60,928 nt of DNA from positions 1 to 60,928 of IMG/VR virus record IMGVR_UViG_3300025018_000165; one strand, 5' to 3'. Below are positions 1 to 60,928 of the stretch, in pieces (the first letter of the stretch is position 1; the number at the start of each line of letters is the position of its first letter). A program made the position numbers and the translations under genes. The stretch comes from a virus. Taxonomy: Duplodnaviria; Caudoviricetes. A model generated the notes under the pieces. That model ran no database searches, had not been told where the DNA came from, and saw nothing but the letters and a program-made list of their open reading frames with translations.

Positions 1-346
1 TTGAATTTGGATTTTTATGGTATGATAAAATCAATATGGTGAACACGAGGAGGAAGGGTAGGAAGAATGAATTGAAGGCACGGGATTTTTTACTGGGTCT
101 TGGTTATCTGGTCGAACTAACAAAGAACCCTAGTCGATTTCAGAAACAGCAGGATTTATTCGGTCTATGGGATTTGATGGCCATACGGGATGATGGGATT
201 TTGTTTATTCAAGTCAAATCTAACCGAAGGGTTTACGGAAAGGAATTGGCTCGCTATTTGAACTTTCCTAAACCACCGGGGTGTTCTTTGCAGATTTGGA
301 CTTACTGGGATCGAAAAAATGAACCTGAAATAATAACCTATTGAAT
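1..346 (+). repeat. Left junction repeat, diverged copy of 36100-36445
   Basis: Offset 36,099. Identical over 1-87, then about 23 substitutions by manual count, mostly synonymous; similarity ends just after the nuclease stop codon. Confidence 0.97.
36..344 (+). CDS. PD-(D/E)XK nuclease, Hjc-like Holliday junction resolvase (allele A)
   Basis: KGRKNE...GY...DL...FIQVKS pattern typical of Hjc-type resolvases; directly upstream of terminase genes. Confidence 0.7.
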   Translation: MVNTRRKGRKNELKARDFLLGLGYLVELTKNPSRFQKQQDLFGLWDLMAIRDDGILFIQVKSNRRVYGKELARYLNFPKPPGCSLQIWTYWDRKNEPEIITY

Positions 347-787
347 ATGGCAAAACCTTTTAAGTTTGACGAAATTGAGGATATTGAAAAATTGAGATTA
401 GTGATTGAAGATTATTTTAATACGACACCGGAGGAAGATTGGACTGTAACCGGACTGGCGATGGCAATGGATTGCGACAGGGACACTTTGTTGAATTACG
501 AGAAAAATAAACAAGGTCAACACGATAAAGTTCCGCCTGAGATAATTCGGCTCATTAAAAAAGCTAAGATGAAAATTCATAACGCTTATGAAAAAGATTT
601 GCGTCATAAAAGCCGTTCAGGCGATATTTTTGCGCTTAAAAATTTTGGTTGGAGCGACCGTCAAGAATTTGACCACACGACCAAAGGTGAAAAAATCAAT
701 TCGTTCTCGCAATTATCACCGGAAGCTCAAAAAGCTATGAGTGATATTTACGAAACCGAAATGAAATCTAAAAATCTTAATAAATGA
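347..787 (+). CDS. terS: Terminase small subunit A (P22 gp3-like packaging protein)
   Basis: YF...TVTGLA...RDTLLNYE HTH region and IFALKNFGWSD motif; first gene of head operon. Confidence 0.8.
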   Translation: MAKPFKFDEIEDIEKLRLVIEDYFNTTPEEDWTVTGLAMAMDCDRDTLLNYEKNKQGQHDKVPPEIIRLIKKAKMKIHNAYEKDLRHKSRSGDIFALKNFGWSDRQEFDHTTKGEKINSFSQLSPEAQKAMSDIYETEMKSKNLNK

Positions 788-796
788 TTAAGCACT

Positions 797-3313
797 ATGC
801 TAGATCAAAAAGGCAGTCCACTTGTCCGTGTTCGTTTTCATGGTCAGGCGGCTCGAGAGAAGATTCTTAATGGTGTCAATGCCGTTGCTAATGCAGTCAA
901 GACTACAATGGGAGCTAAAGGCCGGACGGTTTTTACCAGTTACGGCCACGCGACAAAGGACGGGGTTACGGTTGCCCGTGATGTCGAATTGTTTGAGGAC
1001 ACTGCATCAGCGCATGGTGCGCGTTTAATCAAAGAGGCGGCGATAAATACTTGCGATAAGGCAGGCGATGGTCCACAACCTCTTTGGAGTAAAGTTTTAA
1101 CTCCAACAGGGTTTGTTGCCATGAAAGAGATTAAGCAGGGCATGGAAATTTGTGGAACGAATGGTACGAAACAAAAAGTTATTGGTGTTTTTGATAAGGG
1201 AGTAAAACAAATTTATAAGGTTGAATTAATTGATGGAAGGGTAGTTTTATGTTCGGAGGAACATCTTTGGCAAGTTTCTTCGGAACTTTGGAAGGGTAAA
1301 AGTAAATTGATGACGACAAAACAGTTATTTGATCGTGGGCCTGTAAAAACAAATAAAACAGGCGAGATTCGCCATCTTTTTTATATCCAAAATAATGAGG
1401 TTGATTTTCAAGAAAACAAAGACGAAATGCCATTAGACCCGTATTTTCTTGGCGTATTACTCGGCGATGGAAGTTTAAGCGGAACCGGAAGTATTGAACT
1501 GTCTCTTGGTTTCAAAAAACGACATATTCTAAAAAAGTTGAAATTGCCTGAAGGAGTTACTGCTTCGTCAAGAGATTGTAAAAAATATATTCGTGTAAAA
1601 TTAAAGGATTCATTATTGAAAAAAAGTCTGGAGCGTTTGGGTTTGTACGGTACAAAAAGCGACAGTAAGTTTATTCCATCCGCGTATCTTTATTCTTCAC
1701 AGAAATCACGAAAAGAGCTTTTACGCGGTTTGATTGACACAGACGGTCATATAAATACTCGCGGTCTTTTTGAGTTTTCTACCGTCTCTCCGAAACTAGC
1801 AAGAGATTTTACTGAATTATGCAACGGTTTAGGGATAACTGTTCATTCACGCATTCATTCGCGAAATCAAGAAGATTCTTATTCAGACCGACCAATTTTC
1901 CGTATTACTGAATTAAAGGGATATAAGTTAGGTATTCCAATTCATTCTATTGAACAGACGACTGAAAAGACTCAAATGCGTTGCATTAAAGTCAGTAATC
2001 CCGATCACTTATACATAACAGATGGTTATGTTGTAACGCATAACACTACAACTGTGTGTGTCATTGCTCAAACTCTTATCAAGGAAGGTTTGCGATTGAT
2101 TAACGATGGGAAAGACCCACAAGATTTGAAAAAAGAACTGGAACAAAGTAAAGACAAAATCATCTCGGCTTTGAAGGATCAATCAATGCCGGCAACTGAT
2201 GTGTCAAAGATTGCCAACATTTCCGCCAATGACCCTAAACTAGGTGAAATTGTTGCCAAAGCCGTAACAGCAGTCGGTGTCGATGGTTTGGTAACGATTG
2301 AGAAAACTTATGGCGAGCAAGAAATTGAAGTAGCGGACGGAATGCAGTTAGATAAGGGATTGCTTCGCGGCCCTTACTTGACCGATGGAGAACGGCGACG
2401 AGCTGATTATAAAGATGTCGCGGTTCTTTTGTTTAATGGGAAGATTCACGATTTGATTGGCTTTGCCAAGGCGGTCGAACCGCTGGTGAAAGAAGGCAAG
2501 CCGATTCTTATTGTCGCCGATGATTACGACACGCCGGTTGCGCGCTCGCTTGAGCTGACAATGCTGAAAGGTATGGGTCGTTTCATTCCAATTAAAAGTC
2601 CGCACATCTATCACGATGAGACCTTTCAAGACTTGGCCGCTTACACCGGCGCGACAGTCTTGACCGAAGCAGATAGTTTCAAAAATTTTGATCCGTCATT
2701 CTTGGGTCACGCCAAGCAGGTGATTGCGACGGTTGATAAGACGACTATCCGTTGTGATGACGACCGGAAAGAAGCGATTGCAAAACAAATTGAGGTTATC
2801 AACGAACACGCCAAGCAATATGTTGAAAGCGAACGCAAGAATGTCTTGAAGCGTGCTTCGCGCTTGAAGGGTAAAACCGCGATTGTTAAATTGCCCGAAA
2901 CTACCGAGGCCGAAGGTAAAGAAGTGCGAGATAGGGTTGAGGACGCTATTTACGCTTCGCAGGCGGCCTTGGAGATGGGAATAGTGCCTGGAGGTGGTTA
3001 TGCCTACCTGGCCGCGTCCTATGAGCTTGAAGGCAAGAGCGATGGCGACAAGGTATTGCGCTTGGCTCTGAGCAGTCCGCTGAAACAAATTGTCAAGAAT
3101 GCCGGTCATAATGACGCGAAGATTCTTGAGCTGTGCGAGAAACAAAAAATGATGTTCAATGTTTTGACCGAAGAATTTGAAGACACGATGGCCACAAATG
3201 TCATTGATCCCTTGAAGGTTGCACTCTCGGCTTTCGAGAATGCGCTATCAGTCGCTCTGGTGGCCTTGACCACCGAAGTTGTAATTGCTGAACAAGAATT
3301 AAAAGAAGAATAA
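797..3313 (+). CDS. groEL: Group I chaperonin GroEL precursor with intein (838 aa; about 514 aa spliced)
   Basis: AVKTTMGAKGR, TKDGVTVA, AGDG/TTT, ISAN, GMQLDKG, RVEDA, GIVPGGG and VIDPLKV motifs; followed by groES. Confidence 0.95.
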   Translation: MLDQKGSPLVRVRFHGQAAREKILNGVNAVANAVKTTMGAKGRTVFTSYGHATKDGVTVARDVELFEDTASAHGARLIKEAAINTCDKAGDGPQPLWSKVLTPTGFVAMKEIKQGMEICGTNGTKQKVIGVFDKGVKQIYKVELIDGRVVLCSEEHLWQVSSELWKGKSKLMTTKQLFDRGPVKTNKTGEIRHLFYIQNNEVDFQENKDEMPLDPYFLGVLLGDGSLSGTGSIELSLGFKKRHILKKLKLPEGVTASSRDCKKYIRVKLKDSLLKKSLERLGLYGTKSDSKFIPSAYLYSSQKSRKELLRGLIDTDGHINTRGLFEFSTVSPKLARDFTELCNGLGITVHSRIHSRNQEDSYSDRPIFRITELKGYKLGIPIHSIEQTTEKTQMRCIKVSNPDHLYITDGYVVTHNTTTVCVIAQTLIKEGLRLINDGKDPQDLKKELEQSKDKIISALKDQSMPATDVSKIANISANDPKLGEIVAKAVTAVGVDGLVTIEKTYGEQEIEVADGMQLDKGLLRGPYLTDGERRRADYKDVAVLLFNGKIHDLIGFAKAVEPLVKEGKPILIVADDYDTPVARSLELTMLKGMGRFIPIKSPHIYHDETFQDLAAYTGATVLTEADSFKNFDPSFLGHAKQVIATVDKTTIRCDDDRKEAIAKQIEVINEHAKQYVESERKNVLKRASRLKGKTAIVKLPETTEAEGKEVRDRVEDAIYASQAALEMGIVPGGGYAYLAASYELEGKSDGDKVLRLALSSPLKQIVKNAGHNDAKILELCEKQKMMFNVLTEEFEDTMATNVIDPLKVALSAFENALSVALVALTTEVVIAEQELKEE
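1073..2044 (+). mobile_element. Intein (324 aa, class 3-like) with LAGLIDADG homing endonuclease
   Basis: Starts PQPLWSKVLTPTG; block B CSEEHLW; LGVLLGDG and LRGLIDTDG endonuclease motifs; block F MRCIKV; ends VVTHN with +1 Thr; removal restores GDGTTT. Confidence 0.93.
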
Positions 3314-3314
3314 T

Positions 3315-3563
3315 ATGATTACCCCCTTAGGAATTCATATCTTGATTGAGCCGTTGGAAGAATCAAAAGCATTTCAGTTGCCGGAGCAGTCGAAGGGTCA
3401 AGCGGAAAGCGGATTGGTTCTCGGCGTTGGCTCAAAAGTTGACATTGAAGTTAAAGTCGGTGATAAAGTATTATTCAAGAAATACAGTCCGGAGGAGTTT
3501 GAAGTTGAAGGCAAGATGGTCTATTTGGTCGAGGAACAGGATTTGATGGGTGTTGTGGTATGA
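3315..3563 (+). CDS. groES: Co-chaperonin GroES
   Basis: ITPLGIHILIEP, GLVLGVG, VKVGDKVLFKKY and EQDLMGVV motifs; adjacent to groEL. Confidence 0.93.
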   Translation: MITPLGIHILIEPLEESKAFQLPEQSKGQAESGLVLGVGSKVDIEVKVGDKVLFKKYSPEEFEVEGKMVYLVEEQDLMGVVV

Positions 3564-3721
3564 ACGACCTGAGGTTCAACAAAGTAACCAGGGCTAAAGA
3601 GCGCGAGAACGCCAGGCAACGCCGATATTTTAATTCAGATATTATTCAACCGTTCGATTTGAAGGGCAAACGCTCTACCAAATTTGAACGGATTTACGGG
3701 TCAAAAATTTATGGAAAATGA
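3560..3721 (+). CDS. Hypothetical protein (53 aa)
   Basis: ATGA overlap with groES stop; fills gap in operon; read manually. Confidence 0.55.
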   Translation: MNDLRFNKVTRAKERENARQRRYFNSDIIQPFDLKGKRSTKFERIYGSKIYGK

Positions 3722-3929
3722 AGAAGCAGTGCAACCTAAGTTCGCTCCTGGACAAATTGTCAAACATCCTCTCGGAATGAAGTGCATGATTACGATGATG
3801 TTTGATGCGGTCAAGAATGAAGCCGGAGAAGAAACCAAGTTGCCGTCGATAGTTTATGAATTGCAATTTTTAGACAATAACGGTTGTTTGCAGACCACGC
3901 GTTTGAGCGAGAAGTTTATCAAAGAATAA
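3711..3929 (+). CDS. Hypothetical protein
   Basis: ORF in operon orientation, ATG at 3711 after AT-rich leader. Confidence 0.6.
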   Translation: MENEEAVQPKFAPGQIVKHPLGMKCMITMMFDAVKNEAGEETKLPSIVYELQFLDNNGCLQTTRLSEKFIKE

Positions 3930-3930
3930 T

Positions 3931-4185
3931 ATGCTCGAAGCTCTATTGACCGGCCTTACAGTTTTTCTGGCTCTACGATTCGACCGGTATTTAGAGCGGA
4001 TAAAGGAGGACGAAAAGACTTTGGCTCAAGTAGTCAGGGAAGCATTGCCAAGCGAAAAAGCTGAGGTGATGCTTCCCATGAATGATGAAGAATACAACCA
4101 ATATTTACTGGATTTGTCTTCGAGAGGCGAGTTATTGAATAAACTAAAAAAACCATGGAAATTCCTATCTCGGAAATCTCCATAA
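3931..4185 (+). CDS. Hypothetical protein with hydrophobic N-terminus
   Basis: Tightly packed ORF overlapping the terL start. Confidence 0.6.
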   Translation: MLEALLTGLTVFLALRFDRYLERIKEDEKTLAQVVREALPSEKAEVMLPMNDEEYNQYLLDLSSRGELLNKLKKPWKFLSRKSP

Positions 4186-5723
4186 TTGGTTTTCTTAAAG
4201 AGCAGAACATTAAAAATGAACGGGGTGACTTGATTGATTTTTACGATAGGCCGTTTCTTTTTGACCCAATGCGCGACTGGTCAAGGTTTCAAGTTTATAA
4301 AAAATGCGCTCAGATTGGGATGAGTACCACTATGGCCTTGAAGTCTTTGTATGCGGCAAGATACAAAGGGTGGAACATCATTCACACCTTTCCAACCGAT
4401 TCTGATGCTCGGGAGTTTGTCACGACCAAGACGAATAAGATTCTCCAAGCGAATGAGGTGTTTGCCGGTATTCAATCCGACAACATTGAACGCAAACAAA
4501 TTGGCGATAGGTTTCTGCACTATAAGGGAACAATCAGTAAGTCGGCGGCTATTGCGACAACCGCTGATTTGCTTATTTCAGACGAAAAAGATAGGGGCGA
4601 TCAACAGAAGCATAAAGACTTTGAAAGCCGTCTTATTGCCTCGGATTACAAAGGCGTTTGGTCATTGAGCAACCCGTCAATTGAAGGGAACGGTGTTGAT
4701 CCCGACTGGGAGCTATCAGACAAGAAAGAATGGTTTGTTACCTGTAAAGATGGTCATTCGTGTCCGATGACTTTTCCGGCCAGTATCAATCAGAAAACTC
4801 GCAAGTTTCAGTGTTCCGAGTGCGGTCTTGAATTAAGCGATGACGACCGGCGCAGGGGCGAATGGGTAAAGACCGGAGACGAGAACGCCAAGTGGAGCGG
4901 TTATCATATTACGCTTCTTATTGCTCCATGGATTACCGCTGATTATATTTTAGACCAATGGGCGGACGGTAAAAATCCTGAGTATTTTCATAACTTTATT
5001 TTGGGTGAACCTTACAGCCCTGGCGATACAAAAATTGACAAGCATGTCATTTTAGATAACTGGACACCTAAGAATATTGAGACCGGCCAGTATTATTTGG
5101 GCGTGGATGTCGGGAACATCAAGCATTATGTTATTGGAAGCGAGAAGGGGATTTTGAAGGTCGGGACTTTCACCAACTGGCACGAATTGGACAAGATTTT
5201 GATGGCGTTCAATCCGATTACGGTTATGGACGCAATGCCTGACAATACGATGGCGCATCACTATAAAGACACTTTCCCCAACTTCTTTATCTGCCATTTC
5301 AGCAGGGATCAAGAGAACAACACCATTATTCGTTGGGGTGAGAAAGAAAAACAGGGAATAGTTTTTGCCGACCGGTCGAGGATAATTGACCGAATTGTTA
5401 TGGAATTATTGGAAGGCAAGATTTTATTTGCTTTGCCTTCTGATAAAGATTTTAGGGTATTCCTTGACCATTGTTCATCGCTTCGGAGGGTAAAAGAGAC
5501 AAATGCTTTGGGGATTGAGCGATATGTCTGGGATACATTGGAAGGTAAGGAAGACCATTATTTCTTTGCGTTGCTCTATTACTACTTGGCAATTCAGAGC
5601 CACGCTTCCGGTTCAGCGACCATAATTGGGGCTGGTGAGCCGCCAAAATCAATCGTCCAATCAATTTCAGGTTTCAAAAACAACCTAAAAGAGGAGTTAG
5701 AAGCTAGGGAATATGGATATTGA
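4155..5723 (+). CDS. terL: Terminase large subunit A (lambda GpA-like)
   Basis: Walker A-like KCAQIGMST, Walker B LLISDE, SNP coupling motif, Cys/His cluster, nuclease LGVDVG and EDHY. Confidence 0.9.
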   Translation: MEIPISEISIIGFLKEQNIKNERGDLIDFYDRPFLFDPMRDWSRFQVYKKCAQIGMSTTMALKSLYAARYKGWNIIHTFPTDSDAREFVTTKTNKILQANEVFAGIQSDNIERKQIGDRFLHYKGTISKSAAIATTADLLISDEKDRGDQQKHKDFESRLIASDYKGVWSLSNPSIEGNGVDPDWELSDKKEWFVTCKDGHSCPMTFPASINQKTRKFQCSECGLELSDDDRRRGEWVKTGDENAKWSGYHITLLIAPWITADYILDQWADGKNPEYFHNFILGEPYSPGDTKIDKHVILDNWTPKNIETGQYYLGVDVGNIKHYVIGSEKGILKVGTFTNWHELDKILMAFNPITVMDAMPDNTMAHHYKDTFPNFFICHFSRDQENNTIIRWGEKEKQGIVFADRSRIIDRIVMELLEGKILFALPSDKDFRVFLDHCSSLRRVKETNALGIERYVWDTLEGKEDHYFFALLYYYLAIQSHASGSATIIGAGEPPKSIVQSISGFKNNLKEELEAREYGY

Positions 5724-5940
5724 AATAAAACGGATGGCCGAAAAGTGGGGTTTGAAGTGGCAATTTCTGTTGGATGTTTATTTCTTGATGTTGAATGATG
5801 CCAGGTTCTATTCCTGCCGCAAGCCGTTTGGAGTGAGTTATAAGAAAATGAGCCGACACTTATTTTATAACTACGGGATCGAAATTTCACCGCATCAGCT
5901 TAAGTATTTGGTTTGTCTCATAAAAACAAGAAAACATTGA
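5713..5940 (+). CDS. Small basic protein, possibly DNA-binding
   Basis: Overlaps terL end; basic helical pattern SYKKMSRHL. Confidence 0.5.
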   Translation: MDIEIKRMAEKWGLKWQFLLDVYFLMLNDARFYSCRKPFGVSYKKMSRHLFYNYGIEISPHQLKYLVCLIKTRKH

Positions 5941-6018
5941 AAAATATGGCCTAAATGCCATATTTTTTGTCTTATCAGCACCTTAATTTGAAGGGCATAA
6001 TATAATTTTAATATAAAT

Positions 6019-7809
6019 ATGGCGTATTTCGATATGAAAGATGACCAACTGATAAAACTCATCGAGAACCGATGGGCTTCTTCTGCTTCCATTTGGGATG
6101 AGATTCAGAAGGTAACGGAAGCCAACACAAAAATTTATAAAGGTGATTGTGCGTGGTGGAACAATGCGCGCATTCCACCGACCAGACCGAAGGTAAACTC
6201 CAGTCGTGTTTTTACCAATACCGAGGCGGTTATCAATGCTTTGATTGCCAATCCACCGCGTCCCAATGTGCTTCCAGGGCGTATTTCGCCAAGTGCTAAG
6301 GAGCTAAGTTCAATTCTTGAGGGTTATTTGAATATTAGCTATGACAAGCTGAACACTAAGGAAGTCTTGCGTCAGGGTTTGCGCGATTTGTTTTTGTCTC
6401 GGCTGATTGTTCTGAAACCATATTGGAATCACAAGACAAATGATTTTGATGTAAAACGAGTTGACCCCAAGAAAGTTAGATTTTCAGTAAAAGCCAAGAA
6501 TGAAATTGAAAGTGAATTTGCTATTGAGGAAATTGATTCAACCGTCGCTCAGTTGATTGCGATGTTTCCCGATAAAGAGAAAGATATTTTGTCTGTTACA
6601 AATTTGGATGCCGAACAATTGTTATTGCAGAACCCAAGTTGTGTCTACAAAGAGGCGTGGATCGGTAATGATTTGTTCATTAAGTATAAAGACTTGATTT
6701 TGTATAAAGGCCGTAACCCCTATTTTGACTGGGACGGCTTGATTGCCACAAGAGACGAAATGGTAACGCTGGAAGCTGATGACGGAGTTGAATACAAAGA
6801 CAAGATAAAGTCGATGAAGAACGCCAAGCTCTCAGACATTGGACAGCTTGAAGAAGGGATGGAAGACAAGACTATTCAAGAGTATCGGAAGACCGATAAG
6901 GAAGTTTCCTATGAGGCCTACCTTTTCAATTATTTTGACATTCCGCGCAAGCCTTATATTTTTGCCTCGGTTTTGGGGAACGAAAATAGACCCATCGGCA
7001 TGACTTCGTTCATCGAACAGGCGACAAGTTTGCAAGAAATGGTTGACAGAACTGTTTATCAAATCTTTCTGAACTCGGAAATGGTTAATGGCATCACTAA
7101 AGTTGATTCCGGTTTGACAAATCTATCCAAATCTGATGCCCAGACTTTGCGCTACGATGCCAATGGCGTGATTTTCGGCAAGGGTGTCATAAACGGCGTT
7201 GGGCGTGAGTTTGGACAAGGCTTGCCAAGTTTTATCTTTTCAGCCCTTGAAGATTATAGAAAAGAAATTGACAACATCATGGCCGCTTCCTCGGCTTTCC
7301 GCGGTGAGCGTGAAGGGACGGAGACTAAAGCCGGTCGCCTTGCCTTGGTCGAGCAGTCATATCAGCGTTTGAACGAGCTGGTGCAAGTGGTCGATTATGT
7401 GTCGCGCGAGTTGTTTGGCTGGTGGATGCAGTTAATGAAAGTAAAATACACGGAAAAACACATGGTGAAACAGGTCGGTTCCGATGACGCATTGAAGATT
7501 ATCGAAATTAGCCAAGACGACTTGGAAGACGGGATTGAGGTTCGCATTATACCAGGTAAGACCTTGCCTGAGGATAAAAACTTCCGTTATCAACGCGCTC
7601 AAACGGATGTTGCGGCCGGTTATATCAGTCCGCTCAAGTATCTTGAAGAAGCCGGTTATCAAGACCCGAAACAGGTGGCTAAAGAGGCGTTCGAGTTCGC
7701 TCAAAATCCTTCCGGCACTTTAGGGATCGAACAAGCACCGCCTCAACAGCCGGAAATGCAACCTTCAATTCAACAACCGCCCGAATTAGCGCAAATGATT
7801 GGCAGTTAG
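6019..7809 (+). CDS. Portal protein A
   Basis: 596 aa, between terL and scaffold; RVDPKKVRF, GE.ETKAG..AL..Q and Q/P-rich tail typical of podoviral portals. Confidence 0.85.
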   Translation: MAYFDMKDDQLIKLIENRWASSASIWDEIQKVTEANTKIYKGDCAWWNNARIPPTRPKVNSSRVFTNTEAVINALIANPPRPNVLPGRISPSAKELSSILEGYLNISYDKLNTKEVLRQGLRDLFLSRLIVLKPYWNHKTNDFDVKRVDPKKVRFSVKAKNEIESEFAIEEIDSTVAQLIAMFPDKEKDILSVTNLDAEQLLLQNPSCVYKEAWIGNDLFIKYKDLILYKGRNPYFDWDGLIATRDEMVTLEADDGVEYKDKIKSMKNAKLSDIGQLEEGMEDKTIQEYRKTDKEVSYEAYLFNYFDIPRKPYIFASVLGNENRPIGMTSFIEQATSLQEMVDRTVYQIFLNSEMVNGITKVDSGLTNLSKSDAQTLRYDANGVIFGKGVINGVGREFGQGLPSFIFSALEDYRKEIDNIMAASSAFRGEREGTETKAGRLALVEQSYQRLNELVQVVDYVSRELFGWWMQLMKVKYTEKHMVKQVGSDDALKIIEISQDDLEDGIEVRIIPGKTLPEDKNFRYQRAQTDVAAGYISPLKYLEEAGYQDPKQVAKEAFEFAQNPSGTLGIEQAPPQQPEMQPSIQQPPELAQMIGS

Positions 7810-7812
7810 TAG

Positions 7813-7836
7813 GGAAGCCGATTTATTCGGCTTTCC
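7813..7836 (+). other. Hairpin after portal gene
   Basis: GGAAGCCGA-TTTAT-TCGGCTTTCC; no U-tract, so terminator role uncertain. Confidence 0.5.
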
Positions 7837-7912
7837 AATCTAACTTCTAAACGACCAGACCAGAACGGTACAGTCCCTAAGAGGACCAGGGCCTAATGGA
7901 AGTCGAAAAATT

Positions 7913-8638
7913 ATGGAAGTAAATGAGCCGTTAGTTGAGGAGGAGGGGGTAACAGTTGAAGAAACTGAACCCGCTAAAGTTTCGGAAGCCACAGAAACTG
8001 TGGAAATCGAAAAGCCCGAGGAGGAGGCCAAAGAAATGTTTGACCTTCCGGACGGGAAAAAAGTTGATGCCGAGGGCCTAGCTAAAGCGTGGCGCGATAA
8101 CTTCATGCCGGAATTTACTCGCCGCTCCCAGGAACTGGCCGCTCTGAAATCAAAAACACAAATCGAATCGCCTATCCCTAAAAAGGATGACGCGGAAATT
8201 CCGTGGAAAAATCCCGACTGGGAACCTAAGACTTATCAAGAACTGGCCGATACCATCATGGCTCAATCGGAGCGTAAGGTATGGCAACAAATCCTTGATG
8301 AATCGACTAAGGCGGAGCGAGAGACAAAGGAGCGTGAGGCGTTTATTTCCCAAGAGATTGAACAGATTAAAACTCTTGATCCCAAGGTCAATATAAACGC
8401 TGTAATGGCTCATGCCTCAAAATATGCGTTTTCCTCGCTAATTCCGGCCTTTCAGAACTTGAAAGCCTTGGAAGATGCTGAAAAGCGTGTCGAAGAACGG
8501 GTTTTGAAAAACCTTAAAATACGGGCCGGTGAACCCGTTGGGACAAGCGGTTCCGAAGCCGATCAAAATACGGCATTCCCCGCAGGTGTCCAAACTGGCT
8601 ACGAAAAAGCTAAATGGATATTAAGAAATCAAAAATAA
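7913..8638 (+). CDS. Capsid scaffolding protein A
   Basis: Acidic N-terminus, FTRRSQELA motif, coiled coil; immediately upstream of capsid gene. Confidence 0.8.
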   Translation: MEVNEPLVEEEGVTVEETEPAKVSEATETVEIEKPEEEAKEMFDLPDGKKVDAEGLAKAWRDNFMPEFTRRSQELAALKSKTQIESPIPKKDDAEIPWKNPDWEPKTYQELADTIMAQSERKVWQQILDESTKAERETKEREAFISQEIEQIKTLDPKVNINAVMAHASKYAFSSLIPAFQNLKALEDAEKRVEERVLKNLKIRAGEPVGTSGSEADQNTAFPAGVQTGYEKAKWILRNQK

Positions 8639-8641
8639 TTT

Positions 8642-9724
8642 ATGCAATTTTCTGCTCAAGTTACTTCGGTAACTCGAACTTACATTGTCCCTGACCTTTT
8701 CAGTCAAATCAATGTCGGTTCCCCTTTGCTCTTGAGCGTGCTTTCCGAAGCCGCTGAATGGAGCACTGGTACTAAATATGAATTGATTGTCAAAACTGCT
8801 CTCTCTACCAATGGTGGCGTTACCGGAATTGCCGATCAACTCGACAGCTCTCGTCAGACCAACCGCGCAACGATGTCTTTTGAGCCTCGCTCGAACTACA
8901 AGCCGGTTGTGGTTGCGAATATCGAAATGGAGTTAAACAAAGGTGATGAGCGCATTTTGGACTTGGTTCATTCTGAAATGATGAGCCAGGCGGCTGATTT
9001 GTGCGAAAGCCAAGCTGATTTGGTCTTTGCCGGCACAGGTGTTGGCAATGACTGGTCTTCAATCGCTATGGCGGCTGATGACGGAACAAATTATTCCACT
9101 TATGGTGGTCTTTCTCGCACCACTTACTCAGCTTTGGCCGGTTACTACTTGGCCTCGGTCGGTTCATTGACCTTAGCCAAATTGGCGACGGCTTTTGATG
9201 CCGTTGAGGCCGGTACTGATTCTCCGACTGGTATCTTCACCACCAAATCCCTCTGGAGTGTTTATGAAACTCTTTTGACCCCGATTGTCAATGCTAATTA
9301 CACTGCGGTCGGTTCTCAAATGGCTTCCATGACCCCTGATGGAATTGTGATGGGTAAAGAAGCGTTGTCCGGTTCTCAAGGTTTCCGCGCTGTTACTTAT
9401 CGCGGAACTCCGATCATGAAAGACGAACACTGCCCGTCTGGCCGCGTCTTCCTGGTCAACTCGAAGAAAAATGGCAAATTCCGCAACTTCGGTTTTGCGG
9501 CCATCAATCGCTCGGGTAAAGAATTCTCTACTGTTAATTTCAGCAAGAAAGATGGCTCGCCTGTCGGTACTTTCGGTTCTAGCAAAGTGCCGCGTGGTTT
9601 CAACTTCCGCGATATGATGTCGCCGGTTGACCAGCTCGCTCAGGTTGGTTACTTGCTGTTTGACGGTGAATTCATCGCGGCTGAACCTCGTTTGCAGGGT
9701 ATCTTGCTCGGAGTTACGGCCTAG
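8642..9724 (+). CDS. Major capsid protein A
   Basis: 360 aa after scaffold; YGGLSR, YRGTPIMKDEHCPSGRVFLVN and PRLQG HK97-fold-type motifs. Confidence 0.88.
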   Translation: MQFSAQVTSVTRTYIVPDLFSQINVGSPLLLSVLSEAAEWSTGTKYELIVKTALSTNGGVTGIADQLDSSRQTNRATMSFEPRSNYKPVVVANIEMELNKGDERILDLVHSEMMSQAADLCESQADLVFAGTGVGNDWSSIAMAADDGTNYSTYGGLSRTTYSALAGYYLASVGSLTLAKLATAFDAVEAGTDSPTGIFTTKSLWSVYETLLTPIVNANYTAVGSQMASMTPDGIVMGKEALSGSQGFRAVTYRGTPIMKDEHCPSGRVFLVNSKKNGKFRNFGFAAINRSGKEFSTVNFSKKDGSPVGTFGSSKVPRGFNFRDMMSPVDQLAQVGYLLFDGEFIAAEPRLQGILLGVTA

Positions 9725-9816
9725 TTAAAAACTCTTGACGCCGGAGATTCTACTTAAATGAATTTTACGGCAGAGGGCAGCCGCCGCTTAATTTAGGGTC
9801 AGATAACGAATAAAGT

Positions 9817-9891
9817 ATGGAAGAAGAAGTAATTGTTTCTCCAGAGGAAGCTCCCGTTGAGGAAGCCCCTGTGGAAGAAGCTGTCAGTTAA
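9817..9891 (+). CDS. Acidic 24-aa peptide (EEAPV repeats)
   Basis: MEEEVIVSPEEAPVEEAPVEEAVS read manually; AT-rich leader. Confidence 0.35.
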   Translation: MEEEVIVSPEEAPVEEAPVEEAVS

Positions 9892-9953
9892 TAATTCAAT
9901 CGCGTGCTACGCGAAAATTGCGTAAAGGCTGATGCCTAAACGCTGAAAAATAT

Positions 9954-10661
9954 ATGGTTCGTATTTCATTTCAAGACGCACTCCAGACCTCGACTGTTCC
10001 TCAAGCCATTTTAGGCGGTAAATCAAATACCCCTGATGGTTCGACTTGGCAATATGTCAAGTTAAATGAGGCCTGTTCGTTAGGCCATGTGGTGTCCCCG
10101 ATTGCTAATGTCGGTGTTGATACGGTTTCCTCGTCCGCTAACGCGGCTGGCGATGTCGTTTATATCACCGAAGCATCTGCCGGTTGGACGGTTGGTGCTT
10201 ATGCAAACGCTTGGTTGGTGGTTGATGATGGTACTGGCGCAGGCCAAGTTGCCAAAATCAAAACCAACACCACTGATACCTTAGAGCTTTACCCAGAATG
10301 GGCTTTGTCCACTGATTTGTCCGTAGTTGATTCCGACATCACCATTTCCTTGGTGAATACCTTGTCGGAAAAAGTGCCGATTACGGTTAAGACCACTCTT
10401 TGTAACGGTGCGGCTCAAGTTGCTTTTGCTCAATATGACTATGGTTGGGTGCTTGCCAAAGGCCCTGGCATTGCCATTTCGGGTACGATCGCTATGACTG
10501 CCTTAAAATCCTTTACTCCTGGTGATGACACCGAAGGTGAAGTGATTATCGCTACTACTGCTGAAGGTGATTTTAATGCCTTTACGCTTGGTTACTCCTT
10601 AGCGGCTAATACGACCGCTGACAAGGGTTTCCTTGCCATGATGGGCATTCAGACCGCCTAA
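9954..10661 (+). CDS. Capsid decoration / minor head protein A
   Basis: Follows MCP; WQYVK and YGWV..KG motifs, A/T/G-rich. Confidence 0.6.
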   Translation: MVRISFQDALQTSTVPQAILGGKSNTPDGSTWQYVKLNEACSLGHVVSPIANVGVDTVSSSANAAGDVVYITEASAGWTVGAYANAWLVVDDGTGAGQVAKIKTNTTDTLELYPEWALSTDLSVVDSDITISLVNTLSEKVPITVKTTLCNGAAQVAFAQYDYGWVLAKGPGIAISGTIAMTALKSFTPGDDTEGEVIIATTAEGDFNAFTLGYSLAANTTADKGFLAMMGIQTA

Positions 10662-10755
10662 TTGGTGTATCGGTTGTGTCCCTCTTTATGGGGGACACTA
10701 TCCGGCATATCAGCCGTCAAGGGGTACTCTAAATCCTCTTGAAACTAACAATTAT

Positions 10756-11238
10756 ATGGGTATGGACTTAGGCCGTATCTCGTCCTTTACTAACATAACG
10801 CGTGAAGATTTTACGCACAGCTATCACGGGCAACCGTTCACGATTAAGGCTGGAGAAACTTTACTGTTTCCCCACGACCTAACGCGACACTTGGCAAAAC
10901 ATTTGGCTCGTAAAATTCTTATTTCGGACGCTAAACCTGAACAGTTGCGGAATGATCGAGCTTTGTTCACCATTGAAACAGAAAGTGAGTTAGTTACATT
11001 GATTGTTGGGTCTGAAAGCCGTCGGGAAGTGCCTCAGGTATTATCTGAACCTGAATTGTTGCGCCAGAGGGTTTCGGAATTAAATAATTTGAAACCTGAA
11101 GGGGCGGCTCCGGCCGGACGAACCAAAGCTGATGTCATTGCCGAAATGGAAGCATTGAATTTGCCGATTGATAAACGCAATTCAATGGCAAAACTGGAAG
11201 AACAGTTAGCTGAATATAAGAGTAAAGTCACTGAATAA
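10756..11238 (+). CDS. Hypothetical protein with C-terminal HeH/Rho-N-like helix pair
   Basis: TKADVIAEMEALNLPIDKRNSMAKLEEQL. Confidence 0.6.
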   Translation: MGMDLGRISSFTNITREDFTHSYHGQPFTIKAGETLLFPHDLTRHLAKHLARKILISDAKPEQLRNDRALFTIETESELVTLIVGSESRREVPQVLSEPELLRQRVSELNNLKPEGAAPAGRTKADVIAEMEALNLPIDKRNSMAKLEEQLAEYKSKVTE

Positions 11239-11239
11239 T

Positions 11240-11752
11240 ATGTCTGATGTCCAAATTCACGCCTTAGAGGAAATTAAAGCCAAAACTTCACTTGAAGTGG
11301 CAAATCTTAGGCGTGAATTGGAGGCATTAGAGAATGATAAGGAGAAGTTTATCAAGGAAAGAGAAACGGAAGTGATGGCGATGGTAGCGAAGGTTTTGGG
11401 AACTTCTCAATCCTTGTTGGATGAGGCATTGCTATCAGCCAATTCGGTGGAACGGTACGATAAAGTTTTGAAAACATCTATTGCTTCGATAAAAGAGGCA
11501 CGCGTTAATTTAGAAAATTGGAATAAAGAAGAAAGAAAACTGCTCGACGAGCTTTTGTCCGCTTCCCAAGTAAAAATTGATGAACTCAGCAAGAAAAAAG
11601 AGGAGTTGTCCCGCGAAAGAGAACAGTTGGAATTGACAATAATCGAAAATCGACTGACCGGCGAAAACTGCAAAGCTGAATTTATCAAATCTCGTGAAGA
11701 ACGCAGAAAGTTAATGAAAAACCTTGAATATGTCAGACAACAATCGAGTTAG
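11240..11752 (+). CDS. Coiled-coil hypothetical protein
   Basis: Heptad-rich E/K/L sequence, in operon. Confidence 0.65.
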   Translation: MSDVQIHALEEIKAKTSLEVANLRRELEALENDKEKFIKERETEVMAMVAKVLGTSQSLLDEALLSANSVERYDKVLKTSIASIKEARVNLENWNKEERKLLDELLSASQVKIDELSKKKEELSREREQLELTIIENRLTGENCKAEFIKSREERRKLMKNLEYVRQQSS

Positions 11753-11981
11753 GACAATAATGGGTGTTGATACCAGCGGTGATATGTACGCGGCCAAAGT
11801 GGACGGCGTGACCGGACGGCTGTTGATGAATTTTTCAGCTAGCTCTGGTGCAACTCCTCTAGCTAATACGGTTGCCAAACGGGATTCAAATCGGGTAACG
11901 GCCTCGCTTTGCGTGGATTCCGGAGGGACTATTCAAGGAATTTTACTTGATTCAAATAGATATATTTTTGTAAGCGGATAA
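11730..11981 (+). CDS. Small virion-associated protein
   Basis: Two DxNRV motifs shared with the N-terminus of the next gene. Confidence 0.55.
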   Translation: MSDNNRVRTIMGVDTSGDMYAAKVDGVTGRLLMNFSASSGATPLANTVAKRDSNRVTASLCVDSGGTIQGILLDSNRYIFVSG

Positions 11982-11985
11982 TTAT

Positions 11986-13857
11986 ATGGCAGACGCATCT
12001 CGGGATCAAAATCGGGTAACTACCCTTCTGGGTATCAATGATGTTACCGGTTTACCACAACCTATTTATGTTAATTCATCCGGTGAGATTTTAGTTTCGA
12101 TGACCGGTTCAGGAGCTGGAGATGTCGTCGGACCGGCTTCTTCGACTGATAACGCCATTGCTCGCTATGATGGCACTGGAGGGAAAACACTGCTATCAAG
12201 CAGTGTTATTATTGATGATTTGGACAATGTTACCGGCATGACGACCCTGACTTTACCGAATACCGGTTTGCACATTTTAGATACTAACGCAAGCCACGAT
12301 TTAATCATTGCGGCCGGAAGTGATTTGACTGCCGACAGGACTTTGACCTTTACAACCGGTGATGCCAACCGGACGGTTACTCTCGCCGGTGATTTTTCTA
12401 CTGCCGGTGGTCATGCCCTTATCTTGACTACTTCTGGGGCGACTAATGTCACTTTACCGACTACCGGAACTTTGATTACAGACGCGGTAACTACTTTGTC
12501 GTCTTTGATTTCCGTTGGGACAATCACTACCGGGACTTGGAACGCAACAGATATTCCGGTTTCTGCCGGAGGCACTGGTTTATCAACGATTACTGCCCTT
12601 TCAATTTGGGTCGCCAATGTCGCTAATACGATTACCGAAATTACTCCAGGGGCCGGAAATTCAATCCGTATAAACGGGGCCGGTAACGCATGGGAAGCGT
12701 TTACTCCATCATCTTCGGTTCCAACTACTATTACAGTAGCTAACGAGGCTATTGATACGACTTGTTTTGTCGGGTTCTTCACTGCCGCGACAGGCGATCT
12801 CGGGCCTAAAAGCAATGCCGGTTTAACTTTCAATTCCTCGACAGCAGTTTTGACGGCAACTGGTTTTGCTGGTCCTTTGACGGGCAATGTTACCGGTGAT
12901 GTTTCAGGAAACGCAGGGACAGCAACGGCTTTGGCGATAGCACGAACTATCGGTGGGGTTTCTTTTGACGGGACAGCAAATATCGTTCCGACTACCATAG
13001 CCGTAACGGATGAATCAGTCGATACGACTTGTTTCATTGCTTTCTTTACTGCCGCGATCGGTGACCTTCTGCCGAAAACAGCCGGTGGTCTTACTTTCAA
13101 CTCTGCAACCGATGTCCTAACAGCCGCCGGTTTTGCCGGTCCATTAACCGGTAATGTCACCGGTGATGTTTCTGGAAATGCTGGAACAGTGACCGGTTTC
13201 ACTCCGGCCAGTGGAACATTGACCCTTGCTGGGGCTTATGCCCTTACTTTGACTACTTCCGCCGATACTAATGTCACCTTGCCGACTACAGGGACACTGG
13301 CGACCCTGGCTGGAATTGAAGAATTGGACAATAAGACTTTGGATAGCTCAGTCGGTAAAGGGACTTGGACGGCTTCTGGGGTTTGGACGCTTCCGGCAAT
13401 TACCTTAGGAGGCGACGCGACACTTTCGGAAAATGTCTCTGTTGTTCTCGATGCGGCTCTATCAGTCGATGGGAAGTATTGCGGTATTACGGAAGACGGA
13501 ACGGCTGGTGCGGCTTTGGCCTTCGGCGACTTGGTCTATCTGGCCGTTGCCGATAGTCGTTGGGAATTGACCGACGCTAACGCGGCCGCAACTTCGGTAG
13601 GTAAAATTGGAATTTGTGTTTTGGCCGCCGTCGGTGATGGTAGTGCTACCAAAGTGCTGTTATATGGCAAAGTCAGGGCGGACGCGAAGTTTCCGGTTTT
13701 GACCATTGGTGCGCCGGTCTATATGAGTGAAACGGCAGGCGCAGTCGTGGTCACACAACCGATAACCGCCGATGCCATTATTCGCATCGTCGGCTTTGCC
13801 AATACCGCCGACGAACTTCATTTCAATCCTTCTAACGACTATATTACTCACGCTTAA
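11986..13857 (+). CDS. Fibre-like virion protein A
   Basis: T/G/A-rich; GDVVGPASSTDNAIARYDG motif; internal ~68-aa duplication; C-terminal AGAALAFGDLVYL domain. Confidence 0.75.
   Translation: MADASRDQNRVTTLLGINDVTGLPQPIYVNSSGEILVSMTGSGAGDVVGPASSTDNAIARYDGTGGKTLLSSSVIIDDLDNVTGMTTLTLPNTGLHILDTNASHDLIIAAGSDLTADRTLTFTTGDANRTVTLAGDFSTAGGHALILTTSGATNVTLPTTGTLITDAVTTLSSLISVGTITTGTWNATDIPVSAGGTGLSTITALSIWVANVANTITEITPGAGNSIRINGAGNAWEAFTPSSSVPTTITVANEAIDTTCFVGFFTAATGDLGPKSNAGLTFNSSTAVLTATGFAGPLTGNVTGDVSGNAGTATALAIARTIGGVSFDGTANIVPTTIAVTDESVDTTCFIAFFTAAIGDLLPKTAGGLTFNSATDVLTAAGFAGPLTGNVTGDVSGNAGTVTGFTPASGTLTLAGAYALTLTTSADTNVTLPTTGTLATLAGIEELDNKTLDSSVGKGTWTASGVWTLPAITLGGDATLSENVSVVLDAALSVDGKYCGITEDGTAGAALAFGDLVYLAVADSRWELTDANAAATSVGKIGICVLAAVGDGSATKVLLYGKVRADAKFPVLTIGAPVYMSETAGAVVVTQPITADAIIRIVGFANTADELHFNPSNDYITHA
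12718..13188 (+). repeat. Intragenic duplication (~12718-12921 and ~12985-13188)
   Basis: VPTTI.V..E..DTTCF..FFTAA.GDL.PK...GLTFNS...GFAGPLTGNVTGDVSGNAGT occurs twice. Confidence 0.85.
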
Positions 13858-13858
13858 T

Positions 13859-14527
13859 ATGACGAAAGGCAAGAAAATACTTATCGGAATGCCAAATGGT
13901 AGCGGTCAAGTGCCAGTCGAGATGGTTCAGTCTTTACTGCAACTGCATAAACCGTTCCCTTGTGCTTTCTTGCCTGTTGTTCGTCAAAGGGTTGATAAAT
14001 GCCGAAATGGAATTGCGATGGAAGCGTTAAAGGGCGGATTTGATTATGTCTTTATGGTTGATGACGATAATCCTGTTCCGCCTGAAACACTTGCCCAATT
14101 CATTGAGGACGATAAGGACATAGTGATTGCCCCGATTTTAGCCAGAAACCCCGATCCCGATGGAAACTACTCGCTTTGCGCCTTCTACTCGGAGAAGAAA
14201 AAAATCAAAAAGAATTATCTTAGAATTTATAAGAACATTGTTTCCTTCAAAGACGAAGGGCCTTTGCACAAAATTGATGCAGGTGGAACCGGCTGTATGC
14301 TGATTAAACGGAAGGTGTTGGAGGCGATGAATAAAAAACATCAGGACTTAATGTTCGAGTTTGGCGATGTCACTGTTGACGGCCAACGGCGGACAATGAG
14401 CGAGGACGCTGAGTTTTGCGAGCGAGCCGTTGATCTCGGCTTTGAAATTTGGTTGGACGAACGCATTAAGCCAATTCACTTCACGCAAATGAAGGCGATT
14501 AAATGGAATCCGTATGGCAACCTATGA
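13859..14527 (+). CDS. Glycosyltransferase, GT-A / family 2-like
   Basis: RN...A...FDYVFMVDDD (DxD), GTGCMLIKRKV and SEDAEFC motifs. Confidence 0.85.
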   Translation: MTKGKKILIGMPNGSGQVPVEMVQSLLQLHKPFPCAFLPVVRQRVDKCRNGIAMEALKGGFDYVFMVDDDNPVPPETLAQFIEDDKDIVIAPILARNPDPDGNYSLCAFYSEKKKIKKNYLRIYKNIVSFKDEGPLHKIDAGGTGCMLIKRKVLEAMNKKHQDLMFEFGDVTVDGQRRTMSEDAEFCERAVDLGFEIWLDERIKPIHFTQMKAIKWNPYGNL

Positions 14528-15743
14528 TGTAACAACTGCCGCCACTAGCTTGGAGTTTGATACCGTTAATGGATCTTACAATTCATCGGTCAATATTGAC
14601 ACCAATCATTTTGTTAACTCATTTATTGGGGCAACTGCAAATAATTCTGTTTTACAAGTTTTTGCAGTGAATACTTCGACTTGGGCGGTTACTACTGTTG
14701 GAACAGCTTTAGTCGGTATTCAGACGACAAATAGTTTGAAATTAGGTCTTGCACAAATTGATTCAAATCATTTTATTTCAAATTGGTGTAATACTAACAG
14801 TGCAAGAGCGCAGGTCTTTGAAGTAAATACAACCACTTGGGCAGTTACTACATCAAATTCATCTTTTGTTTATGATACGACAGCTGTTACCCATGAACCA
14901 GAGGTAAATGCAATAGTTGGAGTTGATGCCAACCATTTTTTGAGTATGTTCGGTGGCGGTCCTAGCTCAGAGCTCGATGTGATTATTCTTGCAGTCAACA
15001 CTTCAACTTGGGCAGTCACTACTTCAGGTTCATTGTTGACTATTGAAACTGACCTAAATTCTCCACATAGTTCCTGTGTTCAAATTGATAACAATCATGT
15101 GCTTGCCATTTGGGCTAAGTCAGGGATAGGTTTGCAAACGCAAGTTATGGTTGTTAATACTTCAACTTGGGCGATTTCTACTGCACAGGCAAAATTTCAA
15201 ATTGGAGTGGTAGGTTCCGGTGATGGTGGTAATTCAGTTGAAATGATTGATTCAAATCATGCTGTAATATTTCATCAAGGAGTTGATGATGATGGTTTTG
15301 CACAAGTCGTTACGATAAATACATCAACTTGGGCGATTTCTACTGCTTCAAGTGCATTAGAATTTGATACCGTCCTTGGATATAGACATTCTTGTCAGCA
15401 AATAGACGATAATCATTTTATAAATTTCTTCTCTGGAAATAGTTTCTACGGGTATGTTCAGGTTTTCACAATAGATACTTCAACTTGGGCTATTACAACA
15501 ACAACTGCTTCCCTTGAGTTTGATACTACTCAAGCTACAGATTTAAGCTCAGTAAAAATAGATGCAGGACATTATGTATGTTTCTGGACTGATGTTAATT
15601 CTGACGGTTTCGTCCAGACCTTTACAGTTGAATTAGGCGCAACTTCATCGATCAAGAATTTCAATGGTCTAGCTTATGCCTCGACCAAAACGGTAAATGG
15701 TTTGGCAATAGCCAGTGTTAAGAATAAAAACGGTTTGGCTTAA
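14514..15743 (+). CDS. Repeat (beta-propeller-like) virion protein
   Basis: About seven ~52-aa repeats with IDxNH and NTSTWA(V/I)(T/S)T; C-terminal triple KxxNGLA. Confidence 0.7.
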   Translation: MATYDVTTAATSLEFDTVNGSYNSSVNIDTNHFVNSFIGATANNSVLQVFAVNTSTWAVTTVGTALVGIQTTNSLKLGLAQIDSNHFISNWCNTNSARAQVFEVNTTTWAVTTSNSSFVYDTTAVTHEPEVNAIVGVDANHFLSMFGGGPSSELDVIILAVNTSTWAVTTSGSLLTIETDLNSPHSSCVQIDNNHVLAIWAKSGIGLQTQVMVVNTSTWAISTAQAKFQIGVVGSGDGGNSVEMIDSNHAVIFHQGVDDDGFAQVVTINTSTWAISTASSALEFDTVLGYRHSCQQIDDNHFINFFSGNSFYGYVQVFTIDTSTWAITTTTASLEFDTTQATDLSSVKIDAGHYVCFWTDVNSDGFVQTFTVELGATSSIKNFNGLAYASTKTVNGLAIASVKNKNGLA

Positions 15744-15744
15744 T

Positions 15745-16203
15745 ATGGCAGAAAACAAAAACAATCCGATGAGACCGTTAGTCTCCTATCAAGATATTCT
15801 TAGAAAAGGCGGTTTTGCTATTACCGCCAATTTGCCAGGTGATTTGCCAGCCACAGCAACAAATTACGAAGTGTTTTTTACCGCTCAACGACCAGTGGAA
15901 ATTATGGAAGTCTCGGAAACTCATAGAGTAAAAGGGACTAACGCTGGGGCAGTAACCTTAAACTTGGAAATTCTTGATAGTGCCGAGGCATTAGATTCCG
16001 GTGATGCGGTCTTGACTACGGCTTTTGATTTGAAATCAGCCAATGATACTCCAGTATCCAAATCAGATTATGAGTTATCAAGTTTTCGGGTTCTAAAACC
16101 TGGTCAAAGACTGGCATTGAAGGATAGCGGAACATTGACCGATTTAGCCGGTCTTTCAGTAACGGTTTATCTCAAATTCGCTAATCGCGGTGACTTTTTC
16201 TAA
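15745..16203 (+). CDS. Putative virion protein
   Basis: Beta-rich ORF within the structural operon. Confidence 0.6.
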   Translation: MAENKNNPMRPLVSYQDILRKGGFAITANLPGDLPATATNYEVFFTAQRPVEIMEVSETHRVKGTNAGAVTLNLEILDSAEALDSGDAVLTTAFDLKSANDTPVSKSDYELSSFRVLKPGQRLALKDSGTLTDLAGLSVTVYLKFANRGDFF

Positions 16204-16204
16204 T

Positions 16205-17854
16205 ATGCCTAGCATTTCCGGCAACAAAATAATTTTCGACCAAAATGATTGGTTGGCTACAATGCACAGTCGATATAATTCGGGTGCTGTCGATACTCCG
16301 CTTTTAGCCGGTGGCAAATTGTCTTATGCCTTAGGATTCCATCCCTATCGCGCTTTTGGTATTGCTTCCCCTGGATTTTTACCGACTCCCGTTACCAATG
16401 CTTCGGTGGTTTCAAATTCCGCGATGCAGAAAATTATCATGGCCGCCGAGACTTCGACTTATTATGCTTACGGCATTGATTCCGGCGCGTCATTATTTCA
16501 AATTGCCACTACTGGGACTATTACTTCGGGCGGCGCTTGGCCGCATACTATTTCCTCGGCTTCGGGGACAGAAGAAGGTTCGAGCCTTATCGCCTATTCG
16601 GCGAAAATTGGCGGAACTCGCGCTCAAAGGGTTTTTTATTCTTACAGTGCTTCATTGGCTACGGCTACCGACCCCCAATGGAATGTCGGTGTCTATTCGC
16701 TTGACGGTTCGACTTTTGACGATGATTTTATGACTACCGCTCCGGCCACGCCTCTGGTTTCGACCGTCGCTGGCGGTGGTGTTGCTTACCGTCCACACCC
16801 GATGATTGTCGGGGACGATGATATTCTTTACATTGGCGATGGCAATAAAGTGCATGGTTACGACGGGGCAAGTTCAGCCGATAATGATGGGAAATTTATT
16901 GATTCGGTTTTGACCCTTCCGGCCGGATTTATGATAACCAGTTTTGCCAAGTATCAGAAAAACTTATGTATTGTCGGTTATTTCGATTTACGAACACCAG
17001 TCGCCAATTCATCGGTTGCTATTGATTCCTATTATCGGACAGAAGCCAGAGCGTATTTCTGGGATTATTTATCGCTCGATCCGTGGGATTCCAAATCGCT
17101 AAATGACAATTATGCCAATGGAGCGTTTGAATACCGTGGAACTATCGGTTGCTTTTCCCAGGGAAGGATAATGGTGCCGACAACTCCGCAAGTTTCTAAA
17201 ATGTTGATTTTTGATGGCAGTGAGTTTGTTCCGGTGGCTACTTTTGATACCAATATCCCGACTGAGGGCGGTGTTGAGGTTTTGGGCGATACGATTTCTT
17301 TCGTATCACAAGGTAATATTTATATGTACGGTTCGCCGTATCCGAAAGATGCACCGACCGGCTTGAATAGGGTCGGTAAGGGAAACGGAATCGGAACAGG
17401 CGGTATTTGTACCTTAAGCTCATCAATTCAGGTTGTAAGTACCGGAACGACTACTTCCGGTGGTTTGGATACCGTCAATACCGGTTATTGCGCGGCGTTA
17501 CTTTGCACTGGGTCAGTTTCACCGGTTTTCGATGAGGGAAAAATGGGAGTAGTCAAAAGCGTCAAGGTTTATTATGCCTCGACCAATAGTGCCATCAACT
17601 CAAGATACTTCGACTTGTACCTAGTTTCAAATAAGAATGCCCAAACTCAAATTATTTCTCAAGCCGCCGCCATTACGGCTTCAACTCAAGTTGCGACCAT
17701 TTATGAAACTATTGCCGGAGCGTCTTTACCTACCTTCACCAACTTGGCAATCGCTATGCAATGGCAACAAGGCGTTGGTGGGACTAACGCGCCAAGAGTT
17801 GAAAGGGTTGAAGTAACCTTTGAATCAATCGGAATTAACGAAACCGGACCATAA
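16205..17854 (+). CDS. Tail protein A (nozzle / stabilisation-like)
   Basis: 549 aa, beta-rich, next to adaptor and ejection genes. Confidence 0.55.
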   Translation: MPSISGNKIIFDQNDWLATMHSRYNSGAVDTPLLAGGKLSYALGFHPYRAFGIASPGFLPTPVTNASVVSNSAMQKIIMAAETSTYYAYGIDSGASLFQIATTGTITSGGAWPHTISSASGTEEGSSLIAYSAKIGGTRAQRVFYSYSASLATATDPQWNVGVYSLDGSTFDDDFMTTAPATPLVSTVAGGGVAYRPHPMIVGDDDILYIGDGNKVHGYDGASSADNDGKFIDSVLTLPAGFMITSFAKYQKNLCIVGYFDLRTPVANSSVAIDSYYRTEARAYFWDYLSLDPWDSKSLNDNYANGAFEYRGTIGCFSQGRIMVPTTPQVSKMLIFDGSEFVPVATFDTNIPTEGGVEVLGDTISFVSQGNIYMYGSPYPKDAPTGLNRVGKGNGIGTGGICTLSSSIQVVSTGTTTSGGLDTVNTGYCAALLCTGSVSPVFDEGKMGVVKSVKVYYASTNSAINSRYFDLYLVSNKNAQTQIISQAAAITASTQVATIYETIAGASLPTFTNLAIAMQWQQGVGGTNAPRVERVEVTFESIGINETGP

Positions 17855-17859
17855 AATAT

Positions 17860-18762
17860 ATGCTAACTTATACATCCTCCAGAAATTTATTCGGTTCATT
17901 GACCAATAACACCACCACCACCAACCTGACTTTTGGTGATAGTTTAATAAACACCTCGATAAAATATTATTGTGCTTTGAATGGCGGCAAATGGTGGTTT
18001 TTGGAGAAACTAACGACGCAGGATACCGTGGCTTCTCAACAGGCCTATGTTCTGCCACAAAGCACTAGAAAAATCATTGACCTGTATGTAACGGTCGGAT
18101 CTACGGTTTACAGCCCAGTCGGAATTGAAGACCCAGCTCTCTGGAAACGGATTTTGCAAAGCAACTTGGGAACTGGAGACAGGACCTTGTTCTATTACCG
18201 ACAAGGCAATCAAGTCTTACTCGCTCCGACCCCAGCTTCGGCCAGCAATACAATTACCATTCGGGTTCGTAAGAATGTAAAGGATTTATCGGTGGCTGAT
18301 TATACGACCGGAACTATTACCGCTACCAACGGAGACGAAACCATTGTCGGGGCTGGTACGACTTTTACTGTTGCGATGGAAGAAAGATTTTTGCGAGCGA
18401 CTACGGGCGATATGGAGTGGTATGAAATTGAGGATTTTACGGACACTACTCATTTGGAATTAGTGCAGAAATATGAGGGGACAACTGTGGCCGGCAGTGC
18501 GTTCATAATCGGTCAGGTATCTCCTTTACCGGAAACCTACCAAGAATTGCCGATCCTGCGTGCCGTGGCCTTATATTGGAAGAAAGAAGGAGACACGAAT
18601 CGCGCTCGACTTTTCGATGAACAGGCGGCTATTCTTTTTGACGCTATGAAACAGGAAGCTGATGAAAAGATTGAGGGGGCTTACTTACCGCCCATTGGTT
18701 CAATGATTTTCCGGGATCCAAACTTACCTGAACCTGATACCTCAACTTCTAACTTTACTTAA
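17860..18762 (+). CDS. Head-tail adaptor-like protein A
   Basis: WWFLE...TVASQQAYVLP, LAPTP and LPETYQEL motifs typical of podoviral adaptors. Confidence 0.65.
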   Translation: MLTYTSSRNLFGSLTNNTTTTNLTFGDSLINTSIKYYCALNGGKWWFLEKLTTQDTVASQQAYVLPQSTRKIIDLYVTVGSTVYSPVGIEDPALWKRILQSNLGTGDRTLFYYRQGNQVLLAPTPASASNTITIRVRKNVKDLSVADYTTGTITATNGDETIVGAGTTFTVAMEERFLRATTGDMEWYEIEDFTDTTHLELVQKYEGTTVAGSAFIIGQVSPLPETYQELPILRAVALYWKKEGDTNRARLFDEQAAILFDAMKQEADEKIEGAYLPPIGSMIFRDPNLPEPDTSTSNFT

Positions 18763-18766
18763 TTAT

Positions 18767-20617
18767 ATGGCCTTTACTCCATTGTCAGTCCAAAATTATT
18801 TGCAATCTAAACTTGGTGCGCCAAAAAAACCCGAAACACCCAAGGTTGATTATGGCTATTCAATGCCAGGTACTTTGATGTTTGGTTCGACTAATCCTTT
18901 AGCGAAGGTTGCACCGACTTCAAAACCAACTACCCCTTCAAATTTTAATTATTCTCAGGTTAGTCCAACACCTTCGGTTTCGACCTATAATACGGCGGCT
19001 CTGGATAAGGTCGCCCCTAAACCGGCCGGTGGAGGCGGTTTTAGCGCACCACAGGGCTCAGAATTGGCTTCTAAGGTCGCTTCGATGTCTTTAGCCGCCG
19101 AAGGCCCTAAAACCCCGTCTATCCCCACTCCTGCCTCTGCAGGGGCCTCATCAGCCGTCAATATGGCTAATCTAAAGTCATTGGCTGAACAAAACTTGCA
19201 AAAATACCAAGAACAGGTCTTGTCATCTATGTCGCCTTCGGAACAGGAAAAGGCACTGGCACAAGAATTGGCGCAATTTCGAGGCGACGCGGCCATGGGC
19301 ATCTCTGGACTGGAAGGCCAAGGCCGTGGCATACCGCTTGAATTGATCCGTGGACAACAAGGTAAACTTGCTGAACAGGCCAATATCCAAGAACAGACCC
19401 TGCTTGGCCGTCTTTCAGCCGCTGAACAAGCAAGACAGTCGCAGTTAATGGCGGCTCAGACCTCGCTTGGTTTCAGTGAAGCTGAATTGGCGCGTGAAGA
19501 TGCGATGAAACAAGCGGAAGCGGCCGGTCTGCAACCGATTAAAATCGGTGATAATTTGGTTGCAATCAATCCCGAGACTGGACAATATGAGACAGTTTAT
19601 CAAGCACCGGTTTCGTCTGCTACTGATTTACCTGCTCTGGCTCAGGAGTTTGAATATGCTAAATCTCAAGGTTACGCCGGTTCATTTACTGATTATCAGC
19701 GAGAGAAAGCTGGTGAATTTGGTGCGCCTTCGACTTCTCAAGGTCCAGCTACAGTTCAAGAATATGAATATGCCTTAGGGCAAGGTTTCCAGGGTTCATT
19801 TCTTGATTACCAACGAGCTAAATCAGAAATGGGAACTTCTGCTAAACCGCCAACAGCGGAACAGGCGAAAGCTGGTGGATTCGCAAGTCGTATTCAACAA
19901 GCAACTCAAATTATTGATTCTCTGAGTTCTCAGTTTACTGGGCTTGCTTCTTATGCCGGAGCTGTTTTACCTGAATACTTCAAATCTGAAGACCGTAAAT
20001 TATTAGAACAAGCTCAAAGAAATTTCGTGAATGCTGTATTGCGCCGAGAATCAGGAGCGGCAATTTCACAGAGCGAGTTTAATAATGCGGCGTTGCAGTA
20101 TTTCCCACAACCAGGTGATACCGAAACTGTATTGACACAAAAAAAACAAAATCGCGATACGGTTTATAATAATCTTTTACTTGAAGCATCTGGTGAACGA
20201 ACTGGTCAGACCGAAGTTAAAGATGATCCATTAGGTCTTTTTAACTCAGCCGCGGGACAGGCGTTAAACAGCCCAGTTAAACAGGTTGCCGCCGCCATTA
20301 AGAAGGTTGAAAGCGGTGGAAATTATAATGCCAAGGGCGGAAGCGGTGAATTTGGCGCATATCAATTTATGCCAGCAACTTGGAAGAGCTGGGCGAAGCA
20401 ATATCTCGGCGATCCCAATGCGCCGATGACCCAGAAAAATCAAGATTATGTCGCTGAAAAGAAAATAAAGGATTTGCTGAATCAGGGTTATACGCCGTAC
20501 CAAGTAGCTTTGGTCTGGAATGGCGGACAACCAGTGGTCAAGAAAGGCGTGAATAAATACGGAGTAGCTTATGACAGTGGAGCGTATGCGAATAAGGTAA
20601 TTAAAGCTCTAGGATAA
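18767..20617 (+). CDS. Ejection (internal virion) protein with C-terminal lytic transglycosylase
   Basis: Low-complexity and coiled-coil N-part; two QE(F/Y)EYA..QG..GSF.DYQR repeats; VESGGNY, GAYQFMPATW and WNGG lysozyme-like motifs. Confidence 0.8.
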   Translation: MAFTPLSVQNYLQSKLGAPKKPETPKVDYGYSMPGTLMFGSTNPLAKVAPTSKPTTPSNFNYSQVSPTPSVSTYNTAALDKVAPKPAGGGGFSAPQGSELASKVASMSLAAEGPKTPSIPTPASAGASSAVNMANLKSLAEQNLQKYQEQVLSSMSPSEQEKALAQELAQFRGDAAMGISGLEGQGRGIPLELIRGQQGKLAEQANIQEQTLLGRLSAAEQARQSQLMAAQTSLGFSEAELAREDAMKQAEAAGLQPIKIGDNLVAINPETGQYETVYQAPVSSATDLPALAQEFEYAKSQGYAGSFTDYQREKAGEFGAPSTSQGPATVQEYEYALGQGFQGSFLDYQRAKSEMGTSAKPPTAEQAKAGGFASRIQQATQIIDSLSSQFTGLASYAGAVLPEYFKSEDRKLLEQAQRNFVNAVLRRESGAAISQSEFNNAALQYFPQPGDTETVLTQKKQNRDTVYNNLLLEASGERTGQTEVKDDPLGLFNSAAGQALNSPVKQVAAAIKKVESGGNYNAKGGSGEFGAYQFMPATWKSWAKQYLGDPNAPMTQKNQDYVAEKKIKDLLNQGYTPYQVALVWNGGQPVVKKGVNKYGVAYDSGAYANKVIKALG

Positions 20618-20618
20618 T

Positions 20619-22346
20619 ATGGCAGAACAATTAAGCCCGCAGGAGTTTGCGGCGAAAATTAAACAGCAATATCCACAATATAAAGATATTGATGATACGG
20701 AATTAGTAAATAAAATAATTACTAAATATCCGGTTTACGCTTCTCGTATTTCCGAAGTTAAACAACCTCAGCCGATGCCTGAGGAAAAACAAGGTGTTGG
20801 CGGAGTGGGTGGTTTTGCGGTCGGGATTGGAAAAGGTGGACTTTCGACTTTGACCGGTGCTTCTTCTCTTGGAGAAAGGATGTTGACTGGAATAACAAAA
20901 GCTGTTTTACCGAAATCGATTGAAGCTAAATTAGGGATCGATAAACCGCTGAAAAAGACTGGAGCTGAAACGCTAATCCCCGAGAGATTGAGAAAACCCG
21001 AGGGGTTGGCTGAAAAAGCCGGTTTTCTGACAGAACAGGTCGGAGAGTTTTTTATTCCTGGTGGTGCGTTAACCAAGGGGGCGAAAGCCGCTGAAGGTTT
21101 AGTCCAAGCATCAAAGGTATCATCCAAATTAAAGCCGCTCTTAAAGTTGGGAACTCGCTCAGCCGGAACTGCTCTCGAAGGCGGTGGAATTACGGCTATT
21201 CAGACCGGTGGTGATTTGGAAGAAACTAAAAAAGCCGCTGAATTTGGCGCGGCTCTGCCGGTAGCTGGGACATTATTAAGAAATCTAGGGCGCGGAGTTG
21301 GAAAGGTAGGAGGTGAAATTTTAGGGAAAACGACCGGTGCTGGAGCAGATGTTATTTATGATGCCTACAATAGTCCTGCAGTTCAAAAGTTTGCCAGAAG
21401 TGCAGGTAAAACAGGTGGCGCGGCTGAAATTCTTAGCTCAACCCTCGATGATGCAAAAAAGGCGTTGGATCAAATGACTTCGCTTAATAGCAAGCTCTAT
21501 CGTGAGGCAATGAGTAAAATTAAAACATCTTCAAAGGATTTATCAGCGGCAGTCGATGATATTAGAAATACAGTTGTAAATAAGGCAAAAGATGATTTTG
21601 CTATAAGTTTTGGAACCGGTAAAAAATTTAATAATCTTGATTTTAGCCGAAGTGATTTGGTTGAAGGAACAGCATCAGTTCAACGGGCTTTTGATAAATT
21701 ATTCGCACAACCTTTGACGACCATTGAACAACTGGATAGGGCAAAAAAATCTCTAAGCAGTTTAGCGCGAGGCGCACCCAATGGTTCACCGGCTCAGGCA
21801 TTTATTTATCAGATGCGTAATGCGATAAGTGAAGCATTGAAGAAAAACATCCCTGGTTATCAAGAGGAAATGGCGCGTTTTAGCTCTGCGATAAATTTAT
21901 CGGATGAAATTGAAAAAGTTTTGTCTTTGAGCGATAAGGTATCAAGAGATACGGCTATCAGAAAACTGGTATCAACAACTCGTCAGAACTTCGAGTATCG
22001 CAAAGCATTGCTTGAAGCACTTTCAAGTTCTTCTGGTAAGGATTTTTCCAGTCGATTATCAGGCGCAATGCTAGCACCGGCAATCCCCCGTGGTCTTTCC
22101 GGTGTTGCTCTAGGACCTACCGGTTTGACCGGAGGAATTTTAGCATCGCTTAATCCAAGTACGATTCCGATGTATCTGTTATATCTTGCTTCGACTTCAC
22201 CTAGATTGGTTGGCGAGTTTGTTTCTATTCTTGGGCGTGTGAAAGGAAAAATTATTACACCAAAAATAAAACAGGCTCTTGAAGCCGTTTTATTCCAAGC
22301 GATTAGGGAGCAAGAAAATACTCCTAAGAATGATATTTCGGATTAG
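20619..22346 (+). CDS. Ejection / DNA-transfer protein A
   Basis: FAAKIKQQYPQYKDIDD N-terminus, G/A/K-rich helical body, SPRLVGE; last gene of module. Confidence 0.65.
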   Translation: MAEQLSPQEFAAKIKQQYPQYKDIDDTELVNKIITKYPVYASRISEVKQPQPMPEEKQGVGGVGGFAVGIGKGGLSTLTGASSLGERMLTGITKAVLPKSIEAKLGIDKPLKKTGAETLIPERLRKPEGLAEKAGFLTEQVGEFFIPGGALTKGAKAAEGLVQASKVSSKLKPLLKLGTRSAGTALEGGGITAIQTGGDLEETKKAAEFGAALPVAGTLLRNLGRGVGKVGGEILGKTTGAGADVIYDAYNSPAVQKFARSAGKTGGAAEILSSTLDDAKKALDQMTSLNSKLYREAMSKIKTSSKDLSAAVDDIRNTVVNKAKDDFAISFGTGKKFNNLDFSRSDLVEGTASVQRAFDKLFAQPLTTIEQLDRAKKSLSSLARGAPNGSPAQAFIYQMRNAISEALKKNIPGYQEEMARFSSAINLSDEIEKVLSLSDKVSRDTAIRKLVSTTRQNFEYRKALLEALSSSSGKDFSSRLSGAMLAPAIPRGLSGVALGPTGLTGGILASLNPSTIPMYLLYLASTSPRLVGEFVSILGRVKGKIITPKIKQALEAVLFQAIREQENTPKNDISD

Positions 22347-22464
22347 ATTCGATTATATCCATCTCTCGCCGGTAATTCTTATAAATTTCCCACTGTTCTA
22401 TTGAGTAAGGGATGAAATATACTATAGATAGAATGACTAGCGCATATCCGATATAGACCAACAT
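22324..22464 (-). CDS. Small antisense membrane protein (46 aa), moron-like
   Basis: MLVYIGYALVILSIVYFIPYS... read manually; has its own promoter. Confidence 0.55.
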   Translation of the reverse strand: MLVYIGYALVILSIVYFIPYSIEQWEIYKNYRREMDIIESNPKYHS

Positions 22465-22495
22465 AATTGATTGATAAGGGAATAAACTACGAATA

Positions 22496-22524
22496 ATTAG
22501 AACATATTTAGCTCATTTTGTCAA
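22496..22524 (-). promoter_or_regulatory. Sigma70-type promoter
   Basis: TTGACA-N17-TCTAAT with extended TG on minus strand. Confidence 0.65.
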
Positions 22525-22531
22525 GAGAAAG

Positions 22532-22658
22532 AATTAATTAAAATCAATATGCCCCAACCTACTAACGGGGAACTTAAACTGATGATCGAAAATATACAAA
22601 ATCTTATGGAGGCCGGCTTTGCTGAAAATAGCCGTTGTCATAAGGAGGTGAACGATCA
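22532..22658 (+). repeat. Right junction repeat, identical to 60802-60928
   Basis: 127-bp exact match, offset 38,270. Confidence 0.97.
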
Positions 22659-22779
22659 TTTGAGGAAACTAAATGGCGAAGTGATTAAGAATACGAGATT
22701 TAGGTGGCAGGCATTGGCTTATGTTCCGATAGCGGCAATTTTCGTCAATTTGTTCTTCGATAATTTGTTAAAGCAATAA
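22549..22779 (+). CDS. Small membrane protein, holin-like (core)
   Basis: Coiled coil plus C-terminal TM segment; precedes peptidase; paralogue at 49516. Confidence 0.6.
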   Translation: MPQPTNGELKLMIENIQNLMEAGFAENSRCHKEVNDHLRKLNGEVIKNTRFRWQALAYVPIAAIFVNLFFDNLLKQ

Positions 22780-22784
22780 AAATT

Positions 22785-23807
22785 ATGAATTTTGGCCTTC
22801 TACCAAACCCAATAGATAAGCGAGATTTGTGGTTAGACGAATTACCGGTTGCCGGATCGGTTGAAGTGCCTAGTCAATTCATAATTCCAAACCTAAGATT
22901 TGAGAATCAGGGGGGTTGGCCATTCTGTGCGGCGTTTTCTGGAACAAAGTTGATTGAGACCAAAAGTGAGTTTGAAGACGAATACAGCCAAGCGGATTTA
23001 TTCTTCAAGTCCGGTGGCAGTAAGAAAGGGACATATTTCAGGGCAATTCTTGAGGCGGCGAGGGTAAAAGGATTGGTCGATTATGAAGAATTGCCAATGC
23101 CTAGCGATTTATATGATTTGGCCGAATGGGAAGATTTGAAACTTCGCTCCGACCAGTTGGTCGGTAAATGGAAAATTCCAGGTTATGCCAGGGTCGCCAA
23201 TAACAGCGATGAGATAAAGTCGGCGATGCTTCAATACGGAGCTTTACTGGTTGGGGTTGATGCAACCCGTGGCTACTTCGAATATCGTGCTAAACGGAAT
23301 CAGGTCAGGGATAACCACGCCGTTCTACTGGTTGGCTGGGACGAGGGCAGTTGGATTGTTTTTGACAGTTTGGAGCGCGAGTTAGGTTTTAACGGGTATC
23401 ATCACCTGGATGCAAGCTACGAATTTTACAACGCTTGGTGCATACTCGATTTACCGCCGGATTGGCGTAAGAAAAAAGAAGAAACCCAACAAAATGAGTT
23501 TCAATATTGCCTTGACCATTATGGTAAGCCTAGGAATTTGAGCAAGGAAAAAGAAGTGGCAAACGAATTGGAGCGCGAGTTCAAGAAATTTAATAATCAG
23601 AGTGTGTGGGAAGCGGCCGGAAAGTTTTGGACAGTCTATGTCAATGCCATTTCATACGGTAGCTATAATTCCCACTATTATAAACCGTGGCCGATTTGGA
23701 AACCTGGGGATGTTATAAATGATTGTTTTAATTGGAGGCGCACTGGAAAGCATTTATTCGACTTCAATTTTGAACGAGCTAATCCTGAAAGTTTAATTAA
23801 TCGTTAA
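22785..23807 (+). CDS. Papain-like (C1-type) cysteine peptidase, endolysin candidate
   Basis: GLLP...DKRD start, NQG..PFCAAFS (Gln, Cys), NHAVLLVGW (His), VFDS. Confidence 0.8.
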   Translation: MNFGLLPNPIDKRDLWLDELPVAGSVEVPSQFIIPNLRFENQGGWPFCAAFSGTKLIETKSEFEDEYSQADLFFKSGGSKKGTYFRAILEAARVKGLVDYEELPMPSDLYDLAEWEDLKLRSDQLVGKWKIPGYARVANNSDEIKSAMLQYGALLVGVDATRGYFEYRAKRNQVRDNHAVLLVGWDEGSWIVFDSLERELGFNGYHHLDASYEFYNAWCILDLPPDWRKKKEETQQNEFQYCLDHYGKPRNLSKEKEVANELEREFKKFNNQSVWEAAGKFWTVYVNAISYGSYNSHYYKPWPIWKPGDVINDCFNWRRTGKHLFDFNFERANPESLINR

Positions 23808-23818
23808 AAATCTAATTT

Positions 23819-24076
23819 ATGGAGCTTTTACTCGGATCGATAGTCAGCTTGTTAGTTTCTTTATTCAAGGTATTAAGTGAAAAATTCGGCAAGGAATTTG
23901 CCAAACCGGTATTTTTGGTGTCGGCGTTCCTGCTCAGTTTGGTAGTGGCGTTGTTTCTATCAATCGCTCCGAAAGAGTGGTTGGAGGGTGGAATTGAAAT
24001 TTGGACTTCGGCTATTGCTTTTTACGAAGTCATTACAAAACGAATTGTCGTGCCTGTTCTGGAAAAGTATCTATAA
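23819..24076 (+). CDS. Holin-like membrane protein
   Basis: 85 aa with 2-3 hydrophobic segments after the peptidase. Confidence 0.6.
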   Translation: MELLLGSIVSLLVSLFKVLSEKFGKEFAKPVFLVSAFLLSLVVALFLSIAPKEWLEGGIEIWTSAIAFYEVITKRIVVPVLEKYL

Positions 24077-24109
24077 AAAATACTCCCCAAATGGGAGTAA
24101 AATACAAGT

Positions 24110-24134
24110 GGGTCGGGTGAATCCGACCCTTTTT
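24110..24134 (+). terminator. Rho-independent terminator
   Basis: GGGTCGG-GTGAAT-CCGACCC followed by TTTTT at a convergent junction. Confidence 0.75.
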
Positions 24135-24167
24135 GTATTGTCGGTTGATTGTGGCTCAGCCAAGTTT

Positions 24168-24281
24168 TTATCCAAATTTCTTAGCGATTTCCTCATTTAT
24201 CCAGCATTTTAAGCATTTTCCATCCTTAGCTGTCTTCAAATCGGCCGATTTTAGTTTTTTCTTACATTTTATGCAAGTCAT
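24168..24281 (-). CDS. CxxC microprotein (37 aa)
   Basis: MTCIKC...KCLKC; AT-rich leader without SD. Confidence 0.5.
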   Translation of the reverse strand: MTCIKCKKKLKSADLKTAKDGKCLKCWINEEIAKKFG

Positions 24282-24319
24282 AATAAAATTGGGACTGTTT
24301 CTAGGCCAGTCCCAAGCCT

Positions 24320-24541
24320 CTACATTTCGTCCATGTGAAGCGTCTCGAAATGGGCGTTGCATTTCGGACAAAGGATATGACTCCACCGTGAGTTTTCTTG
24401 CAGGCACCTTTTTGGATCGCCAAGGCAACCACGGCATGAGCGCACCTCTTTGCTTGATTTGCAACCAATGAGTAAAGGAGCCGGTGAGGGGTGAAGATGA
24501 ACAAACCAGTTACACACCACTAGGGTATTCAGGGATTTCAT
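24320..24541 (-). CDS. Cys-rich microprotein
   Basis: AGGAGG SD; ATGA overlap; CRGC and CPKC. Confidence 0.65.
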   Translation of the reverse strand: MKSLNTLVVCNWFVHLHPSPAPLLIGCKSSKEVRSCRGCLGDPKRCLQENSRWSHILCPKCNAHFETLHMDEM

Positions 24542-24735
24542 TGTTCCTCCTGTACCGCCATCTGATAGCCACAGACACGGCACTTGAAGATACGCCAAAT
24601 GCCCTGTCTTGTCAACTCTTTCATCTTGCCGTGAGCTTTGGGACAAGTCCCGATAAAGTCCTTGCAGACTTTCTCCTCTTTCGGCTTGCACCACCAAGAA
24701 TGAAAGCAATTGAAAGGACACTTTCCTATCTTCAT
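24538..24735 (-). CDS. Cys-rich microprotein
   Basis: CPFNC, CPK and CRVC; ATGA overlaps on both sides. Confidence 0.65.
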   Translation of the reverse strand: MKIGKCPFNCFHSWWCKPKEEKVCKDFIGTCPKAHGKMKELTRQGIWRIFKCRVCGYQMAVQEEQ

Positions 24736-24815
24736 CGCTTCCCCCTAAAACCTCCGGTAATGATGGCAATAGCGAGTAAGGTGAAGAAGAAAATGACGAT
24801 GGCTGAACCCATCAT
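24732..24815 (-). CDS. 27-aa single-TM peptide
   Basis: AAGGAGGTG SD; MMGSAIVIFFFTLLAIAIITGGFRGKR; ATGA overlaps on both sides. Confidence 0.6.
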   Translation of the reverse strand: MMGSAIVIFFFTLLAIAIITGGFRGKR

Positions 24816-25003
24816 TGTTTCACCTCCTTCCGCCTTATCAACCGCTGGTACTCCGCCTTCAAGGGGTCTTCCTTCTCGACGAAGTGCTGTTTGCCGCAGA
24901 CAATGCAGGTCAATGGCTTAAAGAGCTTGCCGCCATCGCGCTGTGCCACCCCTTCGGTATGAAGTGTCTGACGCTGACATTTTTCACAGTGGGTTTTCCT
25001 CAT
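24812..25003 (-). CDS. Zinc-ribbon microprotein
   Basis: AAGGAG SD; CEKC...CIVC. Confidence 0.65.
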   Translation of the reverse strand: MRKTHCEKCQRQTLHTEGVAQRDGGKLFKPLTCIVCGKQHFVEKEDPLKAEYQRLIRRKEVKQ

Positions 25004-25236
25004 CGGGCTGTCTCCTTTTCTCGACAAGTTTGGCAAGTCGATGAAACTACTCCTTGATGACCCGAGACCTTGGGACAGTTCGGGTCGAAGATGTAGTCGC
25101 AGATGTCGCAGAAGCCCCGATACTGGAGCTTGCGCATCAGAAACAAGATACAGCCGAGTGAAGTGTTGCCACACTTTTTGCAACGCCTGAGATACCCTTC
25201 ATCATGTCGAGGTAGTCTTTTCCTCCTTGGTGACAT
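25000..25236 (-). CDS. Cys-rich microprotein
   Basis: GGAGGAG SD; CKKC, CDIC and CQTC. Confidence 0.65.
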   Translation of the reverse strand: MSPRRKRLPRHDEGYLRRCKKCGNTSLGCILFLMRKLQYRGFCDICDYIFDPNCPKVSGHQGVVSSTCQTCREKETAR

Positions 25237-25438
25237 CCTCTCCTCCCTTCTTGCTATCATTATAGCATTTTTGGGAGCAGATGTTAAAAAAATCTTCTGG
25301 CAGATAGCAGGTGTCCTTCTTGTCGCAGCGCTCGCAGTAGCGAAGCACGGAATAGATACCGGCATCTTCAGTGATACAGCCAGCCAGACCCCGACAACCC
25401 TGGTTATGGCACTTTAGGAGCTTGATAATGAGCGGCAT
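25202..25438 (-). CDS. Cys-rich microprotein
   Basis: GGGAG SD; CHNQGC, CERC and CSQKC. Confidence 0.6.
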   Translation of the reverse strand: MPLIIKLLKCHNQGCRGLAGCITEDAGIYSVLRYCERCDKKDTCYLPEDFFNICSQKCYNDSKKGGEDVTKEEKTTST

Positions 25439-25622
25439 AGTTTTCTCCCGAGCGTTGGAATTTGATGTCCCTTGGCAAGAGCGAGCAAAGGGTTAACTCC
25501 GTACACCCGTCGCCACACTTCTTCCTTTCGATTGTGACACTCCCATCTCGGCTGTCCGTGTACTTAATGACACAGAACTCACGCTTCCCGTCTTTGTAGA
25601 AAAAAGAGCGTTCGATTGACAT
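25404..25622 (-). CDS. Cys-containing microprotein, first gene of cassette
   Basis: GGAGGGAGG SD. Confidence 0.6.
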   Translation of the reverse strand: MSIERSFFYKDGKREFCVIKYTDSRDGSVTIERKKCGDGCTELTLCSLLPRDIKFQRSGENYAAHYQAPKVP

Positions 25623-25707
25623 CTTAACCTCCCTCCTACCACCTCGGATGTGGTGCGTCGATAAAGAGCTTGACCGTCTCTTTACATCCGAGATGGTGGG
25701 AGAGGGG

Positions 25708-26439
25708 TTAGAGCAAATTGTCCTGAACAGCTTTTATTCTAGTTTCGGCAATTTTAATATACTCTTTATCTATTTCAATTCCAACAAAACTTCTTCCGGC
25801 TTTGATGCAAGCTGAGCCAGTAGTTCCACTTCCCATAAATGGATCTAAAATCAAATCTTGATGCTTGCTCAAACCTAGTATTATACTCGTCATTAAATCT
25901 TCCGGTATTTGACAAGGATGTTTTGTTTTTTCTTTGCTAACATTTTTGACTTGATTCATTTTTACCCAATCTACACTTTTCGGTTTCATTCCCTTCATCA
26001 CCAATTTCTTAATCCTGTTATCTTTTGGATTTTGATATTCTCCCTGAATTTTACAGTAAGGTTTACCCTTAGTAGCAAAAATCCAAGTTCTGAAACCTTT
26101 TCTCAAAAACTTGCCACCGAGATTGGTCGGGTAGACCCAAGCCATAATTTCATAGGGCTTCATTTCAAAATCTTCCTCAAGTGCCACGAAAATTCTGCTA
26201 TTAAATTCTGGATAATTAAGGTAGGCCAGTTGACCATTTTCTTTCAGGATTCTCTCACATTCTCTTAAAAATTGAATTTGACTTTTGAAATAATCATCGT
26301 CCGAAAGATTGTCTCTATAAGTATTATATTTATAATTTACATTGTAAGGTGGGTCGGTAATAATAGCATCAAAATAATTATCAGGTATTCCCTTCATTAC
26401 CTCAAGACAATCTCCTTGGTAAATTTTATTGACAAGCAT
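25708..26439 (-). CDS. DNA methyltransferase (N6-A/N4-C, beta class)
   Basis: GDCLEVM, TDPPY, HPCQ and DPFMGSGTT motifs. Confidence 0.93.
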   Translation of the reverse strand: MLVNKIYQGDCLEVMKGIPDNYFDAIITDPPYNVNYKYNTYRDNLSDDDYFKSQIQFLRECERILKENGQLAYLNYPEFNSRIFVALEEDFEMKPYEIMAWVYPTNLGGKFLRKGFRTWIFATKGKPYCKIQGEYQNPKDNRIKKLVMKGMKPKSVDWVKMNQVKNVSKEKTKHPCQIPEDLMTSIILGLSKHQDLILDPFMGSGTTGSACIKAGRSFVGIEIDKEYIKIAETRIKAVQDNLL

Positions 26440-26585
26440 ATTTATTAAAAGGGTTAACTTGCCTATTTCCAGCGGTCGGGTTCTTCACAACGGACAGGTA
26501 TAAAACCCACCAATTTGTGAGACCGAAAGATGCGGACGCTTCTTACTAAAATAGTTACGCTTATTTAGTTTGAACCCCGCCATAT

Positions 26586-26738
26586 TTAAGTGATGTCTAA
26601 ATAACAAACGAGGCCGGTTTCAAAAGCATCCAACTGTTCATGCGGGCAACAGGAACCTTTAATCATTTTGCCTAAAACCTCATAGGCTTCAGGCTCTATT
26701 TCTTTAAGAACCGACAAGTATTCGAAATAAAAAGACAT
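26586..26738 (-). CDS. Hypothetical protein (50 aa)
   Basis: Read manually, in operon orientation. Confidence 0.4.
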   Translation of the reverse strand: MSFYFEYLSVLKEIEPEAYEVLGKMIKGSCCPHEQLDAFETGLVCYLDIT

Positions 26739-26761
26739 AGAGAAGTTCTAATTACATGTTA

Positions 26762-26925
26762 AATGCTCCACCAATCAAGGGTTGCCGTAGGGGGCACAGG
26801 TCTGCACCGACCTGTCTTCTGCCCCCTGGCCACTTTGGATAGTTAGACGCTATCTCCACCGTCTTACGGCAGTCTGCCTGTGGAAGCTCGTGCCAGCCCA
26901 ATCCTTGCGGTGCTGCAATGTTTGG
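26762..26925 (-). ncRNA. Candidate structured RNA
   Basis: GC-rich gap with nested stems TGCCGTA/TACGGCA, GGGGGCA/TGCCCCC, ACAGGTC/GACCTGT and GATAG/CTATC. Confidence 0.4.
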
Positions 26926-26938
26926 GGAATTGAGTTAG

Positions 26939-27202
26939 TTATGTAGACCCAGATCTAGACCCAGACCTAGACCCAGACCTAGACCAAGACCCAGACCAAG
27001 ACCTAGACCTAGACCAATACCCAGACCTAGACCAAGACCAAATCCCAGACCTAGACCTAGACCTAGACCTAGACCAAGACCCAGACTTAGACTTAGACCA
27101 AGACCCAGACCTAGACCTAGACCTAGACCAAGACCCAGACTTAGACTTAGACCAAGACCTAGACCTAGACCTAGACCCGATTTCTAGGATAACTATATTC
27201 AT
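26939..27202 (-). CDS. Ser-Arg/Trp/Gly dipeptide-repeat protein
   Basis: Encoded by ~39 degenerate AGACCN-type hexamers; start follows the upstream stop by 3 nt. Confidence 0.6.
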   Translation of the reverse strand: MNIVILEIGSRSRSRSWSKSKSGSWSRSRSRSGSWSKSKSGSWSRSRSRSRSGIWSWSRSGYWSRSRSWSGSWSRSGSRSGSRSGST

Positions 27203-27205
27203 AAT

Positions 27206-27550
27206 CTAACTTTGGTTTTTTGGTAGTTTATGTTTCCAAGGAAATGCGTCCACAATAGTTTCAATGTTCAATAGCATATCGCCGACTGGTTCAACTTCAT
27301 TTAGTTCTCCATCTTTAATGGCTTGCATAAAGCGTCCACTGTCCGCTACCCAAGAAGCATCTTCCAGTTGGAAGAATTGTCCAAAGCGTTTAACTACTTT
27401 ACCCACACAGTGATAGGTAACAGTGCGGAAAAACCACTTTTGACCAATAAGGTCATCAAGGCAATCAAGCTCTTTCAACTTGTAGTCATCACCTAACTGG
27501 TCTTTGATTTTGTTTAATATTTCCTCTGAGATTTCAATTGTGGGTGACAT
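27206..27550 (-). CDS. Phage hypothetical protein
   Basis: FFRTVTYHCVGKV...LEDASWVADSGRF; globular ORF in early operon. Confidence 0.75.
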   Translation of the reverse strand: MSPTIEISEEILNKIKDQLGDDYKLKELDCLDDLIGQKWFFRTVTYHCVGKVVKRFGQFFQLEDASWVADSGRFMQAIKDGELNEVEPVGDMLLNIETIVDAFPWKHKLPKNQS

Positions 27551-27579
27551 AAGATGTTTGTTAATTAGTTATCTAAGAA

Positions 27580-27708
27580 TTAGGTTTTGTTTTTAATCAG
27601 CTCAATTAGCTTTTGGTATTCAGCTATCTCACTCTCCGCCCATTTGATTACCGCTTCAGGGTCATCCTTTAGAGTTTTATAGAGATTGTCAGCTTCTGAT
27701 TTAGGCAT
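27580..27708 (-). CDS. Hypothetical protein (42 aa)
   Basis: Read manually, in operon orientation. Confidence 0.45.
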   Translation of the reverse strand: MPKSEADNLYKTLKDDPEAVIKWAESEIAEYQKLIELIKNKT

Positions 27709-27736
27709 AGGTATAGATTTAATTGAATGGGCGGAT

Positions 27737-27991
27737 TTATTTATTTTTCCCCTGTTTAACCATACTTGGACTGTCGATAGAAAAAGAACAACTAGAAAAT
27801 ACTTCGTGTTCTCCTTTAATCAATGCTCCACATAGGTTTTGTTCTTCTATATCTCCAGTTGATACTGCATTCGGTTTTTCTATATTTATTTCGGTTCGGA
27901 GTTTTATTCCTGATATTTTTTCTGATGCTTTCAACATTCCATAACTAAGAATTAAAGAACTAATGATTAAAGCTATTGATAATTCCAACAT
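27737..27991 (-). CDS. Membrane-anchored hypothetical protein
   Basis: N-terminal hydrophobic helix. Confidence 0.55.
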   Translation of the reverse strand: MLELSIALIISSLILSYGMLKASEKISGIKLRTEINIEKPNAVSTGDIEEQNLCGALIKGEHEVFSSCSFSIDSPSMVKQGKNK

Positions 27992-28051
27992 ATTATTGGG
28001 GAAATTTAATACTTAATTGAAGAGGCGGATTTGTGGCTCCGCCCAGGCCGG

Positions 28052-28855
28052 TTAGATAGACACCCGTATCTCATGCTGCGAGGCATAGAGCGAGATGACT
28101 GGACTGCCGATACGGGAAGGCAAAAGGTTCTTTTCTTCGGCGTAACTCCCACGATAGCGTAGGAAACTCCCAGTCAAGACCACATGCCGCTCGTAGCTCT
28201 GGGACTTCTTCAAGTGCCGATTGAATACCTCGAACAGCGGGATGTGGTGGTCGAGGCCATGGGTATGGCCGTAAAGTATGACCTCGGCATCGGTGAGTTT
28301 CATCAAGTCCATCGCCGCACGAATTTTCATGTAAGGCAGTCGGCTTCCGCTTGATCCGTGGGTGCTGTGGCAGGTGTAGCTTTGCTTGCCGAGATAAAAG
28401 ATGTGATTCTGGGCATGGCCGAAGTAAGGAACGGATAACTCCTTGCAAATCCACTTCATCACATCTATTCCGACATCCTTCGAGAGCCGCTGGCAGTGAT
28501 TGCCTCGGTGGATTCCCAGAAGCAAACCCGCCTTAACAACAGGACGAAAGAACTCGATAACCCGCTCCATCTGCTCGTCAGGGTTTCCGTACTGCTTATA
28601 GACCCCATCTCCAACAGAATTGCGCGTAGCACACTCGAGGTGGTCGCCCATTCCTATGACATAGATGTGCTTTTTCAAGCAAAGGTCGAGCTGTTTCTTG
28701 ATAGCCTGCTCATCGCAAGTCGAAGCTCCGATGTGCCAATCACCACAAGGGCAGATTTGAGCCCTCGGCCCATAACCATTGACTTTGTTGGGTTCAAGAT
28801 GATGCAGTCTTGTTTTCGCCTGCTTCACTTGCTTCCCGTCCCGCAGATTGTCCAT
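28052..28855 (-). CDS. Calcineurin-like metallophosphoesterase
   Basis: GDWHIG, GDHLE, GNH, THG and GHTH motifs; GGAGGGAG SD. Confidence 0.9.
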   Translation of the reverse strand: MDNLRDGKQVKQAKTRLHHLEPNKVNGYGPRAQICPCGDWHIGASTCDEQAIKKQLDLCLKKHIYVIGMGDHLECATRNSVGDGVYKQYGNPDEQMERVIEFFRPVVKAGLLLGIHRGNHCQRLSKDVGIDVMKWICKELSVPYFGHAQNHIFYLGKQSYTCHSTHGSSGSRLPYMKIRAAMDLMKLTDAEVILYGHTHGLDHHIPLFEVFNRHLKKSQSYERHVVLTGSFLRYRGSYAEEKNLLPSRIGSPVISLYASQHEIRVSI

Positions 28856-28900
28856 AGCTCCCTCCGTTTGTGTTTTGTTATTTGAAACAAGCCCACCGGC

Positions 28901-29638
28901 TTATTTCGCCACTTTCTTCTTGAAAATTCCAACGGTATTTCTTTTCATATTTTTTGCTGAACATTTGTTATTGCAATATTTTCTTTTTGATGATTTTGAA
29001 ACGATAAGTTTTTTTCCACAACACAAGCATTCAATCATTTGGTGACTTTGTTTTGTTTTATTGGCAAATTTACAATGGTTAGAACAAAATTTTGAGTTCT
29101 GTTTATATGCTTTATACCTAATTCCGCATTCTTCACATATACAATCAAATTTTTTAAGAAGTTTTAATCTACATTTTTTACAGATCGGATGCCAGTGAGA
29201 AAGGGAATTTTTTCTAAACTTACACTTATATTTACTTAATCTATGAAAACTATTAGAATTTAATTTTTTTAATTTTCCACATGCCTTACAAATTCTTTCA
29301 TTTATATCTTTTTTTGCATCTTCTACAGAACAGAATCCAATCTTAATTGTTGTATTACACTCATGGCATAGTAATTGAATATTACCAATTGTATATTTTC
29401 CACCCTTACATCCAGGTATTATTCTGTCTATTTCTAAATGTTTTTTCGTACCACAATTTTTGCATTCTTGTTTTTGTCTTACAGCCCAATTAACTATAAT
29501 TTTTTTCTGTTCTTTAGTTAATTCTTTTTTATTCTTTATTTTTTTTCCATAGTATCCACACAACCGACAATTTTTTTTCGATGATTTTGGTTTTGACTCA
29601 TTTAATTTAAGGCAATATAAACACGGTGATCGATTCAT
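28901..29638 (-). CDS. HNH endonuclease with multiple zinc fingers
   Basis: CKNCG...LEIDRIIP...GGKY...NIQLLCHECN and FCS..C repeats; very AT-rich. Confidence 0.8.
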   Translation of the reverse strand: MNRSPCLYCLKLNESKPKSSKKNCRLCGYYGKKIKNKKELTKEQKKIIVNWAVRQKQECKNCGTKKHLEIDRIIPGCKGGKYTIGNIQLLCHECNTTIKIGFCSVEDAKKDINERICKACGKLKKLNSNSFHRLSKYKCKFRKNSLSHWHPICKKCRLKLLKKFDCICEECGIRYKAYKQNSKFCSNHCKFANKTKQSHQMIECLCCGKKLIVSKSSKRKYCNNKCSAKNMKRNTVGIFKKKVAK

Positions 29639-29665
29639 ATGGTCATATGATACCGTGTTAGCAAT

Positions 29666-30220
29666 TTATTCGCAATACCTGGAGTCATCTTTAATAATAG
29701 CACAATAAATTTCATTATTTGTAATTGGGTCACATTCCCAACGAGACCATTGATTTTTTGCCATATACCACATTGCCATATCAGTTGCCTTCCACGGATC
29801 AAATTTATCTTCAAGACTCCAATCAAGTCCTCGATTCTTTATACCTTCCAACATCGTTGAGTCAATTATCATCCACAATCCGGCCGCAGAACTTCCTTGC
29901 AAATTAACAGCATTAGGATTTAAGCGACTTTCACAATTAGCAATTGCTAACGCACGATTAGCATCCACTCTAAATTCCAGGGCTTTGATGCCGATAATTG
30001 CTTCAATCTCGGACTGAAGGGGGACTTGAATGTCCCCCTTTTCGTCTTTTGCCATTTCTCCGTATTTTACCAATCCGTCTCCCAAATCTTGTTCAACCAA
30101 GTCTGGGGTGTTAAAGGGTTCAACGAAAGAAACAGCTAAAGCATTTGTTCCGGCATTCAATAGCATTATGCAAATCACGAATATTGCCAGGTAAATTTTG
30201 TCTTTTTGTTTTTGCGACAT
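29666..30220 (-). CDS. Membrane-anchored or secreted lytic transglycosylase-like protein
   Basis: N-terminal hydrophobic segment; IANCESRLNPNAVN and SAAGLWMI motifs. Confidence 0.8.
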   Translation of the reverse strand: MSQKQKDKIYLAIFVICIMLLNAGTNALAVSFVEPFNTPDLVEQDLGDGLVKYGEMAKDEKGDIQVPLQSEIEAIIGIKALEFRVDANRALAIANCESRLNPNAVNLQGSSAAGLWMIIDSTMLEGIKNRGLDWSLEDKFDPWKATDMAMWYMAKNQWSRWECDPITNNEIYCAIIKDDSRYCE

Positions 30221-30224
30221 ACGG

Positions 30225-30929
30225 TTAATTTTTTGTTATTTGATTTTCCGGTTGTTCAGATTGAGAGGGTTTCCCAATTTCTAACCACTGTTTAATCTCA
30301 ACACCAACATTTTCTGTCATTGGAGTGACTTTTTTATCAAATAATCCGGTTCGATCTTTCGAGCAGTGAGCATTATGGTCTTTGTCTAATTCCAGTAAAG
30401 CGGTAAATTCAAAGTCAATTCCAGGTCTCTGTTCTGGAGCTAAGCCAATCTTTACTGGTCTTCCATTATCCACTACCCAAACAGTTTTACTCCTCATTGT
30501 TGTAATAATGTGAATTTTACTATGAATAATCTTTTGCAATAATTTTTTATGAACCGGAGTGATGTCTCGCCATGAAGCGAAATTATTGCCAGTTTTACCG
30601 GCAATAGCACTTTGCCGTTCCAATAATACTCCCCACGCTGGGCTTAAACTGTCTATAATTAAGATTTCGTATCCTGCATCCTCAGCCGCTTCAATCGCCA
30701 TCATGTATTTTTCCGGATCGTAAGGTGGGTTCATTGTTAAGACATCAAATTCAAATTTGTCAGCGTACAAATCAGCAGACCCATTTTCCGTATCTACGAC
30801 TGCAACTTTACCTCCCAAACCTTTAGCAATGAGCAATGCCGAAAAAGTTTTCCCGTAACCTGATGGAGCTACTAAAGCCAATCGAATCTTCGCTTGTTTG
30901 CGTTCTGCTTTACGAAAAGTTATAGGCAT
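30225..30929 (-). CDS. AAA ATPase, Sak4-like recombinase
   Basis: APSGYGKT, VVDTENGS, IIDSLS, TMRSK and KDRT motifs. Confidence 0.8.
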   Translation of the reverse strand: MPITFRKAERKQAKIRLALVAPSGYGKTFSALLIAKGLGGKVAVVDTENGSADLYADKFEFDVLTMNPPYDPEKYMMAIEAAEDAGYEILIIDSLSPAWGVLLERQSAIAGKTGNNFASWRDITPVHKKLLQKIIHSKIHIITTMRSKTVWVVDNGRPVKIGLAPEQRPGIDFEFTALLELDKDHNAHCSKDRTGLFDKKVTPMTENVGVEIKQWLEIGKPSQSEQPENQITKN

Positions 30930-31022
30930 AGAAATCCGTAAACATTATTTAATCTTTCCAAAAAAGTTAGCGCACTATTCTTTCGATACCAGTCGGAACG
31001 ATACGCAAAGCGAGCGATGTGC

Positions 31023-31244
31023 TTATTCATATTGGCTTGTTTTAATATTGTTCTGTAAGAGTTTTAGAACTTCCGGCTTCTCTCCGTGATTGAAGGCGTT
31101 GATAATAGCCGAGGCGGTGAGCTGGTTCATTTTCTCATTCAACCAATTTGCCAAATCATCGGAGTATTCGACACCAAGTTTCCAAAGGGCATAGTTGACG
31201 GCTTTCTTCTGATTCTCGGTCGCCTTAGAAAAAGTGAATCCCAT
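31023..31244 (-). CDS. Hypothetical protein
   Basis: ATENQK...ASAIIN helical motif, in early operon. Confidence 0.6.
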   Translation of the reverse strand: MGFTFSKATENQKKAVNYALWKLGVEYSDDLANWLNEKMNQLTASAIINAFNHGEKPEVLKLLQNNIKTSQYE

Positions 31245-31245
31245 A

Positions 31246-31407
31246 TTAGCTTTCCTTATTTATCAAGTCGCAGAGTTCGCAACTGTCGTCGGGATCGCTG
31301 TGGCAATCATGGTCGTCGCGCATATCTTCAATCATTTCTTTGAGTGAGTTATAGCGCGGCAAACCTTGTTTCTCGCGCCACTCTTGAATTTGTTTGATTA
31401 AATACAT
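31246..31407 (-). CDS. Hypothetical protein (53 aa), first gene of leftward operon
   Basis: Read manually; HDCH..PDDSCELC; directly downstream of promoter. Confidence 0.55.
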   Translation of the reverse strand: MYLIKQIQEWREKQGLPRYNSLKEMIEDMRDDHDCHSDPDDSCELCDLINKES

Positions 31408-31438
31408 ACGGCTTATTGGCTTATTTGATTATGCTCAT

Positions 31439-31467
31439 ATTATAGCTAGGAGTAGCACCTTAGTCAA
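31439..31467 (-). promoter_or_regulatory. Strong sigma70 early promoter
   Basis: TTGACT-N17-TATAAT on minus strand. Confidence 0.85.
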
Positions 31468-31474
31468 GTCTGGG

Positions 31475-31483
31475 TGTGGATAA
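31475..31483 (-). promoter_or_regulatory. DnaA box
   Basis: Perfect TTATCCACA just upstream of the -35 element. Confidence 0.55.
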
Positions 31484-31694
31484 CTATTTTATATACTTCT
31501 TAATACATTCATTTATGGCCAACTCTAGGCATTTTCTCCTTGTAAAACCAAGAGAATCGGCCAAGATTTTAATGGGCTTCTCGAAGTCCCTATGGATACG
31601 AATCATGAAGAATTTACTCGGGTCTTTATATGGCATAACAGGTGTGTATAATTTATTTGCTTATAATGTAGCACCCTGATATACTAGCGTCAAT

Positions 31695-32108
31695 ATGCAG
31701 ATTTTTCTTACCGCCCGTTCAACCAAAACCGCATCAATCTTTTTAGACGATGAAACTCTAAATTCCCAGATAGAGGATGTGGCCTTTATTCTATCGACTG
31801 TCAAGAATTTAGAGGAGGTCGATGACCAAATAATCCGTTGGGCGAATACCCCCAAAAACTCCCAATTCCTGACTTTTTATCTCAAGTCATTATTGATCGA
31901 ATGGTTTTATCGTTTCAGGCAATCGCATAAGTTGGTGGATGTTTATCTGGGCTTCAAAAATTTCTTCGGTGAACGCGAATACCCGTCTGCCAATTATCGG
32001 AAAATCATTGACGCGCGAAAACTTTTAGCCGAGAAATGGAAGAACCGGATAAGCGAACCTGTCTGGACGAAGCGGACAAGAGCTTACTTTTATAATAAAT
32101 CTTATTAA
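31695..32108 (+). CDS. Possible divergent pyrimidine-dimer glycosylase (DenV-like)
   Basis: MQIFL...LDD..L..Q.E....IL...W...EW..RF...H pattern. Confidence 0.45.
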   Translation: MQIFLTARSTKTASIFLDDETLNSQIEDVAFILSTVKNLEEVDDQIIRWANTPKNSQFLTFYLKSLLIEWFYRFRQSHKLVDVYLGFKNFFGEREYPSANYRKIIDARKLLAEKWKNRISEPVWTKRTRAYFYNKSY

Positions 32109-32194
32109 GCCAATATGCACCCAAAATGACAAAACGCAAACGAGCCTACTTTTCTAAATTACACTCCGAATTTTATAAGGAGTTAAATAAGCCT

Positions 32195-32593
32195 ATGTCT
32201 ATCTACGACCAAATTCCCGAACAAGACAGTTCCAACAGCCGATTCTTGAATAAAATGGCAGACGGAGAAAATCAAGTGCTGAAATTCAAGGATATGTTGG
32301 TCAAAGACCAACCGGAAAATACACCGGATGAATTCAAGACACCGGACGGTAAAGTGCTGGTTTTCTACTTTGAGGACAGTGCAGGACAGGAGAAGGAAAT
32401 CAAACAAAACGGTTCAAAGGGCAAATTTTACAAAGCGATGCGCACCGGTGATTTTCAACCTGGGGCGACGCTTTCGATCACTCGCCACGGTTTAGGAACA
32501 GAAACGGAATGGGAAATTGCCAAAGTGTCTGACGACGGCACGGTTGAAGTACCACCGAAGGAAGAAGAAAAAACCGATTCAATACCATTTTAG
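32195..32593 (+). CDS. Single-stranded DNA-binding protein (putative)
   Basis: Acidic tail ending DSIPF; near Sak4 and primase; alternative start at 32126. Confidence 0.65.
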   Translation: MSIYDQIPEQDSSNSRFLNKMADGENQVLKFKDMLVKDQPENTPDEFKTPDGKVLVFYFEDSAGQEKEIKQNGSKGKFYKAMRTGDFQPGATLSITRHGLGTETEWEIAKVSDDGTVEVPPKEEEKTDSIPF

Positions 32594-32655
32594 AATGGTA
32601 TTTATTTAAAAAGGGTTTTGGTGTAAGCTGGGCATATAAAACATAATATTTTTAT

Positions 32656-33141
32656 ATGCCCAGAACCAAAAAATGTTTTAAATGTAATAAAGAAAAAAGT
32701 ATTTCTTCTTTTTATAAGCATCCTGACATGTCCGATGGAACAGTTAATAAATGTAAGGAATGTAATAAAAAAGATGTCCGTTTAAATTTCAAAAAAAATA
32801 GGGAGTATTATAAAAAATACGACAAAAATCGAATAAGAGAAAACTTTAATTATATTTTTTCTCATAGATATTCTTCCATGAAATCTAGGGTAGATGGGCG
32901 CGGAAGCAGAAAATATAATGTGAGAGGAAGAGATATGTGCACAAAAGAAGACTTTTTCTCTTGGTGCAAAAAAATAGAAAACTTAAATAATTTTAGGAAA
33001 CTACATAAAAAATGGAAACAAAAAGATTTTGACAATATTTTTGCTCCATCTATAGACAGAATCAATAACAATCTGGGATATACAATAGACAATATTAGGT
33101 GGATAACAAAAGGAGAAAATTCTAAAAAGTATGTGTTCTAG
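32656..33141 (+). CDS. HNH-type endonuclease-like protein
   Basis: CFKC...CKEC and SIDRINNNLGYTIDNIRW motifs; AT-rich. Confidence 0.75.
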   Translation: MPRTKKCFKCNKEKSISSFYKHPDMSDGTVNKCKECNKKDVRLNFKKNREYYKKYDKNRIRENFNYIFSHRYSSMKSRVDGRGSRKYNVRGRDMCTKEDFFSWCKKIENLNNFRKLHKKWKQKDFDNIFAPSIDRINNNLGYTIDNIRWITKGENSKKYVF

Positions 33142-33248
33142 GCTCTCCCCTACTCTACCTTTAGGATAGCAAAAATCCCCGATTTTAGGGGATTTTTTGC
33201 GTATTGGAGCGGCAGGTGAGTGGTTATTGAACTAAAAGAGGGGAGAGC

Positions 33249-33277
33249 AAAAAACCGGCCTTTCGGCCGGTTTTTTT
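33249..33277. terminator. Bidirectional terminator
   Basis: A6-CCGGCC-TTTC-GGCCGG-T7 between convergent genes; second hairpin at ~33169-33200. Confidence 0.85.
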
Positions 33278-34325
33278 AGTCCTTGAGAGTGAAGCCGCTA
33301 TTTTTATCTTTTCTTGAAACTATCTTTTTCTGCAACATTTTATCCCAAGCAAGTTTATAGAACTTGGCGTTTTTGGTCATTCCGAGCAAATCATCAATCT
33401 CGCTTTTTAGCATTGGTCTGTTTTCATTTTCAGCAAATAAATTCATTATTTTCATTTGCATTTCTTCAATTTGGCGATTGAAAGTGTCTCGGGAAGAACC
33501 GTTATATTTCCAAATTTGCTTATAAATATCAGTTGGTGAAATTACCAGTTCAGCTTCAAAGCCAATTATTTCCTTATAACGAGTTTTTTCGCAATTAACC
33601 ATTATTACATTTTCCAAGTAGTTACCATCGGCATCGCGTTTTTTTTGAATGACAAAGTGCAAGTCAACTTTGCCCTTGATATCACCGGCTCCGCGAATGA
33701 CTCCAGGTGAGTTTTTAGGCGGGTGGTGGATGAAGATAACCGAACAGCGCACTTCCGGATCGTCCACAAAATTATGGCGCATTGTGTCCATAACCTTGCG
33801 CGCCTCGGCGTTGCTATTCTCATCGTCCATGCCGGAAATCGAGGTGAAGGGATCGAATATCAATAAATCAATTTTGTTGTCAATCAAGTATTGGCGCAAA
33901 TCCGTGACCATTTGCGGGTCTTTCAAGTTGAAACCCTTAGAAAAGAACCAGATAAAATGCTCCTGTTCTGCAGTATCAATCGAGGCCGAGCGGTCTTTCA
34001 TTTGCACATCGCTCATTTCTTCCTCAATAAAGACAATTCTGACCGGCTCTTTCAAAGCTCCTGGATAATCCCAATCGTCAAATAAAGCCTTAGGTTGTTT
34101 CGCCCCTATCCTGGTCGCCAACCATTGCACAAAGAAGGTCTTAAAGTGGCCAGATTCGCCCGTAACGGCGATTAAACCGGGTTTTGGTATCATATGGGGT
34201 ACAAGCCACTTTGGCTCCGGCAAATCGGCGTTTAATAGCTCAGGATAGGTATATCCACCGGCTAACCAGTCTTCTTTCTCCGGTAATGCGAAATCTGGCA
34301 TTGGCGGCGGCAGATTATTTGGCAT
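33276..34325 (-). CDS. RepA-like (AAA_25) replicative helicase
   Basis: WLVPHMIP, GESGHFKT, FIEEEM, LLIFDP, FIHHP and IRGAG motifs. Confidence 0.85.
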   Translation of the reverse strand: MPNNLPPPMPDFALPEKEDWLAGGYTYPELLNADLPEPKWLVPHMIPKPGLIAVTGESGHFKTFFVQWLATRIGAKQPKALFDDWDYPGALKEPVRIVFIEEEMSDVQMKDRSASIDTAEQEHFIWFFSKGFNLKDPQMVTDLRQYLIDNKIDLLIFDPFTSISGMDDENSNAEARKVMDTMRHNFVDDPEVRCSVIFIHHPPKNSPGVIRGAGDIKGKVDLHFVIQKKRDADGNYLENVIMVNCEKTRYKEIIGFEAELVISPTDIYKQIWKYNGSSRDTFNRQIEEMQMKIMNLFAENENRPMLKSEIDDLLGMTKNAKFYKLAWDKMLQKKIVSRKDKNSGFTLKD

Positions 34326-35136
34326 AAATCCCCCTTCCCATTTCCGCTTCGACTATGGATTGAAATGTCCTGGCCAACTCTTTTTCCTCAAGCGGCGGCT
34401 TGATTAGGTGCTGGTTATAAACCCAAATAAGCTCCCACAAAGCCGGCAGGTCCTCCTCCTTGAACTTCCAGACCAGTTTGCCGATTAACGAGGCCACAGT
34501 TGAATTGCGCGATCCTTCTCTAACACCCTGTTTGGTTATGGACAGCCAGTCGAGTTTTTTGTCCTTGGGCTTACTAACCAGTTTCGCCTCAATTTCTTTT
34601 GGAAAGTCGGCCAAGTTCTTCAAGTTTTGCGAGTTCCAAGGCACCAAATCTCCCCATTCATAGTCTTTTCCGGTTGTCGAGTGCCTAGATGGCGGTAAGA
34701 TAATAATTCCACCATCGCCCCTAATATCCATTTGCGGATGAACCAGTTTTACTGAATTGTTGACTTTGGCACTGGATTGAAAGAATAGGTGGAAACCGCC
34801 ATTACCGGTTTTTGAAGTTAGGGTTAGGGGCAGGGAAGCGAGCAACTTGGCCGGTGAATCAGGGTTACAGTCGCACTGGCCTTTGTTTTTCGAGGCACAG
34901 CCCTCTTTATGGGAATCAATGTCAATGACTGAAACTCCGCTCAATTTACCGCAAACCAAGGCAATTTGCGTTTTATCCGTAGCAGTGGAAAACCAATTTT
35001 CTATTTGTTCGATAGTAGGCCTGACGCTTTGAAATTGCCGCCAGGCGACTACCGGTCGTTTATTGAAGGCAGGGACTATTGACCAACCGGCTTTTGCATA
35101 TGCGATAGCCCAAGCACTGACTAAATCGCCTTGCAT
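34315..35136 (-). CDS. Bifunctional primase-polymerase (Prim-Pol with PriCT)
   Basis: GWSIVP, VIDID, TGNGGFHLFF, DIRGDGG...PPS, GSRN and PPL motifs. Confidence 0.9.
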   Translation of the reverse strand: MQGDLVSAWAIAYAKAGWSIVPAFNKRPVVAWRQFQSVRPTIEQIENWFSTATDKTQIALVCGKLSGVSVIDIDSHKEGCASKNKGQCDCNPDSPAKLLASLPLTLTSKTGNGGFHLFFQSSAKVNNSVKLVHPQMDIRGDGGIIILPPSRHSTTGKDYEWGDLVPWNSQNLKNLADFPKEIEAKLVSKPKDKKLDWLSITKQGVREGSRNSTVASLIGKLVWKFKEEDLPALWELIWVYNQHLIKPPLEEKELARTFQSIVEAEMGRGIYAK

Positions 35137-35138
35137 AT

Positions 35139-35573
35139 TTACCAGTCCTTCCGGTCAACCAGCAGTTTGCCATTTTCGATGCGGCCGTTCCGGCCAGGGA
35201 GCAGGACATCGACTGAGACATTTGGCGATTCGGAAAGTTTTATTTGTTGATTCAGATAGTCGCAGATGACAAGGGCTGGTAATTCGCGCCAAAGGTTCTT
35301 GAGCTTCGGCTCTCGATAATCATAACGGGCTTTGAGGAAGGCATAATCCATTGATTTGTTCTCATCGGGGATAACTCCGCCGTTGTCGTTTATTTCCAGC
35401 AGTGGACCAAGGGCTTGAACAAAAAAACTGCCTTTGTGAAAAGCCAACAAAGCAGTTCCGGTATCAGTTTCGACTTGAAGCTGATACTCGTGCATCAGCA
35501 TATCGGCAATCGCCTGGTAGGCGATATTGCGATCCTCGCACTCATTTGAATTAACAAAAACTACTCTAGCCAT
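35139..35573 (-). CDS. Hypothetical protein
   Basis: First gene of replication operon. Confidence 0.65.
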   Translation of the reverse strand: MARVVFVNSNECEDRNIAYQAIADMLMHEYQLQVETDTGTALLAFHKGSFFVQALGPLLEINDNGGVIPDENKSMDYAFLKARYDYREPKLKNLWRELPALVICDYLNQQIKLSESPNVSVDVLLPGRNGRIENGKLLVDRKDW

Positions 35574-35661
35574 AAATTATTTCCTAATTACTGCCAATCA
35601 GGCAGGTTTGTTATTTAAGTTTTTTCATCATACACGATTTGAGAAATGAAGTCATATCAAG

Positions 35662-36070
35662 TTATCCACACAATGTGTCGTAAAATACTACTTAGGAAGA
35701 AAAAAAGCCCATTTTATGGCTAAAGTTAGCAACGAAATGAGATGAGGTCAGGCAGTGCCTGACCCTATCTTTTGGGAAAATGACTGTTTCTAAGCTAAAA
35801 TTAGCGGAGAAATGAGCTTTTTTTAGTGAATTTAGTTGCCTGACCCTATCTTTTTGTTTTTGATCGTTTTATGGCTAAGATTAGCGGAGAAATGAGCTTT
35901 TTTAGTTGCCTGACCCTATCTTTTTTCTGAAATTTTTTTTTGGCTAAGGTTAGCAAAAAAATGGAGAAAAGATAAGGTCATCCCCTTAGTAAATTCAGAA
36001 ATGAAGTCCGGTCAGGTCAAATTCAACCTAAAAACCTCCCCTAAAATTAAAAATTTTAGGGGAGGGTTTT
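35662..36070. repeat. Putative replication origin
   Basis: DnaA box at 35662-35670; TGCCTGACCCTATCTTTT x3; GCTAA-NN-TTAGC x4; 14-bp hairpin at 36035-36065; next to primase operon. Confidence 0.65.
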
Positions 36071-36099
36071 ATTAGGTTTGGATTTGAGGAACTGACTTT

Positions 36100-36445
36100 T
36101 TGAATTTGGATTTTTATGGTATGATAAAATCAATATGGTGAACACGAGGAGGAAGGGTAGGAAGAATGAATTGAAGGCACGGGATTATTTACTGGGTCTT
36201 GGTTATCTGGTCGAATTAACTAAGAACCCAAGTCGATTCCAGAAACAGCAGGATTTATTTGGTCTATGGGATTTGATGGCGATACGGGATGATGGGATTT
36301 TGTTTATTCAAGTCAAATCTAACCGGAAGGTTTACGGGAAGGAATTGGCTCGCTACCTGGATTTTCCCAAACCACCTGGGTGTTCTTTGCAGATTTGGAC
36401 TTACTGGGATCGTAAAAATGAACCTGAGATATGCAAATATTGAAT
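36100..36445 (+). repeat. Left junction repeat, copy of 1-346
   Basis: See 1-346. Confidence 0.97.
36135..36443 (+). CDS. PD-(D/E)XK nuclease, Hjc-like (allele B)
   Basis: 5 aa differences from allele A. Confidence 0.7.
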   Translation: MVNTRRKGRKNELKARDYLLGLGYLVELTKNPSRFQKQQDLFGLWDLMAIRDDGILFIQVKSNRKVYGKELARYLDFPKPPGCSLQIWTYWDRKNEPEICKY

Positions 36446-37678
36446 TTACAAATTGCTGAGCTGAAACCCTATCAGAAGAATGCTCGTTTGCACCCACAAA
36501 AGCAGATTGATGCTTTATGCCGAAACATTGAAAAGTTTGGTTTCACTACGCCGGTGTTAATTGATGAGGAGAATAATGTTATCGCCGGACACGGAAGGTT
36601 AATGGCATTAAAACAGCTTGATAGACCTAATGTCCCTTGCGTCCGGATTGAAGGTTTATCGGAAAAGGATATTGACGCGCTGCGTTTAGCCGATAACAAG
36701 ATTGCGTCAATGGCCGAATGGGAAGAGGACTTACTGGCTGAAGCCCTGCAAGGTCTAACCGATGAACAGCGCAAAGACGCTGGGTTCGACGACAAAGAGG
36801 TCACACAAGCCCTAAATTGCGCCCTAAACGGCGAAGAAGATGATTTTGATACTGAACCGCCTAAAAAGCCAAAGACGAAAATGGGAGAATTGTGGATATT
36901 AGGCGACCACCGCTTGCTTGTTGGCGATAGCACAAAGCGTGAGGATGTGGAGCGACTAATGGGAGGGGGGAAGGCGGATTTATTTCTAACTGATCCACCT
37001 TACGGAGTTTCATACACAGCAAAAAACATTGCCGTTCACGGCAATGTTTCTCCAGTCTCACAAGGAGAGAATACAATAGAGAATGATGAAAAAAGTATAG
37101 AAGAAATCAAACCTATTTGGTTTGCTTCCGCTAAAAATGCTCTTGATGTTTGTAACAATGACGCTTCTTATTACTGGTTTGCGTGTCAGGGGGGGGATCA
37201 GATGATGATGATGATGATGATGATTGGTGAAGCTGGGTGGTTGGTGAGACATGAACTGATTTGGAAAAAAAACTCAATGGTATTTGGACGCTCGGATTAC
37301 CATTACCAACACGAGCCGATTATTTATGGCTGGAAGAAGAAAGGAAAACATAACTGGTATTCAGACAGGACACAGACAAGTATTTTGGAGTTTGATAGAC
37401 CAAGGGAAAGCAAATTACATCCAACAACAAAACCTGTTGAACTTGTTGCTTATTTAATAAAAAATAACACAAAAACAGGGGATATAGTGCTAGACTTATT
37501 CGGTGGCTCGGGCTCTACTCTCATTGCCTGCGAGCAGATGAAACGGAAGTGTTTCATGCTTGAGATCTCGGAATCATATTGTGATGTAATCCTAAACCGT
37601 TGGGTGGCTCAAACAGGTGGTGAGCCAATTAGAGAAGACGGAATGGCTTGGAGTGAACTTAACGGGAAATTGGGATAA
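36431..37678 (+). CDS. ParB-like domain / DNA methyltransferase fusion
   Basis: LKPYQKNARLH, IAGHGR, LADNK; GDHRLLVGDST, TDPPY, HPTTKP and DLFGGSGST motifs. Confidence 0.93.
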   Translation: MQILNLQIAELKPYQKNARLHPQKQIDALCRNIEKFGFTTPVLIDEENNVIAGHGRLMALKQLDRPNVPCVRIEGLSEKDIDALRLADNKIASMAEWEEDLLAEALQGLTDEQRKDAGFDDKEVTQALNCALNGEEDDFDTEPPKKPKTKMGELWILGDHRLLVGDSTKREDVERLMGGGKADLFLTDPPYGVSYTAKNIAVHGNVSPVSQGENTIENDEKSIEEIKPIWFASAKNALDVCNNDASYYWFACQGGDQMMMMMMMIGEAGWLVRHELIWKKNSMVFGRSDYHYQHEPIIYGWKKKGKHNWYSDRTQTSILEFDRPRESKLHPTTKPVELVAYLIKNNTKTGDIVLDLFGGSGSTLIACEQMKRKCFMLEISESYCDVILNRWVAQTGGEPIREDGMAWSELNGKLG

Positions 37679-37689
37679 ACCCTAAGAAA

Positions 37690-38043
37690 ATGGAAAAAAA
37701 ACCTATTTCACAAAAGCAGCTAGAGGCAAATAGGAAGAATGCCTTGCTAGGAGGGCGACCGGTCGCTACTCCGACTTTGGTGCATCAAGAATTTAGGAAA
37801 GCTCTTACTGCTAGGATTCAAAACGATTTGAAGAGTTGGATTGAACCGATTGAAGATTTGGCAAAAGGACATTTTGTCGAAGTAAAAACCGCTGATGGGC
37901 AAGTTAAAGTTTATAAAAAATCTCCAGACGCTAAAGCGTGGCAAATAGTTATGGACAGAGCATTTGGCAAACCTGAGCAAGGCGTTGACGTGACTTCAAA
38001 CGGCAAAGAACTGAAAGGCATAGCAGTTGCTTTTGAAGAGTAA
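37690..38043 (+). CDS. terS: Terminase small subunit B (putative)
   Basis: SQKQLEANRKNA..GGRP, DRAFGKP and VDVTSNG motifs; directly upstream of terL. Confidence 0.65.
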   Translation: MEKKPISQKQLEANRKNALLGGRPVATPTLVHQEFRKALTARIQNDLKSWIEPIEDLAKGHFVEVKTADGQVKVYKKSPDAKAWQIVMDRAFGKPEQGVDVTSNGKELKGIAVAFEE

Positions 38044-38048
38044 AATTT

Positions 38049-39299
38049 ATGGTATCCGGCGAAGTGGCTAAAATAAAATTACCAAAGAAAGCTAAGTTTC
38101 TTTTTGAACCGGCGCGCTATAAAGTGATGTATGGCGGTAGGGGATCTGGAAAAAGCTACTCGGCTGCTATTGCTTTATTAGTGCAGGGAATGGAATCACC
38201 ACAACGTGTGTTATGCGCTCGTGAGTATCAAAATTCAATCAAAGATTCTGTTCATCGACTTTTAAGTGACCAAATAAATAAGCTAGGATTTGATGGTTTT
38301 TACGAAATTGGCCAGACAACAATCAAAGGCAAAAATAGCACTGAGTTCTTTTTTGAAGGTATTAAACACAATGTCAATAAAATAAAATCATACGAGGGAA
38401 TTTCACGGTGTTGGGTTGAGGAGGCCAATTTAGTGACCAAAAACAGCTGGGATATTTTAATTCCGACAATTCGCGGTGAAGGCTCTGAAATTTGGGTGAC
38501 TTTCAACCCTGAACTTGAAGACGATGAAACCTATCAGCGATTTGTGGTTAAACCGCCGCCAGACGCAAAGGTAGTGCAGATGAACTGGATGGACAATAAA
38601 TGGTTTCCGGACGTGTTAAAAAAAGAAATGGAGCTGTTGAAAGAACGAGATTTTGTTTCATATGAAACAGTATGGCTTGGCAGGTGTCGGGCGGTCATGG
38701 AAGGCGCAATCTATCGTGATGAATTAGAGGCATTGAAGACAACCGGACGAATTTGCAAAGTGCCTTATGATCCAATGTTTCCAGTTGATGTTTTTTGGGA
38801 CTTAGGTTGGTCGGATTTCACGAGTTTGTGGTTTGCTCAGGTTGTCCGTGGTGAGCCTCATGTAATTGATTGTTATCAGGACAATCTAAAATCAATTCTG
38901 CATTATATTGATGTCTTGAAAGAACGGAAGTATAGTTATGGTGCTTTATGGCTTCCCCATGATGCAAAAAAATCAGAATTAGGTACAGGAAAGACAGTTT
39001 ATGATATAATTAAGAATCATGGGTATCGGGTTGAGATGGTCCCTAATCTTTCATTAATTGACGGTATCAACGCAACTAGAATGTTTTTGTATAAAGCCTT
39101 ATTCGATGAGGAAAAATGTTCAGAAGGGTTATCAGCTTTAAGGCGTTATAAATACAAAACTGATCCAGAAACAGGAAAATTATCAAGAGAACCTGAACAT
39201 AATAAATATAGTCATTTTTCAGATAGTGCCCGTTATATGTCAATCGCCCTTGAAAAGTCTTACTCCGGCCCCAGACAACATTTAAATAAATATCGTTAA
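38049..39299 (+). CDS. terL: Terminase large subunit B (PBSX / Terminase_3-like)
   Basis: YGGRGSGKS, CAREYQNSIKDS, WVEEA, PTIR, TFNP, WDLG and SHFSDS motifs. Confidence 0.95.
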   Translation: MVSGEVAKIKLPKKAKFLFEPARYKVMYGGRGSGKSYSAAIALLVQGMESPQRVLCAREYQNSIKDSVHRLLSDQINKLGFDGFYEIGQTTIKGKNSTEFFFEGIKHNVNKIKSYEGISRCWVEEANLVTKNSWDILIPTIRGEGSEIWVTFNPELEDDETYQRFVVKPPPDAKVVQMNWMDNKWFPDVLKKEMELLKERDFVSYETVWLGRCRAVMEGAIYRDELEALKTTGRICKVPYDPMFPVDVFWDLGWSDFTSLWFAQVVRGEPHVIDCYQDNLKSILHYIDVLKERKYSYGALWLPHDAKKSELGTGKTVYDIIKNHGYRVEMVPNLSLIDGINATRMFLYKALFDEEKCSEGLSALRRYKYKTDPETGKLSREPEHNKYSHFSDSARYMSIALEKSYSGPRQHLNKYR

Positions 39300-39301
39300 A
39301 T

Positions 39302-41152
39302 ATGTTAGAAAATACTATTGAGTATCGACCTTCAAGAGAAGCTGAAGATCTACTCAATAAAATTAAACTCCGCTATCAAGATGCTGTAACTCAACGCAGT
39401 GCTTCTTATCGCCAATTAAATGACCGGAGTATTAATCAGTTCCTTGATGATAACCGTGATTTGTTTAATGGTTATGTTCCAGAGTGGGCAAGTTCTGAAG
39501 ATGAATGGAAGAGTAAAGCATTTAAGAAAAAGACTAGACACAAAGTAATTGCAACAGTTGCAGCTTGGATTTCAGCGTCAATTGGTGTTGATTTTTCTGC
39601 TTTTGATGAGGATGAAGAATTGGATTCAACAATGAGCAAAGTAATTGATGATGTTTATACTTGGTCGCTTGAGCGAGAAAGTTTTGACATGAAAGAGTTG
39701 TCCGCTTATATGGCTTTGGCGATTGATGGTACTTCATGTTTACATGAAGAAATTGCTTGCGACAGACGAGTTGTCAAAGATATTCAAAGTATTGATTTTG
39801 AAACTGGTAAAATTAAATGGGAAGAGGTGGAACGAACGATTTTCAAAGGCTGCCGTGCTGATAATGTACCAATTGATGAAATGTATCTTGGTGATGTCTT
39901 TGAACCGGATATTCAGCAACAGCCGTTTATTATTCGACGCAAACTAACAACTCATGAAAATGCGTCACGATTTTTTGATAAATATGACAACTGGGATAAA
40001 GTAAACCCTGGTACTGGGTTCTTTCTATCAAACGAGGGGACATTAACTGATAATGAAATTGAGTCTATCGATCCCGACGATAACAATGTTGAAGTTATTT
40101 GGTATTACGATAAATATGAAGATATTTTTTCAATCGTAGTTCAAGGTGTTCTATTAACTGATCCTGAATATCCTTTTCCTTTTCCACATAAAGAATATCC
40201 GTTTGTCTGGCAAATTGGTGAACCTTTTGGTGATGAACGGTTTGCTTACGGCAATGCAATTCCTAATGTTAATCGTGACGACCAACTTTTGACCAATGAT
40301 TTGTGGCGGTTGTTTATTGACGCAACAAAACTCAAGATAATGCCACCGCTTATTACTGATGATCCTGAACTTTTATCAACCGATATCATCATTCCTGGCA
40401 TGCAAACATTAAGAGGACATGACAGTGTTGTTGAGACAATAGCTGAAGTAGTTAAAGGCATCGGCCAATCAGAATTTAATTTGTTAGCCATGGTTGAGGG
40501 TCAACAAGACGAGAATACAATTGATCCAATGGTTACAGGAAAACTTGCCCAAGGTGATCCAACCGCAACTGAGGTGCGAGCTGTAGTAGGTTCAGCACAG
40601 CGCTTGCAAGGTTTCCAAGAGCAATTTATCGGCAATATTCATGTCCAACATGCTCATTTGCGTATTCCAAATATTCTTTGGATGCTATCAACTAGTGAGG
40701 CTTACGAAAAAGTAGTCAAAGATAATATTAAGACTCCAAGCGGTAAGACAGGTAAGAGAAAGATTTTATTTGTTAAAGCCCAAGAAATTCCATCATCGGC
40801 TGATATTTTGAAAATGGAAGTCAAAGCTAAAGAGAAAGAAGAATATATTTATGTCGATAAAGATAGCGTAAACGATTATCGATTTCATATCAGTATTTCT
40901 CCTGCTCCCAAACCACGCAGGACTTCAACTCAAAAGATTTTGAGGATTCTTCAAAAGTATCGAATGTATGCTGCAGACCCTGGTATTGACCAGCATGCAC
41001 GTTCAAAAATGTTAGTTGAAGCTTTCGGTGATGATCCTGAGGAAATGCTTATTAAAGAACAACCAGCAATTGGAATACAGCCTCAAGGCCAAGTTCCTGT
41101 GTCTGGCGCAGCCGAGGCTAACTTGGCGCAAGAAGAACAAACTATGCTATGA
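39302..41152 (+). CDS. Portal protein B
   Basis: 616 aa after terL; DIQQQP, PFPHKEYPF and TATEV motifs. Confidence 0.85.
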   Translation: MLENTIEYRPSREAEDLLNKIKLRYQDAVTQRSASYRQLNDRSINQFLDDNRDLFNGYVPEWASSEDEWKSKAFKKKTRHKVIATVAAWISASIGVDFSAFDEDEELDSTMSKVIDDVYTWSLERESFDMKELSAYMALAIDGTSCLHEEIACDRRVVKDIQSIDFETGKIKWEEVERTIFKGCRADNVPIDEMYLGDVFEPDIQQQPFIIRRKLTTHENASRFFDKYDNWDKVNPGTGFFLSNEGTLTDNEIESIDPDDNNVEVIWYYDKYEDIFSIVVQGVLLTDPEYPFPFPHKEYPFVWQIGEPFGDERFAYGNAIPNVNRDDQLLTNDLWRLFIDATKLKIMPPLITDDPELLSTDIIIPGMQTLRGHDSVVETIAEVVKGIGQSEFNLLAMVEGQQDENTIDPMVTGKLAQGDPTATEVRAVVGSAQRLQGFQEQFIGNIHVQHAHLRIPNILWMLSTSEAYEKVVKDNIKTPSGKTGKRKILFVKAQEIPSSADILKMEVKAKEKEEYIYVDKDSVNDYRFHISISPAPKPRRTSTQKILRILQKYRMYAADPGIDQHARSKMLVEAFGDDPEEMLIKEQPAIGIQPQGQVPVSGAAEANLAQEEQTML

Positions 41153-41376
41153 CCGATGATCTGAAACAAGAGACATTAAACGAAATAGAGCGAGGTAATC
41201 TGAAAAAAGCATTCGAACTTGAAGTCAAAGAGGCCTATATCAAATATTTAATGAAAAAAAACTCTAATAAAGATCATGAAAAAGCATATCTATCACAACT
41301 TCAAAGTGTTTCTAATGAAAGAACTGACGTTACTTCATTCCTTGATTTCCTTAAAGGGTTCAAAAATGAGGATTAA
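41149..41376 (+). CDS. Hypothetical protein
   Basis: ATGA overlap with portal stop. Confidence 0.6.
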   Translation: MTDDLKQETLNEIERGNLKKAFELEVKEAYIKYLMKKNSNKDHEKAYLSQLQSVSNERTDVTSFLDFLKGFKNED

Positions 41377-41659
41377 AGAAATTTTAGATAAATGGTTTCT
41401 TGATTTAGAAATGCCTGCTAAAAGATTATTGAAAGAGCATGCCTTATTCTATCTAGAGTCTCCAGTTTATAAATACTTAGAACAGAAGATGTTGAGAAGC
41501 TGTATGAACTATATTCTGCGCCAAGCAACAATTGATAATGAGGTAATCTTTAAAAAAGGAATGATGCAATGGCAAAAAGATTGGCGGCAAGAAATTGTTC
41601 GAATGAGCCTATTAACAATCCCTGAAAAAAGTGATATAATTAATAAAGAAAAGAAGTAA
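41366..41659 (+). CDS. Hypothetical protein
   Basis: Overlapping ORF in operon. Confidence 0.6.
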   Translation: MRIKEILDKWFLDLEMPAKRLLKEHALFYLESPVYKYLEQKMLRSCMNYILRQATIDNEVIFKKGMMQWQKDWRQEIVRMSLLTIPEKSDIINKEKK

Positions 41660-41669
41660 AATTTAACTC

Positions 41670-41790
41670 AAAAAAACTCCGGCAAAGAGTTTGTGACCAT
41701 GCGCGGTCTCGCAAACACTTAAGATTTTCTGCCGGAGGTTTTAAGGATTTGCGGACTACTCGTGGCCACACTCGGCTGCGAGTTTTTTTC
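41670..41790 (+). ncRNA. Candidate structured leader of scaffold/capsid operon B
   Basis: Stems CTCCGGCA/TGCCGGAG, GTTTGTGACC/GGTCTCGCAAAC and ACTCGTGGCC/GGCTGCGAGT downstream of TGATATAAT (41632-41640). Confidence 0.45.
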
Positions 41791-41833
41791 TGCCCGACGA
41801 TGTGAAGGCGTAAAACTAAAACATTCTGTCAAT

Positions 41834-42460
41834 ATGGAAGACGTTAAAGACCATGTTTCTAAGGAGGAAACTGAGGAAGTTGAGGAATCTACTGAATCAG
41901 AAGAATCAACTAAAGAATCTGAAAGTTCTGAAGTTGATTACGAAGCGGAACTCTCTAAGCTTCGTGAAGAGCGAGACCGATATAAGGACTTAAATCGAAA
42001 AACATCCGGCGCACTTGCAGAGGAACGTCGAAGACGAAAAGAACTTGAAGGAAGTTCTGAAAAAGACGATTTCCCAGAAGTAGATGGAAAGATTAAAGAA
42101 ATTCTTTCCAAATACGAACAAGAACGCACTGCCGATGTTATCGAAGACGTTCTCGAATCATTAACTGATAATCCTAAGAAGCAAGAGCTGATTAGGGATA
42201 TTTATGAGAATGATTTGAAACCAACAGGTCTTACTAAACGCGCTATTAAAAACGATTTACAAAAAGCCATGGTCTTAGCAGACCGGAATCTTTACGAATC
42301 GGCTCAAAAGAAACAACTTGAAAAATCTGAAGCTCAAAAGAAAGCTTTAGAAACTGCTAAAGGTGATATTTCCGGCGGTAAACCTGAAACCAAGTTATCT
42401 TCAAAGCAATATAGTTCTAGAGAGAAGGCTTTTCTTCAAAAATTTGGAGTTAAAGTCTGA
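41834..42460 (+). CDS. Capsid scaffolding protein B
   Basis: E/S-rich N-terminus, coiled coil, upstream of head genes. Confidence 0.75.
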   Translation: MEDVKDHVSKEETEEVEESTESEESTKESESSEVDYEAELSKLREERDRYKDLNRKTSGALAEERRRRKELEGSSEKDDFPEVDGKIKEILSKYEQERTADVIEDVLESLTDNPKKQELIRDIYENDLKPTGLTKRAIKNDLQKAMVLADRNLYESAQKKQLEKSEAQKKALETAKGDISGGKPETKLSSKQYSSREKAFLQKFGVKV

Positions 42461-42485
42461 TAATTAAAAATAACTTTTACCCTTT

Positions 42486-42992
42486 ATGGCAAAAGGTGAT
42501 TGGAAAGTAATTGAGAAAGGTGGAGCCTGGGTCCAACGCTGGGTTGTTGAAGATCGCACGACTTCATCTCTTACGGTTACTATCAAACCTGGGGAAATGG
42601 TAAAGCAGGCAGCTGATGCTGCTAACTATGTGATTCCGCTTCTTACGGGTGATCCTGAAGCTGGAACGGATATTGTTTGTGGTATTGCTTTAACTGAATC
42701 CACTGAAACTAGCACTGTTGACGGTTATGTCGATGTGTTAATGATTACTCCGCAAACCGTTCTCGAATGTAAAGCTACGACGGCCGCTAATGTTGATACG
42801 CAAGCTGAAATTGATGCGTTGATTGGCGATTGTGTTGCTGGTGATGTTACTTCATTAACGCAGACCATTGATGAAGACGAAGGCAATGACAACGATGTCC
42901 ATGGTTTCCTGATTGTTGGTGGAAATCCTGAACACAAAACGTTATATGTCCGTGTTAAAGAAATGGTCTTACAAGAGGGTGTTGCTCTCTAA
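42486..42992 (+). CDS. Capsid decoration/cement-like protein B
   Basis: TIKPGEMV, GIA and DGYVDV; between scaffold and MCP. Confidence 0.6.
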   Translation: MAKGDWKVIEKGGAWVQRWVVEDRTTSSLTVTIKPGEMVKQAADAANYVIPLLTGDPEAGTDIVCGIALTESTETSTVDGYVDVLMITPQTVLECKATTAANVDTQAEIDALIGDCVAGDVTSLTQTIDEDEGNDNDVHGFLIVGGNPEHKTLYVRVKEMVLQEGVAL

Positions 42993-43011
42993 TAATCCGT
43001 AAAATACTAAT

Positions 43012-43944
43012 ATGTCTCTATCTTCAGGAATGAATGCAAATGTCGTGAAGACAGCATTGGACAGTGTTGTTTTTACGAATTATGAGCAAGCTCCAGGCCC
43101 TTCAGTGGCTGGGGCATCAGATCCCGTAATTTTTGTCCAAGACTCAACTGATCGTGCAGCTGTTATTGAGGAAGCTTACAAAGGTGTTGGTTTCTTCGCA
43201 GAAACTTTGGAAGAACAAGATATTCCGAGTGATACTCCTCGCGTTGCACAACAGAAGACCTTTTCCGTTATTGATTATTGGAAAAGTGTCGATATTCCGA
43301 AACGCTTTCTTGATGATGAACTCCATGGAGTTGTCAGCATGATGATGCGTGATTTCGGTCTTAAAGCTCGCCGCAGTGCTGATAACAGTGCGATGAAGTT
43401 TATCCGCGATGGATTTACTGTTTCAACGACTGCAGACGCTGCTTATTTGTTCTCTGCTAGCCATAGCAATATTGCCGGCGATACGATTGACAACTTGTCA
43501 AGTGCCGCATTAGCCGAGGCTTCCCTTGAGGATGCTATCGTGGCTTTAATGGAACAAAAAGATCAAGCAGGCGAAGTGATGGGTGTTATGCCCCGCTGCC
43601 TCTTGGTTCCGCCTAAGCTCTTCAAGACTGCGGTTCAATTAACTGCCTCTGAACTTGAACCGGAAACCGGTAACAATGCTGTTAACTGGATTTCGCTCAA
43701 GTATAGCGGTTTGATGGTCAAGCAGAGCCCGTACCTTGGAGCTGCCGCTGGCGGTTCTGATTCTGCTTGGTACTTAATCGGTGAGAATCACAACTTGCGT
43801 CGTTTTGTCCGATCCCCCTTTCAGACGACTCTTGTTCCGTGGGAAACTCAGCGAAACAATAACTACATTTACAAAGGTGGTTATCGTGAAGTTGTTGGTG
43901 CATTAACCTACGAGGGTCTTTACGGTTCGACTGGTGTTGCTTAA
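43012..43944 (+). CDS. Major capsid protein B (Mu gpT-like)
   Basis: LFSASH, KDQAGE...PRCLLVPPKL, SPYL...AWYL and YGSTG motifs. Confidence 0.88.
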   Translation: MSLSSGMNANVVKTALDSVVFTNYEQAPGPSVAGASDPVIFVQDSTDRAAVIEEAYKGVGFFAETLEEQDIPSDTPRVAQQKTFSVIDYWKSVDIPKRFLDDELHGVVSMMMRDFGLKARRSADNSAMKFIRDGFTVSTTADAAYLFSASHSNIAGDTIDNLSSAALAEASLEDAIVALMEQKDQAGEVMGVMPRCLLVPPKLFKTAVQLTASELEPETGNNAVNWISLKYSGLMVKQSPYLGAAAGGSDSAWYLIGENHNLRRFVRSPFQTTLVPWETQRNNNYIYKGGYREVVGALTYEGLYGSTGVA

Positions 43945-43953
43945 ACAACCTAA

Positions 43954-43973
43954 GAGTAGCCTTCGGGCTACTC
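43954..43973 (+). terminator. UUCG hairpin after MCP B
   Basis: GAGTAGCC-TTCG-GGCTACTC; no long U-tract. Confidence 0.55.
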
Positions 43974-44019
43974 CCTAATATGCCTAATCCTCTCTACGCC
44001 GAGGCAAGGTCATAGGGAT

Positions 44020-44289
44020 ATGCGTAGACAAATTCAGAAATTAATGAAGGGCCATTCAACCAAAGCTGAGCGAAAGTTTATGGAAATGCTCAAAGAACAA
44101 CATATTCCATTTATCGCTAAAGCCAAAGTAGCTGGAAGAGAAATAGATTTCCTTGTTGGGAAATATGCCATCGAGATTGATGGTCATGAACAAGACGGGG
44201 GAAAAAACGAACTTCTAGCTAAACATGGTTGGATACCGGTTCACTACAATAATTCAGAAATAGATAATATAACTTATGAGTTTAACTAA
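44020..44289 (+). CDS. DUF559/Vsr-like endonuclease
   Basis: TKAERKF, EIDFL, IEIDGHE and GW..VH motifs. Confidence 0.75.
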   Translation: MRRQIQKLMKGHSTKAERKFMEMLKEQHIPFIAKAKVAGREIDFLVGKYAIEIDGHEQDGGKNELLAKHGWIPVHYNNSEIDNITYEFN

Positions 44290-45259
44290 TTTTCCTAACG
44301 GAGTTTCTTCGTTTGGAGTTCCTTTGATGGGTGGTGGTATTCCGTCAACTTTCGGTAAAGTGTTCTTCGTTGATTATCGAAATGGTGTCGATACTAATTC
44401 TGGAACGAGCGCGGATCATGCTTTCAAAACGCTTTCTTTCGCTTATTCCAAATGTTCTTCAAACCGGAACGATGTAATTTTAATTGACGGCGATTCAACT
44501 GTAGTTGAAGCTGACGGTATTGCTTGGACCAAAAATCGCGTTCATGTTATTGGCCTCTGTGGCCCTGGTGGTCGTTTAGTTCAGCAGGGAGCGAAAATCC
44601 AATCAACTGCTGGTGTTGGAACGGCTTATGTCTTGAAGAATACCGGTGTTCGTAATAGCTTCGTTAATCTTAAGTTCATTCAAGCTGATACTGAAGCTAC
44701 TTCTTTACATGTCCTTGAAGAAGGTGGCGAAGGTAATCTTTATGCCAACTGTTCATTTGTCTTCGGTGTCGTAGATAACCTTGATTTAACGACCGCAACT
44801 GAAGTTTTAATGGGTGGAGATTCTTGTTCCTTCGTTGATTGTATGTTCGGAAGCGATACGTTATTGACTTCTGCTGCCCGTAAAGTCATGACTATTGATC
44901 AAGTGACTTCTGGTCAGGAATGCAAATCAAACATTTTCCGCGATTGCACTTGGTTGATTTCATCTTCAAGTGTTGATGCTTTGTGTATCGGTATGGCAGC
45001 TGCTGGAGATATTCTCTTCACGAACCACTTTATTCGACCGACTTTCATGGCTTCGCTTGATTCAGCTGGCGGAGTTCAATGTTCAAAAGCGGTAGCAACT
45101 GCAGACGGAACAACTAAAGGAACTATCTATATTTCATATCCAATGGTTCATGGTTTTGCCGATATTGGTGTAAACGGGACTAATAATGATAACTTGTATG
45201 TGTTTAGTCATGTTGTGTCTGCAGTAGACATTACTTCGGCTCAACCTACAACTACCTAA
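44276..45259 (+). CDS. Beta-helix virion protein
   Basis: TNFPNGVSSFG start; FFVD..NG.D.NSG.S...AFKT motif; repeated N/DC.F turns. Confidence 0.7.
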   Translation: MSLTNFPNGVSSFGVPLMGGGIPSTFGKVFFVDYRNGVDTNSGTSADHAFKTLSFAYSKCSSNRNDVILIDGDSTVVEADGIAWTKNRVHVIGLCGPGGRLVQQGAKIQSTAGVGTAYVLKNTGVRNSFVNLKFIQADTEATSLHVLEEGGEGNLYANCSFVFGVVDNLDLTTATEVLMGGDSCSFVDCMFGSDTLLTSAARKVMTIDQVTSGQECKSNIFRDCTWLISSSSVDALCIGMAAAGDILFTNHFIRPTFMASLDSAGGVQCSKAVATADGTTKGTIYISYPMVHGFADIGVNGTNNDNLYVFSHVVSAVDITSAQPTTT

Positions 45260-45265
45260 TGAAAT

Positions 45266-45397
45266 ATGCCTAAAGTAAAAAAGGAAAAAGTAAAAGTAGA
45301 AGTAGAAGAAGTTCAAGTAGAAAAAGAAGCTGAGATTGAGGTGCCAAGTCGCATTAATAGCGATTTACAAGAGATAAAAGATCTCTTAGGACGCTAG
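45266..45397 (+). CDS. Small charged protein (43 aa)
   Basis: Read manually. Confidence 0.45.
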   Translation: MPKVKKEKVKVEVEEVQVEKEAEIEVPSRINSDLQEIKDLLGR

Positions 45398-45512
45398 TAA
45401 CCGTCTTATGGTGAGGTGGGGTCAAGGATAACTTGGCCTCACCAATAAGATGATTATTCCTTCTGGTTCAGGTTCAACCACCCAGCCATAGGAGCTGGTA
45501 GAAAGGAAATCT

Positions 45513-45881
45513 ATGACCAAAGAATACAAAGACGCACTTTTACAAGTTGAGCAAGAACAAAAAGATAAACAGCTTGAAGAACTTAAGGGATATTTCCGCA
45601 AGACACTTGAGGCGATTGAAAACAAGAAAGCTGAAAAAGAGCGGATAGAGGAAGAGTTGCGAGTCCTCAAACTCGACCTTGAAGACTTGAAAGAGGGCAA
45701 ATTCAAGAAGATAGAAGAAAGGCAAAATGAAGCTCCGACAGCCAAACGAGTCAGTGTAATCCATTTTGAAAGGACTTTTTGGCCACAACCACATCCAAGT
45801 CAGTTTCCTTGGTGGAACGATTGGTATGGTGGAACTTGGACGGTTAATTCAACTTCAGGGAGGAAAACCTTTTACTTCTAA
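45513..45881 (+). CDS. Coiled-coil hypothetical protein with Trp-rich tail
   Basis: ORF track; flanked by a 12-bp inverted repeat. Confidence 0.65.
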   Translation: MTKEYKDALLQVEQEQKDKQLEELKGYFRKTLEAIENKKAEKERIEEELRVLKLDLEDLKEGKFKKIEERQNEAPTAKRVSVIHFERTFWPQPHPSQFPWWNDWYGGTWTVNSTSGRKTFYF

Positions 45882-45914
45882 ATAATTTAACGAACCTGAA
45901 CCATAAAGAGTAAT

Positions 45915-46826
45915 ATGTCTCATTTAATTCATCCCGATGACAGTTCACAAGTATCGGCTCAATATCCTTTGAGCACCGATGACATGTCGACTTCATCGAG
46001 TGTAGCAAGTATCACTGGTGAAACAGTTTCACTTTACTACTCAAATTCTGGAACTCGAACGATTGATGCCGGACAAGCTGCGGGTGTAGCTGTTCATGGT
46101 GTTTTAGCTAATCGGCCAGTTTTAGATGCCTCGGGCGGCAAAGTAGCAACTTTCAATGACAAATCATTATCATTTACAGGTGATTGTTTTACTACTGAGG
46201 TTAGATTTCCTGTTGATCGAGCAGAGAGACTTAAGAATGATACTTGGGCGAATAAACTAGCTGGTATCACATCAGGATTTGCTAGTGGAACTTATTGTAT
46301 TGATTACAAATCTGGTGATGTTTATGGGGTTAAAGCTACCACAACCTCATCTTTAACTTCAGCGGCTTATAAAATCAATCAAGCAAAAACTGATACATCA
46401 GTCACTCTATCCACTGGTGATGTAGAAATCGGTGCTGTTGAAATTAAAAATGCCACTGATGATACGCGAGCTACTGTTGGAGCTAACGGACTTTATGTTG
46501 ATGTCAGGGCGATGCCAGCCGGTGGACTAACAACCTACTCTGCCCAGACAACCATTGGTCATGGAGTCAAAACTGTCACTACTGCTGGAACTGATGAAGC
46601 ATTAGCCGCTTCAACTGCTTGCAAGCGAGTAATTATTCAGGCACAAACTGATAATACTGGAAAAATCGCTGTTGGTGCTTCTGGAGTCGATGCAACAATC
46701 GCAACAGGAACTGGTGTCTTATTAGAACCTGGTGATGCAATTGAACTTGATACCGCTAATCTCGCGACTGTTTATATTGATTCGACTGTAAATGGAGAAG
46801 GAGTTCGATATACTTATTTTGCTTAA
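45915..46826 (+). CDS. Putative virion protein
   Basis: T/A/G-rich; GDVEIGAVEIK and C-terminal jelly-roll-like segment. Confidence 0.65.
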   Translation: MSHLIHPDDSSQVSAQYPLSTDDMSTSSSVASITGETVSLYYSNSGTRTIDAGQAAGVAVHGVLANRPVLDASGGKVATFNDKSLSFTGDCFTTEVRFPVDRAERLKNDTWANKLAGITSGFASGTYCIDYKSGDVYGVKATTTSSLTSAAYKINQAKTDTSVTLSTGDVEIGAVEIKNATDDTRATVGANGLYVDVRAMPAGGLTTYSAQTTIGHGVKTVTTAGTDEALAASTACKRVIIQAQTDNTGKIAVGASGVDATIATGTGVLLEPGDAIELDTANLATVYIDSTVNGEGVRYTYFA

Positions 46827-46858
46827 TAACCTAAACCTTTGGGTGATGGATAATTCAT

Positions 46859-48517
46859 ATGGCAGTAATTAAATCTCGTACAAGAATTGAAGAAGAAGAT
46901 GGTTTGCCCTCTGGTCTTCCTTATAAACTCAAATTTCCAAACGGTTCATTAACTGATAACGGAGACGGCACCTTTTCTTACGCTGCTGCTTCAAGCGGTC
47001 AATTAGTCTACGATGCTGTTGTTGCGCCGTCAGGAGGCGATTATACAGATGTTGCTTCAGCTATTGCTGCAGGTAAAGTATCGATAAAAGTAAAACCAGG
47101 TACTTATACTGTTTCTGCCACGATTGCTATTACAACTGCAGGAACAATTATTGATGGTTCTGGATGGACGACAATCTTCAAAGCAGATACTAATTTGAAT
47201 GCCAACATCTTCACAATTTCTGGCACAGATTGTGAGTTGCGGAACTTTAAATTAGATGGTAATTCAGCCAATGTTTCTTCTGGTGATTTAGTTGAGAGTT
47301 CAGGCAGTGGTCTTGTAGTGGATCATCTTTATTTTTATGACGGTGAAGATGAAGGATTAGATATAAATGGTTCTATTAATGTTAAAGTGACTAGATGTAA
47401 GTGGGAAGGTTCGCAATTTCTTTCCGCTATGACCGTGACTGGAAATGATTTCTTAATGTCTGATTGTTTTATTGAAAATTTTACATCTTCAGCTATTGGC
47501 TTTAACTTACCAACTAGATCTTTTATAAATAATTGTGCCTTTAGTCTCACCTCCGGTTCTGGGACCAATGTAATGACCGTTGGAACAGAATCTAAAGTAG
47601 TAAATTGCAAAATAGGAACTGTAAATGCTAATGTTTTGAATGCGTTATCTATAAATAATAATTCTCAAGTTAGTAATTGTGATTTAATTGTCACTGGTGG
47701 AAATGCTGCGTTGAATATTGCTGGGACTTATTGTTCTGTTTCCAATTGTTATTTACTAGGTGGGACAGCGACAGATTATTTGATCGACTGTAATACTTCT
47801 AGCAATGTCATGATAAGTAATAATGTGATGACAACTTGTGAAAAAGAGGCAATTTATTTAGGTGGTGGAGACCATTGTTCGGTAGTCGGAAACTCGATTT
47901 TAGCATCAGGACAAGGAATAAATAATACTTATGCAGCAATTCTCTTAACTGGAACGTCTACATATAATACGATCATCGGTAATACGATTAATTCTGCGAC
48001 TGTCAACAAAATTGCCTATGCTGTCAAGGAAGCTGCTGCGGCAGATGACTTCAATGTTATTTCAAATAACACTGTAGTCGGAGCACAGACGGCAACCTAC
48101 TTAATTCAAGGCGTTGGTTCAAATAAGTTAGCTTCGCCTCAAAAAAAATCAGTTGAAATTGTTGTTTTCGATTATACTACTGATACAGCTACTGGAGACG
48201 GAAAAGGTTATTTCCATGTCACCAGCGACTTAAATGGAATGAATTTAGTCGGAGTCCACGCCCAAGTGATTACAGCTGGAACAACTAATACCACTGATAT
48301 TCAAATTGCTAACGTGACTGATTTGGTTGATATGTTATCGACTAAAATCACAGTTGACTCTGGAGAAACTGGTTCAGATACAGCGGCAACTGCGGCAGTA
48401 ATTAATGCGGCAGCTGACGATGTGGCAACCAACGATTTGCTTCGGATTGATGTTGATGCTGTTTCAACTACTCCAGCTAAAGGTTTGATTGTTACTTTGG
48501 AATTTCAACTGCCTTAG
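46859..48517 (+). CDS. Tailspike-like right-handed beta-helix protein
   Basis: GGDYT..A.AI, I.GSG..T, LDGN motifs and repeated ISNN/IGN turns. Confidence 0.75.
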   Translation: MAVIKSRTRIEEEDGLPSGLPYKLKFPNGSLTDNGDGTFSYAAASSGQLVYDAVVAPSGGDYTDVASAIAAGKVSIKVKPGTYTVSATIAITTAGTIIDGSGWTTIFKADTNLNANIFTISGTDCELRNFKLDGNSANVSSGDLVESSGSGLVVDHLYFYDGEDEGLDINGSINVKVTRCKWEGSQFLSAMTVTGNDFLMSDCFIENFTSSAIGFNLPTRSFINNCAFSLTSGSGTNVMTVGTESKVVNCKIGTVNANVLNALSINNNSQVSNCDLIVTGGNAALNIAGTYCSVSNCYLLGGTATDYLIDCNTSSNVMISNNVMTTCEKEAIYLGGGDHCSVVGNSILASGQGINNTYAAILLTGTSTYNTIIGNTINSATVNKIAYAVKEAAAADDFNVISNNTVVGAQTATYLIQGVGSNKLASPQKKSVEIVVFDYTTDTATGDGKGYFHVTSDLNGMNLVGVHAQVITAGTTNTTDIQIANVTDLVDMLSTKITVDSGETGSDTAATAAVINAAADDVATNDLLRIDVDAVSTTPAKGLIVTLEFQLP

Positions 48518-48518
48518 T

Positions 48519-49514
48519 ATGAATAAGAATAACGGGCCATTCCTAGCCTTCGATACTCTATGGTTTCAAAAGCACCAAACTGTTTTGGTGTTTTTGCTGA
48601 ACAATTTTTTTACCAAGAGACTTTTCCGTTATCTCCTTAGGATTCATAAGGATTGTCCAGAGGAGCAGATTGTTGAGATAGGGCCGACATATTATAAGTT
48701 TGGGCCTTATGTCAAAGATGGGGTTGTCCACTTAAAGGCTGACTTGCGGACACATCCCAAATTCGCCAAGCGGATTTATTACTCCCTTCGCCCTCTCTGG
48801 TGGGCTTTACATTGTTGGGATTTACTAATTGCGGATCGATTTTTCCCGAGATTGAGTTTTGGATTTAGTTCGCTAGTCATTTATCCGGTTTCAGGTGTTT
48901 CGGCGGATGCTTATATTCGCGAAACTACTCAAGAAACTTGGGCTTCAAAGATTGCAAAGACCATAGGGATTTCGGTTGTTGATAATGCTATTCTCTCTAA
49001 TGTTATAACAACTGGGACTAATGGTTCGCTTCCTTACACTGACCTTCGGAAAATTTCCGCCGGTTTTTTAACCTCAACAATTTCAGGCGTGATAAATTCA
49101 GCGGTTATTTCTTTTAATTACTCCAACAAATTTTCCTCCGGTAGTGCTGTCCCGGCCTGTAATATTTATTCAAGTTCCCCAGCTTCCGATACGGCAATTG
49201 TTGTTGGGGATTATGATGGCTTTGGTTCCACGGAATTTTCAACAACCAAAGCCTATGCGGATATTGGCGCAGGCTATAACGATTGGACACTTAATGCTTC
49301 GGGTTTAGTTCACATCAATCAATCTGGGGTTACTCATTTTGGTTGTCTTGAAGCTAATTATGCAGTGACGGGGACTGATCCGTTAATGTCAGCTTCGAGT
49401 TTGACAGTTGGTTTCCAATTCTACGGTTCTAATCAGACCGGGACTTCTCAAGACCCGAAGTTGACCGTGGATTATACCCCTTCATTCATCCCCCAAATAA
49501 TTGTTATTTGTTGA
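48519..49514 (+). CDS. Putative virion protein
   Basis: C-terminal beta-rich domain ending DPKLTVDY; in structural operon. Confidence 0.6.
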   Translation: MNKNNGPFLAFDTLWFQKHQTVLVFLLNNFFTKRLFRYLLRIHKDCPEEQIVEIGPTYYKFGPYVKDGVVHLKADLRTHPKFAKRIYYSLRPLWWALHCWDLLIADRFFPRLSFGFSSLVIYPVSGVSADAYIRETTQETWASKIAKTIGISVVDNAILSNVITTGTNGSLPYTDLRKISAGFLTSTISGVINSAVISFNYSNKFSSGSAVPACNIYSSSPASDTAIVVGDYDGFGSTEFSTTKAYADIGAGYNDWTLNASGLVHINQSGVTHFGCLEANYAVTGTDPLMSASSLTVGFQFYGSNQTGTSQDPKLTVDYTPSFIPQIIVIC

Positions 49515-49515
49515 T

Positions 49516-49746
49516 ATGTCTGGGAGGATAACAAACGAAGTCCTCTGTGAGCGGATTGAGAGTTTGCACGCTTTAGTCAAACTTCAGTTTGAAACTAATA
49601 CTGAGGCTCATAATCAGGTTAATGCTCACTTGAAACAGCTTAACGGCCAAGTGATCAAGAATACGCGCTTTAGGTGGCAAGTTTTAGCTTATGTCCCATT
49701 AGTTGTTGTTCTAATAGAATTAGTTTTAAGAGAACTAATAAATTAA
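49516..49746 (+). CDS. Small membrane protein, holin-like (module B)
   Basis: HLKQLNGQVIKNTRFRWQVLAYVP nearly identical to the 22549 protein. Confidence 0.6.
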   Translation: MSGRITNEVLCERIESLHALVKLQFETNTEAHNQVNAHLKQLNGQVIKNTRFRWQVLAYVPLVVVLIELVLRELIN

Positions 49747-49748
49747 AT

Positions 49749-50705
49749 ATGAACTACGGCTTGCTTAGGGAGAAAAAACTAAACCCAAAAGATTATCGGG
49801 CCGGAGGTATTACACCAATTGAGCACAAGGTTATTTTGAAGGATGGTAATTATCTTAATTACTTGCCGAGGGCTGAATATCAAATAGGGGTTTACTTCGA
49901 CACGGCCGCATGTGTGTCATTCTCAGCTCTTAATTGCCTTGAGACCTTATCGAGAGTAGAAAAGAACCAAGAAGATTTCTCTGATCGTTTCACAGCAAAG
50001 ATGAGCGGAACGACTAAGAACGGAAATTACCTCAGCAAAGTGGCTGAGAGCCTTCGGTTAGATGGCGTTGTGCCGGAAGACGCATGGCCTTATCCAAGAG
50101 AACAGCGCGATCCTGTTTTCAATTGGTATGACTACTATTCTGAAATCCCCCAATACTTAAAAGATGCCGGGCAAGAATGGCTAAAGGCAAATGAAATAAG
50201 ATGGGAATGGGTTGATGTAAACGAAGCGGCCAACCGATTGATTTATGGGCCTCTACAAGTGACGGTCTATGCTTGGCCGAAGATTTATAACAATGAGGTG
50301 TTTTATACTGATGGGGGGAACACAATTCGCAATCACGCAGTTGAACTGGTAGCTGCCGACTCGCAAAAGTTCATTATCTATGACAGCTACGATAAAACGA
50401 TTAAGTTCCTATCCCTCAATTATCGTTTCGGTTCAGCCATCCAATTTTTCAAAACTCCTAAAATTGAAACGCCTTCTATGCCTATTTCATTACCTAACGA
50501 CATCTTAGTTCAAGAAGTTGAGCAGTCAGGAACTTTTGCCTTGCACTTAGATGGCAAATTGATCATTGGGGAAGAAGGCAAGCTCTTGGCGACTTGGCTG
50601 ATGCGGAACAAAGGCAAGGTTTCCGGCAAGGCTATACCGATAACAAAAGAGGATTGGGATATGTTTCCAAAAATTAACTTAAAAGGTGAACCCTTAAATA
50701 ACTAA
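49749..50705 (+). CDS. Papain-like cysteine peptidase, endolysin candidate (module B)
   Basis: EYQ...ACVSFSALN, FSDRF, NHAVEL and IYDSY motifs. Confidence 0.75.
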   Translation: MNYGLLREKKLNPKDYRAGGITPIEHKVILKDGNYLNYLPRAEYQIGVYFDTAACVSFSALNCLETLSRVEKNQEDFSDRFTAKMSGTTKNGNYLSKVAESLRLDGVVPEDAWPYPREQRDPVFNWYDYYSEIPQYLKDAGQEWLKANEIRWEWVDVNEAANRLIYGPLQVTVYAWPKIYNNEVFYTDGGNTIRNHAVELVAADSQKFIIYDSYDKTIKFLSLNYRFGSAIQFFKTPKIETPSMPISLPNDILVQEVEQSGTFALHLDGKLIIGEEGKLLATWLMRNKGKVSGKAIPITKEDWDMFPKINLKGEPLNN

Positions 50706-50709
50706 GTTT

Positions 50710-50907
50710 ATGAAAGCCGAATTATTCAGCACCTTAATGCACGTCTTAGAGCTCTTGGTCGTTGTCCTCATTTCGTGGTTTCTAATTTCAGTGTTTAAAA
50801 TTGAGGCAGAAAGTGTTAAAATAGTAGTAGGTTTAGTTTTAGCAGCCCTAGCCAAATTCGCTCGGGTTTCCGAGTTAAGTCCTGTCCCTGATTTTGTTAA
50901 TAAGTAA
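50710..50907 (+). CDS. Holin-like two-TM protein
   Basis: Two hydrophobic helices after the peptidase. Confidence 0.6.
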   Translation: MKAELFSTLMHVLELLVVVLISWFLISVFKIEAESVKIVVGLVLAALAKFARVSELSPVPDFVNK

Positions 50908-51169
50908 TCCATAATTTTATGGAAGAGGAAGTTGAGAGTTGATCATCTTTTCTCTCGTTCTCTTATTTAGGGGACGAGCCATAGCTGATCACCTGCACTG
51001 TTCGGTAAAACGACAGTATGGCAATTGGCACAAAGCTGATTAAGGGCCGAAAAAACTTTAATCTAGTCGGTCACACGGAGGTCAGTTTTTCCACAAGCTA
51101 TCGTAAAAAATCTATAAACTTTCATTTGAAATGAAGTATTTTTGATGGCTTGTGGGTCAAACTGAACTT

Positions 51170-51347
51170 ATGGAAAAACAACAAAAAATCAAAGAAAATA
51201 AATTGATAGGGGGTTGATAAACAACCCTTAATTTTGGCTTTTGCTATTCAAGCCGGAGTTGTTTATGGCCAGCACCAAGAAACCGGAGATATTTATTGGT
51301 GGAGCAAAACGGAAAAAGAATGGATTTTATTTAAGGTAACTATTTAA
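51170..51347 (+). pseudogene. Small gene frameshifted at a G5 tract
   Basis: Removing one G at 51209-51213 yields a continuous 58-aa ORF ending 4 nt before the next ATG. Confidence 0.4.
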
Positions 51348-51351
51348 GACT

Positions 51352-52503
51352 ATGTCAACAACTTTAAGTGATTTGGAGACACGGGTGCAGTCTTTAATCC
51401 GCGACAAAACCGGCGGATTTGTTTCGTCAGACGATATCAAAGAATCCGCAAATCGTGGATTGCGTTTTTTACAATCTGAGCTCGGACTTCACTCCAGTAA
51501 AAATAGATATGATTTTGATGTGTTCCCAAATGTTTACGAGTATCCCCTACCGACCGATTTTCATGATCCGATTACCATTCAGGAACGGGGTGAACCGATA
51601 AATTTTTATGCTAAAAGTCCTGATGAATTCTGGCTCAGAATTAATGAAGAAGACCGAACTTTTGCTGTTGATTCAATTCTAGGCAATAAATTCCTTTTGG
51701 TTAATTATGGCAGTGCTGGAAGCTCTAAATTGCTGCATAACTGCGATTCATTGACTGATAATGGTTCTTGGACAGCTGATGCTACTACAGATGCATTAAA
51801 TCTCACTTTAGATGAGATAAATGAAAAGAAAGGATCAGGATGCCTTAATTTTGACTTCGATGTTAGTCAATCAGCCAATAATTATGCTAGTATTTATAAT
51901 AGCGACATGGATGCGGTTGATTTATCCGATGAAGAAGACGCAGGAACGATTTTTCTTTATGTTAATATTCCAGATTCAACTTACATCTCCAGCGTAACAG
52001 TTTATTGGGGTTCGTCAGCGTCAGCTTATTGGTCAGGGTCAGCTACTACGCAATATAACGGAGCTGCTTTCCGAAATGGCTGGAATAGAATTGGCGTAGC
52101 CTGGGCAACAGCCACTGAAACCGGCTCTCCTGATTCATCTTCAGTTGATTATCTATCTGTTCGGATAACTTACAGTTCATCACAGACTGATGATACAGAC
52201 TTTTTGATTGATGATATTCGGTGCGAAACTCCTGAAAAATTGGAACTTCACTATTACAGCACCTATGTTGTGCAAAGTGCCGCCGGAACAAATCAAGCGG
52301 CGTTTTCTGCTACTGATGATTTGTTATTACTTGAGGATCAAGAAGCTGATTTATTGCTCTACTATATTTTACAAGATGCTCACATGTTGAAAGAGCAATT
52401 CAGTGAAATGGGCGTAGCACAAGCTCGATTTACGCAGGCATTACAAAATTACAAAATCCGTTATTTATCCGAACGCTCGCGTCCGACGCGACGCTACTAT
52501 TAG
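51352..52503 (+). CDS. Head-tail adaptor-like protein B with inserted beta domain
   Basis: TLSDLETRV, N.G and YEYPLPTDF motifs, helical C-terminus. Confidence 0.65.
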   Translation: MSTTLSDLETRVQSLIRDKTGGFVSSDDIKESANRGLRFLQSELGLHSSKNRYDFDVFPNVYEYPLPTDFHDPITIQERGEPINFYAKSPDEFWLRINEEDRTFAVDSILGNKFLLVNYGSAGSSKLLHNCDSLTDNGSWTADATTDALNLTLDEINEKKGSGCLNFDFDVSQSANNYASIYNSDMDAVDLSDEEDAGTIFLYVNIPDSTYISSVTVYWGSSASAYWSGSATTQYNGAAFRNGWNRIGVAWATATETGSPDSSSVDYLSVRITYSSSQTDDTDFLIDDIRCETPEKLELHYYSTYVVQSAAGTNQAAFSATDDLLLLEDQEADLLLYYILQDAHMLKEQFSEMGVAQARFTQALQNYKIRYLSERSRPTRRYY

Positions 52504-52504
52504 T

Positions 52505-54523
52505 ATGGAAGCCAAATGGCAAACAATCGAAGAATTTAACGCTGGACTACTCCACAAAAAAGACGTGACGCAAATGCCTGGCGGTGCTTTGATTTTAGGT
52601 TCTAAAAATGTAGTTCTAAACGACGGCGACCGAATTACCGTGCGCAAAGGAAGTGAATTATTTGGTGCGTCCAGCTCGACTCAAACGCCGATTAAAAGCA
52701 TGTACACCTTTAAGAAGCGCGATGGCTCGGAGATTATGATGCGTTCTTATGGGACGGTTTTGGAGTATTATCACCCTGATACTGCCGCCTGGACTAATCT
52801 TTACAGCGGTTATACCACCGGACAAATTTTTGGCTTTGCTGATCATAATGTAAATACTGATAACAGCGACTTTGTTTATTTCTGTAATGCTATTGAACCT
52901 TATTCAAGATGGAATGGTGCTTATACGATGTTGAATGGAGCATTATCTGGTGGAGAAACCGAAGTAGTAGTTGATGGTGTTTTAACAGAAGATGTTTTTT
53001 ATTCTGGAACAGCATCAGTTTGTTCGACCACAACGATTGACATAGCGACATCAAGCTGGGCAACTGATGTTTGGAATGATGATTTTTATGTCCTTATTAC
53101 TGACGGAGCTCAAATAAATGTTATTGCAAATATCACCGATACCACAACAACACGGATTACATTTGATACAATTACTGGACTTTCAGGAACTCCGACATTT
53201 CAAATTAGAAAATTAAAATTTTCGGGTTCAGGTAACTTACGAATTGGAACGACTACCGTTTCTTATACAGGATTTGACGATCAATATACTTTCAGCGGTT
53301 GTGGCAGTGTTCCGGCTGCTTTAGACAATGCGGCAGTTTGTCAGTCAATAACGGAATATCCGGCTAATCCGAGGGGGAATGTTTTAATGACCCTCCATAC
53401 TCGAGTTTATATTGCTAATATAACTGGACAAGAAAGCACTTTATATTATTCGACTATTGCTGATGCGACTGATTTCACATATTTATCACCCAGAAGTGCT
53501 GATGAGGGTGGTGTTATTGATACACCTGAAGGCGGCGGTGGAATTATTGGTTTAGGTAAACAAGAAGATGTTATTTATATCATTAAAGAAGATCTGGTTA
53601 AGACTTTGACATTCACGCAAGATGCGACTGATTTACCACAAATTTATCCATTAATTGATGCCCCTGGCGTTGGTGCGGTTACTGGATTGTCAGTTTTCAA
53701 AGTGGATAATGCTTTGATTTATGTTTCTAAGGAAGGCGGTGTAAAAGAAGTGTCTCGTGTTTCCGTAGTTGATTACGCTGAACCAAAACAAATCAGTGAT
53801 CCAATTGTAAATTTAGTAAATGATTTGGTATTTGATGCCTCCGCTGGGTTTTTCTTTAAGCAGAAGATGTATATTACTTGTCGAGAAAGTGACAGTTCAT
53901 ATAACAATGTTATTTTAACCTATAACTTCCAAAAGAAAGCATGGGAAGCTCCAATTTATGGTTGGGGAGCAAATTGTTTTACTATTTACGGAAATAAATT
54001 GTATTTTGGATCTTCAACTACACCTGAAGTTTATAAAGCAGAAATTGATACCTATACAGACAATGAAGTTGGTTATCAAGCGGTAGCGCGATTCAGTTAT
54101 AACAATTTTGGCTCGGCAACCAATCCAAAGGAGTTTGGAATGTTGTTTCTTGAAGGTTATATCTCAGAAAGCACGACAATCAATATCAAATTACGCTATA
54201 ATTATCTGGGGACGCAAGAAATTCGTGAATCGAGTTTAGCTGGTACCGAGACCGATTATATCGTAAAAGCGTCAACAGAAAATATTTTAGGTAATGAAGT
54301 TTTGGGTATTAATCCGTTAGGTTTACCGATAAATGAAGAAGACGTTCCAAATGAATTGCAGAAGTTTCGGGTGTATTTTACAACACCAAATGTCCCATTC
54401 TACGAAGTAAGTTTGGAAGTTTCATCAGATGAAGCTGGAAGTCGATGGGAGATTCTACGCTTTGGCTATGATGTAAAACTTTTGCCTACTCCGGTTGTAA
54501 ATAATAAAAAAGCACTAAAATAA
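52505..54523 (+). CDS. Tail nozzle / stabilisation protein B
   Basis: F..GL...NV...GDRITVRKG start, LYYS and ISDPI; propeller-like; follows adaptor. Confidence 0.7.
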   Translation: MEAKWQTIEEFNAGLLHKKDVTQMPGGALILGSKNVVLNDGDRITVRKGSELFGASSSTQTPIKSMYTFKKRDGSEIMMRSYGTVLEYYHPDTAAWTNLYSGYTTGQIFGFADHNVNTDNSDFVYFCNAIEPYSRWNGAYTMLNGALSGGETEVVVDGVLTEDVFYSGTASVCSTTTIDIATSSWATDVWNDDFYVLITDGAQINVIANITDTTTTRITFDTITGLSGTPTFQIRKLKFSGSGNLRIGTTTVSYTGFDDQYTFSGCGSVPAALDNAAVCQSITEYPANPRGNVLMTLHTRVYIANITGQESTLYYSTIADATDFTYLSPRSADEGGVIDTPEGGGGIIGLGKQEDVIYIIKEDLVKTLTFTQDATDLPQIYPLIDAPGVGAVTGLSVFKVDNALIYVSKEGGVKEVSRVSVVDYAEPKQISDPIVNLVNDLVFDASAGFFFKQKMYITCRESDSSYNNVILTYNFQKKAWEAPIYGWGANCFTIYGNKLYFGSSTTPEVYKAEIDTYTDNEVGYQAVARFSYNNFGSATNPKEFGMLFLEGYISESTTINIKLRYNYLGTQEIRESSLAGTETDYIVKASTENILGNEVLGINPLGLPINEEDVPNELQKFRVYFTTPNVPFYEVSLEVSSDEAGSRWEILRFGYDVKLLPTPVVNNKKALK

Positions 54524-54528
54524 CTATT

Positions 54529-56217
54529 ATGTCAGATTCGCGTCTATTTACGGCCTGCAAACCGACTCGTTTAACGGCTAATGTTTCTTCCACTGCCACT
54601 TCAGTCGTGGTAGCAGCGGTTGAGGATATTTACGGCAATACTTTAACTATGACCGACTTCGGTGATGAAGTTTGGGGTATTTTTGAGCCAAACTCATCAT
54701 CTAATCGTGAGTTTTTTCGATTGACCGGTATCAGTTCTACTACATTAACTGTAGAGCGTGGTATTGCAGCTAAATCGCCTTATGCAGCAGTTACGGCTAA
54801 CCGCAAAGCGCATGCTGCTGGGACTCAGATTATTCTAATGACTAATGCGCCTGCTTTTTATAATGATTTACTTGGCAAAGATAATGATGAGACAATTACT
54901 GGTGTCTTTACTTTCACTGATCCAAATATTCCTGAAATGGACAGTTATTCTGCCCCTACAGATGATACGCAATTGGCTACTAAAAAGTATGTAGACGACA
55001 CAGCAACCGGAACGACAAACGTTGATAAACTGATTATTGCTGGAACTGCTGGTGAGACCGTAGCTGCTGGTGAGGTAGTTTACATGGATACGACCGATAA
55101 TGAATGGAAATTAGCGGATGCTTCTGCTACTGGAACTTGTGAAAATGTGCTTCTGGGTATTGCCCAGGGTGCCGGAACTAATGGAGTAGCAATTTCCGGT
55201 GGTGTATTGCTATTCGGTCGTGATGACAACCAATCTGGGTTGGCTCAAGGTGATTTAATCTACATTTCCGATACGGCCGGAACTTTAGCGGCTTCGGCCG
55301 GAACACTAACAGTGTGTGTGGGTGCAGCGATTGACGCGGATTCTATCTACTTCGCCCCAACGCACTTCTTAAGTGCTAACAAGGCGGCTACCAAGACCTT
55401 GATTGACGCAATTACGGCTAGTGCAGCTGAGATTAACCAGTTGGATAATGCGACTATTACTGCGGCTCAACTTACTGAGGCTGGGACTTTCTTTGGCTCA
55501 ACTGACATTAGTGCGGCTGAGGCGGAGACATTGACAGATGGGTCGCTTGCGGATTCTTTGCACGGTCATAATTTATTCGAACAAATAGAAACAGAACAAT
55601 TAGCTCTTACTAAAGTCACTTGTGCTCCTGGGTCACTGAGAAATGGAACTGAAAACATTACCACTGGATCGATCTACCACGTTCTAGTTTGGACACTGTT
55701 TGAAACGACCGCAAATACTGGCAGTGATGTTATTTTGGGAATAGGAATCGCGGGTGACCTTAATCTATCGGCAATTACTGACATTAGATGGGATAATGAT
55801 TTAGAAATCACTTTTACGGCCGAAATTGATGTATTAACAAATCAAGATATTTTCTTCGGTTTTTATAGTGGTGTTCCAGCTGCTATTCCCGCTAATGCCA
55901 CCGACACCACAAGGCATGCTGGATTCTATATCGCTGATGGAACTATTTATGCTTCCCAAGCTAATAATACAACACAAGAAAAAACAGATATTTCTGCGGG
56001 TCTAACTTTGACAAATCAAAATGTTTATAAAATCGTATTTACAGCAGGGAGTGATACAAAATTTTATATAAACGGAACCTTAAAAGCTACTTTAAGCACC
56101 GATCAACCGACGGGAATTTCAACAAGTCCTGTTCCTGTTTGGGGTGTCACGACGGTAGCAGATGAACGTAAAGGTTTTGTAATTCATAATAATTGGGCTT
56201 TGAGAGCCGAAGTTTAA
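54529..56217 (+). CDS. Tail fibre-like protein B
   Basis: LTVERG...HAAG, LATKKYVD and AGETVAAGEVVY domains; C-terminal lectin-like KFYINGTL. Confidence 0.7.
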   Translation: MSDSRLFTACKPTRLTANVSSTATSVVVAAVEDIYGNTLTMTDFGDEVWGIFEPNSSSNREFFRLTGISSTTLTVERGIAAKSPYAAVTANRKAHAAGTQIILMTNAPAFYNDLLGKDNDETITGVFTFTDPNIPEMDSYSAPTDDTQLATKKYVDDTATGTTNVDKLIIAGTAGETVAAGEVVYMDTTDNEWKLADASATGTCENVLLGIAQGAGTNGVAISGGVLLFGRDDNQSGLAQGDLIYISDTAGTLAASAGTLTVCVGAAIDADSIYFAPTHFLSANKAATKTLIDAITASAAEINQLDNATITAAQLTEAGTFFGSTDISAAEAETLTDGSLADSLHGHNLFEQIETEQLALTKVTCAPGSLRNGTENITTGSIYHVLVWTLFETTANTGSDVILGIGIAGDLNLSAITDIRWDNDLEITFTAEIDVLTNQDIFFGFYSGVPAAIPANATDTTRHAGFYIADGTIYASQANNTTQEKTDISAGLTLTNQNVYKIVFTAGSDTKFYINGTLKATLSTDQPTGISTSPVPVWGVTTVADERKGFVIHNNWALRAEV

Positions 56218-56228
56218 TTTTCTAATTT

Positions 56229-58727
56229 ATGCCCGATCAACCAATTGAATCACCTGAAGCGACAATGGCCCGCATTCAAAGCGAGGTAGCGGCCAAAGCT
56301 GGAATGCAAGAGACCCAGCAAGAAACCTTGTCTAATGTTCTCAAATCCCCTGAAGAAGGTGGATCAAATATTGGTTTACCGGCAGGAACTGATGTCCCGA
56401 AAGCTCTTGAAGCTAATCCGGCTACTAGACAGCTAATTGAAGAAGCCATAGCTATCCAAACCGGCAAAAAGACTCAAACATCTGAAACTGCCAGAGAAGC
56501 TCTTGATGAATCACAAAAGATTATTGATCAAGACCGATTGGATTATCAACCTTATAACGGTCAGATTAAAGAGCGGACACAAAAATATCCTCAAGGTGAA
56601 GCAATCAGAACTGGAACATTAAGTGTTGAAAATGTTGGTATACCTTCAGGAACTACCGATACTTCTGGATTAACTCCTGAACAAGCAGATTTATTCAACA
56701 GGATTCAGCAACTCAATCAGACCACTTATGACCAAACTGTTGCTAATATTCAAAGGAATGTTCAAGAACAAACTCAAGCTGCACAATCTGCTCAAAAAAT
56801 AGCCTCTGGAGCTTCCAGAGCTCAATTAGCTCGAATGGGAGCTTTAAACGTCACTTCGGCTGGTATTCAGTATATGAACGACCTGAATAATCAACACGTA
56901 GCTGAATTGAATAAAATAACCCGTGCCGGTTTAGACGCTTTGAATGAAGCTCAACGAGCAAAAGAAGGCGGTGACTTAGAATTGCTTAGCAAAAAACTTG
57001 ATGCAGTTCGTCAGAATAAACTAGATATTCAACAAGCTAATGCGAACTATTTAAATGAGCTTCAAACAATGGCTCAAATTTCCAAATTACAGCGTGATAG
57101 CGTTTCGGAAAGCATTAACGCTATGGTGAGTGCCGGTTTTGACCCTGATACAATCCCTCAAGGTCTTTTAGAGACTTATGACGTAAAAGCTGGTTATCTA
57201 CCAGGGACTACCCGTGGAATGATGGAAATGGCTCAAATGGAGCAATATGCAGCTGTGGAGACCAATAATATGGATAGGGCTACTAAGATGGTCGATTTGT
57301 TAAATAAAATCCCTTATGGCGAGCCGATTACTATTGGTGAAAGCACATATTACGGAATGAAGTCGAATGATTTAGATTGGAAATTAGAAGTAGACAATAC
57401 TGGTCGCGGAACAGCAGTTGTATTTGATCCGTTAACCGGAGGTTTTAGCACTCAAAATTTAGGTTATATCGGGTCTCCTAAAAACAATTTTCAATTGCAA
57501 TTTGACGGTGAAGGAAAACCTTGGAACTTCGACCCAACTACTGGGCAGTTATTTTATGCAGGTCCTAGTTCAGCTAATTATAGCGGTGTTATACCTGACG
57601 GAACAGATTTTAATTGGGCAGACCCAGAAGGCGGATATTTTACCGGTGAATGTGGTGAATTTATCCGCTGGTATTCAAACGGATCAGTGAGGGTCGGAAA
57701 TTCGTTAGAGGAAAAGAAAGCAATAATTGATGATTCAATCGGTGGAAAAGACAATCCGGTGCAAGTCGGTGATATTGTTGTCCAAAACATTGGTGGTTGG
57801 ACTGGTCACATCGCTGTGGTGAATTCAGTTGAAACTGATTCGAATACCGGAAAAACAATAATCCGTCTTACTGAAGCTAATAGGAATAATGACGGTAAAA
57901 TTACAAACACTGCACAAGTTGCTTTAGACAGCTCTACTATCGTCGGATTTGCGAGACCTCCTGAAATAAATTTCGATATGGCTGTTGGAACAGACATTAG
58001 AACTGCTCCAGAGTTTACTCCGAAAGTCGATATTAAACCCGATTTGGTTCAAGACGGCCAACCCTATAAATTAGTTAATGGAGTCTATAAACCAATTACT
58101 GTCGAGAAAACACCCGCACAAATTGAAGCAGAGACTTTAAAGAAATCTGAAGAATACAAAAATCAGCTGTTAGTTCAACAAGATTTGAACCAACGATTGG
58201 ATACTATTAATTCAGTATTGGACAGCAATGCTCTCAGTTTGATGGTTGGCCCAAATTTCTTGTCTCGTAGAAGCATTTTAAATGCAGCTGCTTATAGCAA
58301 TTTCTCTGGTGAAGCAGATTTAATTGCTTCAAAAGTAAAACAAATTACTAGTCAAGAAACCCTAAACGCTTTGATCAATGCAAAAGCTAAAGGCGCGACT
58401 TTTGGTGCGTTAAGTGAAGGTGAGTTAAAAATTCTCTCTGATTCTGCAACGATTCTAAATGATGCAACGAAAACAAACTCATTGGGACAGACTTACTTCG
58501 ATATGTCTGAAGCAGCTTTCAAAGAAGAGTTAAATCGATTTAAGACAATGGCGAAAAAAGCATTTGATATATCAAATGGAAATATTTTGCCAACTAAAAA
58601 ATTAATGGTTGAATTCTTCGGCGAACCTAATCCAGGAGAAGTTTTCGCTAAGAACATTGAAACTGGCGAATATGCGGTAGTGACGAAGGACGAATTAACT
58701 AAAGGAAGTTTTATTGAAATTAGATAA
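56229..58727 (+). CDS. Ejection protein with CHAP-like amidase/peptidase domain
   Basis: Q-rich coiled coil; GECGEFIR (Cys), GHIAVV (His), EAN; GATFGALSEGEL. Confidence 0.75.
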   Translation: MPDQPIESPEATMARIQSEVAAKAGMQETQQETLSNVLKSPEEGGSNIGLPAGTDVPKALEANPATRQLIEEAIAIQTGKKTQTSETAREALDESQKIIDQDRLDYQPYNGQIKERTQKYPQGEAIRTGTLSVENVGIPSGTTDTSGLTPEQADLFNRIQQLNQTTYDQTVANIQRNVQEQTQAAQSAQKIASGASRAQLARMGALNVTSAGIQYMNDLNNQHVAELNKITRAGLDALNEAQRAKEGGDLELLSKKLDAVRQNKLDIQQANANYLNELQTMAQISKLQRDSVSESINAMVSAGFDPDTIPQGLLETYDVKAGYLPGTTRGMMEMAQMEQYAAVETNNMDRATKMVDLLNKIPYGEPITIGESTYYGMKSNDLDWKLEVDNTGRGTAVVFDPLTGGFSTQNLGYIGSPKNNFQLQFDGEGKPWNFDPTTGQLFYAGPSSANYSGVIPDGTDFNWADPEGGYFTGECGEFIRWYSNGSVRVGNSLEEKKAIIDDSIGGKDNPVQVGDIVVQNIGGWTGHIAVVNSVETDSNTGKTIIRLTEANRNNDGKITNTAQVALDSSTIVGFARPPEINFDMAVGTDIRTAPEFTPKVDIKPDLVQDGQPYKLVNGVYKPITVEKTPAQIEAETLKKSEEYKNQLLVQQDLNQRLDTINSVLDSNALSLMVGPNFLSRRSILNAAAYSNFSGEADLIASKVKQITSQETLNALINAKAKGATFGALSEGELKILSDSATILNDATKTNSLGQTYFDMSEAAFKEELNRFKTMAKKAFDISNGNILPTKKLMVEFFGEPNPGEVFAKNIETGEYAVVTKDELTKGSFIEIR

Positions 58728-58728
58728 T

Positions 58729-60636
58729 ATGTCTGTTCGAATTTTATCCGCTCCACAACTAAATCAACCACAAAACGAAGTATCACCTCAGAAACCTGAA
58801 GAAAAGAAAAAAGGTATTTTTTCTAGCATTTATGAAGATTTAAAAGGCCGTGGGGTAAGGATTCTTGATCGAGCTTCTTTAGCTTCTGAAAATATCTCAA
58901 GGTCGATGGCAAGAGAAGCGGCTGGCGGTCAATCTAGGCCAAGCACAGTTTTCCAAACTTTAGGAGAACTTGGTTCTGTTGGAACAGAAATTGCAACTGA
59001 AACTTTAGGAGCAGGATTAAAGGGGATTGCCAATATCTCTGCGGGTGTTAGGTCAGGTGATAAAACAATGTCTGAACAGTATCAAATAGATGCTCAGGGA
59101 ATTAAAGATGGCCTCAATTTAGCTTTCAATACTGAATTTGGTAAAAAATTAGCTACAAATGTAGAGGAATTAGGTTTTCAATGGAAGAAATTACAAGAGA
59201 CAAATCCTGTTTTAGCAGGAAACATTAAGGCTGGTGGTCAAATTGCTGATTTCGTTCTTACTTTTGCATCGCCTGAATTATTAAAAGCTCCATTTCAAAG
59301 TCTGGTAAAAACTGTTGAAAAGGAAGCGTCTTTTATTGGTAAACAATTTGCTTCTAGATTAACAAAAGAAGCAGAACAATCCGCATTAAAAACAACTGGT
59401 GAAGCAGCATTAAAGTCAGCTGAAGGTGTTGCTCAAAAACCTTCAACTGCTGGAAGTTTGATTAGTGAATATACTGAACGAATACCAAGAGCAGTAGAAA
59501 AACTACAATCACGTGCTGAACAAGCTGCTTTACGTGCAGAACGAATTGCTAATGCTACTCCTGATGTAGCTCAAGCTATTAAAGTTGGCCTAGATGATGG
59601 GATCATAAATACTATAGAGCAAGCCTCACCGGCCACAAAAAATGCCTATAAAGAAATGGTTGAGAATGCGTCTTCATCTGCTTATGATGTTAATAGAACA
59701 CTTAAGGTGACTTCTCCGACTTCACCTATTACAAAATCTGCTGACGAAATTCTTACCATTCTAAATGATGAACGAAAGTCTATTGGCCAAAAAATCGGTA
59801 CTGCTTCAGACGCTTTACCGACCAAATACGTTTCAATGGGTGATGCCAGATTGGAGATGGAGGAAGGATTACGAATGGCAGGGATTAAAGTGACGGATGC
59901 TGGATTAGATTTTGGTGGTCTTTATTCCAAAGCTCAACAATCAAAGATTAATGAGTTATACGAGTTAGCAACCGAAGGATTAAATAGAATTACTGCTAGG
60001 CAGGTTCATCAGAAAGATCAATTATTCAGCCAGCTTCAACGTGAAGCAAGAATGGAGGGTGTTGGCGATGTTCTAGTTAAAATGCCTAACGGAGACCTAA
60101 AATCAATGTTTCAGATTTTCCGAGAAGTTTATAGCAATAAATTAGATACATTGAGTCCAGAAATTCGTGAGCTTAATCGACAATATCGCGAGTCTGTTTT
60201 GTTATTAGATGATTTGGATAACACAATTTTGAAATCACCTGGAAACATTACTAATACAGCTAATCCAGCTGAATTTGCACAGATTAACTTGCGCCGAATT
60301 TTATCAGATGCCCAAAGTGCTCCAGCCTTCGAATCAGTTATGGATACAGCTTATACTAAGGCTGTTGAGTTAGGATATGAAGGTGCTGATCCTTCAGACT
60401 TAATCAGATTTTCATCTAAAATGCGTGATTTGTATCCGACTGTTATTCCGTCAAATAGTTTCCCAGGTGGAATTAGAACTGGTGTTAAAAGTGCAGTTGG
60501 TGATTTAGCTTCTAAATTCCTTGAACTCGGAAAACCAGGGTTAGAAGACCAACAGATTGCTTTGGAAAAATTACTCGGTATTTCAAGAGCCAAACAAATC
60601 ATAACCGGTAAAGTTCCAAGAAGCCAAAACAGATGA
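58729..60636 (+). CDS. Ejection / DNA-transfer protein B
   Basis: Helical A/E/K-rich protein, last gene of module. Confidence 0.65.
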   Translation: MSVRILSAPQLNQPQNEVSPQKPEEKKKGIFSSIYEDLKGRGVRILDRASLASENISRSMAREAAGGQSRPSTVFQTLGELGSVGTEIATETLGAGLKGIANISAGVRSGDKTMSEQYQIDAQGIKDGLNLAFNTEFGKKLATNVEELGFQWKKLQETNPVLAGNIKAGGQIADFVLTFASPELLKAPFQSLVKTVEKEASFIGKQFASRLTKEAEQSALKTTGEAALKSAEGVAQKPSTAGSLISEYTERIPRAVEKLQSRAEQAALRAERIANATPDVAQAIKVGLDDGIINTIEQASPATKNAYKEMVENASSSAYDVNRTLKVTSPTSPITKSADEILTILNDERKSIGQKIGTASDALPTKYVSMGDARLEMEEGLRMAGIKVTDAGLDFGGLYSKAQQSKINELYELATEGLNRITARQVHQKDQLFSQLQREARMEGVGDVLVKMPNGDLKSMFQIFREVYSNKLDTLSPEIRELNRQYRESVLLLDDLDNTILKSPGNITNTANPAEFAQINLRRILSDAQSAPAFESVMDTAYTKAVELGYEGADPSDLIRFSSKMRDLYPTVIPSNSFPGGIRTGVKSAVGDLASKFLELGKPGLEDQQIALEKLLGISRAKQIITGKVPRSQNR

Positions 60637-60811
60637 CCTAACTACTTCAATCAAACAAGCCAAACAAGCTGGTCAGTCTTTTGATGAGTGGGTGAATGGG
60701 AGAATGGAGAATATTGGACCAACCGGTGCTAGGTTTAGTGCTTTTCAATATAATCCTGACATAATCAAAACCCGCTCCCAACTAAAATCACAATGGGATA
60801 AAATTAATTAA
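60605..60811 (+). pseudogene. Out-of-frame 68-codon remnant or extension of an ejection gene
   Basis: Open +1 frame with no start codon at its 5' end, ending IKTRSQLKSQWDKIN-stop 7 nt before the next ATG. Confidence 0.45.
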
Positions 60812-60928
60812 AATCAATATGCCCCAACCTACTAACGGGGAACTTAAACTGATGATCGAAAATATACAAAATCTTATGGAGGCCGGCTTTGCTGAAAATA
60901 GCCGTTGTCATAAGGAGGTGAACGATCA
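60802..60928 (+). repeat. Right junction repeat including partial holin-like gene (60819 onward)
   Basis: Exact 127-bp copy of 22532-22658. Confidence 0.97.

Follow-up and report, generated by a model that had tools for sequence, protein, structure and literature searches.

The 60,928-nt viral record analysed here (the window) raises the question of whether one replicon can carry two complete virion gene sets. It consists of a module A (1-22531), a replication and lysis block (the core, 22532-36186) and a module B (36187-60801), and the Prim-Pol/PriCT, AAA_25 helicase and AAA_24 block is present in one copy in the window. At face value, such a phage would have no precedent, as its single replicon would be joined to two capsid and packaging systems that are unrelated. 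The original prediction had read the locus in this way, as one replicon with interchangeable packaging motors and capsids, which the record does not bear out. We instead consider it probable, at roughly 85%, that the record traces a chimeric, "lollipop"-shaped path in a de Bruijn graph of k=127, along which two groundwater phages were joined.

Repeats and gene content of the window

Direct repeats in the record are spaced 36,099 and 38,270 nt apart, and the sequences at the module boundaries are as follows:

1-338, + strand: A-side boundary allele, a promoter-like stretch and a 102-aa gene, 93% identical to 36100-36437
36-344, + strand: A allele of the 102-aa gene, no family match
22532-22658, + strand: internal copy of the 127-mer, read as the graph vertex at which the paths of A and B merge
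36100-36437, + strand: B-side boundary allele, at the core/B junction that is bridged by a contig in four of four runs
60802-60928, + strand: terminal copy of the 127-mer, equal to 22532-22658 letter for letter, closing a 38,270-bp circle of core and B

The bases to the left of the two 127-mer copies (at 22532 and 60802) mismatch immediately, and an exact 127-nt repeat between the end and the interior of a record is what a graph path at k=127 leaves behind. A value of 127 is the top k in common metagenome assembler settings. The other repeat is inexact: 1-338 and 36100-36437 differ by 23 mismatches, with identity unbroken only for the first 87 nt, and the two alleles of the 102-aa gene show 14 synonymous and 5 non-synonymous codon differences. 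DNA similarity of A to core and B is confined to 1-346. The stretch 1-338 is a diverged allele of 36100-36437 and no attachment of A to the core, and the 36,099-bp circle is consequently arithmetic on a 93% repeat, with no closure. Hence, of the two predicted circles, that of 38,270 bp stands on its exact 127-nt overlap and the smaller one falls away; likewise, of the two points at which both modules were said to attach to the core, the right one (22532) is borne out, and the left one is no more than the start of the window. The record start has just 87 identical nt in common with the core, so that there is no k=127 branch vertex there, a point that counts against a graph path. Rfam searches at the gathering threshold and ARAGORN gave no match anywhere in the window.

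Module A contains the small and large terminases, the 360-aa capsid protein and the transglycosylase protein that had been predicted for it, with a family match for each:

341-787, + strand: small terminase (PF16677 GP3_package, phrog_606)
797-3313, + strand: GroEL/Cpn60-like chaperonin, split by an intein-like insert of ~320 aa that bears a LAGLIDADG domain
4155-5723, + strand: large terminase (GpA_ATPase PF05876, phrog_675)
6019-7809, + strand: portal (phrog_156), the same protein being present on an independent 22,709-nt contig
8642-9724, + strand: major capsid protein, 360 aa (phrog_9953)
13869-15635, + strand: fibre-like cassette that matches part of a related record (G006) at 98.2% identity
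18767-20617, + strand: 616-aa protein with a C-terminal SLT/transglycosylase domain
20619-22346, + strand: 575-aa protein, last gene of A, without close relatives; exact protein on only 2 contigs

The core carries lysis and replication genes. The primase, helicase, Sak4-like ATPase and iteron-like repeats of the predicted single replication block were recovered, and the SSB that had been placed with them has no family match:

22549-22779, + strand: holin-like gene, 76 aa, a putative holin with a hydrophobic C-terminal stretch; no family match
22785-23807, + strand: Peptidase_C1-like protein, 340 aa, candidate endolysin, 95% nucleotide identity to G006
25708-26439, - strand: DNA methyltransferase (phrog_67), missing from G006 and skipped by a contig of run X3
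28052-28855, - strand: exonuclease-like protein (phrog_7339)
30225-30929, - strand: AAA_24 (Sak4-like) ATPase, family match
33276-34325, - strand: AAA_25 helicase-like ATPase, with an identical protein on a 38,643-nt contig
34315-35136, - strand: Prim-Pol with a PriCT_1 domain, family match
35750-35925, no strand: iteron-like direct repeats (25 nt, three copies; 43 nt, two copies) upstream of the primase operon, a candidate origin

For module B, the Terminase_3 large terminase and the Mu gpT-like capsid protein held up, while the presumed CHAP protein did not, as 52505-54523 has no Pfam CHAP match and only a PHROG "amidase" match:

36431-37678, + strand: ParB-like DNA methyltransferase fusion (phrog_498, phrog_620)
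38049-39299, + strand: large terminase (Terminase_3)
39302-41152, + strand: 616-aa protein, putative portal from its position alone; no family match
43012-43944, + strand: major capsid protein (Mu-like_gpT, Phage_capsid_4)
52505-54523, + strand: 672-aa protein (phrog_5107) that contains an amidase-like stretch; no Pfam match

Core and B together have what a complete phage genome should have, namely terminase, capsid, tail, lysis and replication genes and closure. The first two, lysis and replication are represented by Terminase_3, Mu-like_gpT, Peptidase_C1, SLT, Prim-Pol, AAA_25 and AAA_24 matches; portal, tail proteins and small terminase are without family matches and are assigned from position. 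Closure comes from the 127-nt overlap and from a junction in run X1.

Depth, junctions and separate occurrence

We found core and B to be present at the same depth, and A at a much lower one. Depths are given as one mean per Logan contig, without raw-read coverage, and run X1 is the probable source of the record, so that it may not be independent of it. The X1 contig that carries A's end (8,693 nt, starting exactly at 13869, the start of the fibre-like cassette, and covering 19400-22561) has a depth of 14.4. Six core contigs have depths of 61.9, 61.7, 64.2, 48.8, 55.7 and 61.0 (length-weighted mean over contigs ~59), and a 10,087-nt B contig has 63.1. A and B are thus 4.4-fold apart, and the core has the depth of B and not the 77.5 expected for A plus B, the sum that the original prediction had itself offered as a check. 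At the A/core join (22532-22856) the depth steps from 14.4 to about 60, and the Logan contigs break there; the summed depth at 22855 is 59.9. Bin means put 22562-22855 at 54-74x, varying with the short pieces counted, and we draw nothing from this range. A single variant place above the listing threshold was listed for X1 over a 20-kb stretch, which argues against a second, 90-99% identical core at ~14x.

Three junctions were observed. The junction from core to B (36186/36187) was bridged with zero differences; at the return from B's end to the core, the loose end that precedes 22532 in X1 is identical to the final 30 nt of B; and the A-end contig of X1 stops 30 nt into the core. No junction from the core to the start of A occurred among the matches listed for the four runs. 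In three other groundwater runs (X2-X4), core and B were present at ~99% identity with almost nothing on A's 19400-22067: 25 core and B bins had depths of 0.96-12.2, with long pieces showing 0-22 differences, and the four A-end bins had 0-2.6. Core and B depths were alike in all four runs, whether A was present or not. Of 24 listed runs, X1 had a word share of 0.99 for a query of 5 kb of A and 5 kb of core, and the remaining 23 had at most 0.50; the shares of 0.08-0.36 in X5-X24 are silent on which half is present and on habitat.

Exact-protein look-ups in a collection of 15 billion proteins gave a similar separation. Eleven of 13 A proteins were found, on at most 2 contigs each (one contig being 22,709 nt long), compared to 3-8 contigs each for B proteins (11 of 12 found) and 2-7 for core proteins (5 of 5 found). 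The contig of 22,709 nt has the A portal, one of 38,643 nt has the core helicase, and both are known by protein match alone. The ends of the former, which is independent of the record, seem to lie close to those of A.

A's capsid protein has relatives at up to 75% amino acid identity, and four records related to module A are rated 97-100% complete at 38.5-40.6 kb, with a fifth of 31 kb at 77%. The Prim-Pol of the core occurs in none of these five records, and core ORFs had no match in 44 loci. A alone is therefore a partial genome, of a type that is not tied to this core. A's last gene had relatives only at 27-37% identity in an IMG/VR scan.

Core and B have few relatives. The IMG/VR scan returned one related locus (52%) for B's capsid protein and none for B's last gene, the core helicase, the 102-aa gene or a 50-nt exact junction pattern, and the core had no megablast match in INPHARED. 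Among JGI metagenome contigs, the holin-like protein had no relatives and B's large terminase had 61 loci (the best at 61-66%), none with core genes; a related context of core with B or core with A was not found there. As B's virion genes are almost without relatives, this is a very poorly sampled groundwater phage.

Competing readings of the record

We suggest that the loop of the lollipop would be a real 38,270-bp phage genome, made of 22532-36186 and module B (36187-60801) with the 127-nt overlap as its closure. For its tail, the lollipop would have 1-22531, a 22.5-kb fragment of a second, about four-fold rarer phage, containing packaging, head and tail genes only, with that phage's own replication and lysis genes lying outside this record. 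The two genomes would share the start of the holin-like gene, identical over 30 nt or more in public contigs and, from the logic of the assembly, over 127 nt, as well as the homologous, 93% identical 102-aa gene and promoter region. An assembler that probably worked at k=127 would have passed from A into the loop through the shared 127-mer, made one circuit and halted when it met this 127-mer again. What one would look for in such a path was found: a record end that equals an internal k-mer of the presumed assembler's size (127 nt, exact), a depth step at the join in X1, and parts that occur apart, with core and B in X2-X4 and the A portal and core helicase on separate contigs.

The reading that comes nearest holds that two co-occurring phages, A with core and core with B, had near-identical 13.7-kb cores that the assembler collapsed. 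Both ends of A are homologous to core-flanking sequences, A seems broken at these places in two assemblies, the tetranucleotide signature of the core resembles that of A, and core segments combine with other virion modules in G006. However, the X1 core depth equals that of B and not the sum, core and B stay alike in four runs regardless of A, and the only visible part of A's backbone, 1-338, is 93% and not nearly identical. Moreover, X2-X4 have the core, yet nothing above 2.6x on A's 19400-22067, and exact A proteins lie on fewer contigs than core proteins. We therefore regard a collapsed core as unlikely; of the two-phage option in the original prediction, the two co-occurring phages stand and the near-identical collapsed cores do not, given the core depth and the single variant place.

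Two further readings seem to us highly improbable. A dimorphic system, the other option then put forward, in which two genomes arise by resolution of a 74-kb A-core-B-core cointegrate and each is packaged in its own kind of particle, draws on the topology of the record only; it needs A equal to B and a two-fold core, while 14.4, 63.1 and ~59 were observed for A, B and core, and it conflicts with the presence of core and B in X2-X4, where A's 19400-22067 is almost bare, and with the unequal prevalence of exact A and B proteins. A true linear genome of 60.9 kb bearing both virion modules would fit the assembly as one contig, but not the 4.4-fold depth step at 22532 in one run, where Logan contigs break, nor the exact 127-nt repeat between end and interior, the placement of A and the core helicase on separate contigs (22,709 and 38,643 nt) elsewhere, or the 38.5-40.6 kb of the 97-100% complete A relatives. 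An integrated tandem prophage pair was rejected, as the record is the whole contig, family searches gave no integrase or host genes, and the depths are unequal.

Tetranucleotide chunk correlations were 0.77 between A and core, 0.61 between B and core and 0.66 for B with itself; since B correlates poorly even with itself, the comparison does not discriminate. If anything, the signature leans against a chimera, since it places the core closer to A. A shared backbone would also account for the homology that each end of A has to the ends of the core, and for the 22,709-nt contig that seems to break near the ends of A.

PMC4247695 defines chimeric contigs as those built of reads from more than one genome and reports fewer of them with longer reads; PMC3901335 and PMC11443906 appear to bear on the same subject, chimeras in short-read viral metagenome assemblies. 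The proposed path resembles such inter-genome chimeras in that a stretch common to two related genomes links them, with a change in depth and with parts that occur separately elsewhere; it differs in that the tidy lollipop imitates a two-module replicon and that its loop is a complete closed phage. As in circular contigs with a k-mer terminal repeat, and as at the ends of G006, the final 127 nt of the record duplicate a 127-mer found earlier in it, but the partner here is internal (22532) and only 22532-60801 is circular. The record, whose database entry shows two terminases and two capsid genes, should become two entries, one for a complete phage of 38.3 kb and one for a fragment of 22.5 kb, and reading it as an assembly path removes a false lead.

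Cassette exchange in the groundwater community

The modular theory of lambdoid phages describes mosaic genome exchange among tailed phages. The related circular record G006, which has a 127-nt terminal repeat, shares core pieces at 95-100% identity, the fibre cassette of A at 98% and pieces of B at 90-95%. There is clear evidence of recent cassette exchange among co-occurring phages; as G006 shows, such exchange between otherwise different phages is common in this community and is ordinary phage mosaicism. The likeness to tailed-phage mosaicism lies in near-identical cassettes in otherwise unrelated genomes and in boundary sequences that A and B share at gene starts; a swap of a whole 22-24-kb morphogenesis module on one shared core is not borne out by the data here.

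Tentatively, and with the balance of our judgement against it, A's missing backbone may be a diverged homologue (<90% nucleotide identity) of the core. The boundary stretches (the holin-gene start at 22532; the promoter and 102-aa gene at 1-338 and 36100-36437) might then serve as recombination linkers that swap virion modules and fibre and lysis cassettes among three or more phage types that occur together (A, B and G006). If so, the module swap would be real over evolutionary time and not inside one replicon. A Roizmanbacteria MAG contig bears four syntenic core genes, which points to a Candidate Phyla Radiation bacterium as a possible host.

Junctions and read depth

We put the probability at about 85% that the replicon seen in the original prediction, a figure-of-eight phage in which one replication core (22532-36186) serves two complete virion modules (A, 1-22531; B, 36187-60801), is not a real feature. 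The real objects are most likely a closed 38,270-bp phage (core plus B) and 22.5 kb of sequence from a second, rarer phage (A), joined in assembly. Repeat finding on the record, a single contig of 60,928 nt with zero N, reproduced the predicted geometry, matching 1-300 to 36100-36399 (95%, spacing 36,099) and 22527-22658 to 60797-60928 (spacing 38,270). Upon base-by-base comparison, the two repeats differed in kind. The final 127 nt (60802-60928) equal 22532-22658 exactly, with an immediate mismatch leftward, while the identity of the window start with 36100-36186 is confined to nt 1-87 and is followed by 23 mismatches through position 338 and by unrelated sequence beyond. A BLASTN comparison of 1-22531 with the remainder of the window gave a sole hit (93.4% over 346 nt) and no further similarity. 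A 102-aa gene in the diverged stretch is present as two alleles, with 14 synonymous and 5 non-synonymous codon differences between them, so both copies are real, under selection, and derived from separate genomes. The predicted pair of head-tail gene sets with a single replication block is indeed present, but the record does not attach A's left end to the core.

A usual top k of assemblers is 127, and a repeat of exactly 127 nt is what a k=127 graph leaves behind; G006, the IMG/VR record of a third phage, is closed in this way too. The A path would have merged into the cycle of the B phage at the first shared 127-mer (22532-22658), upon which the walk would have passed through the core and B, reached the 22532-22658 vertex again, and ended. 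Because no closure of an A loop was seen among the contig pieces listed, this would yield a lollipop rather than a figure of eight. Chimeric contigs, which combine reads of two or more genomes, are a feature of short-read virome assemblies described in PMC4247695.

Searching public sequencing runs with a 10-kb query (half A end, half core), we found 0.99 of the query words in X1, an aquifer sample, and at most 0.50 in the other 23 runs. Runs X1-X4 were placed on window positions 19400-39399 as Logan contigs, for which depth is one mean per contig. The X1 contig with A's end (8,693 nt) had a depth of 14.4 and stopped at 22561, 30 nt (k-1) into the core, while the six core contigs had depths of 61.9, 61.7, 64.2, 48.8, 55.7, and 61.0. 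Depth was 63.1 on the B contig (10,087 nt), and the summed depth at 22855 was 59.9. The test set in the original prediction, core depth equal to A plus B, would require 77.5, but the core's length-weighted depth of ~59 equals that of B. A single variant place was listed for X1 over the 20 kb, which speaks against another core, 90-99% identical, at ~14x. Of the predicted junctions, core to B was bridged by contigs with zero differences in all four runs, and B's end to the core is present in the reads, as an X1 loose end before 22532 carries B's last 30 nt. In X2-X4, four A-end bins read 0-2.6 and 25 core and B bins read 0.96-12.2 with core and B depths alike, indicating that core plus B travels as a unit, with mere traces on the compared part of A.

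Several observations speak against an assembly chimera. The depths are contig means and X1 is possibly the source sample; the tetranucleotide signature of the core resembles that of A (0.77) more than that of B (0.61), with B heterogeneous within itself (0.66); and the two ends of A share homology with the two core flanks. Two features are unexplained, namely the window start, whose identity over 87 nt is too short for a k=127 vertex, and an X1 contig of depth 17.2, near that of A, which joins 29535 to 36382; it leaves out 6,846 nt, and the shorter of its two sides spans 22 nt. The boldest reading, possible but less likely than not, makes the unseen backbone of A a diverged homologue of the core, with the conserved boundary sequences acting as exchange points for whole modules. 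Shorter skips were seen at 27712-28031 (an X1 contig) and 26512-26798 (contigs of X2-X4).

Independent assemblies and relatives

An exact-sequence look-up of window proteins in a 15-billion-protein collection agreed with the run depths in setting core plus B apart from A: 11/13 A proteins were found, each on at most 2 contigs, compared to 11/12 B proteins on 3-8 contigs and 5/5 core proteins on 2-7. A 22,709-nt contig, close to the length of module A, carries the portal of A together with a fibre protein that matches at 408/409 residues, and a 38,643-nt contig, close to the core-plus-B circle plus a few hundred nt, carries the core helicase, identical except that its start is called later.

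Relatives of A's capsid in IMG/VR number 43 (top, 75% aa identity). Among five A-relative records searched, four were rated 97-100% complete (38.5-40.6 kb, two with terminal repeats) and the fifth 77% (31 kb); none of the five contained this Prim-Pol, and none of 44 fetched loci (43 A-type, one B-type) contained core genes. Hence, A is a partial genome, ~16 kb short, of a type not bound to the core. Database searches found almost no relatives of B and the core. A Candidatus Roizmanbacteria MAG contig (L106, 4,778 nt) shares synteny with the core over four genes (AAA_24, 61% aa identity; a 155-aa ORF, 42%; helicase, 44%; Prim-Pol, 35%), which hints at a possible host in the Candidate Phyla Radiation.

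The community around these phages shows ordinary mosaic exchange. G006 (38,134 nt, 127-nt terminal repeat) matches window 24249-25710 (97.5%), 26449-27738 (97-100%, methyltransferase gene missing), 22783-23821 (95%), A's fibre cassette at 13869-15635 (98.2%), and pieces of B (73-95%), and its head genes differ, being neither A's nor B's; this pattern indicates that cassette exchange is real among co-occurring phages here. The start of the X1 A contig falls precisely on 13869, a further branch of the graph. The methyltransferase gene (25702-26449) is present or absent by genome: an X3 contig skips 746 nt, and G006 is without the same stretch.

Gene content

Features of the window

Module A
Small terminase (GP3_package)
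797-3313 (+), Cpn60/GroEL-like protein with inserted LAGLIDADG element
Large terminase, GpA-type
Portal
Capsid protein, 360 aa
Fibre-like proteins
616-aa protein bearing SLT
Core
Holin-like gene, 76 aa, first in core
22785-23807 (+), Peptidase_C1-like protein, candidate endolysin, early core
Small membrane protein, early core
25702-26449 region, methyltransferase
Exonuclease
HNH endonuclease
SLT protein
AAA_24 (Sak4-like) ATPase
Endonuclease VII
AAA_25 helicase
Prim-Pol/PriCT_1
35750-35925, iteron-like repeats
Module B
ParB-methyltransferase
Large terminase, Terminase_3
Mu gpT-like capsid protein
672-aa protein with amidase-like stretch

The majority of B proteins were without any family match. 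No search of the window found an SSB, which had been predicted for the core, or a Pfam CHAP domain; in place of B's supposed CHAP ejection protein stands the amidase-like stretch of the 672-aa protein.

The chaperonin of module A is split by a ~320-aa insert with a LAGLIDADG domain, which ends in HN and sits between the GDG and TTT of the nucleotide-binding motif. The insert is missing in 6/6 relatives, where the two GroEL parts adjoin; its first residue is neither Cys nor Ser, an atypical start if it is an intein. A 409-aa fibre-like protein of module A (14514-15743, +) consists of six ~53-aa units (repeat family D3), each with an NTSTWA(V/I)(T/S)T motif, and the 90% cluster that contains it counts 9 members from several contigs.

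The core's endolysin candidate has a 27% identical paralogue in module B (49674-50705, +), whose position is occupied in G006 by a core-type Peptidase_C1-like allele. The stretch 24133-25700, of higher G+C and 97.5% conserved in G006, contains only overlapping ORFs on both strands with no family match, and an Rfam search of it found nothing. At 26939-27202 (-) lies an ORF of 87 aa that consists of alternating Ser-X dipeptides (RS, WS, KS, GS) and is encoded by an array of a 6-nt unit x39 (26944-27177) that is 97% conserved in G006.
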